Origin: Leucoraja ocellata
Lineage: Eukaryota
Assembly: GCA_036785375.1 (NCBI GenBank)
Contig: JAWMAR010000015.1
Coordinates: 6,634,001 to 6,698,000 of the forward strand
Direction of reading: 5' to 3'
DNA: 64,000 nt
The position numbers and the translations under genes are program-made. Shown here piece by piece: positions 1-64,000 of the stretch. The notes beneath the pieces are model-generated. The model was not told the origin of the DNA. It made no database searches and saw nothing but the letters and a program-made list of their open reading frames with translations. Position 1 is the first letter of the stretch; every line of letters starts with the position of its first letter.

Positions 1-199
1 GGGTACAGTACAGGAGTGGATATATCTGTCACTGTAATACTGGATATACTAACTTGGTCTGTCACTGAATAATACTGTGGTACAGAACTGGTAGGTACTA
101 GTAACACTGGGGTATCGTACCAGTGGGGTTGGCTCTGTCACTGTGTTATACTGGAGTATGGTTCTATGAGGATGGGTCTGTTGCTGAATAACACCGGGA

Positions 200-1520
200 G
201 ATTGGTTTATTATTGTCATGTACTGAGATGCAGTGAGAAACTTTGTTTTCCCGCTATGCAGTCAAATTATACTATACATGAGTACAATCAAGCCATACCC
301 AAGTACACAGGTAGTGTAACTAATGGGAGATGGGAGAAGAGGGAATGTCCTGGGTGGAAATGGTCCTTAATTATGTTGGCTGCTTTCCCGATGTATCGCG
401 TTGTGTACAAGGAGCCTGGTCTGTGTGACGGGTCTGGGCTACATCCACAGCACTTTGTAATTTATTGAAGTATTGGGCAAAGATGTTGCCAAACCAAATG
501 ATGATGCTTTCTACGGATATGTAAAAGTTGGTAAGAGTCATTGAACACATGCAGAAATTCTTGAGTCGGCTGAGGACGTAGAGACGTTGGTGTGCTTTCT
601 TGGCTATAGGTTCAGTTTGTGTTTCCAAGGCTGTTGATGATATTTACACTGAGGAATCTGAAGCACAACCATCTCCACTTTGGCACTATCGATGCTGACC
701 AGGGCATGTACACCACCTCAATTCCTGAAGTCAGTGACAAGCTCCCTCGTCTTACAGACATTGAGGGAGGGGTTGGTGTCTTGACACCATGTAACTAATC
801 TCTATCTCCTTCCAGTACGCCATCTCCTCATTGTTCAAGATCCGTCTCAGTACAGTGGTGTCATCTGCAAACTTGTAGATGGGGTCAAAGCAGAATTTGG
901 CTGCACAGTTATGATCGTATAGTGAGCATGTAGTAAGAAGCAGAAATTGCATACTTTCAGGATTCCCATGTTGAGAATTATCATGGAGGATGTTTTGTTC
1001 CGTCCTGATTCTGGTCCTGATCTGCAGAGGAGTGTACTGACAGCTGAGGAGTTTGAAGGTGAGTTTGGTTGGGATTATGGTGTTGAAGGCAGAGCCATAA
1101 TCAATAAATAGGAGTCTGACGTAGGTGTGCTTGTTATCCTGATGCTCCAGCGATGAGTGTTAGGGCCAGAGAGTTGCCATATACCATGGACCTGCTGCGA
1201 CGGTAGGCAAACTGCAGTGGATCAAGGCTGTCTGAGAGGCTGAAGTTCATGGTGCCATTACCAGTTTACTGAAGCACTTCATGATGGTGGATGTCAGAGC
1301 CACTGTACAGAAGTCATTAAGGCACCACACCTTTCTTTGGTTTGGCTGAGGTGATAGTCATCTTCTTAGAGCTGGTAGGAACCTCAGAATGCAGTAGTGA
1401 GAGATTACAGATATGTGTGAATCTCTCTGCCAGCTGGTCCGCTCAGGACCCGAGGACACGGACAAGGACTCCATCCGTACTAGTCGTTTTCTACGGATTC
1501 ACTTTCAAGAAGGTGATCTA
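200..1520 (-). mobile_element. Degenerate non-LTR retrotransposon fragment (Rex1/Babar or L2-like RT)
   Basis: Minus-strand ORF pieces YKFADDTTV (RT active-site motif, 752-952) and KKAHQRLYVLSRLKNF (371-628), broken by frameshifts. Confidence 0.8.
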
Positions 1521-1569
1521 ACATCTGTCAGTGGTGCATTCGAGGCTGTCGGGGTGATTATGTCCTTCC

Positions 1570-1925
1570 ACTGTCAGTAGACTATTAGTGGGGAAGTGTC
1601 TGTCAGAGTGGAACTCTGGGATACAGTACCATTGGGAACGAGTACCTCACTGTATAACACTGGGGTACAGCACTGATGGATGCCGGTCTGTTCCTGTATA
1701 ACACAACTGCAACACTCTAGGACAGGTCCCACTAACACAGGTGCAGCACTGGTGGAGATGGATCTGGCACTGTATAACATGTATAGTAATGGTAGGAACA
1801 AGTCTCACTGCATAACAGATACAGAACTGGTGGAGGCGGATCTGTTACTATATATAATTCGATACTGATGAGGAAGGGTATGTCAGTGCAAAACATTGGG
1901 GTACAGTACTGGTGGGAACACTGGA
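1570..1925. repeat. Degenerate tandem repeat (actgtataacactggggtacagtactggtgg-like); related copies at 1-190
   Basis: Motif ctgtataacac..gg.tacag..ctg recurs several times. Confidence 0.65.
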
Positions 1926-2080
1926 GAAATGGGGAGGAGCAGAAAGAGGGGATGAGGAAGAGAAGGAGAGAGAGGATGTGGAGGGAAAGAGGGGACGAAG
2001 GAGGGAGAGAGATAGAACGAGAGAGGGGAGAGATATGGAAAGGGAAGGAGAGTGGGACAGAGGGAGAGAGAAACAGGATA
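1925..2080. repeat. Purine-rich (GA) low-complexity tract
   Basis: Almost only G/A on the + strand. Confidence 0.8.
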
Positions 2081-2624
2081 AAAGTATCCTTTTTTCTGCC
2101 TCTAAGTATGTGTGTCTTTTGCACGTTTGCAGATGTGTTTGGGACAGTTCAGCTGAGGTGAATGCAGTGCCCATATTCTTTAGATTTTCAGCTTCTTCCA
2201 CCTCAACTGCATTCCCAAAAAAGGAATAATTCTTGGTTGGCGGCAAATAGCAGAGGCTGGAGTCCTCATCAATGGGACTGCCTGTCCTGATGACAGCACA
2301 GATTGAGTTAGAGCAGCTGAGCTTGGTAGTGCAGCCCGTGCCTCCTTGTCGACACACTCTGGCTGCCAGCTCTGAATACTGTTGGTTTTGGGAGAGAGCC
2401 TGTGTTTGTGCATCAGCTGCTTTCAGTGGCTGGCCTGGAGATTTGAGCTCAAGTGTGGCAGTGCTTTATGGTCCTGATGCACACTCGATTCCCATAACGG
2501 ACTTTGTGGGGGCTGTAGTATGAGGCGCAAACTTAATCCGTAACAGGCTCCCTGGTCAATTATCCCGGTGCCTCTCTGAGGCACATTCCACACCCGAAAC
2601 AAAATTCATTCGGCGAGAGCTTCA

Positions 2625-2720
2625 TGTGTACTGGTGGTGCAGCTGGTAGAGCCGCTGGCTGCCTCACAACGCTAAAGACCCCGGTTCAATCCACACCTTG
2701 GGTGCTGTCTGTGTGATGTG
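2625..2720 (+). mobile_element. tRNA-derived SINE head, truncated
   Basis: A-box-like ggtgcagctggtagagc and B-box-like ggttcaatcc, followed by gggtgctgtctgtgtg as in the other SINE copies here. Confidence 0.65.
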
Positions 2721-3559
2721 AGTCTGTGAGAAGTTTCATGGAACATTAGTGGTGGAATGGGACATAGACTTGCTGAGCTGAGATAGACATGTGAGGTGAG
2801 GGCTTTTGACCAGCCGTGCACATTGAGACTTCTGACACTGCATGGAGGGTTGTTGTACTGTCTCTCTGCGGTGGTTTCCTGCAGGTGCTGGTTGTGTAAG
2901 CTGGGACAGTGCTGGGTTCTCAGCAGAGCATGTCGATGGTGTTTGACCAGCTGTGGTTAAGTTGTGCCCCCATCCTCCACCCCACTTGTTGCTACTGCTG
3001 TGAACTCCAAATGGAGGGCAACTGGTGGAATCTCTGACAGTGCTCAGAGCTTGCAGCTGTTCCAAACTTTTGCAGACTGCAAGTGTGTGTGTGCTTGATT
3101 GGTGACAGAACGTGCAAGGGCCCAAGCATGATCTGGGCCGTTTGTGGAACCTACGGTGGAGGTGTGCAGAATAGGGGAGGGGGGAAGGGTGAAGCGACAA
3201 CACACAGGAAATGTGTCAGGAACATTGGATCAGTGGGACCTGGGCCCTCGGACCCTCCAGTGAGTGCTTCAGTAGCCTGGCCGAGGTTGCAACATGGGAA
3301 ATGCAGCAGCCAAAGTGCACAGCAAGCTCCCACTGCAGGCAAAGTGATGAGCAGGTACTAGCTGGAGATCTGCTGGAGATATAGATGTAGGGAAGTGACT
3401 AATATTTCAGATCAATGATCTGCAAATATAACTGGAAGTTCGACATTACGGGATTAACGCTTCCAATTGTTGACTTGGTAATTATATTTGATGCTATTCC
3501 AGCAAAGTGAAATGTGAGCTCTGTAAATCTCTTTGCAGAAGCTGCCTGAGCAGCTGAGT

Positions 3560-4040
3560 AAAGTCAAGAATGTTTCATTGTCATATGTCCCAGTTAGAAC
3601 AAGTAATTCTTATTTGCAGCAGCACAACAGGATATGTAAACATAGTACACTAAACAATATGATAAGCGAGAAAAAAAGTTTAGTGTGAGCATTCAGTATA
3701 CACACACGCACAAACACGTATACATAAAAAGCAAACAAACAATAACAGCCTATGTAGTTCAGAGCGTATTTGAGGTTGTAGCGTTTAATAGTATAGGGAA
3801 GAAGCTGTCCCAGAACCTGGACGTTATAGTTTTCAGGCTCCTGTACCTTCTTTCCAATGGCGGGGGTGAAATGAGAGTGTGGGCAGGGTGATGTGAGTCT
3901 TTGATGAGGCAAATCCCTTTGATGGTGAGGAGGTCAGAACCAGTGATGGACTGGGCAATGTTCACAACTTTTTGTAGTCTTCTTTACTCCTGGGCACCCA
4001 AGTTGCCGAACCAGGCCGTGCTGCAACCAGTCAATATGCT
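3560..4040 (-). mobile_element. Rex1/L2-like LINE 3' fragment
   Basis: Minus ORF IKDSHHPAHTLISPPPLERRYRSLKTITSRFWDSFFP resembles the C-terminus of this LINE class. Confidence 0.75.
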
Positions 4041-4044
4041 CACT

Positions 4045-6035
4045 TCAAGTCAAGTTTATTCGTCACATACACATATGAGATGTGCAGTGAAATGAAAAGT
4101 GGCAATGCTCGCGGACTTTTGTGCAAAAAGACAAACAAACAAACAACCAAACAAACTATAAACACAATCACATATTCTTTTACATTTTAAATATTGTGGG
4201 CGGAAGAAAAACGTTCAGTAAAGTTAGTCCCTGGTGAGATAGGAGTTGACAGTCCGAATGGCAACTGGGAAGAAACTCCTTCTCAACCTCTCCGTTCTCA
4301 CAGCATGGTAATGGAGGCGTTTGCCTGACCGTAGCAGCTGGAACAATCCGTTGCTGGGGTGGAAGGGGTCTCCCATGATTTTATTGGCTCTGGAGTTGCA
4401 CCTCCTGATGTAAAGGTCCTGCAGGGGGGCGAGTGAAGTTCCCATAGTGCATTCGGCCGAACGCACTACTCTCTGCAGAGCCTTCTTGTCCTGGGCAGAG
4501 CAATTCCCAAACCAGATGGTAATATTTCCGGACAAGATGTTTTCACAGCCGCTGCGTAGAAGCACTGGAGGATCCTTGGAGACACTCTGAATTTCCTCAA
4601 TTGCCTGAGGTGGTAAAGGCACTGCCTTGCCTTACTCACGAGTGCTGCGGAGTGTGATGTCCATGTCATATCCTCAGAGATGTGGACTCCCAGATATTTA
4701 AAACAGTTTACCCCATCCACAGGATCCCCATTTATACTCAATGGAGTGTACGTCCTCGGATGATGTGCCCTCCTAAAGTCCACGATCAGTTCCTTCGTTT
4801 TTTTGATGTTCAAGAGGAGGCTGTTGTCCTGGCACCAGTGCTAGATCAGCCACCTCCTCCCGGTAGGCCTTCTCATCGTTGTCTGAGATCAGGCCCACCA
4901 CCACAGTGTCATCAGCAAACTTAATTATTGAGTTGGAGCTGAACCTAGCCACACAGTTATGGGGGGGCTGAGGACGCAACCCTGGGGCGATCCTGTGCTC
5001 AGGGTGAGGGACTTCGATGTTTTCCCTCCCATCTTGACTACCTGGGGCCTGGCAGTGAGAAAGTCCAGGGCCCAGGCACACGGGGGTGTTGAGCCCTAAT
5101 TCCAGTAGCTTCTCGGCCAGTCTGGTGGGGACTATCATGTTGAAGGCTGAACTGAAGTCTATGAACAGCATCCACACGTAGCCCCCCTTCTGGCTGTCAA
5201 GATGAGAGAGAGCGGTGTGCAAAACCTGGGAGACCACATCGTCCGTGGATCTGTTCGGACTGTATGCGAACTGCAATGGGTCCATGTTCCGAGGGAGGAA
5301 GGCGCAGACGTGTTTCTTCACCAGCCTCTCAAAGCATTTCATGACTACCGAGGTAAGGGCCACCGGACGGTAGGCATTCAGACAGGCTGGGGAGGCATTT
5401 TTTCGTACCGGTACAATGATGGATTTTTTGAAGCAGGCAGGGACCACGGACTTGTCCAGAGAGAGGTTGAATATTGTAGTGAGCACCGGAGCTAGCTGCG
5501 TAGCACAGGACTTGAGTACTCGCCCCGAGATGCCATCGGGGCCTGCAGCTTTCCTCGTGTTCACCCGTGTCAGAGCCCTCCTCACGTCATGCTCGGACAA
5601 CGAGAATGTCTGCACATTCCTCCCTTCAGCTTCGTTAGCCAGCCCGCTGGCGGTATTATTGATAGTCGGCAGACCTGGGGTGATGTTGCCCATCTCGAAA
5701 CGAGCATAAAAGGAGTTCAGGTCATCAGCTAGGGAGGTGCCGGCACTTGCGGATGAGGGTGGGGTGCTCCAGTAGTTGGTTACAGTCCGTAGCCCCTGCC
5801 ACAGGCTTCTGGTGTCCTGCTGCTCCATCTGTGACTCCATCTTGTCCCTGTACCTCCTTTTTGCGTCCTTCACCGCCCTTCGCAGTCGGTAGGACTCTAC
5901 CTTGTAGACGTCCATGTTTTCTGATGCCAGGCCCGAGTTGTAGGCGAGCATTCAAGGCAACACGAACGGACCTGTCTACCCAGGGTTTTTGGTTCGGGAA
6001 GGTGCTTACCCTTACCGTGGGGACGATGTTGTCGG
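4045..6035 (-). mobile_element. Rex1/Babar-type LINE, 5'-truncated, RT region with few frameshifts (relatively young)
   Basis: ORFs 4773-5951, 4466-4813 and 4224-4622 contain KAAGPDGI, YRPVALTSVVMKCFE, DPLQFAY, LFIDFSSAFN, KFADDTVVVGLI, KTKELIVDFR, FKYLGVHI; (caaa)n near the 3' end. Confidence 0.92.
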
Positions 6036-6789
6036 TTATTCTGTACACCTGTAGAAGTTCGAGAATCCTCTCTGACATACCAAATCTCCGCAATCTTCTC
6101 AGGAAGTAGAGGCGTAGATGGGCTTTCTTTATAATTGCATCGGTGTGCTGGGTCCAGGAAAGATCTTTAGAAATATGCATGCCCAGGAATATACAGCATT
6201 TCTGTGTTATTTCAGATATCTGGCTTTGCAGTATCTTTGCTTTTGTCAGAATCCAGTTGTAGGGGATGGGGGTTTGAGGGTAGGAGTGATGAAATGACAA
6301 AGGTGGAGGCCAGGGGACCAGGAGCCGACAAGTGAGGAAGGAGTGGATGTTTCTGGAGGAGCCATAGATGACTGGGCCCATACCAGAGGTTGTTGCACAA
6401 GGACCGCTACTTAACTAATGCTCACCCCTGGTTCAAGGATGGATGTGGAGATAAACTGCACACCATTCAGTTTGACCTCGGAAGCAGAGAAAGTTTGAGG
6501 AACAATAATCAGCCTGATTTAACGCTGCATGGTTTATGTAATGTACAGAATGTTTATGTATTTTAAATCTACAAAATACAAATGTTGAGTAATCACTGGG
6601 TAGGTTTACTCCATTTGTCAATGTGTTAATCTGTTAACGTGACCATTAACAGATTAACACATTAATCTTTGCAGAGGATACTTCCTCTTCTAGGAACGGC
6701 CCATTGATAATTAATCTGTTTTGCTGATGATTTCACAATGGTCAATTTTATTCACAATTTCTAAGCATATGAAGCAATCCATGCCAATA

Positions 6790-7380
6790 AACTGGAAAGG
6801 GTACAAAAAGGATATACTGGATGAGGATACCACCCAGTTTGGAAGGTTTGAGTTATAAGGAGAGGCTGGAAAGGCTGATCTTTTTCCCCGGAATGCACAA
6901 GGCTGACTGGTAACCTTATAGAGATGTAGAAAATCGTGAGGGGTTAAATAAGTGAATCACAACAACGTTTTCCACAGGATTGGGGAGTCTAAAACTAGAG
7001 GGCATAGGTTCAAGGTGAGAGGGGAAAGATTTAAAGGAGACTAGAGGAGCAACTTTTTCACACAGTGTGGTGGGTACATGGAATGAGCTGCCAAAGGAAA
7101 TGGTACAGATGAGTACAATTATAATATGTCTGAAGAAGGGTGTCGACCCGAAACGTCACCCATTCCTTCTCTCCAGAGATGTTGTCTGTCCTACTGTGTT
7201 ACTCCAGCAATTTGTGTCTATCTTCGGTTTAAACCGGCATCTGCAGTTCTTTTCTACACATATGACATTTAAAAGGAACATCAATAGGAAAGGTCTGGAG
7301 GGATCAGTCAGTCAGTCAACTTGGTCAACACGGAGGTATTGGTTCAAAGGGCATGTTTCCTGTGCTGTATAGCTCTATAA
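6790..7380 (+). mobile_element. CR1-like LINE 3' fragment, interrupted at ~7128-7260 by a short ctgaagaaggg..cccgaaacgtc repeat
   Basis: Typical CR1 3' sequence (tctaaaactagagggcataggttcaaggtgagaggg; VGTWNELP). Confidence 0.75.
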
Positions 7381-9825
7381 CTATAATATATTACAATATA
7401 TGCAGGCTCTCCCCAGGTGACGAACACTGAGTCAGGTACAGCCGTACATGCACTGGAGTGTTTGGAAGACCGGCAGGATGGATTTACCAGCTGCTGCGGG
7501 GCTGCAGGCATCTTCTGCCGGAAGGCAACTTGGTTTGTAGCAGCATCTCCGACCTGCGAATTGTTCAGGTTAGGAACAGTTCACAGGAACGGAACATTGC
7601 CATAACCCAGGGAGGACTTGCACTTATCTGGTTAATTTCATGGAGGCTTTTTCCTGAAATAATGATGTTGACGAGGAAATGTAGGACTTCCAAGGGGCAT
7701 TGCTGTGGATGCCACATAATAGGCTGGTCATCAAGATTGAAATTCCTCGAATAAAAAGGGTTGCAACAACATAGATGGGAAATTGGACCAGAAACAGGAA
7801 ATGGGAGACGGGAGAGAAAGGGTTACCTCTTAGACTGGTTGGGAGTGTACCTGGAAGTCCCAGGGATAAGAGGTTTGAGTTGTGTAGATACAGATAGAGC
7901 AGATAGAGAGTGTGGAGGAGTCAAGAACATGCAAATGAAACATTTTTTAAATGATGTTGAAAATCCTTATCACCTTTCCTGTACCCTCATCCAAAAAAAA
8001 ACCTCAGGTTGGTCAAACTGGACTGTGCTCAACTTTATTCATTCAAACCTATTCATTCAAATTCATTCAATGTGTAAATATTTTCCCTAATTATTATTTC
8101 TAAAAGTTACCCACCGCTGAGGTTAAATCGGCGAAGCATTAGTTGCCTGTCTCTACAGGCCTTTTGAAACAAGGTTGTTCCCGTTTCCATTTCCTGCTCT
8201 CTGGCGCATCCCCTACATGGAGGAAGGGTTGGAATACGATGGACAGGGCTTCCGCAGTTTCCACCCCACCTTCCTCAGCAGCCGAGGATTTGATGCAGTG
8301 TGGATCACCGGTGCACTTTAAACATGGCCAGCCTTTCCTGTAGCTGCTGCTTGTCAATATTTACCGCAGATCTTCCCCAGTTGTACGGAAACATTAATGG
8401 CATCTTCCTCTGTGGTAATGATCAACGTAAAATATTTATTAATTATTTCAGCTTCTGCCCCTGCTACAATGTGTTGTTTACCTTCTTTGTCAGCTCCACC
8501 CGCCCCCCCCCCCCCCCCACCCTTACTCCCCCCCCCCCCCCCCCACCCTTAGTACACACATGCTTTTCACGAGAAGGAAAGCATGGAGAAGGCTTTGGGC
8601 TACTTTACTATCTATGAGCAGTGTTAACTGCTGTTCTGTTATCCTTGTCAACTCCCATCCCAGCTGACTACATTCAGCCTGGTTTTATCTCTTGAATTAT
8701 TCACCTGACCTATGTCATTTTTGCTTTGCTTCAGTGTCTTCTCAATCTCCTTTGTCATGCAGGACACTTGGGTTTTGATTTTAGTTTTCGACATGATAAT
8801 GCCTTTTACAAATCCAGGCTAGCTGCCAATGATCAGTTGTTTTATTTGTACAGGGTTTGGCCACTTTGTCCTTGTAACTTCTGTACAACCGGCATTATAT
8901 TAGACGGACTGCCAGGAATGCAAGATCTTAGATTTACTCTGCTACCACACTTCATGTTAGAATCCCAGGAGACAATTGCTATTTTGTGAGAATGGTGGAA
9001 AATCATAATCAAAACATCCATCCTTTCCCTTTTGTTTTTGTTAATATCTTTGGATCATAACCATAGGTCCTGAAACGGTCTGCCATCTGCACTGTTTATT
9101 TCTCTAATACCATTTTTCTACTTACTGCTCAGCATAGGTCAAGTACACACGGGTGTTCCTCCTAAACTGTCCCAACACATTCCAGGGGAAGTGCAACATG
9201 ACTTGGATGAAGGGCAAAACACTCTCCACCCTAACCCAGGAAAATAATTGAAGGGTTAGGTTCTGGAAACAATGGTGCAGGGATTCATTGTGACGGCCAC
9301 TGTTAGCTTTTTCCTCGTATCACAAGTTCACTGTCTGTGTGCACAGACTGCAGCTATGTGTTTCTCTCCCCAGACCAGAGCGGGTTTCTGACTTGGTTGC
9401 TGATTGAAAGTGTAACTCCTGTTGTGGACCGTGGTACAATGAGCCAACACCTTCTACTGCAAAGCATGCAGCCAGGGAGAGATCTTTCAGGAGATGAGAG
9501 GAGTTTATGACATCTTTGACTTCCCATCCTAACCTCAAATGCAAACTCGTTTATTGGAAAGCAAAATAATTTCTTCCGAAGCTAGGCAAGCGAGCCAGGG
9601 AGTGTGGGTAGGAAGTAGGCACGCCTGGTTCTCTCAGTGTTAAATGTTAAAGTGTAGCTCAGTGTCCCAGCCACAATGACAGTGCCACAGTATGATGTAG
9701 CAGCCACAGCAACAGTCAATAAGTTAGACATTGTTTTTCTTTCACAGGCCCAAAGTGATGGGTGTTTTTGGAGGGATGATGTAAATAACCCTTTTTTTTT
9801 GTCTTTCTCCCCTTGAAGGTTCATA

Positions 9826-9846
9826 ATGAGGGAAACCATCAGCTGA
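9826..9846 (+). promoter_or_regulatory. Upstream ORF (MRETIS*) in the 5' UTR part of the first coding exon
   Basis: ATG AGG GAA ACC ATC AGC TGA lies between the acceptor (..ctttctccccttgaag, exon start 9819) and the main ATG at 9900. Confidence 0.55.
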
Positions 9847-9899
9847 AGAGGAAGAAATAATTAATCCAGCCCACCATCTCAGGAGAGTCACCTGCCACC

Positions 9900-10163
9900 A
9901 TGGGGGACCAAGAAGTTTCAACCATCGAGCAAGCACACATACTGTTCGACCAGTTTGTCCAGGCAACTACATGCAAGGGCACTTTCAAAGGCTTCCTGGA
10001 GCTGTGCGAATACCTGGGCCTCTCCAACGTCGACTTCCCCTACTTCTACACCAAGCTCAAGACCAAACTCAATTACTGGAAAGCAAAAGCACTCTTTGCA
10101 AAGATAGACAAGCGAGGCAGTCACAAGGATTACAAGAAGAACACAGCCTGTGCCAATACAAAG
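9900..10163 (+). CDS. MICAL3: MICAL3-like F-actin monooxygenase, coding exon 1 (MGDQEVSTIEQAHILFDQFVQATTCKGTF..KDYKKNTACANTK)
   Basis: Perfect Kozak gccaccATGG, 264 nt, donor AAG|gtaaaa; closely resembles the MICAL3 N-terminus (AHVLFDRFVQATTCKGT..LNYWKAKALW). Confidence 0.9.
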
Positions 10164-10204
10164 GTAAAACTTCTACCACTCTCAGCTTATCCAGATCTCA
10201 AGTT

Positions 10205-11105
10205 CATAGGTCATAGGAGCAGATTTAGGCCATTCGGCCCATCAAGTCTACTCTGCCATTCAATCATGGCTGATCTATCTTTCCCTCTCAACCCCATTCT
10301 CCTGCCTTCTCCCCATAACCCCTGACACCCGTACTAATCAAGAATCTGTCAATCTCCGCCTTAAAAATATCAATTGGCCTCCACAGACATATGTGGCAAT
10401 AAATTCCACAGATTAATCACCCTCTGACTAAAGAAATTCCTCCTCAGCCTCTTTATAAAAGTACATAATTTTATTCTGAGACTACGGCCTCTGGTCCTAG
10501 ACTCTCCCACTAGTTGAAACATCCTCTCCACATCCACTGTATCCAGGCCTTTCACTATTCGGGAAGTTTCAATTAGGTCATCCATCTAAACTCCAGCGAG
10601 TACAAGCCCAGTCCTGTCAAACACTCATCATATGTTAACCTTATCATTCCTGGGATCATTCTCGTAAACCTCTTCTGGACCCTCTCCAATGCTAGCACAT
10701 CCTTCCTCAGATATGGGGCACAAAACTACTCACGATACTCCAAATACAGTTTGACCAGGGACTTATGAAGCCTCAACATTACATACCTGTTTTTTCATAT
10801 TGTCCTCTCAAAATAAATGCCAGCATTGCATTTGCCTTCCTTACTACCGATTTGACTTGCAAATTAACTTTTTGAGAACCCTGCACTGGCACTCCCAAGT
10901 CCCTTTGCACTTCCAATTTCTGAATTTTTCTCCCCATTTCGAAAATAGTCTCCCCCTTTATTCCTACTACCAAAATGCATGACTCCACAATTTGCAATGC
11001 TGTATTCCATCTGCCACGTCTTTGCCCACTCTCCCAACCTGTCCAAGTCCTTCTGCAGAGTCATGTTTCCTCTACTCTATCTGCCCCTCCGCCTATCTTT
11101 GTATC
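10205..11105 (-). mobile_element. CR1-like LINE fragment with 3' tail (second tail copy ~11200-11350)
   Basis: Minus ORFs LQKDLDRLGEWAKTWQM, VQRDLGVPV, RRNFFSQRVINLWN. Confidence 0.85.
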
Positions 11106-11479
11106 ATCGTATCTCAGCTCATCCAGATCTCACCTTACGAATCCCTGCTTCTTTGTCCTCCACTGCAAGTCGTGCCCCTCCACACAGGGGTCATCAGGTC
11201 ATGTGATAGGAGCAGAATTAGGTCATTCGGCCCATCAAGTCTACTCCACCATTCAATCATGGCTGATCCATCTCTCCCACCTAACCCCACTCTCCTGCCT
11301 TCTCCCTATAACCCCTGACATCCGTACCAATCAAGAATCTATCTGTCTCTGCCTGTGTATCTCACCTCTGCCGGCCAGTGGTTCAGGAGAGCGATAAAGT
11401 ATCTGATTAATGCCCAATAGTGAGATGGCTAATTACTACAAACTCCCCCTCACGTTGTACCTCAAGTTCTCATCCAGAT

Positions 11480-11790
11480 GAGGGTGGCACAGTGGCACAG
11501 TTTATAGAACTACTGCCTGTCAGCTTCAGTGACCGGGTTCAATTCTGAATTCCTGCGTTGTCTGTGTGGAGTTTGCACTTCCTCCATGTTACCCTCTGGG
11601 GCTTCCTCTGTACTCTCTGTTTTTCTACCGCATCCCAAAAACCTGCGGGGTATGTAGGTTAATTTTCTACTTTAAATTGCTCTGTGTGTAGGTGAAGGGT
11701 AGAATTTGGGGGGAGGTGGGGGAGTTGATAGGACCGTTGGGAGGATAAAATGGGATTAGTGTAAATGGGTGCATGATGGACAGAATGGAA
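11480..11790 (+). mobile_element. tRNA-derived SINE
   Basis: gtggcacagtggcacag..gaccgggttcaattctg..gtctgtgtggagtttgcac head and body shared with other copies. Confidence 0.7.
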
Positions 11791-12607
11791 GCATGGGCTA
11801 TTTATTCATGCCATATGACTCCATTTGATACCAAAGACTATACAGGATAGTGAATGCTATCCTTGACAATTATGTCCACATCTCACTGATGAATTAATTA
11901 AAGATATCCTGCTTCTGCAGGAAGTGCTAATACTTAGAACAGTGGACACCCAGGAGTGAGTTCTAAGCTCGAATTCAACTGGAGATCTGGGATTTATATT
12001 TAAAAGAACCCAGATATTTAGGAGCAAGTTAAAAAAGCTATCATTTAATTGAGGTGCACAGGGATTAGACAGGTTGGGACATGACAAGGCCAGGGGAATA
12101 AGTCGGCGTGTGGCATTCAGTAGGACGTGATATACCTGTGAATGCTTATTTCCATTCAGTATTCCAACCGTGCGAACAAATGTTGTTTCACACTGCATCC
12201 AGCCTTTCCCCAGACATCCAGTTGTCTCTCGCACAGTTCGATCCCGAAGGAAGCGTGGAACAAAGAACACTGTAGAAACATAGGCCACCTGCAGCCCGGT
12301 CTGAGGGAGTAGATGAGTCTGGGTTTTGTCCTCATTGGGCATGTTATGCACAGTGACCTACTCATGTCTCTCCCCTTTGCTGGGAATGGCATTGAAGTGT
12401 ACAGGGTGCATTGTGTCTACACTGAGCTTCTCGTACACTCTCTGCCCGAGCCACAGCCTTTCCTTCTGTTTAACCGGGTCTCCCGTGCTGTTTCTCAGCA
12501 CCGCCAGAGTTCACCAGCTGCCGTTCTCCATCCCACACTGTTGGTTGTGGTCTGTGTTGCTGCCTGTTTGCCCCATTAACCCTTTGCCACCGTGTTCTCT
12601 CTTGTAG

Positions 12608-12815
12608 TGTCTGGTAATCGGTGCGGGGCCCTGTGGCCTACGCACGGCCATCGAGCTCATGTTCCTCGGAGCTAAAGTCATTGTCGTGGAAAAGCGCGAC
12701 ACCTTCTCTAGGAACAACGTCCTGCACTTATGGCCGTACACGATTCAGGACCTGCGGAACCTTGGGGCGAAGAAGATCTACGGGAAGTTCTGCGCTGGGG
12801 CCATTGACCATATCA
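12608..12815 (+). CDS. MICAL3: MICAL3-like exon 2 ([27 protein letters not shown]); FAD-binding GxGxxG
   Basis: Acceptor ttgtag|TGT, donor A|gtgagc; 208 nt; RNNVLHLWP motif. Confidence 0.95.
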
Positions 12816-13534
12816 GTGAGCACCTTTCTTTCTTTTGATTGCACTGTCTACGTTACACTTCACCTGGTGAAACACAGCATGCTGAGCCTGCCTGACTCAC
12901 AGCCGCTCTCACTGACATATTGATCTGGGCAGGGGCATTCCCTGGGCGGACGCTTTCCTTAATGCAACCCGGGGGAAGAGCTTTGCGTTGTTTTTTACTG
13001 AAATGAAGAATGCTGGATTAGTTGGCATTCTATGCCCTCATAGAATTCAGCCCAGTCCAGTTGATGCCCTGTCTGTATCTTCCCATCTCATTGCTCAGTT
13101 TTAACTTCCATTCAATTTACAACCATTTCAGCCGCATCTGAGCAGTAATCACTCTCTGGACATCAGTCCTGGTGACTGCAAGCACAAAATGCTGGAGTAA
13201 CTCAGCGGGTGAGGCAGCATCTCTGGAGAGACAGAATGAGCGACGTTTCGGGTTGAGGGCTTTCTTCAGTCCTGGTGACTGCTTTGACTCTGTCCAACCC
13301 TTATAATTCAATGACAATTTATTGGGAACCCTGACTTTGTGCCTTGTCTCTGGTTCAACGCATGGGATGTGGTGACTTAGTTCACGCAAGAAGGAGCACG
13401 GTTGGCCGACGAGTGTCACAAGCAGTGGCGTAGCAGCACGTGCCATGTGGCCATGGCTGAGGGAAAATGCAGGCAAGGGCATTTATTTCTGTCCACTGAG
13501 TAATCAAGTGTAAATGTTCATCCTGTCCTGCCAG

Positions 13535-13648
13535 GTATCCGTCAACTCCAGCTCGTCCTGTTGAAGATTGCCTTGATCCTGGGGACGGAAATTCATCTAA
13601 ACGTGGAGTTCCGTGGGCTGCTTCCACCCAGGGGCCATAAAAACCCTC
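13535..13648 (+). CDS. MICAL3: MICAL3-like exon 3 ([31 protein letters not shown]..)
   Basis: ccag|GT..C|gtgagt; 114 nt; phases match the neighbouring exons. Confidence 0.93.
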
Positions 13649-15632
13649 GTGAGTGATTTATACTGTATCATGATCGGGATCTGTGCGTGTTTGCAAGTCT
13701 GTGCGGATGCATGTCTGCGTGTGTGCCTGAATGTGCATTCACATGTCGGTGTGTACACGCACATATGTGTGTGTGTGTCCATGTGTTTCCATAGGCAGGT
13801 GAACTTTAGGCAAAACTGCTGCACCTTCCTTGTGTGACCCATGTACACAGGCTGGTGAAGAAGGCAGGTGTACAAGAACTGGGATGCGGTATTAGGAGAC
13901 AGCACCGAGACAACACACGGAATATTGTGTGCAATTCTAGTCACCATACCATAGGAATGGATGTGATTAAGCTGGAGAGGGTGCAGAAACTGTTCACAAC
14001 AATGTTGTTTGCAATTGCAATGTTTAAACAACATTGGGACAGGTTCATCAATAGGAAACGTTTGGCAGGGAATGGGCAAATGTATGCAAATGGGAATAGC
14101 TCAGGTAGGCATCTTGGTCAGCATGGGCAAGTTGAGCTGAAGGGCCTGTTTCTATGCTATGTTAACTCTATGACTCTAACTTCTATCTTGTCTGTGAATC
14201 GAGTCAAGAGTGTCTAATTGTCATATGTACTGACAGCAGAACAATCAAATTCTTATTTGCAGTAGCACCCAGCTTGTAAACACGATGCACATAGATAATA
14301 TCTAATAAACAAAAAATCCATAGAAATTCGTAGTTGAAGTTAGTTGTATTATACAAATGAAGCTTCCCACATTTTTGTTCCTTTGCTATTTCTGTAAACA
14401 CAGCCAACTGGCATTTGAAATAAATGGATTTCAGATGTACGGATAAATCTTTAATATGTCACATTTAAAAGTCCTTGTATGCAATATTAACTGTATTACC
14501 CACACAAATCCTTTCACCGCTTCTTCAAAAATCTCAGTTTAGTTGGCAAGCCGGACTTGTTCTTTAACAAATCTGTCTGTGCACCATTTAATTACTCATA
14601 TATGTCCTAGCACAGTCCATTCAGATTGTTACCCCAACTAGATTCCTGTTACTGGTGTTAGCTTCACCGGATGAAATAACTAGGTTTACCCCTCTCTGCT
14701 GTTTTGAACATAAGGTGTTGATTAGTTACGCTGTTGGAATGCCTTTGGGGAGTTTGCACTGCCTGATTTTTAGTCTTGCTCCAGAAAGGTTCTCAATAGA
14801 TTCACTGGACTAATTCCCATTGTTCCATCACTGGGACATCTTGAGTCCATGATCAACCATAAGCTTCCTCTGCGAATCCTTCGGGGCTACTTGGTGCCAG
14901 AGTATTTTCCTGGCTGGCTCAACTGAGTTTCTGGTCAGGGGTGGGTCCCCAGGCTGTTGATAGTTGGGGGACTGGGTGTTGATAATGTTATTGAATATTA
15001 AGAATGGGTGGAGCCGATATCTGGCTGGTGATGGTCATTGGTTGGCATTGTTGTTGTTTGGCATTCATCTGCCTGTCTGAATATTTGGCATTCATCAACA
15101 CATCTCTGAATATTGTCCAGGCCTCGCTGTATGTAGCCAAGGGGTACCTCATTTGCTGAGTGCAATTGAATTAGCTATACAGCTCCTTAGGATCTCCTGC
15201 TGATGGATAGGAAGGTCACATTTCCTTTAGAATATAGACTAGAAACTAACAGGGTAAGAATGAATTGAGGAAACAATATTTTCTGGGGATCTGAAATCAT
15301 TACCTGAAGGGGCAGAGGAGGGGGAACTTCCACCACATTTAACAGGTGATTCCTGGAGCCCAGTGATATACCTCAACCTATTGGGCAACAGACTGGGAGC
15401 TTGGGAACAAGATTCAGCGGGCTGCCACCAATGGTGGGCGCAATGGCTGGCAATTGCTCGGGGTCTGTGGTAGGTGCTAGGAATTCTGTCTTCCTTTTCT
15501 CAGTAGCGTGGGGCAGCAACTCTCAGATGACAAGGACTGGGCTACTGGGAGCCCGTTTCCTCACAGGCTGTGTGAAAGGGCAGCCCAGTCACACACCCTC
15601 CAATAAACGATGGATCTCACTTCTCATTGCAG

Positions 15633-15734
15633 ACGCTGGATGGAGAGCAGACATTGACCCTCCAACCAACAAAGTGGCACAGTTTGAGTTTGAAGTCGTG
15701 ATTGGTGCTGATGGGCGAAGGAACACACTGGAAG
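15633..15734 (+). CDS. MICAL3: MICAL3-like exon 4 ([27 protein letters not shown]); DG motif
   Basis: ttgcag|AC..G|gtaagg; 102 nt. Confidence 0.93.
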
Positions 15735-16599
15735 GTAAGGAGTGCGTGGCAATGTGGAGCTGAGGGGGACAGAGAGCAATTGCTTGGAGCAATGGAGGGA
15801 TTGGGAGAGAGAGAGCAGTGTTCAGTGGATCACAGAAAAGGATTGGGAGAGGGAGCAATGTTCATTGGACCAGAGGAAGAGATCAGGAGAGACAGCAGTG
15901 AAAGATAAAAGCTGGAGGAGCTCAGCGGGTCAGGCAGCATCGGTGAAGGGAATGGACAGCCACCTGTTTGGGTTGTGAGCCTTTTTCAGACTGATGGAGA
16001 ACGGACGAGAAAGTTGAAAAAGAGAGGTGGGGGTGGTGCAAGCCCAGATAGTGACAGGTGGATGCAGATGAGGGGTTGGGTGATTGCCCGATGGGTGAAG
16101 TGACAAAGGCTAGAGGTGAATAGGAGTCAAAAAGGTGTCAAGACAAGGAGATGGAGTGAAATGTAAAACAGAATATGAGGTGCTGAGTGAGAGGACATGG
16201 GGGGAGGGGGGGGGGGGGATAGAGAACAAGGTTAAGTAACGGGGTGGAGGGGGAGAGATAGTGAGCTTCATTGGAGGATGAGGTAGTGAGGTTCATTGGG
16301 GAGAGAATGAATTTAATTGACCAGGAATGCAGAGAACAAGTTTCATTGAACAGGGAAAGAGAGAGAGAGAGAGAACAAGGTTCATTGGATAGGGAGGAAG
16401 AGGGAGCGAATAACATCGGCAGGGGGAAGCACTGTGGAGGAGGGAAAAGTGAGATTCAGTGCCCCATGAACCGGCCGGGATTGTTCTGGTCACCTTGAGG
16501 AACTTCCACGGGCACAGACGAACACTTCCAATACTTCACATCACTTCTTTGGTCAGCAGTCCCACTTCCCAACCTGCTGGTGGTTTAATGTCCCACGAC

Positions 16600-16893
16600 A
16601 TCTTAGAATTATAGGGGAGGTCATTTAAGACTGAGGTGAGAAAAAACTTTTTCACCCAGAGAGTTGTGAATTTATGGAATTCCCTGCCACAGAGGGCAGT
16701 GGAGGCCAAGTCACTGGATGGATTTAAGAGAGAGTTAGATAGAGCTCTAGGGGCTAGTGGAGTCAAGGGATATGGGGAGAAGGCAGGCACGGGTTATTGA
16801 TAGGGGACGATCAGCCATGATCACAATGAATTGTGCTGTGCTGGCTCGAAGGGCCGAATGGCCTCCTCCTGCACCTATTTTCTATGTTTCTAT
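16600..16893 (+). mobile_element. CR1-like LINE 3' end
   Basis: ttcacccagagagttgtgaatttatggaattc..gctcgaagggccgaatggcc, with a (tttctatg)n tail. Confidence 0.85.
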
Positions 16894-18161
16894 GACAGGC
16901 CCTTGGGCTGAGAATCGAACATGCAGCACTGAGGAGAGTCGACTCGTGGAAGGGTCGACATTTCGCGTAGGACTTATACCATGGCCTTGTCTACACTTGG
17001 GTCTAAGATCCAGTCAATTGTAGAAGCATAATTACCTTTAAACCAATGAGAAAGAAACTCATGGTCTGGCCATGACCTCTTTGCTGAATGCTTGGGTTAT
17101 ATGTGACTGGTTATGAAGTAGTAGTGTGTTGAGGCTTTTGAATGTGTTGTGTAAGTGGGAGTAATTGGATCACTCAATACAAAAGGGGTGATTTGGTTAT
17201 GCCAGCCCTTTGACAAAGCAATCCATTTACTCCCACTCCACAGTTTTTTCCCTGTAAAGTTGCAATTTTAATTTTTTTAAATATTTATTATCCAACTCCC
17301 TATAAGATATTACTGAATCTGTTCCAGAAATGTTCACAGGCAGCTAAACATAACTTGCTTTGTTAGATTTAGACCGGCTTCCCCCTGATCTAAATCTGAG
17401 CACTACCTAATAATCTCGCAACCACTGGGACAGTTTATCCTTGGGTATGTACTCCATTACAACCCATCGTGGTGTCGAACACGTCAAATGTATGTTCACT
17501 ATCCCTAATGTAGTGGGTCACCAGCTATCCCAGCACACTCCCAACTTCACAGATATCTCAGCCCTCGGATAAACCTCTGGGAAATCTCTGCTGCGACTGC
17601 TTGAGATTTTGTACATCCTTCCTGAGGATTGGTGCTGGGATATGAAGCCATTGCTGCTGTTGGTCGGACCAGATTCTCTTGTAAATTACCTTAATTTCCT
17701 GATGTTGTAAATCGGAGGTGACTGTGTGAAGACAGCAATCTCATACGTTTTATCAGCCTTGTTGACTTGTTCTGCAAGGATTTGTCTTCACCGTAATACT
17801 CTCCATCCTTGAACCACTTTAATATTTTATTCTTTAAATTACCTCTCATTTCTCTTTGTACCATATGTTTCACTTTGCCCCTTTCTGCATCAAATTTCAT
17901 CAGCCAACCGTCGGCCTATTTCATGAGTGCCCTTCGTCCATCTTCTGCTTTCTGCTCCGTTATGTTCACAGAACCTCCTATATCTGGCATTAAGAATCTT
18001 CACAAATACCACTCTGCTTGCACAAGACAATGTGAGAGATTGCGTTGGCCTTAATAGCGGGTCCCTTGTTCTAATAAGTGATCCCATCACGGCTGGGCCA
18101 GGCTCAGTGAGTGCTCCGCTGCTGGTGGCCCAGGAATGTTCACCCTCTGTTCCCGCTGCAG

Positions 18162-18317
18162 GGTTTCGCCGGAAGGAGTTCCGCGGGAAGCTGGCGATCG
18201 CCATCACTGCCAACTTCATCAACCGGCACACACGGGATGAGGCCCGGGTGGAGGAGATCAGCGGCGTGGCCTTCATCTTCAATCAAAAGTTTTTCCGAGA
18301 CCTGCGGGAAGCAACAG
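18162..18317 (+). CDS. MICAL3: MICAL3-like exon 5 ([42 protein letters not shown])
   Basis: ctgcag|GG..G|gttgat; 156 nt; near-identical to the MICAL2/3 motif. Confidence 0.95.
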
Positions 18318-18489
18318 GTTGATGTCCACTCAGCTCGGTGAAGGGAGGGCAGGGGCACGCTCGGACTGTTGGGGAGGAGGGTCCCACGTTTCCTGCGTTA
18401 GCGAGTGCTCTCTACAGCCGCCCTTGCACAGCCCAGCTCTCACGTGAAGGTCACGTCCAGAGCCACAAGTTGTTGCATTTGGGGACATG

Positions 18490-18815
18490 ACTGTCCAGTG
18501 GCACAACCAGTAGAGCCCTCAACGGGGACCCGGTTTAATCCCGACCTCTGGTGTTGTCTGTGTGGAGTTTACACCGTCTCTCTGACGGCGTGGGTTTCTC
18601 CGTGTGCTTCAGTTTCTTCCCACACCCCCAAAGACCTGCAGATCAGTAGGTTTATTGGCTATTGTAAGTTGCCCCAACTGTGTAGTGAGTGCTAGAATCT
18701 GAGAGGAGTTGATGGGAATGCGGGAGAATGAAAAATGGGATTTATGTAGGATTGATGAATGTGTGATGTTCATGGCAGAACTAAGGGGCCTGTTTCCGTG
18801 CTGCATCTCTCCATG
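18490..18815 (+). mobile_element. tRNA-derived SINE (inverted partial copy at ~19020-19290)
   Basis: gtggcacaaccagtagagc..gacccggtttaatccc..gtctgtgtggagttt. Confidence 0.7.
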
Positions 18816-19445
18816 ACTGTGATTCTAAACCCTTAAATTATCACAACGTGTGGAACTGATCAACCTTTCACTTTTCCGCAGGTCTGGTTGATGCCACCTG
18901 TCCTCATTCTTAACCTTTTTATTCTCGGCATCTTTTCATTGAATTGTAGCGGGTATCCTGCAAGAGCAGCACATCATTCCTGAGACAGATGCCCAGAGCT
19001 AGAAACTGCTAGGGGCCAAACAGCATGGAAACAGGTCCTTCACTCCACTGACTCCACACCAAACAGCACCCCACTTACATTAATCTCATTTTACCCTCCA
19101 TCATTCCCATCATCCCTCTCCCCACCCCCTCCAGACTCCAGCACTCACCAACACACTAGGATGAATTGACAGTAGCCCATTAACCTTCCAACTTGTATGT
19201 CTTTGGGATGTAGGAGGAAACCAGAGCATCCTGGGGGAAAAGAAACTCACAAGTGCAAACTCCGCAAAGACAGCACCAGATGTCAACTGAGGTATTTACC
19301 CCAAGGACTCTTAGATCCTTGTTCCTGACGAGACGGCTGCAGTTTGTGCATTTGTTGGATTGAGAGATGAGCCCTTGTTTGAATCTGTTCACCGTGGTTC
19401 ACCGTCCTGCTTCCGTGTTTAACGTGTCGCTGTTATTTTCCCCAG

Positions 19446-19546
19446 GTGTAAATTTGGAAAACATAGTTTACTATAAAGATGACACGCACTACTTCGTCAT
19501 GACTGCAAAGAAGCCGAGTTTGCTGGAGAAAGGAGTGATTCTGCAG
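19446..19546 (+). CDS. MICAL3: MICAL3-like exon 6 ([33 protein letters not shown])
   Basis: cccag|GT..CAG|gtgggt; 101 nt. Confidence 0.95.
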
Positions 19547-20679
19547 GTGGGTGGGCTGGTGTTACCTCTTCAACTGCTGCAGCAACACTGAGGTCTAAAC
19601 ACACGGGAGACGGAGGGAGGATCTCCAGAACCATGGCAAGATGTGCAAAGTTAACTTATATGTGAACCCCTGAACCACTGGAGTAGATTCCAGCCTGTGA
19701 TTGTCAACACCCAAACTCATTGTTTGTATTCCAACCCGTAACTCCTCACGTTGTGACAAATACAACCTACAACCTTCTGGAAAAGAAACAGAAATTGCTG
19801 GAAACACTCAGCACGTCAGGTAGCATCTGTGGAAGGAGACATCTTTTTTTTACAAAGGGTAATCGACCTGAAAGGTAGACTCTGTCTCTCAAATTCTGCC
19901 TGACGTGCTGAATGTTTCCAGCATTTTATGTTTTCATAAAGATACAACCTCGGTTCGATGGATCCCCTGGATATCAGGTGTAAACCACTAAACCCCTCGG
20001 TGTGATTCGAGCCTGTGACACATGTAACAGCAAGTAAAAATGCAAGATAGAACCTTAGAATCTCAGAGAACATTTAGAATGTAATCTTGCCTCAATGGTA
20101 TGAACATCCGTGGTATATCATTCAAAATGTATTGTATGTATGACTGCAGGCAACGAAATTTCGCTCAGACCGTAAGGTCTGAATGACAATAAAGGAAATT
20201 CTAATTCTAATTCTAATACGAAAAATATCACCTACAACTGTCAGCGAGCTGATTCATTTTCTCATATTTTCTTCCAAGTTGGAAGACAAGTCCAATGTTT
20301 CAATTTCTTATTTTATGTGTACAGTGAAAAGTTTTGTTTTGCAAGCTATCCAATCAATTTACATATTATACATAAATACATTCGTCAAACTCAAGTAGAA
20401 TAGGTAGCTTACTGGGAAAGAAACAGTGCAGAATATAATTAACAACTAAACATAGTGCTAGGTTTATAGGTAGAAAAAAGATTTAAAGGAGTAGAGCAAT
20501 TGTATTGGATAATGATAGATCCCCTTCTGGACCAGCATGCGAAGGGTCACCATTTTTTTGGCACCATCAAAGGTGTGGGTAGTGAATGCATACAGATGAG
20601 GTGGGAGAGAGGGGAGATTGAGGGAGCGCTGGTAAATGGGATCAGATGGGCTCTACCTAGTCAGTAAGGACAAGGGGTA

Positions 20680-20960
20680 AGAATAGAGGGTAAGCCATTT
20701 AGAACAGAGATGAGGAAACACTTTTTCACACAGAGAGTTGTGAGTCTGGGGAATTCTCTGCCGCAAAGGGCGGTGGAGGCCAATTCTCCGGATACTTTCA
20801 AGAGAGAGCTAGATAGGGCTCTTAAAACTAGTGGAGTCAGAGGATATGGGGAGAAGGCAGGAACGGGGGTACTGATTGTGGATGATCAGCCATGATCACA
20901 TTGAATGGCGGTGCTGGCTCGAAGGGCTGAATGGCCTCCTCCTGCACCTATTGTTTATTG
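20680..20960 (+). mobile_element. CR1-like LINE 3' end
   Basis: MRKHFFTQRVVSLGNSLPQRAVEA and the conserved 3' tail. Confidence 0.85.
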
Positions 20961-21279
20961 ACATATGGTCAGTATGATGATGGCAGTTTGGTAGAATTGA
21001 GGCTTGTGGAATAAAAGGGTCTGCGGCAACATGTGAAAGACAGGTGTAGAGAGGGCTGTGACTGGTTGTTTCTCAGCCTGCTGGACAGTAATGCTCCCCA
21101 GGGCTCGGCACTGGGATCCTTGTGTGTTCTCATGACCTAGGTGAGATTGTGCAGGTAAGGTTTCAAAACCTCTGGCTCACCGTAAACTTGGAGAGGTGGT
21201 GGGAGGTTTATTGCTGTAGACTGCAAGAGGATGTGGGCAGTGGAGCGACAGGTGGAATTTAATACTGGGAGAAGAACGA

Positions 21280-21585
21280 AAGGGTGACACAGTGGCACAG
21301 CGGTTGAGTTGCTGCCTTACAGCGCCAGAGACCTGGGTTAGATACTGGCTACAGGTGCTGTCAGTACAGAGTTTGTACATTCTCCCTATAATTACATGGG
21401 TTTTCTCTAGGTGCTTCGGTTTCATCCCATACTCCAAAGACGTACAGGTTTTTAGATTAATTGGCTGCGGTAAAATTGTAAATTGTCCCGTAGTGTACAG
21501 GACAGTGCTAGTGTACAGGCGCTTGCAGGTCACTGTGGACTCGGTGGGCTCGAAGGGCATGTTTCCGTGCTGTATCTATAAAGTC
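21280..21585 (+). mobile_element. tRNA-derived SINE
   Basis: gtggcacagcggttgagttgctgccttacagcgccagagacctgggtt head; tail gggctcgaagggcatgtttcc. Confidence 0.8.
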
Positions 21586-21714
21586 TAAAGTAATGTCAAG
21601 AGAGATATTATAGACATTATGTGCTGTGAGATCTTCGATACATTAAGCCGTGAGTTATATGGTCAGAGTTGCGGGTTGACTATCCTGTGTGGTTTCTCTG
21701 CTTTTCCTTGTTAG

Positions 21715-21975
21715 GATTTTGCTGACAACGGAGAAGTTGCTGTCCCGGAATAACGTCAATCAGGAGGCACTGCTGAACTATGCGAGGGAGGCGGCAGACT
21801 TCTCCACCACATCGCCTACTGCCACAGATGGACTTTGCCATGAATCATTACGGCCAACCTGACGTGGCCATGTTTGATTTCACATGCATGTACGCGTCAG
21901 AGAACGCCTCGTTGATACGGGAGGAGAGCGGGAAGCGTTTGCTGGTCTCCCTCGTTGGTGACAGTCCTGTTGGAG
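21715..21975 (+). CDS. MICAL3: MICAL3-like exon 7 ([65 protein letters not shown]), read across three +1 frameshifts
   Basis: ttag|GAT..GAG|gttagt; 261 nt. Homology needs removal of single extra bases at ~21727, ~21809 and ~21966; as assembled there is an in-frame TAA at 21751. Confidence 0.85.
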
Positions 21976-22939
21976 GTTAGTGCATAAACCTCAGTGAGGC
22001 TGATCAGTCCCTGTGCTGTGAGGCTGGACTCGACAGGGTTCCTCATGTGGCCCAGTGGGTCATGGCCATGCTGCTGGACAATAGATTAGTAGATCTACTG
22101 TGATCATTGGGCCAATAGATTCATTGCAGTGCATCAGGTCTCCTGCAGTGAAACGAAGAGTGATTGGTCCATGAAGCAGCCACTGATGGCATTGGAGATC
22201 TGAGCAAAACTAAAAGATCACTGGATCCAGTGCAGTAGCTTACAATAGTCCCCCTCTGTACACGTTGGCTGATGTATTGTTAGTCAACAGAACACAACAG
22301 TACAGAACAGGAGCAGGCTGCGCTGGCTCTGATGCCAATCTAATCTCATCCCACGGTTTACATCCCTCCATTCGTGACTAGGGTTCAGTAGGGTATGAGG
22401 GCATGGTGGGACGGGAGAGGGGTGTTTGGGTCGGCACAGATAATAAAGGGTAGAGGCCTTAAAGTGGAGATAACTATCTACAGACCCACAGACAGGTGAC
22501 ATGTGCGAGTAAGGACGTGTTGTCCTTGCAGCGACGAGACCCAAGATAACATGGTGATGAAAGATTGTTATTCAACGAACAACATTGTCACCCGTAGCTT
22601 GATGGGGGCAAACAGTTGACGTGGCAAAGGGTGAACTCGCCTGGGTATTTCCTAAGTGATGGTACAAGGCCAGATATTGGCTGTTACTGTGCTTCACTCT
22701 GGAATAAATTGGTTGTCAATTGGGGCAGTTTGCAGATGAGAGATAAACCCAGCAGTGGCAAAAATATAGGCAGAATTAATCAATGCAATGTCTAAGACAA
22801 GAATGGATTTTTTCATTTGGAGCCATGAAGTGGAAAGTTCAGTGATCTGACAAACTTGCAGTAACACGGGTTGCAGGCTGGTTTAAATTTGGGAGTTTTA
22901 ACTATCATTTAGCAGATGAATTTAGAGGGGAAAGGTATG

Positions 22940-23185
22940 TCGGGGGGAGGGGAAGGGGGGGTCAGGGTGTGTGAGGGGGAGGGGAGGGGTGTGTGAGGGG
23001 GAGGTGGGGGTCAGGGTGTGTCGGGGGGGGAGGGGGAGGCAGGGTGTGTCAGGGTGAGGTGGGGTCAGGGTGTGTCAGGGGGAGGTGGAGGGGGGGCAGG
23101 GTGTGTCGGGGGGAGGGGGAGGCAGGGTGTGTCAGGGTGAGGTGGGGTCAGGGTGTGTCGGTGGGAGAGTCAGGATGTATCTAGG
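22940..23185. repeat. G-rich tandem repeat (gggtcagggtgtgtcagggggagg-like)
   Basis: Repeated G-runs visible directly. Confidence 0.85.
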
Positions 23186-23313
23186 GGGGGCAGCCAGGCT
23201 GTGTCCGGAGTGGAGCGAGGTCGTGCCGGGGCGGGATGTGTCTGAGCTGCTCTGGTTGTAGACTTTGTTTCCCATCACTTATCTCAGCCTAATGGTTGTG
23301 TTTGCTCTTCCAG

Positions 23314-23429
23314 CCCTTTTGGCCCATGGGAACTGGGATTGCTCGTGGATTTCTGGCAGCGTTTGATGCTGCCTGGATGGTGCGAGCCTGGTCACAGGGA
23401 ATTCCTCCACTCAAAGTGCTGGCAGAAAG
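23314..23429 (+). CDS. MICAL3: MICAL3-like exon 8 ([34 protein letters not shown])
   Basis: ttccag|CCC..AG|gtgaga; 116 nt. Confidence 0.95.
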
Positions 23430-23879
23430 GTGAGAGCTTCAGCTGTGGTGTATCATTGTGTCGGGCTGGGGGTTGGGGGTGGACTGATCTTTGTTGCAAT
23501 TCCTCCATACGCCGGGCAGCTGACTGACTTGAATATACACATGATCACATGATTTTCATTACACGCACCCAAATCCAATCCCCACTCCACCCACCCCCAC
23601 TCCGACATCTCTGAGTTACCCTATGGTCATCGTCACATTTGTTTGTCAGTTTAGTGTCCTTCTGGCAAGCGATAGGAACCTTTAGCCGCTTGAGCCTGCT
23701 CTCTTGAATCATGCCCCACGTGATCTATGTTTTATTCATTCATTGTGTCTTGCACCATTTTCTCTAATTTGCCGATGTAAAATGAAATAGCTCTTGTTTT
23801 GAAAGCTGCTGTTGATGTTGGCGTTGGAGCGAGTTAACAACTCCATGTTCCTGCGTGCGCATATCTCTGATCATCTGTC

Positions 23880-24425
23880 TTAGACCAAATCATAAAGAAA
23901 GCTCATCAATACCTCTACTTCCTCAAAGGTTTGAGGAGATTTGCTATGTCGCCAAATACTCTATCAAGCTTTTACAGATGACTGGTTGCCTCACAGCCTG
24001 TTTCGGCAATGTGATCACTCCATTCACTCACAGGTACTGAACTCCCCACATCGAAGGGACCTACAGGAAGCAATGTCTTAAGAAGGCAGCTAATATCATG
24101 GAAGACCTACACAACCCTGGCCACACTCTCTTCTTGCTACTGCCATTGAGAAGGTGGTACTGGAAGCTAAGAACCATGACCTCCAGTTTCAAGAATACCT
24201 TCTTCCCATCGACAATCAGACTCTTGAACCACCCTTGACCACAACCCTACCTCAGCAGTAAACCACTACAAACTTTACTCTTCTATGGTTTCTCTTACAT
24301 ACTTTTTTTGCGCCATCTTGGTTTAGTTTACTTAGAGCAACAGATTTTTTGTTGTTGGTGTATCTGCAGCAAAGTAATATTTCATTGTTCCTGTTCATAT
24401 CTGGAGCATATGACAAATAAACATG
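23880..24425 (+). mobile_element. Rex1/L2-like LINE 3' fragment
   Basis: aagaaagctcatcaatacctctacttcctc (KKAHQ.LYFL), ccctggccacactctcttc, tail gacaaataaa. Confidence 0.7.
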
Positions 24426-24859
24426 GTTGAATCTCTTGACCTCCCACATCTTTCTGCGAGAGTTCCTCATTTCCAATAGCTTTATTGATGCATGGGTTTA
24501 CTGTTAGTGAAGCTAATTCCCCCTTCATTCTGGATTACTCTTACTGTCAATAAATTACACTGTGCAGTGTGTGCATCTGAATGGATGCCCCAAGGGCAAA
24601 CACCTTGCTGTTTAGTGATTTCTCACAACTCTGACCAGTTTATGCACGGTCAATAGCTCAGTCATTCTGCCTGTGATTTTCACCTATCAACCAAGTATCC
24701 AGGGCCATAGAGCATGGAAACAGGCCCACCATGTCCATGCTGCTCATCAATCACCCAGCCTCTCTAATTCCATTGACCAGCACATGGTACAAAGACTTCT
24801 GTTTAAACCTAGGTGAAGGGACATGCTGTCTGAACTCTTATAACTTCTAAACAAGTGTT

Positions 24860-25505
24860 CAAAGGTCCAAAAGGTCAGTTTATTATCACATGTACCAGTT
24901 AAGGTACAGTGAAACTCTGATTACCATACAGACATACTAAACAATAGGAACAAGACACACAAATACATAACAGTTAATATAAACATCTACCACAGCGGAT
25001 TCCCCACATTCCTCACTGTGATGGAAGGCAATAATGTCTAAACTTCTTCCTCTATTCTCCCGCGGTCGGGGCAGTCGTGGCGATCGAAGCTCCCTCAGCC
25101 GGTGATCGAAGCCCCCACGTCGGGGAGATTGGGGAGGTTGAAGTTCCTGCGGCCTGGAGTTCCCGAAGTCGGTCCCTAACCAGGGACCGCGAGTTCCACG
25201 ATGTTAAAGTCCGCAGGCTCCAAGTCCGCCAGCTCTGCGATGTTAAGTCCTGCTGGCTCCCACGCGCGGTTGGAGCTCCCGAAGTCGGTCCCCAGCAGAG
25301 GCCGCCAGCTCTGCGATGTTAGGCAGTAGGGCGGACGGAGATACAATACAGAAAAACATCACCTCTCCATCGATGTAGGAGATTAAACAACGTTTCCCAG
25401 CCCCCATTTAAAACAAGCTAAATAACATTAAAAACATACATTTAACACAAACTAAAAAACAACAAGGAAGGAAGGGGCAATACAGACTGTTGGTGAGGCG
25501 GCCAT
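24860..25505. mobile_element. CpG-rich interspersed repeat with internal short tandem duplications (probable non-autonomous retro-element)
   Basis: Starts with tttattatcacatgtacc like the LINE tails here; repeated ctctgcgatgtta and cccgaagtcggtccc. Confidence 0.45.
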
Positions 25506-25922
25506 TGCGGGCTTTGTTGTGAGAGTTCAGACAGTGCATCCCCTCACCTGCAGTATGAGCGAATCCCTTCCTCCCTCTGACAACTGGCGCCGACTCCAGC
25601 AGCTCTCCACATTTCCTGGGTCAACTGGACAGGAATGGAACAGAAATCAGGGACATTTTGTGCAAATGTGCCGCATGTTGTTGTGGCACCAAGTTCCTGC
25701 GTTAGCCACGACAGAGCCGCCTGTTTCCTCTGATTAGTTTCTTCTCTATTGTAAACTTTTCCAAGTGCCCAGACAACACTGATGGCATTTTTCTTTCTGT
25801 GATTCCTGCCATTAAGGAAGAGGTGAAGTTAATTTCCATGAAAGAGAGGGGTTACTTAGCATCGGGGCTGGTAACGTGAACAGTGAGTAATCGACAAACT
25901 AGCCAGGTCGTTCTTCTTGTTT

Positions 25923-26140
25923 GAATTCTGCCACAGAATGTAGTTGAGGCCAGTTCATTGGCTATATTTAAGAGGGAGTTAGATGTGGCCCTTATGGCTA
26001 AAGGGATCAGGGGGTTATGGAGAGAGAGCAGGTACAGGATACTGAGTTGGATGATCAGCCATGATCATATTGAATGGTGGTGCAGGCTCGAAGGGCCGAA
26101 TTGCCTACTCCTGCACCTATTTTCTATGTTTCTATGTTTC
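25923..26140 (+). mobile_element. CR1-like 3' end (inverted copy at ~26463-26803)
   Basis: gaattctgccacaga..gctcgaagggccgaa..(tttctatg)n. Confidence 0.8.
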
Positions 26141-26896
26141 TAAGATAAGCACTCCTGTCTGCTAAGATTTCCTGTCTGCTTTTCCCTCATGGAAGTTCAG
26201 GCTGCTGCGATCTGCTCACCTTTGACCCGCTGTGGAGTCATCTACACTGCATCTAAAGAAACGAGAGGGTGGACCTCTTTGTGAATCTCTTCATGAAATC
26301 TTAATCATCAATGCCATTCCTGGTTCTCTGCAGCTAGGGTGTCTTCCATTAAGAGATTCTGGTTGTTTTAATTTGTGTTAAATGCGCTTGATTTCCTTCA
26401 TCAGCAGATGTCTGGGTCCTGTAAATGGTGTGATGGTGCTGAATCACTTAATGAGGTTCTTCATAAGTCCATGAGTTCTAGGAACAGAATTAGTCCATTC
26501 GGCCCATCAAGTCTACTATGTCATTCAATCATGGCTGGTCTATCTTTCTCTCTCATCCCCAATCTCCTGGCTTCGCCCCATAACCCTTGACATCATTACT
26601 AATCAAAAATCGGTCAATGTCCACCTTAAACTTGGCCTCCACAGCACTCTGGCAATGAATTCAACAGACTTACCACCCTATGACTAAATAAATTCCTTCT
26701 CATCTCCCTTCTAAAGGTACGTCCTTTTATTCTGAGACTAATGGCCTCTGGTCCTAGACTCTCCCACCTGTGGAAAAATCCTCCCCGCATTCACTCTATC
26801 CAGACCACATCTAGTACACCTTTCTCTGCAGTTGACTATCTGTTTAGTTAATTGGTGGTGTGCAGGCCATGATTAATGTGCAAAATTCGTTTCCAG

Positions 26897-27023
26897 GGAG
26901 AGCATTTACAGATTACTGCCTCAGACCACGCCGCAGAACATCATCAAGGACCACAATGCGTACAGCATTGATCCCATCACCCGATACCCCAAGGTCAATA
27001 TCCACATTGTGGACCCCAATCAG
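26897..27023 (+). CDS. MICAL3: MICAL3-like exon 9 ([42 protein letters not shown])
   Basis: ttccag|G..CAG|gttagt; 127 nt. Confidence 0.95.
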
Positions 27024-27093
27024 GTTAGTAAATAATCATTAATGCTCAGTCCACCAACACCATCTTGTCTTGCTAAAGAAAGAACTGCAGTTG

Positions 27094-28210
27094 CTAGAAA
27101 AAGGTAGACACAAAATGCAGGAGAAACTCAGCGGGTGAGGCAGCATCTATGGAGAGAAGGAAATGGCGACGTTTCGGGTTGAGACCCTTCTTCAGATTGA
27201 TGTCAGGGGAGGGGGTGGGACAAAGAAAGAATGTAGGTGGAGACAGTGGGAGAACTGGGAAGGGGGAAGGGGATAGAGAGAGAGAAAGCAAAGGCTGCCA
27301 GAAGTTAGATAAGTCAATGTTCATACCCCTTGGGTGTAAACTACCCAAGGGAAATATGAGGTGCTGTTCCTCCAATTTGCAGTGGGCCTCACTCTGACAA
27401 TGGAGGAGGCCCAGGACAGAAAGGTCAGATTGGGAATGGGAGGGGGAGTTGATGTGCTGGGCCACCGGGAGATCAGCTTGGTTAAGACGGACTGAGCGGA
27501 GGCGTTCAGTAAAACAATCACCAAGCCTGCGCTTGGTCTCGACGATGTAGAGAAGTTGATACCTGGAACAGCAGATGCAGTAGATGAGGTTGGCAGACTC
27601 CATCCAAGGACCCAAACTGTCTTTCCAGATGAGGCAGAGGTTCACTTGCCCCTCCTCCAGCCTCATCTACTGCATCCGCTGTTCCAGGTGTCATCTTCTC
27701 TTCATTGGCGTGACCACGCGCAGGCTTGGCGATCGTTTTGCTGAACACCTCCACTCAGTCCGTCTTAACCAAGCTGATCTCCCGGTGGCCCAGCACTTAA
27801 ACTTCCCCTCCCATTCCCAATCTGACCTTTTTGTCTTGGGCCTCCTCCATTGTCAGAGTGAGGCCCCGCGCAAATTGGAGGAACTTCTTCTTTTTCTTCT
27901 TAAGTCCTTTGCTCCTCTAGGGAGCATAGGCCATTGACAAATTGGAGCACCTCATATTTTGCTTGGGTAGTTTACACCCCAGCGGTATGAACATTGACTT
28001 CTCTTACTTCAGATAGCCTTTGCTTTCTCTGTCCATCCCCTCTCCCTTCCCAGTTCACCCACTAGTCTTCCTGTCTCCGCCTACATTTTTTCTTTGTTCC
28101 CCCTCCCCTGACATCAGTCTGAAGAATCGTCTCAATCCAAAACGTAGCCAATTCCTTCTCTCCATCGATGCTGCCTCACCCGCTGAGTTTCTCCAACATT
28201 TTGTGTCAAC
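27094..28210. mobile_element. Penelope-like element fragments (GIY-YIG endonuclease end plus tail) as an inverted pair
   Basis: Minus ORF LIYCICCSR..LYIVETKRRLGD and plus ORF LIYCIRCSRC..IGVTTRRLGDRFAEHL..DLPVAQHLN. Confidence 0.8.
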
Positions 28211-31200
28211 CGTCTTGTCTTGCGTCTTACCAGGAGAACAGGGACTCTTGCTGCAGCTCCAGACTGCTGGGAGACATGGTCTCCTCTGTCCAACACAGCA
28301 GTAACCACAGTACAACTTCCGTCATACAGCATTAAACCCAAGTCAGCACCGCTCTATGAACTATTATAAGCCCTAGTTCAGCAGTCAACCTGACCTCCTC
28401 ATCACCACAGCACAAACATAACCCCAAGTCCTAGCCACAGCCTCCTCCAACACTCCTGCCCTCCATTGGATCCAGGCTCTATCCGTAGCCTTTTCCGAGA
28501 CCCCTACATTGGATGTAAACCAGCCACTAATGATAAACCTGTTTCTTGCCCTCATCAATTGCTGGACCTTTTGACCATGGCAGTGATGGTTGCACCTTCC
28601 TTGCTAAGACATAACCCCAGCAATCATGCCTGATTGTATGGATTCAAAGCCATGCTAGTGGATCAAAACTGGACGTCCATGAGGACTCTGTCCCTTTAGC
28701 ACCACCAAAACAAGCCCTTCTGCCCAACTCGTCCATGCCAACCTATGTGTCTATCTGAGTTTGTTCCATTTGCAAATGTACACCTCCCCAATCTGTAACC
28801 TCATGGCCCGACATACGCGTCCCTACCCATGCCTTCAGTGAGGGGTATGCATTGGGCATGCCTGAAATCGAACAACGGATTACATGTGTGTAGAAGCCGA
28901 GGCAAACAATCCCGCAAGGTCAAAACTCTGCATTCATGCCCTGAAATGTAGTGAATGGCGCTGGGCAGTTGGCCCTCCAGTCTGAGGAGGCAGCTTTGTG
29001 GCTATCCCTAGCGCAGTGGAAACAGGACACAATGTGCTGGAGTAAGCGGGTCAGGCGACATCTCTGACGGAGAACACGGATAGGTGATGTTATGAGTCGG
29101 GAAACGGGACCCGTCTTCCCGCTCAGCATAGAGGAGCCCGGAAAAAGCAAGGTTGAAATGTTCATCCAGAAGAGCCGATGGTTGATTCACTTGCCTTCCT
29201 CCTCCGGAGGCATCCCTGCTCTGCAGCACAGCGCTGTAGTCAATCAGATCCTTTGTGTGTATCATGGAACGCATGAGTGACAGGAATCGACGGATCCAAA
29301 AGACCCAATACTGAGGAAAGGTTTGTGCTCCCTCAGCAGCTATACCTCGGGCTGCTTTGCTGTTACAAACCCGACCGTGTGGAATAATGCCCAAGTGTGT
29401 CCTCTCAACAAGAGGCAGGAGAAATCCAACTGTTTATGAGCAGCATTTCACCATCATCTTCCCGCAGCGAATGCAGGAAGGTGTTGCCGACTTCAGCTCT
29501 AACCTGCCTGCTCATGTTTAGTTTATCTGCTCCAGGCCGACACAGCTCCAGGCAATATTACATTCTTGGTCCACACATGAATGAAGAGCCAAACTTCAGC
29601 ACCGATGTGAGAGACTGTCCCTGAAGTCAAGGGAGCTTTTGACCCGAGAAGCCTCCGGTGAAAGGAAGAGATTGTGATTCCTGCAGTCCCCAGAACATCA
29701 GTGAATCCAAGGCACTACCACTTGAGTCAATGCATCTTCTCTGCTCACTGCCCAGTGGTCAATTCTATTTGATGTCACTCACTTAATGATGCAAGAACAA
29801 GGGAAAGTTGGGCATGAACTATGTAATGATTGCGTTTAACAACAGTTTCTTGACTTGGCATTACCTTTGTCTGATAACCGACCGCTGACACTGTGGATGC
29901 ATCAATCAGGGGCCCAGGCCCCTGCTCACTATCACCACAAGAGAAGTTGGGAAACAGGACATCTGCCGCCCCCAGGGTGTGACTCAAACTTGACTCCCTG
30001 GCGCTGCTCCCCCTTTGGAAAGCGATAAGCAACAGTGGGGCAGAACACTCCCCACCTGTCTGGATGAGCACCAGTCCGATGACTCCTAAGAAGTACGACA
30101 TCAATCTGGAAAAAGCAACCATCCTAAAAACCTCATTCCACCATCAGCAGTGGTGCGTGCCAGGTACAGGAAGTACTCTGGCAACGTATCAAGGCTTTTT
30201 TCACAATACTCCCCAATGCCCAGCACTTTGGAAAAGGGTAGAAGGTACGTGGGAACGGCAATTTCCGGAGGGACTCTCCCGCAAACCTGAGTCTGAGCAC
30301 TGGAATGCATCAAGAGATAAAGGGCCATACTCTACTGCACGGGGGGGGAGCACCCATGACGGATGGACTGCAATGAATCTCCCACCTTCTCAAGGACGAT
30401 TAGGAATGGGCAAAAAATGTTGTGAACATGAGCAAATCACAAAAATACCTCAGGATGAAGATTTCCACATTTCCTTCTCGTAAGATGCAATGCATCGTCT
30501 GACATCATCAGACCAACAGCAAAACTAGTCTCCCGACCCCGTCTTTCCTCTGGCCCCCGTTGCTCAAAGGGTCCCTTCCCTCAAGCTCTGCCTGAAGCAG
30601 TCGGCCTTAATCTAAACGCACCTTCCATCCAATCCAACCTCGCATCCAACATCAGGAAGTTAAACCTTCAATGCCCACAAGCTCCCATGGCACTCTGATG
30701 CAGGAGGAACCGTCACCCTTGCTCTAGTCCTCAGTAACGCCCTATCAGCAATAACTGAGCCAATTCCAGCAGCTTGTTTCACAGCAGCAAATTTGACCTG
30801 CCAGACCCAGCACCCAGCAGTTACCATGAACACAACCGCACTCCTCGGGTTTAGTCCTGATGCTACAGAGGATCCAGCCCTAACAGTACAACTGAAAACA
30901 GACAGCATCCGTTATGCCCTCTCACAGCAGACTAATTCCCCACCCTACCCTGAACCTCCACAGTCACCCCAACGTATCAGGGAACCGAGCCAAACCCATC
31001 GGGCGGATGGAAGGGGTGGGATTGGGAGAGGGATAGTTGGCGAGCTTTCAGAGGAGGCTGATGTTGGATATAATTCCGCACAAGGGTTGCTGGTAGCAGT
31101 CCTGCTTCCTGACCTGCGATCGATACTCTCCAGTTAACTGGTCCTGTTCCATCTCACTCGCGTTTCCGTAGCTTTGGAGGTTTAATGGGAACTGGCTCCT

Positions 31201-31436
31201 CTTCACAACGGTCTCTCCCAGGAGGGGCTCCAGCTTCTAATGCCCCTTTACCCAAGGCTTCTTCCCCAGGCCCCGACCTCTCTAATATTTACCCTTTCTT
31301 GGCTGCATGGGTGGGTAATAATTATTACACTCTCAAACATCATCGGCACTAATCCTGCAACAAAGCACTGGTATTTATCGCCCGTGCTGAAAGCTTCAGC
31401 CGCAGCAAGTCTGACGTATCCCTTTGCTTTTGGCAG

Positions 31437-31530
31437 GTACGGCGCTTGTGGATCACAGCCGATCAAAAGCTCATTGCAGCACCCGAACCTCCAGAAATTT
31501 CAAAGTCACCACGCACGAAGCAGAGCACCG
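31437..31530 (+). CDS. MICAL3: MICAL3-like exon 10, MO-CH linker (VRRLWITADQKLIAAPEPPEISKSPRTKQST)
   Basis: tggcag|GTA..G|gtgagt; 94 nt; phase 0 to 1 fits exons 9 and 11; VRxL start like VRHLY. Confidence 0.82.
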
Positions 31531-32329
31531 GTGAGTGAAAGAAGTACAATGTGAGATCCCAAGGGAATGGAGACTGGGATTGTCACCAACGATGACCTTC
31601 CACTCAATGATTTTGTTGTTTTAGCAATGGCTCGGTCTATAAATGTCCGAGAATGTAAGCGTACTTTAAAGGGTCAGGAGCAGACCTGTTCAGTGGCAGA
31701 CCTGTAGTTCCACAGGCCCTGCACTGTGGAAGAACAATGCTCTTCAATCAACTTCAACCAACCTGAGCAGCACCTTAATCCGGGCACACCTCTAGTAGTG
31801 CCGTGGAGTTGCTTCCAGTCTGGTCCTGTTACTCCCTAGTTCTTGACTGACTCATTCAGTCCTGTGCAGACTCTCCTAACCTACGTATCATATCTGTATG
31901 CCCTTGCCCATAGTCATAGAAACAGAACCTTCAGCCCGCCATGTCCATGCTGACGTTTTTTGGCCTTCGGCACTTATCTTCATAAACTTATACGGACTAA
32001 TTCCCGATCCTCTCTGACTCTCAGCACATCCTTCCGACCTTGCTTTCCAGAACCTCTGCAGGCTGTTTTATTGCGCGTCTGATTGCTCTACTTACCGTGC
32101 ATCTAGTGCCAATGTCCTTGATGTTGGCTCCTTTTCTGCAATTCCTCCACAAAATGGATTCACAAATGTGACAATGATGTTCTCAGATATTTGAGTGGCA
32201 GGATCACCGTATAGCGATGCCTTTACAGGTCTCAGGACCTAGTCACCTTCCCTGATATATTTCAATGATTTAGACTTAAATATAGAGTATGAATGATTGG
32301 ACTAATTGCAAATGGTACAAAAATTAACT

Positions 32330-32850
32330 GCTAACATAGAATACAGACATATAACAGCACAGGATGTCTGCGTCAAATATGATACCTGCTTAAACTAATG
32401 CTTCCTGCCTGCACATGCTTCACATCCCCCCATTCTGCATAGCAACGTGCCTGTCTAAACGTTTCTTAAACGCAACAATCATAATCTGCTTCCACCATCA
32501 TCCCTGACAACACATTCCAGGCACCTATCGCTGTCTGTATAAAAGCTAAAACGTGCATCTCCTTTGAACCTTTGTCCTTTGACCTTATAGCTATGTCCTC
32601 TACTATTTGAAATTTCCACCCTAGGAGAAATAGAGTCATAGAGAGTGATACAGTGTAGAAACAGGCGCTTCGGCCCAACCTGCCCACACCGGCCACATGT
32701 CCCAGCTACACTAGTCCCACCTGCCTGCGCTTGGTCCATATCCCTCCAAACCTGTCTTATCCATGTGCCTGTTTAACTGTTTCTTAAACGCTGGGATAGT
32801 CCCAGCCTCAACTATCTCATCTGGTTCCATACACCCACCACCCTTTGTGT
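32330..32850 (-). mobile_element. Nested CR1-derived 3' fragments / SINE tails
   Basis: cacattccaggcacctatcgctgtctgt..gaccttatagctatgtcctcta and aaacaggcgcttcggccca. Confidence 0.6.
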
Positions 32851-33617
32851 GAATGTTCTGGCAATCTACCTTATTTACGTCCCTCATAACTTATCATTTC
32901 TATCAAGTTGTGATTCGTTTCATAGTCTGTGCAAAGGTTGGCTGGGCGGTGGTATTGGTATTAGTAGTGGGGAGGAAAGCTGTGGGTGGCAGGGAGTTAT
33001 CAACGAATTGCACGGAAGAGCAACAATCTGTCAAAGGAAGTTCGGTCCAGAGCACGAGGCAATGGTTTTGAGAATGGCCGACAGTGCAAGGGGAGAGAAT
33101 AAGTGTTTTGGTGCCAGGCCATTGGCAGAGAGTCAAAGAGATGGGGATGCTTAATGAAATGTTGTGAGTCAATAGAAAGATTCAAAGCGAGGTGGGTGGT
33201 GCTTTTCAGCCTGAGAGTAGAGGGAATCTGGAGCTCTTGCCTGAAGCCCTAGTTGGATTGGCAACCCTCATCGCAAATATAACATATCTGGGTGACGAGT
33301 CAATAAGTTTGTATAATGGGTCTGAATAGCATTTCCTCAGTCAGCAGAGACATGGTTGCCTTAAATTCAGACACTGGGCTGACCCTGCACCCTGTCTTGT
33401 AATCTCATACCGGATGATGCACCAAGGTTCCTAAGATCCCGTTCCAGTACAATCCTGATCAGATTTACCTCACACTGCACCAACCCCCATTGCTGCACCT
33501 TTCTCCATGACCCATCTAGCCTGTACCGACCCTCCTGATCACAATCCCTGCAACTGCAACATTCTCACCCCCCTCCCCCTAAACCATGTGCTAGTAATGC
33601 CTCCTTTCTGTTTACAG

Positions 33618-33765
33618 AAACCTTGGCACGGTCAAATGTGTTGCTCGCCTGGTGCCAGAAGCAAACGCAGGGCTACAAGAATGTCAACGTGGTTGACCTG
33701 ACGGCATCGTGGAAGAGCGGACTGGCGCTCTGTGCCATCATCCATCGATACCGCCCAGACCTGAT
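33618..33765 (+). CDS. MICAL3: MICAL3-like exon 11, CH domain ([49 protein letters not shown])
   Basis: tttacag|AA..AT|gtgagt; 148 nt; type-2 CH motif. Confidence 0.95.
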
Positions 33766-34951
33766 GTGAGTGTCTGCAGCCGCGTCTTGCCTGCTTTGAG
33801 GGGCCAGTGGGGAACTGGAACCATTACATACAGAGCTCCACCTCTCCCGCAAAAGGTGGCCTTCGTCAACAAAGCCAATTTTTACTGCTGGCACTCAGGA
33901 TATGCAGCAGTGGTGACGTACCAATTATTATTTTGAATTTGGGCTCCACGTACGTTATTTTGGGATGTTTGGATGCAACTGAAGCTTATGTTGTGGTCTC
34001 ACTGGAGTCTTCTGTTCTGTGTGCGTGATGCGCTTTCCTGTCTAGGCTGGCCTCTCACTGAAATCCAATGCAGAATCCTTGAGTGTCCTATCAGCAGTGT
34101 GAATTAATTAGGTCAATGTGTTAGATTTTGATTACCTTCTGGAACATGGCCAGCATTTATTACCATCCACTGAGAAATGTTAGAAGTGAATGTTTTCATA
34201 GTGTTGATGGGGGATGAGGGTTGTGGGATTTTTAAGGACGTGACAGATGATGAGTAATCTTAGAGGAGTCTTGCTTCCTTTGACCTTCTGGATAATAGAG
34301 TGCTCTAACGGGTGAGATGTCCACTGCATCTTACCTGTGTGATATTCCGATGGAGGAAAAAAATGTTAGTCTCGGTAACGGTGAGAGTAAACTCACAGCA
34401 TTGCATACAGCCATCAGGTTGATACGGTTTTTTTGAGGGCTGGGGAATCTGCCTTCTTAGTGGCTGATGGGCAAAGAATGCTTGCATTTCATGACACCAG
34501 GCTGCTGTTAATATTGTAAGATACTGGAATGGCTTAGTTTGCTGTGCCGTTCAGTAAGTCTGTGATCTGATCTTAGTCCTGAACTCCTGTGCCCCATATT
34601 GAAATTATTTCTGTTACCTCAGCCTGTACTAAGTGATTCGGCATCCAAAGAGTCACAGCCCCTGAGAGGAAATAATTCACCTTAAATAGAATTAAATAGA
34701 ATAGGTAGAATTCTGAAACAATACTACCTAGTATTAGATTCCCTCCCCCCCCACCGCCACCAAAGAGCAAAATCTTACCAAACCCTGTCAGCCATATTTA
34801 AGCAAGATCACCCATTTTCCTGTTCTGGACCGTAGCTGATTCACTTTTCAGTGCAAGGGCAACTTGTTCAGTCAGTCAATCCACCCAGCAAATCCTGTGA
34901 CTACCTGACCGATTGATCAATTAACCAATGTTCCTTCCCGTTTGCCTGCAG

Positions 34952-35145
34952 CGACTTTCAGCAGCTGAATGAGAGGAACGTGGAGAGCAATAACCAGCTG
35001 GCATTCGACATTGCCGAGCGTGAGTTTGGGATTTCGCCCATAATGACGGGGAAGGAGATGGCATCCGTGGGTGAACCGGACAAACTGAGCATGGTGATGT
35101 ACCTGCTGCAGTTCTACGAGATGCTCAAGGACATCTCTCCTGATG
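34952..35145 (+). CDS. MICAL3: MICAL3-like exon 12, CH domain ([60 protein letters not shown]..)
   Basis: ctgcag|C..G|gtgagc; 194 nt; [19 protein letters not shown] matches MICAL3. Confidence 0.95.
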
Positions 35146-35206
35146 GTGAGCAGATGCATTCAGTGCATTTTATTTGAAAAAAATCCGCAGTGTTTAGTTT
35201 AGAGCA

Positions 35207-35450
35207 TAAAAACATAGAAAAATAGGTGCAGGAGTAGGTCATTCGGCCCTTGGACCCAGCACCGTCATTCAAAATGATCATGGCTGATCATCTAAAATCA
35301 GTACACCATTACTGCTTTTTCCCCATATCCCTTGATTCCTTTAGCCTTAAGAGCTAAATCTAACTCCCTCTTGAAAACACCCGATGAATTGGCCGCCACT
35401 GCCTTCTATGGCAGAGAATTCCACAGATTCACAACTGGGTGAAAAGGTTG
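35207..35450 (-). mobile_element. CR1-like 3' end
   Basis: catagaaaataggtgcaggagtaggtcattcggccc..gcagagaattccacagattcac. Confidence 0.8.
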
Positions 35451-37290
35451 TTCACCTAGTATAGCCATGATATAAATGAATCTGTGACCTCTTGGGGGGG
35501 AGGGGGTTGTGGGGGCTTGTAGCAATTGACCCTTATTGTGATTGTCCACAATGCAAAGCCACGTCACCTACTCGTGCATCCATTGAGAATTGTTACTTGA
35601 AATAAAATTATGTTGATTTATTTACGTTTTACCCACATCATTTCCATACGAGCAAATTTTATTCTGTATCTCAAATTTTTAGACAATGATTTATGAATTC
35701 CACACAGGTGAATTTCCGTTATTTAGAGAACAGTATTTGTATTACGAGGGCCGAATTGTTAATCACACACATTCTATCGGGCGCTAGAGAACCACTTCAA
35801 AGTTACTTTGAAAATTAACAAGCAGAATAACAGCTGCCTTGGGGAAAAGAAATTGCTCCCATGCAACCTGCTTGCAATAATCAGACACCATTCTCTCTTA
35901 AGAACACAATTCACTGCTGGAGGCCTTGAGAATAGTACCTTGTCACTTTTATGGAACTTGTGCAATGGAACTCAATTAAATAATGTTCCGTGTCTTTAGC
36001 TTGCAGTAACAAAACCAAACTTAAATACCTTTATTTTTGAAAATCCTGTGCGAAAAATAATGTTACACCCCCCCCCCCCCCTTTTTCTCCTTTGGCACAA
36101 TTGTTTTATAACACAGTTTAATAGAGCGCAAACCTTCTTAGGAACACAACGTTTGCTTTATAGCAGAATTATCAGTGAACTTGTGTTAAATAACATCTCC
36201 ATTTTGTGGTGATACAATCATTTTGTTAATTAACTAATACTCCAGGGTATAGTAGTACAGTTTTTGTGGTAAAGGACTAATACTCCAAGAGTAATATTGT
36301 CGTAGTGTTAAGTGGTTAATGCTCTGGTCTGTACTGGTCTATTTGTGGTTAATACTCTGGTCTGTACTGGTATTCAAGCGTTTGGTAAGTTTAGTCACAT
36401 TCGTTAGATTTGTACACCAGCTACTCCACCTTGTGAAAGGGCCACTAATCCAGGATGTGGCTGCTGATGTGTGATTATTAGCAAGTGACATGTGTTACAG
36501 ATTGAGCTATTATCGTGTTATTGATCAAGTACCACGGTCTGGACCAATGGTCGGAAATCGTGAGTTTGAATGACACCATAGGGGAACAGATTTAAATTGG
36601 CGTGCTTAAGAATCAGGGTCGTAAGGAGAAAAACAAATGCAGTAAGTGGTTAGCTTCAGGGGCGTATACCACCAGATTCAGAGGCAAGGGAATTGGAAAA
36701 GTCTGGAAGAGAAAAAAATTGCAGGATTAAGTGAAAGAGCAGGCAGTTAGGCCAGACTGAATTGTCGCAAAGAACCGTCAATGATTTGATGAGCCGGATG
36801 CTCCTTCAATGATGCATTTGTTTGTGGCCTTTAATTAAGGTGGTTATTGAGAATATTTACCAATGTATATCATGCAATCACAGATTCCAACACAGAATTC
36901 TTAATTCTAAGCAAGAGTGGCCATTACCTGATACTCTCCCCAAAGTCCTGCATAAAGAATAACCCCAGTCTCTTCAATCGTTTCTTTTAACTACAGCCCT
37001 CCATTCCAGGCATGATCCTGGTGAATCTCTTCTGCGCTCCCTCTGTACCCACATCCTTCCTGCAGTGTGTGGTGACTGGAACTGTACTAGCTTGATTCCA
37101 GGCACCTGTTACATGTATCTACTGTTCACCCAGAATATGAAAGAAAGTGGGTCTAATTTAGAGTTTGTTTCAACAGAACTGGTTTAAGTAGCAGGCTTTG
37201 TTCATATAGGCGGCTTGTCATCAGCTGTACTGACTCATTCTGCGTTTGCAGCCACTGGGCTAAAGTTATGAATGGACTTCTCCCCTACAG

Positions 37291-37397
37291 AATACCTGCT
37301 GGGATTTCACTCGTCCACCATTGGGGTTACCACAAAATCGCCCATCTCGTTCCTCACCAGGCTGGGACAGAATATCACACGAAAACGGATGCCAAAG
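37291..37397 (+). CDS. MICAL3: MICAL3-like exon 13 (EYLLGFHSSTIGVTTKSPISFLTRLGQNITRKRMPK)
   Basis: cctacag|AA..AAG|gtaagc; 107 nt, ends in phase 0; matches MICAL3 SPISFLSKLGQTISRKRSPK. Confidence 0.9.
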
Positions 37398-37714
37398 GTA
37401 AGCTTCTGAGGAGAGGGGAGGGAAGTGTTGCCTGCTCATTTGTACCGGTGATTCTGCTACCACCGGGTAGAAGAACAAGGATGGATCTGGTTTAGGTTCC
37501 ATCACTTCTGGACGTGGCATCACAAACGCTGAAGGTTGTGAGAGAGATCAGTAGTTGTTTAGACTGAGCCAGTAAAGACTGATCTTCAAAGTCAAAGGTG
37601 GAGAGAATTAGACCACCGCTCCAGGGAGTTGGAGTATTTAGTTTCCTACACATTCTGTGTTCCTGACATAGGCTTACACATGTCCTGAATAAACATCGAG
37701 GTAAACTAGTGCCT

Positions 37715-38225
37715 CCCATCACTTTCTATATCGGTGAGACCAAGCGGAGGTTGGGCGATCGTTTCGCCGAACGCCTCCGCTCAGTCCGTAATAACCAACC
37801 TGACCTCCCGGTGGCTCAACACTTCAACTCCCCCTCTCACTCCGTATCCGACCTCTCTGTCCTGGGTCTCCTCCATGGCCAGAGCGAGCAACACCGGAAA
37901 TTGGAGGAACAGCACCTCATATTCCGCTTGGGGAGTCTGCATCCTGGGGGCTTGAACATTGAATTCTCCCAATTTTGTTAGCCCTTGCTGTCTCCTCCCC
38001 TTCCTTAGCCCTCCTGCTGTCTCCTCCCATCCCCCAGCCTTCGAGCTCCTCTTCCTTTTTCCTTTCTTCTCCCCACCCCCCCCATCTCCGATCAGTCTGA
38101 AGAGGGGTTTCGGCCCGAAACGTTGCCTTTTTCCTTCGTTCCATAGATGCTGCTGCACCCGCTGAGTTTCTCCAGCTTTTTTGTGTACCTTCGATTTTCC
38201 AGCATCTGCAGTTCCTTCTTAAACA
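37715..38225 (+). mobile_element. Penelope-like 3' fragment (GIY-YIG)
   Basis: YIGETKRRLGDRFAERLRSV..DLPVAQHFNSPSHS..GLNIEFS, plus the ctgaagagggg..cccgaaacg tail. Confidence 0.85.
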
Positions 38226-38229
38226 CTGA

Positions 38230-39020
38230 TCTTCACAGTGTTCACCAGTGTCCATTAATCCACTCCTGATTGCATTCAATATTATCCACTAGACTAGACC
38301 ATCCACAACTAGCCCATTAATCCACTCCAATGTTTACTAGTCACGCCCATTGTCCAATGAGTTCACAAGTGCCCAAAACCCCACTTCCCACCTGTGTACT
38401 ATTGGTCACCTTTAGCTGAGTTTGCAAGAGTTTTCTAGTGCACTTCCTGCTTGCCATGTCACTGCTCCTCATCCCACTTTGTGCTAACCTTCACAAGCCC
38501 ACTTCACACTGTGTTCACGTATCCATAGGCCCACTTCACACTGTGTTCACGTATCCATAGGCCCACTTCACACTGTGTTCACGTGTTCACAAGCCTACAT
38601 CACACTGTGTTTACGATGTCTGCAGGCCACTTCCCATTGTGTTCAGGTGTCTCCATGAGCCCACCCCACTGTATTCACTACTGCTCACCTTCAGCTGTGT
38701 TTATAGGTTTTGACTGACACACTTCCTGCTCTGTTACGCCCACTGCCCCACGTCCCACTTTGAGCTAACATCCTTGAGCCCACACCCTGTTGTTCACAAT
38801 TATCCAGGCAGCTGTTTCACGCCGTGTTTGTGAGTATTCACAAGCCTACATAACACTGTGTGCATGAGTGTCAGCAGTCTCACGTCTCACTGTGTTCATC
38901 ATTATCCACCAGCACACGTCACACAGTGTTCACAGGTTCTGCAGATCCACGCCCCGTTATGGTCACAAGTATCTACAGCTAATTTCACGCTGTGTTCGTG
39001 AGTACCCACTGTGCGCAGGT
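38230..39020. repeat. Degenerate ~32-nt minisatellite (gcccacttcacactgtgttcacgtatccatag)
   Basis: Near-perfect copies from 38497 to ~38585, degenerate copies on both sides. Confidence 0.75.
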
Positions 39021-39358
39021 TTTGCAGGCCTTACAACATAGACCATTCGGCCCATCTAGTCCATGGCCGTGGAGGCCCACATGCTTGGTTGGCGCTGCGT
39101 TCAAAGGCCATTTAGCCATCTCTGTTGCTTTAACGCGTGCTAGGGCAGCAATGTCCACCATTCTCCAGTAATGCTGCTATATTGTCACCCTTCACCAGTG
39201 GCCGCTATCCAGTTCTCGTCATGTCCCTCCACCAGACTGCAGTCACACCCTCGAGGACACTACCTGCTCTTCCACTGAGGTGCCGACCCAGGGATCCAGG
39301 GGATCGGCACCGACCCCCAGCATCAGTTGATCAAATTCTTTCTGTGTTTCTGTTTTAG

Positions 39359-39403
39359 GCTGATGGAGAACTTGGGGCAGGAAGCTACTTGGCAATGAAA
39401 CAT
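39359..39403 (+). CDS. Micro-exon 1 (A-type flanks), ADGELGAGSYLAMKH
   Basis: tctgttttag|45 nt|gtgagttagttcagg; phase 0-0; no stop. Confidence 0.7.
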
Positions 39404-39432
39404 GTGAGTTAGTTCAGGTAGAGGGAACGTCA

Positions 39433-39660
39433 ACCACACTCACCCTGTGAGTACAGTGACCCCTGACCCCACAGTGACCCCTGACCCCACTCACCCTGTG
39501 AGTACAGTGACCCCTGACCCCACTCACCCTGTGAGTACAGTGACCCCTGACCCCACTCACCCTGTGAGTACAGTGACCCCTGACCCCACTCACCTTGTGA
39601 GTACAGTGACCCCTGACCCCACTCACCCTGTCTACAGTGTGACCCCTGACCTAACTCACA
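39433..39660. repeat. 33-nt minisatellite (cccactcaccctgtgagtacagtgacccctgac); variants recur after A-type micro-exons, e.g. ~48925, 50960, 53340, 55600, 58800
   Basis: Directly visible tandem units; produces the 11-aa periodic ORFs in the track. Confidence 0.9.
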
Positions 39661-40152
39661 ACCAGTACACAGAAACCCCCTGACCCTGCTCACGCTGTGT
39701 TGAACAAAAAACCCTTGCCCACCCTCACTCTATGTACAGAGAGAGAGACCCCATTCCCTGCTGCCCCAATAAAGTGATCACGCTTACCCTGTGTACAGAG
39801 CGTCACTTGACCTATCAGACTCTGTGTTCAGTGATCCATGGCCATGAGTACAGAGAAATCTCTGTCCCTATGGAACCTGGGTCTAGAGTGACCACTGGAA
39901 ACTCCGACCCTCTGTATGGTGCCGTGGTCTTGTGCCCTGTGACCCCTGACCCCACGACCTCATGTATAGACAGAACCCTGATCCCTGACCTGATGCCCAG
40001 TGATCCCTGACCCTACATAAGGGATAATGATGTCAGGTTGATGTTTATACCCCTCACACCCAGTGCAGGAAACCATTCCAGGCACCGTGGTCTGTTCAGA
40101 TTTACATTGGGAGCGGACCTGGTGGGGTTATCTCTTTGTCTCTGTCTTTTAG

Positions 40153-40197
40153 GATAATGTAGAACGTGCAACAATGAGCAGGCTGGCAGACAAACAA
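40153..40197 (+). CDS. Micro-exon 2 (A), DNVERATMSRLADKQ
   Basis: gtcttttag|45 nt|gtgagttag. Confidence 0.75.
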
Positions 40198-40224
40198 GTG
40201 AGTTAGTTCCAGTAGTTTAGTTTA

Positions 40225-40490
40225 GTTTAGAGACACCGTGCGGAAACAGGCCCTTTGGCCCACCGAGTCAGTGCCGACCTGCGATTCCCGTACACTAGCA
40301 CTATCCTATACACTAGGGACAATTTACAGTTTCTACAGAAGCCAATTAACCTACAAACCTGTACATCTTTGGTGTGTGGGAGGAAACCGGAGCACCCGGG
40401 GAAAACCCACGCAGTCACTGGGAGAACGTCCAGACTCCGTACAGACAGCACCTGTAGCTTGGATCGAACCCGGGACCCTGGCGGTGTAAT
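40225..40490 (-). mobile_element. tRNA-derived SINE
   Basis: Reverse complement of the 21280 SINE, with a (tttag)n tail at ~40215. Confidence 0.8.
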
Positions 40491-40827
40491 GTATAAACTC
40501 TACCGCCTCACCCAGGCCGTAGAGGGAATGACAACCCCGCTCACCTGTGAATACTGTGACCCATGGACCCACTCACCATTTCTACAGGGTGACCCCTGGC
40601 CCCACTGTCCTAAACACAGTCACCTGTCTCAACTCACTGTGCTCCCCCTTAACCTGACCCCACACACAGTGCGCAGACTGACCTCTGGCCCCACCTGCCA
40701 TTCTTCTCATTTCCTTCACTGACTGTGTGATGAAAGATCTTCCGGGCTCCTCTCCTCCACACACTTTTGTCTTGAATGGTTTATGATAATGGATGAATGA
40801 TTTGATTCTATTTCTTTCCAATTTTAG

Positions 40828-40872
40828 GGATTTTTAAACCGTACGCCTACAACAGCAGAACTTGACAAATCA
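40828..40872 (+). CDS. Micro-exon 3 (divergent), GFLNRTPTTAELDKS
   Basis: caattttag|45 nt|gtgagtttg. Confidence 0.65.
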
Positions 40873-41939
40873 GTGAGTTTGCCCTCTAGTGTAGTGACTG
40901 AGGCTTTCAGCTCATTAAGCACCTTGACCCAAGTTCCTCTTGAGCTAGACCCTGCCTACAGTCCTCACCCACTGACCCCAATGTACGGTGTAACCCCTGA
41001 CCCCATGTGCAGTGTGACCCTTGAATCTCCTGAACCATGTACGCAGTGTGACCCTTGAACCCAGTGATCCACGCACATAATCACTGAACCCTGTGTACAG
41101 AGCCCCCCCCCCCCCACTGTATAGACTGGTACAGCGTGACTCCTGACCACTGCTACTGTACCTGCTGACCCCAAAACCTGCTGACCTCGTGTAGACTGAC
41201 CCCCTCCCATGTACTGACCGGTACACTGTGAACCCTGATCCCATTGAACAGTATTACTTCATCCCCTGCACTGACCAATACACTGTGACCTCTCAATCTA
41301 CTGACCCCCGACTCTTGTATCAGCATGTACACTGTGACCCATGAACCTGTGGATACTGTTTTCATTGTAAGAGGAATTGGTTATTTAATCATTGTGTGTA
41401 GCCACTTTGTGGCGCCCCACCCTCCATGTGACGCATCTCCCTCCAGCTCCTTTTCCTGTTAATATGCCTTGATTATCAGCAACTTTATGTTTGATGTGAA
41501 CATGCCTTCAGCTGCCATTTACAGGAGAGACATTCACACTTCCAACCTATTTTCACGTTCCCTGTTTCCCAGCAGGCTAGTTCTCTCCGTTAGACTGAGT
41601 TCTTTGTGCCTCATCTGCCCAATCATAAAAGTCACTCGTTTTCGATCTCACCTTGTTGTTCTGATTTATATCTGACAAACCGGGAAGGAATCCTCCAGAT
41701 GCCAAGCTAAACTTGCCTGGTTTGTGGAGTCTGCATTAACCTCTGGGTGGAGGACACAGACACCATCAGGGCGTTCTGGCTTGGAGTGTGCCTCCGAGCT
41801 GCTCACACCTCTCCAGCTGGGTTCGCACGGGGACCATGTACACCCTTTGTACAGACCGTTGCGGTCCAGCCCCTTGAATGGAAATTGTTGATTTAATTCT
41901 GATCTTTACCTAACTTTTTCCAAGGATCAAGACTATATA

Positions 41940-43720
41940 AAAAACTGGAAATGCTGGAGATACACAGTAGGTCAGATATAGAGAGAAAGTGTTAATCTTT
42001 CAGCTCAACGATCCTTTATCTGGACGTGGTTTGAGGATGCAGAGGGGTGACGGGAATGGAGGGGTAGGGCCGGAGAGACTGGGCAAGGTGATGTGTACCG
42101 GTCAGGCGGAGACACTGAGCCAGGTCAACAAACCGAGGGTGGGCCTGGAGGAGGTATAAACGAGGGCGGGAGACATGTTTAGAAATGTTACGGATGCTGG
42201 AAATCGAATTGCAAGCGATAGTGCTGCTGATCTGGTGGTTGACATCAGGTGTGGATTGCCCAGGTGTTCAGTGCCTTGCTAGGAGACAAGGTGCAATTCC
42301 TCACGGTTTCCTTGGAAGTGTGAAAGAGGCTGAGCACGAGATGGAAGTGAGAGGGCAGATTATTGTGATGGACAAATGAAAGTTCTGCCTGTTTTTCGTT
42401 CTTCACAGAGTTCACCCTGCATTTAGTCTCCTTGGTGCAGAGGAGATTATATCTCGAGCAGCAAATACTATGAATCATAGAATCGTACAGCACAGGAACT
42501 GGCTTTAAGCTCACTTCATCTAAGCCGGCCTGTCGTGATGTCTATCTATTGCTATCCCCTGTGGTCTGAAGGCAGATGTTCCACAAAGCGGTTACCCAAT
42601 GATTTTGGTTTCCCCAGTGTAGAGGAGACCATGCTGTGAACACTGAATGCACTCCACTAGATTGTAAGAAGTGCAAGTGAATGACTACTTCACCTGGATA
42701 AACTATTTGCGTCCCTGGATAGTGGGAAGAGTTGAAAAGACAAATGTGTCACCTGTGGGTGCAGGGAAATTGCTGTAAGAAACGGGGTGGTTGGTGAGAA
42801 CGGAAACCAGGGAGCCATAGAGGGAACGTACAGAAAGGGAAGGAGAGAGGGAGATGTGTCTGGAGAGAGCGATCTGTTGGATGCATAGGCTGGTGGGGTG
42901 GGAGGTGAGGACCAGGGGAGCTCGATTCTTGTTCTGTTTCGTAGGAGAGGGTGAGAGCAGAGGCATGGGTAATAGATCAGATGCAGTCAAGATCTTTGTT
43001 AAGAGTGGTAAAGGGGAAACTGGTGTTCAGGAAGAAGGAAGACATTCCAGAGACACCAGTACAGAAAGTCTCTTCATCGGAGCAAACACGGCGGAGATGG
43101 AAGGGCTGGGAGAGTAGAACAGAGTCCTTGCAAAAGGCAGGACGAAGAGTAATCTAGAAAGCTGCAGTAGTCGATAGGCTTGCAATGAGTCTTAGTGGCA
43201 CGTCTGAGATGGAGATTGAGAGGTCTGGAAAGGAGAAGAAAAGAGTCAGTGATTGACCATGTGATGGTGAGGACAGGGTTGAATTGGCAGCAAAAGTGAT
43301 GAAATATTCGAGTTTAACATGAGTGCAGGAAGCAGCACGAAGGTAGTCATGGATGCACTGCGAGAAAAGTTGAGGGAATGGGTTCAGATAGGACTGACAC
43401 AAAGACTTTTCCATAAAAAGTCAGCCATGGCTTGAGCTCATGCGAGTGCCCACAGCTGCACCAGTGGGTGGAGTTCAAAAATAAATTGTTCAATGTGAGG
43501 ATGTTGGGCCAGGTGAATGGGTGTGTTGGGCTGGGGAATTGGTTGGGCCTCTATTCAAGGAAGTAGTGGAGGCTCAATGGACACTCGTGGTGTGGGATGG
43601 TGATGTAAAAAGACTGTATGTCCATGGTGAGGACCAGAGAATTGCAAACAGGCAGGGTGTTGGAGGGCAGTGGACGTGTCACAGATGACATCAGGCTTTT
43701 GCGGTGTTTGGTTGAGGCCG
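41940..43720 (-). mobile_element. Degenerate Penelope-like retroelement (RT plus GIY-YIG remnants)
   Basis: Minus pieces LVLTMDIQSFYITIPH (RT), RAPLVLTSHPTSL, SICCSRYNLLCTKETK. Confidence 0.75.
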
Positions 43721-44320
43721 TACACATTGGACAGACAGCGTTCGTTGTTGCCTCGCCGGCGATTGTGTTGAGGATTTTGTGCTTCTGATTCACTGAATTT
43801 TCCCAGGACGTCCATCATGCTCTCCTCGTCCTTTACAGCCAATAACACCACTGCATTCACCATCCCCACCATAGCCTTATTTCCACTCGCCGTGTCCATG
43901 CGTTCCTTGCCTAAGGCACCTTCCCTGCTCCACAACACCCATCGTTGGATACCACCCAGTAACGTCACTCAGAGACGCGGAGTCCTATTGACACTGGCCC
44001 TGTGTACACCTGCACATACTGGGGTGTATACCAACTGTGTACACAGGCGCGTGTGTACAGTGTCCCGCAGACTGCTGAGAAGCCTGAGTATGTGTGCCAA
44101 GTGGACAATGTGTTAGCCTCCCCTTCGCACAGCAGTGTTCACCCAACTTTCACCTTAGGTATGGTGACACCAGAGCTCTAGACTGTAAGATCATTAACCT
44201 CTGACCCTCTCCACCCATCTCGTGTACACTGACACTCTCCCCATTCTGACCCCATCCATCTGTGTATTCTGACCCTGTCCTCTCCTTTTCAGATTTGTTG
44301 ACATTCTTTTTGTGTTTTAG

Positions 44321-44362
44321 GCCATGTATAGAAGTATGACAGTTCAAACTCCAGTGAAACGA
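44321..44362 (+). CDS. Micro-exon 4 (divergent, B-like), AMYRSMTVQTPVKR
   Basis: tgtgttttag|42 nt|gtgagtg. Confidence 0.65.
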
Positions 44363-44955
44363 GTGAGTGTGTCCTTTGTACAACAATGCAGTGGTCATTG
44401 TCACCATTGATTCTGTAGAGTGTCAACCTATCTGCTCGGGTTTGTAACTGATTCCAAGGTACAGAGTAACACCTGACCCCCATTACAGAGCAGTCCCTGT
44501 CCCCACTGACCATGTGTTGTATAGTGACCCCTGACCCCACTAACTGCAGTCACCTCTGACCCCGTTGCCCCTATTTAGAGAGAAACCTCTTCCCCATGGA
44601 CCCTGTGTACAGAGTGACCATTGAGACCACTGATCCTTTGTATAGTCACAGCTGACCCCGGGCCTAGGCAGAACCCCCAATCTCACTGACCCTGTGACCA
44701 GTGACCCCTGTATAAAGGATGATGAAGGGTCTCAACCCGAAACGCCACCTATTCCTTTTCTCCAGAGATGCTGCCCGACCCGTTGAATTACTCCAGATTT
44801 CTGTGCCGATCTAAGGGATGATGAGGTCGGGTGAAGTCGATACCCCTCACACCCAGTGTAGGGGATTATCCCAGGTACCGTGGTCAGTACGGATTTACAT
44901 CGGGAGTGGACCTGCAGTTTCTTTTTGGGCTTATCTCTGTGTCTCTGTGTTTTAG

Positions 44956-45000
44956 GAAAATGTAGTACTTGAAGCATTGTCCAGACCGTCGCCGAAACAA
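44956..45000 (+). CDS. Micro-exon 5 (A), ENVVLEALSRPSPKQ
   Basis: tgtgttttag|45 nt|gtgagttagttcagg. Confidence 0.75.
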
Positions 45001-45714
45001 GTGAGTTAGTTCAGGTAGAGGGTAGGACAACCCTGCTCACCGTGTGAACACAGTGATCCCTGACCCCACTCGCCCCTGACCCCATGCACCGTGTTCAGGG
45101 TCTCCTTGACCCCACTGACCGGTCTGCAATGACCCCTGACGCCACACCCTGTGGAGAGGGACACCTCTGATCCACTGACCTGTGCACAAAGTGACCCCTG
45201 AATGTACTCACACTTTGTACATTGACTGGCCGACCTACTACCTGTTGTGTACAGAGGGCCTCTGTCCCCTGACCCCCTTGTCCCTGTGTACGGGGTGACC
45301 GCACTCTCCCAGTGCACAACCAGACCCCTGTCCCTGCTATCTCTGGGGACAGAGACAGAGACCACGGTTCTCACTGACCCTATTTATTTGGAGACATTTC
45401 ATCCCGATCAGCATGTCTGCTGAACTGTTTGAGCCTGTGTGCAGAGGGTCCCCTTTCCCCTCTGACCCTGTGTAAAGAGGGAACACCGGGAGTCCCCAGT
45501 CACCTCTAACCTTGCCTCTGATGGGATTCATGTCCAAACCCAGGCATCGGGTGGGGCCTGTCCCCCGGGGCCGGTGCTGTTGTTACTCGGTGCCCCCGTG
45601 GTTCGTTTGCCGGTTTCCCGGTGTGAACACCAGCCCTGGGTCTGCTTCATCACAGCTGCAGATCACCGAGACCGACTCCCACCTCTGACGCCCTTCTGTG
45701 TGTTTGTGTTTTAG

Positions 45715-45759
45715 GCTTATGGTAGAAGTGTTACAGCTATGAAGCTTGCAGAGAAACAA
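45715..45759 (+). CDS. Micro-exon 6 (B), AYGRSVTAMKLAEKQ
   Basis: ctgac branch-like site, tgtgttttag|45 nt|gtgagttagta. Confidence 0.75.
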
Positions 45760-46039
45760 GTGAGTTAGTACCCGCGTACATAGAGTAGCAGGAACCCACT
45801 GTGTAGACCGACTCTTGACCCCACTGACCTTGGGGAAGGAGTGACCCATGACCCTACTGACCCTGTGTACAGAATGCACATTTTGACCCTATGTACAGTT
45901 TGAACCTGTTGCCTTTGACCTTACTGTTAGAGTGGCTCCTGAACACGAAATGATAATCCGATTTCTCTGACCCTTTGTTCAGTGACCCCTGACCTTGGGT
46001 ATAGACATAACTGAGCCCTGTCCTCACTGACCCTATGTA

Positions 46040-46440
46040 AAGGATGACCTGTCCAGGTGAGACAGACGTTCACCTGCTCCTCCTATAACCCCATCTACTC
46101 CATTCAATGCTATCGATGTGGCCTGCTCAACATTGGCGAGACTGTTTTGTCGAACACTTACAGTCTGTCCACAAAGGCCTGCTGGATCTCCCTGTTACCA
46201 ACCATGTTAACTCCCCTTCCTACTTCCATATTGACTTTTCTGTCCTGTGCCTCCTTCATTACCAGAGTGAGGACACAAGCGAACTGGAGGAAGTACACCT
46301 CATATTCTGCTTGGGTAACTTAAAACCCAACAACATGAACATTCAATTCTCAGATTTTAGGTAACCCTCCCCCCTAGCACCTCTGCTGACCATTCTAGGT
46401 TTTCTCTGCATACATTTCTTACCACTCCCTCTCCCCTGTC
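46040..46440 (+). mobile_element. Penelope GIY-YIG fragment co-duplicated with the array (copies at ~47710-48100, ~59950-60230, ~61075-61380)
   Basis: QTFTCSSYNPIYSIQCYRCGLLNIGET; DLPVTNHVNSPS..LEEVHLIFCLG. Confidence 0.75.
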
Positions 46441-46647
46441 ACCCCTGCCCCCACACTGACCCTGAGTACTGAGTGACACTTGAGCCACTCACCCTGTGTA
46501 CAGTGCGACCCCTGACCCTACCAACACTGTGCGCAGTGACCCCCCCCCCCGGCCCCACCAACATTCTATAGTTAACCCATTCACCCTGTGAGCAGTGACC
46601 CCTGACCTCCCTGAGGGCCCCCAGTCATCTCTAACCTTGCCGTGGAT

Positions 46648-47047
46648 CAGAGATCCTGTAGCGAGCAAGATAGATCACTCGACGAAAAAGACGCAATACG
46701 GTCATGGGCAGATACATGGGAAATTTTAGGCCCCATTTCCGTATCCGGCTTCCGTCTCCGCACCAAAGATCCCATAGCGGAGCAAAGATAACTAGTGGAG
46801 AGATGGAAGCCGGTTACGGAAACATCCTCGTATAAATAAAAGTTCTTTGGTAAAAATCTTCTTCTCATTTTCAGAATTTTAATTTATTAACACAAACAGT
46901 TCCCTCGCAACATTGATTACACTGCGAGTCGGGTCGGGTTACGGAAATGGATGAAGAAAAGTCCCACGTTCCGCTCCGTTGCGTACTACACGTCAGCCCA
47001 TTGCAGTTAGCAGGAGTGATCTATCTTCCTCCGTTATAGGATCTTTG
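46648..47047. mobile_element. Non-autonomous DNA transposon (MITE), hAT-like, 400 bp
   Basis: Imperfect ~34-bp TIRs (cagagatcctgtagcgagcaagatagatcactc / gagtgatctatcttcctccgttataggatctttg); 8-bp TSD ccgtggat/ccttggat. Confidence 0.8.
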
Positions 47048-47244
47048 CCTTGGATGGGGTTCCTGTCCAAACCCAGGCATCGGGTGGGGCCTGTTCCCCG
47101 GGGCCGGTACTGTCGTCACTCGGTGCCCCCATGGTCTGGTTGCCGGTTTCCCGGTGTGAACACCAGCCTTGGATCTGCTTCATCACAGCCGCAGATCACC
47201 GAGACCGACTCCCACCTCTGACATCCTGTGTGTTTGTGTTTTAG

Positions 47245-47289
47245 GATTATGGTAGAAGTGTTGCAACTATGAAGCTTGCAGAGAAACAA
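47245..47289 (+). CDS. Micro-exon 7 (B), DYGRSVATMKLAEKQ
   Basis: ttttag|45 nt|gtgagttag. Confidence 0.75.
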
Positions 47290-48494
47290 GTGAGTTAGTA
47301 ACCGCGTACAGAGAATAGCAGGAACCCACTGTGTAAACTGTTTCCTGACCCCACTGACCTTGTGTAAGGAGTGACCCCTGACCCCAGTGACCCTGTGTAC
47401 AGAATGAACACTGGCCACACCAGCCTTTGTGCAAAGGGACCTCTGATTCAGATTCAGATTCAGATTCAATTTAATTGTCATTGTCAGTGTACAGTACAGA
47501 GACAACGAAATGCATTATAGACAACGAAATGCATTTTGACCTGAACACTTTGACCCCGTGTACAGTTCGACCCTGTTGCCTTTGACCTTACTGTTAGTGG
47601 CTCCTGAACACGAGGTGATAATCTAATTTCTCTGACCCTTTGTTCAGTGACCCCTGACCTTGTGTATAGACATTACTGAGCCCTGTCCTCACTGACCCTA
47701 TGTAAAGGATGACCTGTCCAGGTGAGACAGACGTTCACCTGCTCCTCCTATAACCCCATCTACTCCATTCAATACTATCGATGTGGCTTGCTCAACATTG
47801 GCGAGACTGTTTTGTCGAACGCTTACAGTCGGTCCACAAAGGCCTGCTGGATCTCCCTGTTACCAACCATGTTAACTCCCCTTCCTACTTCCATATTGAC
47901 TTTTCTGTCCTGCACCTCCTTCATTACCAGAGTGAGGACACATGCGAACTGTAGGAAGTACACCTCATATTCTGCTTGGGTAACTTAAAACCCAACAACA
48001 TGAACATTCAATTCTCAGATTTTAGGTAACCCTCCCCCCTAGCACCTCTGCTGACCATTTTAGGTTTTCTCTGCATACATTTCTTACCGCTCCCTCTCCC
48101 CTGTCACCCCTGCCCCCACACTGACCCTGAGTATTGAGTGACACTTGAGCCACTCACCCTGTGTACGGTTCGACCCCTGACCCTACCAACACTGTGTGCA
48201 GTGACACCCCCCCCCGGCCCCACCTATATTCTATAGTAACCCCATTTACTCTGTGAGGAGAGTGACCCCTGACCTCCCTGAGAGCCCCCAGTCACCTCTA
48301 ACCTTGCCTCAGATGACGCTCCTGTCCAAACCCAGGCATCGGGTGTGGGGCGGTCTGACATCCCCCCCCCCCAGCCGGTGCTGGTCCGTTTGCCGGTTCC
48401 CCGGTGTGAACACCCACCCTGGGTCTGCTTCATTACAGCCGCAGATCACTGAGACCGACTCCCACCTCTGACGTCCTGTGTGTTTGTGTTTTAG

Positions 48495-48542
48495 GATTAT
48501 GATGATAGACGTGTTACAGCTATGAAGATTGCAGGGAAACAA
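48495..48542 (+). CDS. Micro-exon 8 (B), DYDDRRVTAMKIAGKQ
   Basis: ttttag|48 nt|gtgagttag. Confidence 0.75.
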
Positions 48543-48847
48543 GTGAGTTAGTACCCCGCGTACAGAGAGTAGCAGAAGCTGTATAAAGTGCCCCTGAGCC
48601 CACTGACCCTGTGTATGGAGTGAGTCCTAAGCCCACAGCCTACGTGTGCAGAATAGCCCTTGACCCAACTGACTGTATAACATGATCCCTGATCCTGCTG
48701 CCTCTGTTTTATAGTGACCTCTGACCCCACACACAGTGTTCGTCTGACCCCACTGACCCCACATTGACATGGTCATTTGGATTAAAAACTGCCTTACTCA
48801 TTGCAGGCTGCTGTTGATGGGTTTATCACTATGTTTCTGTGTTTTAG

Positions 48848-48892
48848 GATAATTTAGGACGTGAGCCAATGACCCACCTGGTAGAGAGACCT
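48848..48892 (+). CDS. Micro-exon 9 (A), DNLGREPMTHLVERP
   Basis: ttttag|45 nt|gtgagttag. Confidence 0.72.
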
Positions 48893-49400
48893 GTGAGTTA
48901 GTTCAGGTAGAGGGGACGATAACCTCACTCACCCTGTGAACACAGCACAGTGACCCCTGACCCCACGCACCCTATGAAATTGGTGACCCCTGACCCCACA
49001 CCCTGTGAACACAGTGACCCCTGAACCCACTCATCCTGTGTATACAGTGACCCCTGATCCCACTCACTCTGTGAACAGTGACCCCTGACCCCACTTGCCT
49101 TGTATAGAGCGACCCTTGACCTCACTCAATTGTATAGAGTGACCCCATGCATCTTGTGTGGTGTCCCCTGACCCCACTCACTTATCTATAGTCACTGCTG
49201 ACGCCACTCCCCATGTATACAGAGCCACCCTGACTCATTGTGTACAGAGTGATCATTGACCCCCACATACCATGTGAGGAGAGTCCTAACAGAGACCCCC
49301 CCCCCCCCCCCCCCCGTCAACTAACCTTGCCTTGGATTGGGTTCCTGCTTCATCGCAGCCGCAGATCCCACCTCTGACGTCCTCTGTGTTTGCGTTTTAG

Positions 49401-49448
49401 GATTACGATGATAGACGTGTTACAGCTATGAAGATTGCAGGGAAACAA
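49401..49448 (+). CDS. Micro-exon 10 (B), DYDDRRVTAMKIAGKQ
   Basis: ttttag|48 nt|gtgagttag. Confidence 0.75.
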
Positions 49449-49579
49449 GTGAGTTAGTACCCTGCGTACAGAGAGTAGGAGGAACCCACTGTGTACAGAG
49501 TAACTCCTGACCCCACTGCTCTTGAGCGCAGAGTGACCCTTGACCCCATGTACAGAGGGACCCTTGTCCTGACTGAACA

Positions 49580-50605
49580 GTCGTACAGCACTAGAAACAG
49601 GCCCTTTGGCCCACCACGGCCATGCCAATTATTGGACCCATCTATACTCATCCCATTTTTCTTCATTTGGACCTCAGTCTCCTCTGCCTGTGTGATGCAA
49701 GGGCCTGTCTAAATGCTTCTTAAATGCTGTGATGTCTCTGCTCCCACCATTGCCTCAGGACAGCACATTCCAGGTTCCGATCACACTCTTTGTAAAAGCA
49801 TTCCCTTTCAGCCCTCTCTAAACCTCTCACTTTAAACCCATTCCCTCAAATCTACCATGGGGAAAAAGATTTTTGCTATCATTTCTATCTATTCCACTAC
49901 GCTCATAATTTTGTATACTTCTATCAGCTCATCCGTCAGACCCCAAAACTCCAGGGAAAGCAAATTCAGCCTATCCAGTTTCTCCTTATAACTGAGGAAT
50001 AAATAATGTAGGCAAAACTTTTTTCGCCCAGGTTAGAAATATCAACAACCAGAAAGCATACCTGTAAGGTGCAGGGGGCAATGTTTAAAGAAGGTGCAGG
50101 GAATGTTTTTTACACAGAGGGTAGTGGGTGCCTGGAACGCGCTGCCAGGCCTGGTAGTGGAGGCACATACGGTTGTGGCTTTTAAGAGGCAATGACTGGA
50201 GGATTATGGATTATGTGCAGGCAAATCTTGGAATCATGTTCTGCACAGACATCCTGGACCAATGAGCTTGTTCCTGTTCTGTACTGTTCTATGAAATGCT
50301 CCAAACCATTCAATATCTCAAATTGTCTTAAGCATGTTCCCCAGTGTAATCAGTCCTGTCCTATCGTGTGGTGACCAGACCTGCTCGCAATATTCGAGGT
50401 GAGGCCTAACCAGTGTTTTATAAAGCTGTAACACCATGTCCCTGCTCTTATATTCTCTGGCCTGAACAATGAAGACAAGCATCAAAGATGCCTTCTTCAC
50501 CACCCTCTCCACTTGTGCTGCCAGTTCCAGGGATCAGTGGGCCTCTACCGAAAGGTCCCTCTGGTCATCAACACTCTAGAGCTCTGCCGGTTACTGTGTC
50601 CACCT
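49580..50605. mobile_element. Mosaic of CR1 fragments in both orientations, co-duplicated (copies at ~51515-52920 and ~56250-57360)
   Basis: VLQLYKTLVRPHLEYCEQVWSPH (minus strand) and ttttacacagagggtagtgggtgcctggaac (plus strand). Confidence 0.75.
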
Positions 50606-50881
50606 TAGTCTCAGACAACCCACCTCCCTCTCCGCAAAAACACCAAGTCACCCATTGACCCCATGTACTGACTGACCCTGATCCAAGTGAATCTGTGAAC
50701 AGAGTGACCCCCCCCCCCCATAACGCACATACAGATAGACCCCTGACAAAGACCCTGTGTACAGACTGACCCTTTACACCCAGTGCAGGGAACCATCCCA
50801 GGCACCACGGGCAGCTCAGATTTACATCGGGTGCAGACCTGCAGATTGTTGATGGGTTTATCGCTGTGTTCTGTGTTTTAG

Positions 50882-50926
50882 GATAATTTAGGACGTGAGC
50901 CAATGACCCACCCGCCAGAGAGACAT
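50882..50926 (+). CDS. Micro-exon 11 (A), DNLGREPMTHPPERH; GC donor
   Basis: ttttag|45 nt|gcgagttag. Confidence 0.5.
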
Positions 50927-51337
50927 GCGAGTTAGTTCAGGCAATGGGAATGACAACCCCACTCACCCTGTGAACACGGTGACCTCTGATCCCACTCATC
51001 CCGTGAACACAGTGACCCCTGACCCCATTCACCTTGTGAATATGGTGACCCCTGACCCCACTCACCCTCTTTACATTGTGACCTTTGACGTCACTCAGTT
51101 GTATAGAGTGACCCCATGACCCTTGTGCAGTGACCCCTGACCCCACCCACTTATCTACAATCATTGCTGACTCCACTCCCCATGCGTACAAAGTGATCCC
51201 TGACCCCACATACCCTGTGAGGAGAGTGACTCCTAACAGAGCCCCCCCTCGTCACCTCTAACCTTGCCTTGGATGGGGTTCCTGCTTCATCGCTGCTGCA
51301 GATCCCACCTCTGACATCCTGTGTGTTTGTGTTTTAG

Positions 51338-51382
51338 GATTATGACAGACGTGTTACAACTATGAAGATTGCAGGGAAACAA
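51338..51382 (+). CDS. Micro-exon 12 (B), DYDRRVTTMKIAGKQ
   Basis: ttttag|45 nt|gtgagttag. Confidence 0.75.
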
Positions 51383-52198
51383 GTGAGTTAGTACCCTGTG
51401 TACAGAGAGTAGGAGGAACCCACTGTGTAGAGTAACCCCTAACCTCACTGCTCTTGTGCGCGGAGTGACCCTTGACCCCATGTACCAAGGGACCCTTGTC
51501 ATGACTGACTCTGAACAGTCGTACAGCAGTAGAAACAGGCCCTTTGGCCTACCATGGCCATGCCAATTATTGGACCCATCTATACTAATACCATTTACCT
51601 GCATATGGACCTCAGTCTGTGCGATGCAAGGGCCTGTATAGATGCCTCTTAAATCCTGTGATGTCTCAGCTTCCACCACTGCCTCGGGCAGCACATTCCA
51701 GATTCTAATCACATTCTTTGTGAAAGAATTCCCTTTCAGTTCTCTCTAACCCTCACTTTAAACCCATTCCCTCAAATCTCAGACACCGCTACCATGGGAA
51801 AAAGATTTTTGCTATCAATCCTATCTATTCCGCTCCGCTCATAATTTTGTATACTTCTATTAGATCATTTGTCAGACTCCAATACTCCAGGGAAAGCAAA
51901 TTCAGCTTATCCAGTTTCTCCTTGTATAACTGAGTGTATAACTAGAAAGCATACCTATAAGGTGCAGGAGGCAATGTTTAAAGAAGGTGCAGGGAATGTT
52001 TTTTTACAGAGGATAGTGGTTGCCTTGAACGCTCCGCCAGGCCTGGTGGTGGAGGCGTATACGATCGTGGCTTTTAAGAGGCAATGAATGGAAGATTATG
52101 GATTATGTGCAGGCAGATCTTGGAATCATGTTCTGCACAGACATCCTGGGCCAATGTGCTTGTTCCTGTTCTGTACTGTTCTATGAAATGCTCCAAAC

Positions 52199-52545
52199 CT
52201 GGGGTGGGGAACCTTTACATGGTGGAAGGATGCATTGTTGGCTGTGATCTAATAAGGCCGCATCCAAAAAGCTTCAAATAGATATACTTCAAAATGTACA
52301 TTATTTTGTTAAAATAGCCCTCGTGACTTACTAATGTTTTAATTGTGGCCGTCATTCGGGGAGGATTATTTTGTTGAATGTTCTTTTACTCTTTGGTATT
52401 TTAAATAAGTTTATGATTAAAATAAAAATAATAAAAGATGAACAAAGAACATATTAATAATAATAAAAAGATTTGTTCTACAAAATTTAGATTCATTCAA
52501 AAGGCCGCACTTAATGGCTTAGAAGGCCGCAGGTCCCCACCCCTG
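52199..52545. mobile_element. hAT-Charlie-like MITE, 347 bp
   Basis: TIRs ctggggtggggaacct / aggtccccacccctg; exact 8-bp TSD ctccaaac; empty site present in the paralogous unit at ~50300. Confidence 0.88.
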
Positions 52546-53265
52546 CTCCAAACCATTCAATTTCTCAAATTGTCTAAGCATTTTCCCCAGTGTAATCAGA
52601 CCTGTCCTATCGTGTGGTGACCAGACCTGCTCGCAATACTGAGGTGAGGCCTAACCAGTGTTTTATAAAGCTGTAACACCATGTCCCTGCTCGTATATTC
52701 TCTGCCCTGACCAGTGAAGACAAACATCCCAGATGCCTTCTTCACCACCCTCTCCACGTGCTGCCAGTTCCAGGGATAGGTAGGCTTCTACCCAAAGGTC
52801 CAACTGTTCTTCAACAGTCCAGGCATCTACCGTTTACTGTGTACACCTTACCCTTGACTGCCCTTGGAAAGTGCACCGCCTCACAATTGTCAGGATTAAA
52901 TACCATTTACCGTTGCTGCATCCCGGCTTCCACCTGATCCATACCATGTTATAGTCTCAGACAACCCACCTCCCTCTCCACAAAAACACCAAGTCACCCA
53001 TTGACCCCGTGTACCCCAATAACATGTATACAGATTGACCCCTGGCCACGACCCTGTGTACAGACTGACCCTTGATCCCACTGACCCCGAGTACAATGAC
53101 CCATTACACCTTTTTACCTTGTATAAAGAATAATGATGTCAGGTTGATCATACCCCTCACACCCAGTGCAGGGAACCATCCCAGGCACCGTGGGCAGCTC
53201 AGATTTACATCGGGTGCAGACCTGCAGATTGTCGACGAGTTTATCACTGTGTTTCTGTGTTTTAG

Positions 53266-53310
53266 GATAATTTAGGACGTGAGCCAATGGCCCATCCGGC
53301 AGAGAGACGT
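53266..53310 (+). CDS. Micro-exon 13 (A), DNLGREPMAHPAERR
   Basis: ttttag|45 nt|gtgagttag. Confidence 0.72.
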
Positions 53311-53599
53311 GTGAGTTAGTTCAGGTAGAGGAAACGACAACCCCACTCACCCTGTGAACACGGTGACCCCTGACCCCCCTCGCCCTGTGGACACGGTGAC
53401 CTCTGACCCCACTCACCCTGTGAACACGGTGACCCCTAACCCCACTCACCCTGTGAACACGGTGACTCCTGACCCCACTCACACTGTGAACACGGTGACC
53501 CCTGACCCCACTCACCTTGTGAACCTGGTGACCCCACTCACACAGTGTTTGTCTGACCCCACAGCGACCTGGTCATTTGGATTCTAAACTGCCTTACAC

Positions 53600-54410
53600 A
53601 TTGCAGTCAGTGAGAAGGACTGTCAAATAATTCAGTGGAATGTAGATCAGCAACAGAAATGGCTGAAAAAATGGCAGATTGAGTTAATGTGAGCAAATGT
53701 GTGAGGTTTTGCATTTTGGAGGATTGAATGGAAAAACATACAGTTAATGGCAAGACACTTGATAACATTGATGTACAGAGATCTACATAGCTCCCAGAGA
53801 GTGGCAACACATGCAGATAAAGAAGGCATGTGGTATGCTTGCCCTCGCTGGTTGAGTAGAAGAGTCAGGTAGTCATAATGCAGTTAATGGCCACATTTGG
53901 GGAGTACAGCATGCAGTTCTAATCATCCCATTATTGTGAAGGCTTTGTGGAGAGGTTTAACATAATGCTACTTAGTCCAGGTGGTATTAGCCACAAAGAG
54001 AGGTTGGACAAACTTAGGATTGTTTTCTCTGGAAAGATGGAGGTTGAGGGGTGTCCTGACTGAAGAAAACAAAACGATGAGAGGCATAGATAGGGTAGAC
54101 AGTCAGCACCTTTTTTCCCCAGGGTGGAAATGTCAAAAACTAGAGGGCATAGCTTTAAGGTGAGAGGGGCAAAGCGTAAACGAGATGTGTGGGGCAAGTT
54201 TTACACAAAGGGTGGTCAGTGCCTGGAACATGCTTCTAGTGGTGGTTGTTGAGGTAAATACTATGGTTTTTAAAGAGGCTTTTAGATAGGCATATACATG
54301 TAGAGTGATGTGGATTGTGAGCAGGCAGATGAAATTAGTTTATCTTTGCATCATTTGCAACACAGATATTGTGAGCCGAAGGGCAGTATTTCTTCTGTGT
54401 TCAGAGTGTT
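53600..54410 (+). mobile_element. CR1-like LINE 3' fragment
   Basis: aaaatggcagattgagttaatg; LGLFSLERWRLRG; actagagggcatagctttaaggtgagaggg. Confidence 0.8.
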
Positions 54411-54799
54411 CTGTGTAAAGAGTGGCCCTGAGCTCAATGACACTCTGTCCAGAATGACCATTGACGGTATGTTCATACTGATCCCTGATCCCAGCAACCC
54501 TATGTGTTGTGACCACATATCCACGAACCCTGCGGAAAACCCTGACCTGAGTGACCACCTGCAGTGATCCCTGACCCCAGTTAACCCTATGTATAAACAG
54601 AACCCTGACCTCGCTGACACTGTGTTCAGTAACCACTGGCCCACTGACCCTGTATAAAGGATGAAGATGTCAGGTTGATGTCTGAACCCCCAGGACCCAG
54701 TGCAGGGAGTGATCCCAGGCACTGTGGTCTATTCGGATTTACATCGAGAGCAGCCCTGGAGATCGCTGATGGGTTTGTCTCTGTGTTTCTGTGTTTTAG

Positions 54800-54844
54800 G
54801 ATCATTTAGGACGTGAGGCAGTAACCAGGCCGGCAGAGAAACAA
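54800..54844 (+). CDS. Micro-exon 14 (A), DHLGREAVTRPAEKQ
   Basis: ttttag|45 nt|gtgagttag. Confidence 0.75.
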
Positions 54845-55522
54845 GTGAGTTAGTTCAGGGACAGGGAGCGTCAACCCTAGGAACACAGTGACCCTACTCG
54901 CCTTGTGTACAGAGTGACCCTTCCCGACAAGCATCCCAGATGCCTTCTTCACCACCCCCTCCACTTGTGCTGCCATTTCCAGGGACCAGTGGGCATCAAC
55001 CCAAAGGTCCCTCTGTTCTTCAACACTCTAGAGCTCTGCCGTTTACTGTGTCCACCTTACCCTTGACTGCCCTTGGAAAGTGCACCGCCTCACGAATTGT
55101 CAGGATTAAATACCATCTACAGTTGCTCCATCCAGCCTTCCACCTGATCCATACCATGTTGTAGTCTCAGACAACCCCCCTCCCTCTCCACAAAAACACC
55201 GTCACCCATTGACCCCATGTACTGACTGACCCTGATCCAAGTGAATCTGTGAACAGAGTGACCCCACTGCCCCATAATGTGCAGACAGATTGACCACTGA
55301 CAACGATCCTGTGTACAGACTGACCCTTGATCCCACTGACCCTGAGTTCAATGACCCATTACACTTTTTTACCTTGTATAAAGAATAATGATGTCAGGTT
55401 GATTTTCATACCCCTGACACCCAGTGCAGGGAACCATCCCAGGCACCGTGGGCAGCTCAGATTTACATTGGGAGCGGACCTGCAGATTGCGGATGAGTTT
55501 ATTGCTGTGTTCTGTGTTCTGG

Positions 55523-55568
55523 GGTAATTTAGGACGTGGGCCAATGACCCACCCGGCAGAGAGACATT
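55523..55568 (+). pseudogene. Micro-exon 15 (A), dead copy (pseudo-exon)
   Basis: Acceptor ttttag changed to ttctgg; length 46 nt (extra T before gtgagt). Confidence 0.75.
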
Positions 55569-56067
55569 GTGAGTTAGTTCAGGTAGAGGAGACAACAACC
55601 CCACTCACCCTGTGAACACGGTGACCCCTGACCCCACTCACCCTGTGAACACGGTGCCTCTGACACCGCTCACCTTGTATACAGAGTGACCCTTGACCCC
55701 ACCCACCTTCATCACAGTGTGACCATTTACCCCACTAGCCTTGTATAGAGTGATCCTTGACCCCACTCACCCTCATTACTGTGTGACCCTTGACCTCACT
55801 CAGTGTGTACAGAGCGACCCCATGCACCTTTTGCAGTGACACCTGACCCCACCCACTTGTCTACAGTCACCGCTGACTCCACTCCTCATGTGTACAGAGC
55901 CACCATGACTCACTGTGTACAGCGTGATCCCTGACCCCACATACCCTGTGAGGAGAGTGACTCCTAACAGAGGGCCCCCCGTCATCTCTAGCCTTGCCTT
56001 GGATGGGATTCCTGGTTCATCACAGCTGCAGATCCCACCTCTGACGTCCTGTGTGTTTGTGTTTTAG

Positions 56068-56112
56068 GATTATGACAGACGTGTTACAGCTATGAAGATT
56101 GCAGGGAAACAA
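56068..56112 (+). CDS. Micro-exon 16 (B), DYDRRVTAMKIAGKQ
   Basis: ttttag|45 nt|gtgagttag. Confidence 0.75.
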
Positions 56113-56887
56113 GTGAGTTAGTACCCTGTGTACAGAGAGTAGGAGGAACCCACTGTGCACAGAGTAACCCCTGACCCCACTGCTCTTGTGCCCGGAGTGA
56201 CCCTTGACCACATGTACTGAGGGGACCATTGTCCGGATTGACTCTGTGAACAGTCGTACAGCACTAGAAACAGGCCCTTTGGCCCACCACGGCCATGCCA
56301 ATCATTGGACCCACCTCTACTAATACCATTTACCTGCATATGGACCTCGGTCTCCTCTGCCTGTGAAGCAAGTGCCTGTCTAGATGCTTCTTAAATGCTG
56401 TGATGTCTCTGCTTCCACCACTGCCTCGGGCAGCACATTCCAGGTTCCAATCACTCTCTTTGTGAAAGAATTCCCTTTCAGTCCTCTCTAACCCTCTCAC
56501 TTTAAACCCATTCCCTCAAATCTCAGACAACGCAAGCATGGGGTAAAAGATTTTTGCTATCCATCCTATCTCTTCCACTCCGCTCATAATTTTGTATACT
56601 TCTATCAGGTCATCCGTCAGACTCCAAAACTCCAGGGTGAGCTAATTCAGCCTATCCAATTTTCCCTTATAACTGAGGAATAAATGCCAGCCTGGTGGTG
56701 GAGGCACATACGATTGTGGCATTTAAGAGGCAATGAACGGAGGATTATGGATTATGTGCAGGCAGATCTTGGAATGTTCTGCACAGACATCCTGGACCAA
56801 TGGGCTTATTCCTGTTCTGTACTGTTCTATGAAATGTTCCAAACCATTCAATATATCAAATTGCCAAAGCATGTTCCCTAGTGTAAT

Positions 56888-57010
56888 AGACAATAGGTGC
56901 AGGAGTAGGCCATTCGGTCCTTAGAGCCAGCACTGCCATTCAATGTGATCATGGCTGATCATCCCCAATCAGTACCCCGTTCCTGCCTTCTTTCCATAGC
57001 CCCTGACTCC
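56888..57010 (-). mobile_element. Short CR1-type 3' tail insertion (similar tails at ~58037-58113 and, on +, ~62560-62635)
   Basis: agacaataggtgcaggagtaggccattcgg.. flanked by gtaat on both sides; absent from the paralogous site at ~50345. Confidence 0.75.
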
Positions 57011-57732
57011 GTAATCAGACCTGTCCTATCATGTGGTGACCAGACCTGCTTGCAATACTGAGGTGAGACCTAACCAGTGTTTTATAAAGCTGTAACACCA
57101 TGTCCCTGCTCTTATATTCTCTGCCCTGACCCGTGAAGACAAGCATCCCAGATGCCTTCTTCACCACCCTCTCCACTTGTGCTGCCAGTTCCAGGGATAG
57201 TTAGGCCTCTACCCAAATGTCCATTTGTTCATCAACACTCTAGGCATCTACCGTTTACTGTGTCCACCTTGCCCTTGACTGCCCTTGGAAAGTGCACGTC
57301 CTCACAATTGTCAGGATTAAATACCATCTACAGTTGCTCCATCCAGCCTTCCACCTGATCCATACCGTGTTGTAGTCTCAGACAACCCACCTCCCTCTCC
57401 ACAAAAACACCGTCACCCATTGACCCCATGTACTGACTGACCTTGATCCAACTAAACCTGTGAACAGAGTGACCCCCCCCAACATAACGTGCATACAGAT
57501 TGACCCCTGACCACGACCCGTGCACAAACTGACCCTTGACCCCCACTGACCCCGAATAAAATGACCCTTTACACGTTTTTACCTTGTATAGAGGATGATG
57601 ATATCAGGTTGATGTTCCTACCCCTCACACCCAGTGCAGGGAACCATCCCAGGCACCGTGGGCAGCTAAGATTTATGTTGGGAGCAGACCTCCAGATTGT
57701 TGATGAGTTTATCGGTGTGTTTTGTGTTTTAG

Positions 57733-57777
57733 GATAACTTAGGACGTGAGCCAATGACCCAACCGGCAGAGAGACGT
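57733..57777 (+). CDS. Micro-exon 17 (A), DNLGREPMTQPAERR
   Basis: ttttag|45 nt|gtgagttag. Confidence 0.72.
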
Positions 57778-58241
57778 GTGAGTTAGTTGAGGTTGAGGGA
57801 ACGACAAACCCCACTCACCTTGTAAACACGGTGACCCCTGATCCCACTCACCCTTATACAGGGTGACCATTGACCCCACTCATCCGCGTCACAGTGCGAC
57901 CTTTGACATCACTCATTGTATACAGAGTGACCCCCTGATCCCACCCACTTGTCCACAGTCACCGCTGACGCCACTCCCCATATGTACAGAGCCACCCTGC
58001 CTCACTGTGTACAGCGTGATTCCTGACCCCACATACAATAGACATTAGGTGCAGGAGTAGGCCATACGGCCCTTCGAGCCAGCACCGCCATTTGATGTGA
58101 TCATGGCTGATCATCCTGTGAGGAGAGTGACTCCTAACAGAGGCCCCCCCCCCCGTCACCTCTAACCTTGCCTCAGATGGGGTCCCTGCTTCATCACAGC
58201 TGCAGATCCCACCTCTGACATCCTGTGTGTTTGTGTTTTAG

Positions 58242-58286
58242 GATTATGACAGGCATGTTACAGCTATGAAGATTGCAGGGAAACAA
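58242..58286 (+). CDS. Micro-exon 18 (B), DYDRHVTAMKIAGKQ
   Basis: ttttag|45 nt|gtgagttag. Confidence 0.75.
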
Positions 58287-58723
58287 GTGAGTTAGTACCC
58301 TGTGTACAGAGAGTAGGTGGAACCCACTGTGTACAGAGTAACCCCTAACCTCACTGCTCTTGTGCCCTGCCTCACAATTATCAGGATTAAATACAATCCA
58401 CGGTTGCTCCATCCAGCCTTCCACATGATCCATACCATGTTGTAGTCTCAGACAACCCACCTCCCCCTCCACAAAAGCACCGTCACCCATTGGCCCCATG
58501 TACTGACTGACCTTGATCCAAGTGAACCTGTGAACAGAGTGACCCCCCTCCATAATGTGCATACAGAATGACCCCTGATCACGACCCTGGGTACAGACTG
58601 ACCCTTCATACCCCTCACACCCATTCCAGGGAACCATCCCAGGCACCGTGGGCAGTTCAGATTTACATTGGGAGCGGACCTGCAGATTGTTGATGAGTTT
58701 ATCGCTGTGTTTCTGTGTTTTAG

Positions 58724-58768
58724 GATAATTTAGGACGTGAGCCCATGTCCCAACCGGCAGAGAGACAA
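58724..58768 (+). CDS. Micro-exon 19 (A), DNLGREPMSQPAERQ
   Basis: ttttag|45 nt|gtgagttag. Confidence 0.75.
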
Positions 58769-59294
58769 GTGAGTTAGTTCAGGCAGCGGGAATGACAACC
58801 CCACTCACTGCGAACACGGTGACCCCTGACCCCACTCACCCATTGTACAGTGTCCCCTGAGCCCAGTCACCTTGTGAGTATGGTGACCCATGACCCCGCT
58901 CACCCTGTAAACACAGTAACCCCTGACCCCACTCACCCTGTGCACACGGTGACCCCTGACCCCACTCACCCTGTGAACACAGTGACCCCTGACCCCACTC
59001 GCCTTGTATACAGAGTGACCCTTGACCTCATTCACCCTCTTTACAATGTGACCGTTGACCTCATTCAATGTGTAGAACGACCCCATACACCCTGTGTAGT
59101 GACCCCTGACCCCACCCACCTGTCTACAGTCACCACTGACGCCACTCAGAATGATCCCTGACCCCACATACCCTGTGAGGAGAGCGACTCCTAACGGAGG
59201 GCACCCTATCACCTCTATCCTTGCCTTGGATGGGGTTCCTGCTTCATGGCAGCTGCAGATCCCATCTCTGACATCCTGTGTGTTTGTGTTTTAG

Positions 59295-59339
59295 GATTAT
59301 GATAGACGTGTTACAGCTATGAAGATTGCAGGGAAACAA
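59295..59339 (+). CDS. Micro-exon 20 (B), DYDRRVTAMKIAGKQ
   Basis: ttttag|45 nt|gtgagttag. Confidence 0.75.
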
Positions 59340-60434
59340 GTGAGTTAGTACCCTGTGTACAGAGAGTAGGAGGAACCCACTGTGTACAGAGACACCTGAC
59401 CCCACTGACCTTGTGTAAGGAATGACCCCTGACTCTGCTGACCCTTTGGTCAGAGTGATCACTATTCTTGCCCCCATGCACAAAAATCACCCCTGACCCC
59501 ACTAATCCTAGAACAGAATGAACACTGGCCACACCAGCCTTTGTGCAAAGGGGCCTCTGAACAGGCCTTTGACCCTGTGATAGACACAAAGTGCTGGAGT
59601 AACTCAGCAGGTCAGGCAGCATCTCTGGAGAAAACTAATAGGTAATGTTTCGGGTCAGACTGATGAAGGGTCTCAACACGAAATGTCACCTATTCCTTTT
59701 CTCCAGAGATGTTTCCTGACCCGCTGAGTTACTCAAAAATGTTATGTCTATCATCGGTGTAAACCAGCATCTACAGTTCCTTCTTACACCTTTGTCCCTG
59801 TGTACAGTTTGACACCGTTGCCTTTGACCTTACTGTTAGAGTGACTCCTGAAAACTACATAGTGACAATCTGATTCCTCTGACCCTTTGTTCAGTGACCG
59901 CTGACCCTGTGTATAGACATTACTGAGCCCTGTCCTCAGTGACCTTGTGTAAAGGATGACCTGTCAGTCCTTCTAGCTGAGACAGGCGTTCAGCCCGTCT
60001 ACTGCATTCAATGATGTGGCCTGCTTCCCATTGGCAAGACTGATTCACCGAACACTTGCAGTCGGTCCACCAAGGCATGCTGGATCTCTTGGTTACTGTC
60101 CATTTTAACTCTCCTTCCCATTCCCATATCGACCTGTCTGTCCTGGGCCTCCTCCATTACCAGTGTGAGGCACTACATAATTGGAGGAACCACACCTCAT
60201 ATTCTGCTTGGGTAGCTTACAACCCAACACCTTGCCACAGATAGGTTTCCTGTCCAAACCCAGGCATCGGGAGGGGCCTGTCACCCGGGGCTGTTGCTGT
60301 CGTCACTCGGTGACCCCTTGGTCCCGTTGTCAGTTTCCCGGTGTGAACACCAAGCCTGGGTCTGCTTCATCACAGCCGCAGATCACCGAGACCGACTCCC
60401 ACCTCTGACGTCCTTCTGTGTGTTTGTGTTCTAG

Positions 60435-60479
60435 GAGCGTGGTAGAAATGTCACACCTATGAAGCTTGCAGAGAAACAA
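60435..60479 (+). CDS. Micro-exon 21 (B), ERGRNVTPMKLAEKQ
   Basis: gttctag|45 nt|gtgagttaa. Confidence 0.75.
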
Positions 60480-61713
60480 GTGAGTTAATACCCACGTACA
60501 GAGAACAGCAGGAACCTACTGTGTACAGAGCCACCTGACCCCACTGACCTTGTGTACATAGTACCCCTAACCCTAATGACTATATGTACGGAGTGACCCC
60601 TGATCACACACTCCCTTTGGTCAGAGTGAAGCCTAATCCTGCCCCACGTACAAAATTACCCCTGACCCCACTAATCCTCTGTACAGAATGAACACTGGCA
60701 GCACCAGCCTTTATGCAAAGGGGCCTCTGAACCCTTTGTCCCTGAGATAGACACAAAATGCTGGAGTCACTCAACAGGTTAGGCAGCATCTCTGGAGAAA
60801 ACAGATAGGTTATGTTTCAGATCAGACTGATGAAGGGTCTCGACCCGAAAGGTCACCTATTCCTTTGTTACTCCAGCATTTTGTGTCTTTCTTTGGTGTA
60901 GTTATGCAGTTACTTCTTACACCTTTGACCCTGTGTCCAGTTTGACCCTGTTGCCTTTGACCTTACTGTTAGTGACCCCTGAACACTACAGAGTGACGAT
61001 CGGATTCCTTTGTCAGTGACCGATGGCCGTGTGTATAATCATTACTGAGCCCATGTCCTCACTTGCCCTTTGTAAAGGGTGACCTGTCAGCCCTTCCAGG
61101 TGAGACAGACATTCATGTGCACCTTCTATAACCCCATCTACTGCATACAATGCTATCGATGTGGCCTGCTCCACATTGGCGAGACTGTTTCGCCGAACAC
61201 TTGCAGTCGGTGCACCAAGGCCTGCTGGACCTCTCGGTTACTAACCATCTTAACTCCCCTTCCCATTCCCATAGCGGCCTTTCTGTCCTGGGTCTCATCC
61301 ATTACCAGAGTGAAGCCACACAGAGACTGGAGGAACCACACATCATATTCTGCTTGGGTGGCTTACAACCCAACATGAAAACTGTGTGCAGTGACCCCCA
61401 CCCTCCCCCCCCCCCCCCCCACGGTCCCACCAACATTCTATAGTAAACCCATTCACCCTGTAAGGAGAGTGTCTCCTGACCTCCCTGAGGACCCCCCATC
61501 ACCTCTAACCTTGCCACGGAAGGGATTCCTGTCCAAACCCAGGCATTGGGTGGGGCCTGTCCCCCGGAGCCGGTGCTGTTGTCACTCGGTGCCCCCGTGG
61601 TCCAGTTGCCGGTTTCCCGGTGTGAACACCAAGCCTGGGTCTGCTTCATCACAGCGGCAGATCACCGAGACCGACTCCCACCTCTGACGTCCTTCTGTGT
61701 GTTTGTGTTCTAG

Positions 61714-61758
61714 GAGCATGGTAGAAATGTCACACCTATGAAGCTTGCAGAGAAACAA
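61714..61758 (+). CDS. Micro-exon 22 (B), EHGRNVTPMKLAEKQ
   Basis: gttctag|45 nt|gtgagttag. Confidence 0.75.
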
Positions 61759-62420
61759 GTGAGTTAGTACCCGCGTACAGAGAATAGCACGAACCCACTG
61801 TGTACAGAGCCACCTGACCCCACTGACCTTGTGTACATAGTGACCCCTAACCCCAATGACTATATGTACGGAGTGACCACTGATCCCTCTTTCCCTTTAG
61901 TCAGAGTGATACCCAATCCTGCCACACGTACAAAATTACCCCTGGCCCCACAAACCCTCTATACCGAATGAACACTGGCCACACCAGCAAAGAGGCCTCT
62001 GAACCCTTTGTCCCTGAGATAGGCACAAAATGCTGGAGTCTCTCAGCAGGTTAGGCAGCCATCTCTGGAGAAAACAAATAGGTGACGTTTCAGATCAGAC
62101 TGATGAAGGGTCTTGACCCACCCCCCCACGGTCCCACCAACATTCTATAGTAATCCCATTCACCCTGTAAGGAGAGTGCCCCCTGACCTCCCTTAGGACC
62201 CCCAGTCACCTCTAACCTTTCCACGGAAGGGGTTCCTGGCCAAACCCAGGCATCGGGTGTGGCCTGTCCCCCAGAGCCGGTGCTGTTGTCACTCGGTGCC
62301 CCCGTGGTCCAGTTGCCGGTTTCCCGGTGTGAACACCAAGCCTGGGTCTGCAACATCACAGCCACAGATCACCGAGACCGACTCCCACCTCTGACGTCCT
62401 TCTGTGTGTTTGTGTTTTAG

Positions 62421-62465
62421 GAATATGACAGGCATGTTACAGCTATGAAGATTGCAGGGAAACAA
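62421..62465 (+). CDS. Micro-exon 23 (B), EYDRHVTAMKIAGKQ
   Basis: ttttag|45 nt|gtgagttag. Confidence 0.75.
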
Positions 62466-64000
62466 GTGAGTTAGTACCCAGCATACAGAGAGTAGCAGAA
62501 CCTATATCAAGTGACCCCTGAGCCCACTGAGCCCATGTAAAGAGTAGCCCCTGATCAACCATGGGGATGATCAGCATTGAATGGCGGTGCTGGCTCGAAG
62601 GGCCGAATGGCCTACTCCTGCACCTATTGTCTATTGGCCCCTGACCCAATTGGTCATACAATGTAACCCCGGACCTTGTTTAACCTGTCTGCTGAGAAAT
62701 TCCTGTCTGCCTTCACTCTGTGTGCAGAGGGAAACATCTTTCCCAATGACCCCATTTATGTGGTGACTTTGATCCCACTCACCTCATTGACCTAGCCTGA
62801 CCATGCTTCACCCTGTGTACAGAGTGACCTCTCGCTCCATTCTACTCTGATCTTTCTCTCTTTAGCCTTCTGCACTCTTCCAATGAAAGTCAACATAGCT
62901 GGAAGAAAATCACCAAATTAAGATTTACATTTTCAAATAACCTGCCTCTGAGCCTGAGCTGGCCAACACTGATGCAATGTCTCCTGTAACAATTGCTTGG
63001 ATTTTCTCTCCTTAGATGCCAAGTGTTCTAGTTACTCCAAGTTTTCACTTTTCAGATTTCCAGGGACTGCTTTGCTCTGCATCTCAATCCCAGCAATGCT
63101 TTATTTTCTCTCCTTTGCCCTTGTTCACCCTTTATTTACAATCCCTCCATTCAGGTTTGGAGGTTAATTGGCTTCTGTAAATTGTCCTTTGTGTTACGAT
63201 AGAACTAATAATGGGTGATTATTGGTCGGCACGGGCTCAGTGGGCTGAAGGGCCTGGTTTCATGCTGTGCCTCTAAATTAAACTGAACTAAAATGTAAAG
63301 CTTGTCTGCAGTCAGATTTTCAGCCTCATTATAAAATGGCATTTCTTATTTATTCAGAAATACTAGATTTTTCTAAAATAGAAACCGTAGATGCTGGTGA
63401 GATTCAGCAGATCAGGCAGCATCTATGGAGAAAGAAACAGGATCAATCTTGGCTTTTCCCATTCATCGCCCTGTCTTTGACTGCAACACTGGCATTAGTG
63501 TCACCTGGACAACACTGGACATCCTATCGCAGGTATTCCCTGTCATCAATGGACCTCTTACGTGCTAAGGGTGAATTTACCGATCTTCCATCGACCTCTT
63601 TACTGTCCTTGCGTTTTTGTTCTCTGCACTTTCCCTGTAGCTGTAATACCATTGTCTGCACTGATTCCTTTCTCACTTTGCACACTACCTGGTGTACTCG
63701 TGTATGGTATAATTTGCCTGGATAGCATGTAAAGCCAAGTTTATCACTGTGTCACAGTACGTGTGACAATAATAAACCAATACGCTTTGATTATTCACCT
63801 TTCAGTTCTGAACCTCAACATCTAGACCCCACTGAGAACACCATTGTACCTAGTGACCCTATGTACAGAATGACCCTTGGACCCACTGACCCTGTGTACA
63901 GAGTGAATCCTGAACCTGGTGACTAGTTCACAGATTTATCCCAAACACATTGACCCAGTATGCACTGTGTCCTCTATTCACACAAATGTAGTGTGCTGTG

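Follow-up and report, generated by a model that had tools for sequence, protein, structure and literature searches.

A tandem array of 23 small in-frame exons in skate MICAL3 and its probable use in a short isoform

The question raised by this locus is how a gene for an actin-oxidising enzyme came to carry 23 small homologous cassettes behind its thirteenth coding exon, and in which transcripts they are used. The window, i.e. the whole 64,000-nt stretch of Leucoraja ocellata DNA that we analysed, holds the N-terminal flavin monooxygenase and CH domains of the host gene:

9900..35145, + strand: MICAL3 coding exons 1-12 (monooxygenase and CH), placed by tblastn and by exact matches to RefSeq L. 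erinacea X1, P0011; Pfam Rossman_Mical and CH
37291..37397, + strand: coding exon 13, start of the CH-LIM linker, ends in phase 0

Exon 13 is the thirteenth coding exon, as the first-pass annotation had it, and matches human MICAL3 679-704 in PDB 6ICI. The putative assignment of the host gene to MICAL3 is based on this match and on the names of the source records. On the same contig, the next linker exon lies at window coordinate 67359 and the LIM exon at 80310, and the exons after LIM were traced up to residue 1188. The bMERB domain was seen in the Leucoraja X12 model.

All 23 cassettes begin where they had been reported:

39359..39403, + strand: cassette 1, 45 nt; homologue in Amblyraja X15
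40153..40197, + strand: cassette 2, 45 nt
40828..40872, + strand: cassette 3, 45 nt; most divergent
44321..44362, + strand: cassette 4, 42 nt; skipped in RefSeq X2
44956..45000, + strand: cassette 5, 45 nt
45715..45759, + strand: cassette 6, 45 nt; family C
47245..47289, + strand: cassette 7, 45 nt; family C
48495..48542, + strand: cassette 8, 48 nt; family B
48848..48892, + strand: cassette 9, 45 nt; family A; in RefSeq X9 only, as a read-through end
49401..49448, + strand: cassette 10, 48 nt; family B
50882..50926, + strand: cassette 11, 45 nt; family A; GC donor; in 0 of 11 RefSeq models
51338..51382, + strand: cassette 12, 45 nt; family B
53266..53310, + strand: cassette 13, 45 nt; family A
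54800..54844, + strand: cassette 14, 45 nt; best match to the shark/ray exon
55523..55568, + strand: cassette 15, pseudo-exon; acceptor GG, 46 nt
56068..56112, + strand: cassette 16, 45 nt; family B
57733..57777, + strand: cassette 17, 45 nt; family A
58242..58286, + strand: cassette 18, 45 nt; family B
58724..58768, + strand: cassette 19, 45 nt; family A
59295..59339, + strand: cassette 20, 45 nt; family B
60435..60479, + strand: cassette 21, 45 nt; family C; order with 22 swapped on the second contig and in RefSeq
61714..61758, + strand: cassette 22, 45 nt; family C
62421..62465, + strand: cassette 23, 45 nt; family B

The lengths (19 of 45 nt, two of 48, one of 42 and one of 46) agree with the earlier total of 993 nt or 331 amino acids. 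The general form, an AG acceptor and a GT donor around each cassette, holds except in cassette 11 (GC donor) and cassette 15 (acceptor GG). Both peculiarities, including the 46-nt length of cassette 15, recur on contig C423 of the same assembly and are therefore not sequence errors. Scanning the whole window with a splice-site profile returned 23 distinct cassettes on the + strand and none on the - strand, which indicates that none was missed but does not prove exon status, because the profile was built from these same cassettes. Frame 0 is free of in-frame stops in all 23 cassettes and each other frame is interrupted in all 23, although the copies are related and these counts do not amount to 23 independent trials. 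No extra cassettes were found in the 50 kb beyond the window. A genome-wide pattern search gave 84 matches, 36 of them array matches on two contigs; the other 48 are dispersed and include no second cluster like the MICAL3 array.

Neighbouring cassettes are 0.35-3.5 kb apart, with frequent A-B doublets. Homology between copies extends over exon and intron flank in the same phase, as in tandemly duplicated exon arrays. Cassettes 1-5 are divergent (50-70% identity), yet they keep frame and splice sites.

That the cassettes are exons is supported by RefSeq, where 20 of them are already joined in predicted models of little skate MICAL3. The array is thus annotated, as automatic models (XP_055506374-84); we found no published description of it in the literature searched. 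The 20 units of L. erinacea X1 are collinear with those of the window once 9, 11 and 15 are set aside. One or two cassettes are missing from each of X2-X7 and 11 from X10, and both exon junctions predicted by the first-pass annotation occur among the models. These isoforms are predictions, compared here as models; a 20-exon chain cannot be phased by short reads, and near-identical copies can mimic skips. For Amblyraja, cassette 1 alone is modelled, and Rhinoraja X1-X11 were outside the comparison.

Most array-bearing models share an ending that the first-pass annotation had overlooked. Eight of the 11 L. erinacea models finish with Lys-Tyr-stop and the remaining three read through a donor. The window contains a sole site combining AG with Lys-Tyr-stop, at 63358, and the site is present on C423 too:

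63358..63795, + strand: putative alternative last exon with acceptor AG, Lys-Tyr-stop and 3' UTR; end estimated from the polyA signal
63771..63776, + strand: AATAAA, candidate polyadenylation signal

The exon lies inside an intron of the longer transcript, 4.0 kb upstream of the linker exon at 67359 and 17 kb upstream of the LIM exon, and has its own acceptor, stop and candidate polyA signal, as an intronic alternative last exon does. The ending is common to the eight RefSeq Leucoraja models and Rhinoraja X13; in X13, exon 13 is joined directly to Lys-Tyr-stop with no cassette between.

Two proposals were made when the array was first described. One was a variable-length spacer, which would lie between CH and LIM. 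On such a reading, full-length MICAL3 would in some tissue gain up to ~300 linker residues and its autoinhibition would be loosened. The phases would allow it: phase 0 is shared by the start of the next linker exon and the ends of exon 13 and of every used cassette. Long MICAL3 linkers have been proposed to affect the autoinhibited state (PMC11315924). Ancestral use also speaks for a spacer, as LIM-bearing models of sharks and Mobula include one to three copies. In skates, however, none of the 15 full-length models (14 Amblyraja, one Leucoraja) contains a cassette and none of the 12 cassette-bearing models reaches LIM, and we regard a spacer role there as rather unlikely. The other proposal was a Dscam-like combinatorial repertoire; one or a few cassettes per mRNA would yield many isoforms of distinct binding. 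Any subset would preserve the frame and skipping variants exist, but the gene models string 7-20 cassettes consecutively, mostly losing one or two and keeping 18-20 in seven of 11. Several copies encode identical peptides, the protein is cytosolic, and the cassette peptides match no known domain, which leaves such a repertoire highly improbable.

What survives of the original reading is a lineage-specific expansion of phase 0-0 MICAL3 exons, spliced in frame in the gene models, with some skipping. The accompanying statement that MICAL1-3 have no such array needs softening. Sharks have one optional 15-residue (45-nt) MICAL3 exon after exon 13 and Mobula rays have two or three copies, with models both with and without the insert; across vertebrate isoforms, 66 distinct CH-LIM linkers range widely in length, with 65-347 residues. 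When nine cassettes were compared with the 15-mers of each insert-bearing protein, the junction 15-mer ranked first of 1,826-2,151 own-protein 15-mers in six out of six proteins (z 3.9-5.3). On these similarities, derivation of the skate cassettes from one optional shark-type 15-residue exon is well supported.

We asked how strongly the copies are constrained by comparing the window with C423. The 18 used cassettes differ at one of 813 nt, whereas the flanks differ at 95 of 5,353 nt (P 2.7e-5); 25 of these mismatches come from a single flank, the one that follows cassette 17, and 70 of 5,206 remain when it is excluded. The comparison omits cassettes 21 and 22 owing to their swapped order. Used cassettes are thus about ten times more alike between contigs than flanks; the three unused cassettes are not (three mismatches in 136 nt). 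Conservation limited in this way to the exons lends indirect support to splicing of the copies into mRNA. Among the 23 exons we reconstructed 129 parsimony changes, for which ~4 stops would be expected under neutrality and none was seen (P ~0.016). The amino acid sequence itself is loosely constrained, as indicated by pN/pS of ~0.73 among paralogous copies (22 non-synonymous and eight synonymous variants in three families) and by the seven of 301 tail residues that differ from RefSeq (five allowing for the 21/22 swap), while the matched segments of residues 1-663 show no difference.

This looseness would suit an array that is a tolerated by-product, in which unequal crossing-over in a minisatellite-rich intron multiplied the exon, copies with strong splice sites entered a minor truncated transcript, and only frame mattered. 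The sense-strand motif TGACCC occurs 196 times in the array and seven times upstream, three cassettes (9, 11 and 15) are unused or decaying, and the order of 21 and 22 differs between the contigs. RNA read depth points the same way: in the clean cassette-bearing bins it is low (0-2.6), and the isoform may therefore be rare in those samples. No cassette joint was among the 15 listed of 1,472 joints, where repeats swamp the signal, nor was a 3' end listed at the 63358 exon, in a bin dominated by repeat reads on both strands. Against a by-product stand the similarity of used but not unused cassettes between contigs, the lack of stops among the changes, the frame and splice sites retained by divergent copies 1-5, and the last exon shared with Rhinoraja. 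We consider this explanation quite unlikely.

The reading that we favour, and hold to be somewhat better than even, is that one ancestral optional 45-nt exon was amplified in the skate lineage and is now used mainly in a short isoform. Its first step, duplication of units of exon plus intron flank to 23 in skates with ~20 in use, is well supported. According to the gene models, exon 13 would then either skip the whole array and continue with the usual exons for linker, LIM and bMERB, or run serially through most cassettes, with occasional skips, to the intronic Lys-Tyr-stop exon. The domain search of RefSeq P0011 found monooxygenase and CH but no LIM and no bMERB. Autoinhibition requires a linker helix and the coiled coil as well as CH and LIM, and MICAL2, which has no coiled coil, is constitutively active (PMC11557892); mutagenesis gave the same requirement for MICAL3 (PMC11315924), and F-actin stimulates MICAL3 FMO-CH (PMC6949599). 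By this biochemistry, the 966-residue product would keep enough for F-actin-stimulated catalysis and, lacking LIM and bMERB, should be neither autoinhibited nor Rab-recruited. The short form, without LIM and the autoinhibitory Rab-binding domain, is probably always active.

The most tentative step concerns the tail. Its 301 residues include 61 K+R, 44 D+E and 18 Met (pI 9.8) and fall on the disordered side of the charge-hydropathy boundary. Such a flexible, net-basic, low-complexity tail may localise the enzyme by binding F-actin or a scaffold weakly at many points, and the skipping of cassettes would tune its length and valency instead of creating distinct specificities. Its methionines suggest another role, a decoy or pseudo-substrate that stands in for the lost autoinhibitory domain, either by covering the actin-binding face or by taking up oxidation, so that splicing sets enzyme output. 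The 18 Met of the tail compare with 15 in the first 663 residues; Met occurs in 20 of 23 cassettes, at five different positions, and is absent from the four shark 15-mers, and MICALs oxidise Met44 and Met47 of actin in the account we used (PMC9982024). Most tail Met, however, go back to two or three founder copies and cannot be counted as independent, and a decoy appears very unlikely. We also regard as unlikely a bolder version of the favoured short-isoform reading, namely control of MICAL by splicing only: the last exon would remove the Rab-gated off-switch, the 20-unit basic, Met-studded tail would be a tunable actin tether or Met decoy, and cassette number would set the rate of actin dismantling in a specialised skate cell type.

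On that bolder version, the series of one copy (sharks), two or three (Mobula) and 23 (skates) would record how a new protein end and an exon array arose together. Graded series of tandem exon amplification are rare, and this one is still changing. Autoinhibition is normally tightly guarded, and a natural form of MICAL3 that is predicted to lack it would provide a test of Rab-free localisation of such an enzyme. Because RNA data exist for the little skate, a laboratory model, tissue and splicing pattern would be cheap to settle.

Tandemly duplicated in-frame exons are familiar from titin PEVK and nebulin, where they are internal, and from Dscam, where they are mutually exclusive. The skate array shares the tandem in-frame exons, but neither arrangement fits the skate models seen; an internal position was found for the one to three copies of sharks and Mobula, and one exon per mRNA did not appear in the gene models. 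Neural microexons of the SRRM4 type span 3-27 nt, with a looser cut-off at ~51 nt. We rejected that class, as cassettes of 42-48 nt fit the looser cut-off only. Schistosome MEG genes, as described in 10.1101/2023.06.21.545858, likewise contain large numbers of short exons, most of them divisible by three in length, and vary through exon skipping, but they encode whole secreted proteins with signal peptides from exons of 3-81 nt, whereas the skate array is a module on a cytosolic enzyme. Membership of that family was rejected, the gene encoding a cytosolic-type monooxygenase-CH protein. MICAL2, in the form described in PMC11557892, likewise has no coiled coil or bMERB; it is constitutively active, as is predicted for the skate form, but it keeps LIM and has no repeat tail. 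An alternative last exon is also known from human MICAL3 (10.1101/373704), but the one described there is a composite internal/terminal exon without a repeat tail. The P exons of avian fast troponin T, to the extent covered in PMC7581897, are likewise a lineage-specific run of repeated small exons giving a variable-length block in a protein of the actin system; they number up to seven and are acidic, His/Glu-rich and N-terminal in a full-length protein of known tissue, whereas the skate array has 23 units, is basic and C-terminal, and goes with loss of the regulatory domains. The optional linker exon of Carcharodon, Cetorhinus, Pristiophorus, Rhincodon and Mobula has the same junction and length and is homologous and optional, but occurs in one to three copies in a full-length protein, whereas the 23 skate copies are tied to a truncating last exon. 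The little skate 'MICAL3-like' models X1-X11 represent the same gene, with 20 cassettes in the same order and the Lys-Tyr-stop end, and differ from the window in 5-7 tail residues and in omitting cassettes 11 and 15.

All 23 cassettes, the tandem short exons that follow coding exon 13, start where the first-pass annotation had placed them; scanning both strands of the window with a splice-site profile recovered the same 23 and nothing more. They and the features around them lie as follows (window coordinates):

4773-6414, reverse strand: remnant of a retroelement, 5' of coding exon 1
21715-21975, forward strand: coding exon 7, with three single-base insertions
37291-37397, forward strand: coding exon 13
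38300-64000, forward strand: range of TGACCC minisatellites on both sides of the cassettes
39359-62465, forward strand: cassettes 1-23
63358, forward strand: acceptor of a putative alternative last exon (Lys-Tyr-stop)
67359, forward strand: next ordinary linker exon
80310, forward strand: LIM exon

Nineteen cassettes are 45 nt long, two are 48 nt, one is 42 nt and one is 46 nt. Read in phase with exon 13, none of the 23 contains a stop; in each other frame all 23 do. The copies are related and so cannot be counted as 23 separate tests. The donor of cassette 11 is GC, and in cassette 15 the acceptor is lost and one base has been added. The donor sequence (39404-62466) is GTGAGTTAG in 20 of 23 cassettes, and in another two a stop remains in frame at that position; an unspliced donor would therefore end the protein after two residues. 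Predicted Leucoraja erinacea RefSeq models X8, X9 and X11 end by read-through of a donor, and this two-residue ending is also seen in Amblyraja X15. A genome-wide pattern search placed 36 of 84 matches in the array, on the window's contig and on C423, a second contig of the assembly; the remaining 48 were scattered. An assembly artefact was ruled out as the source of the array, which is present on two contigs and in RefSeq. We found no further cassettes in the 50 kb fetched beyond the window, and Rfam gave 0 matches on 37000-64000.

The host gene is skate MICAL3, as judged from sequence matches rather than a tree. Exon 13 matches residues 679-704 of human MICAL3, and the best database relatives of the gene are MICAL3 of L. 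erinacea, Amblyraja radiata and Pristis pectinata. Coding exons 1-13 agree exactly with the L. erinacea protein in every matched segment. In the assembled sequence the exon 7 insertions disrupt the reading frame when compared with the RefSeq protein and C423. Their absence from C423 makes consensus error in the window's contig the probable cause, and the idea of a gene killed by these frameshifts was rejected. The retroelement remnant has a reverse transcriptase match (RVT_1, E 1.7e-11) with an adjoining ALKBH8_N match.

C423:318000-347999 carries the same gene at ~97% identity and is most likely the other haplotype remaining in the assembly. Many other pattern matches in the genome are also paired, which, together with the duplicated gene, suggests unpurged haplotypes. 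Cassettes 21 and 22 occur in opposite order (window 60435-61758, C423:343664-344410), with spacings of 1279/707 in the window and 702/1264 on C423, whose order is that of RefSeq. The swap is a genuine allelic rearrangement or else an error of assembly.

We consider it highly probable that the cassettes are spliced exons. The predicted RefSeq model X1 of L. erinacea contains 20 units that run collinear with the cassettes of the window once 9, 11 and 15 are left out; predicted models X2-X7 lose one or two units and X10 loses eleven. RefSeq predicted isoforms usually rest on RNA-seq. Between the window and C423, 1 of 813 bases differs in 18 used cassettes, compared with 95 of 5,353 in their flanks (P 2.7e-5; 70 of 5,206 excluding one badly aligned flank), a comparison that omits cassettes 21 and 22 because their order is swapped. 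In the three unused cassettes, 3 of 136 bases differ. The exons have accumulated 129 parsimony changes, for which ~4 stops would be expected under neutrality and 0 were observed (P ~0.016). The pN/pS ratio among copies is ~0.73, and 7 of the 301 residues of the tail, the cassette-coded C-terminus, are not those of RefSeq (5 once the swap is allowed for). These values argue against strong constraint on the peptide sequence. The pN/pS ratio would suit an array that is a tolerated by-product, and the missing stops would not; we regard that explanation as quite unlikely.

RNA reads from four runs of four studies, possibly of another species, were placed at likeness 90 on 43900-63899, a stretch that begins beyond exon 13. 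The 43,675-112,424 reads placed per run were swamped by repeat-derived reads, and 60-96% continued unlike the stretch, as interspersed-repeat and poly-C reads. Of 1,472 joints and 4,957 loose ends in these repeat-swamped reads, 15 and 24 respectively were listed, and none of those lies at a cassette. Depth in the bin of cassette 4 was 0.66, 0.23, 0.45 and 0, from minus-strand first mates only, and one run gave a depth of 0.57 in a bin that contains no cassette.

Sequence comparison indicates that the array descends from an ancestral optional exon. Models of Carcharodon, Cetorhinus, Pristiophorus and Rhincodon contain one 15-residue segment directly after exon 13, and segment-free forms also occur in Carcharodon and Pristiophorus. 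Mobula birostris has up to two segments, with other forms having none or one, and M. hypostoma has three. Scored against nine skate cassettes, the first 15-mer of the insert ranked 1st in 6 of 6 insert-bearing proteins (z 3.9-5.3 among the 1,826-2,151 15-mers of each own protein). The homologous segment was absent from 6 other scored proteins, cartilaginous-fish ones among them. The bony-vertebrate segment after exon 13 was ruled out as the ancestor (ranks 243-596 in four proteins; best score -5 across 98 proteins).

Cassette homology reaches hundreds of bases into the introns, and doublets of neighbouring cassettes from sequence families A and B recur through 48.8-59.4 kb, from which we infer that unequal crossing-over made the array. 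With 2 of its 20 inner branches starred, the cassette tree resolves the copies poorly and is too weak for us to claim an order of duplication. The C-rich repeat TGACCC occurs 196 times in sense and once on the other strand in array introns (7 and 12 upstream). It forms strand-biased minisatellites with a period of 17-33 that peak 50-100 nt after the donor, and these could reflect inheritance from a single founder, promote crossing-over or provide a splicing-factor site. Later linker exons have undergone separate tandem duplications in models of the stingray lineage, Hemitrygon (protein P0039) and Mobula hypostoma (P0160), with two or three copies of ~30-residue segments; the batoid linker has therefore been amplified more than once.

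The exon amplification is real and annotated in RefSeq, its ancestor is traceable, and its product is unexpected. The first-pass annotation had proposed that the cassettes form either a repeat spacer between the CH and LIM domains or a Dscam-like repertoire. No cassette occurs in any of the 15 skate models of full length (Leucoraja X12 and Amblyraja X1-X14), and 0 of 12 cassette-bearing skate models reach LIM; the set leaves out Rhinoraja X1-X11 and has only cassette 1 in Amblyraja, and short reads could miss a rare cassette-to-LIM form. Such a form would let the cassettes act as a spacer in an unsampled tissue, which we consider unlikely.

The Lys-Tyr-stop ending terminates 8 of 11 Leucoraja array models, and Rhinoraja X13 joins exon 13 straight to it. 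An acceptor followed by Lys-Tyr-stop occurs at a single site in the window, 63358, which lies 892 nt after cassette 23 and upstream of an AATAAA at 63771; this last exon is present on C423 too. The next ordinary linker exon begins 4.0 kb beyond this last exon, the LIM exon is at 80310 and the 50 kb past the window contain no more cassettes. The array and its putative last exon thus fall within a single intron of the long transcript. The resulting predicted 966-residue form contains the monooxygenase and CH domains and lacks LIM and bMERB. The 32-residue C-terminus of Rhinoraja X12 (P0004) resembles three intronic places in the window (50.3-57.2 kb); since these contain stops, it was probably read from an intronic repeat.

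The tail has a net charge of +17 and a pI of 9.8; 18 of its 301 residues are Met, and it falls on the disordered side of the charge-hydropathy rule. Against 90% clusters, it gave 1 match among 7,998 scored candidates (lengths 531-1,691 only), the Leucoraja cluster itself. Ten matches to 50% representatives were rejected as unrelated repeat proteins matching by period, the named ones bacterial or fungal. The ESM Atlas gave no usable feature match (structure TM ≤ 0.40), and AlphaFold gave no usable structure from a 16-row alignment (pLDDT 29, known domains included). Our guess from composition is that the tail may be a flexible multivalent tether, its length tuned by cassette skipping. The methionine count could also be taken to mean a Met decoy tail, which we think very unlikely.

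According to the accessible text of PMC11557892, MICAL1 autoinhibition depends on the coiled coil and a linker helix together with CH and LIM; MICAL2, which has no coiled coil, remains active. Accessible portions of PMC11315924 extend the scheme to MICAL3 by mutagenesis, and those of PMC6949599 report that F-actin stimulates human MICAL3 FMO-CH. Given these findings and the loss of LIM and bMERB, the short form would be unrepressed and Rab-independent. Amplification of an ancestral exon, yielding a truncated, tail-bearing and unrepressed MICAL3, is the explanation that we think probable as a whole.

MICAL3 is alternatively spliced, with an alternative last exon in mammals, and the accessible parts of the papers concerned (PMC12721327, PMC3896118, 10.1101/373704, PMC9982024, PMC4465641) do not describe the skate array. 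A paper on a MICAL3 microexon concerns another exon. Our searches, which covered neither subscription journals nor supplements, returned, among the papers listed, no published account of the array and no match for skate MICAL3 or little-skate exon duplication or alternative splicing. None of the 25 of 37 MICAL3 splicing papers listed was on fishes, judged by title. The amplification is apparently undescribed in print, though annotated in RefSeq.

Likenesses to Dscam and to titin PEVK, both proposed at first, did not hold in the gene models. As modelled, the array lacks the defining property of Dscam clusters, and a Dscam-like repertoire, for which the varying unit numbers of the RefSeq models might speak, is hardly credible. 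It likewise lacks the defining property of internal PEVK-type spacers and that of schistosome MEGs, as the latter appear in the accessible part of 10.1101/2023.06.21.545858. The skate short form resembles MICAL2 in the loss of its inhibitory end, and the array works like the P exons of avian troponin T, where a lineage-specific block comprises as many as seven small repeated exons (accessible part of PMC7581897).
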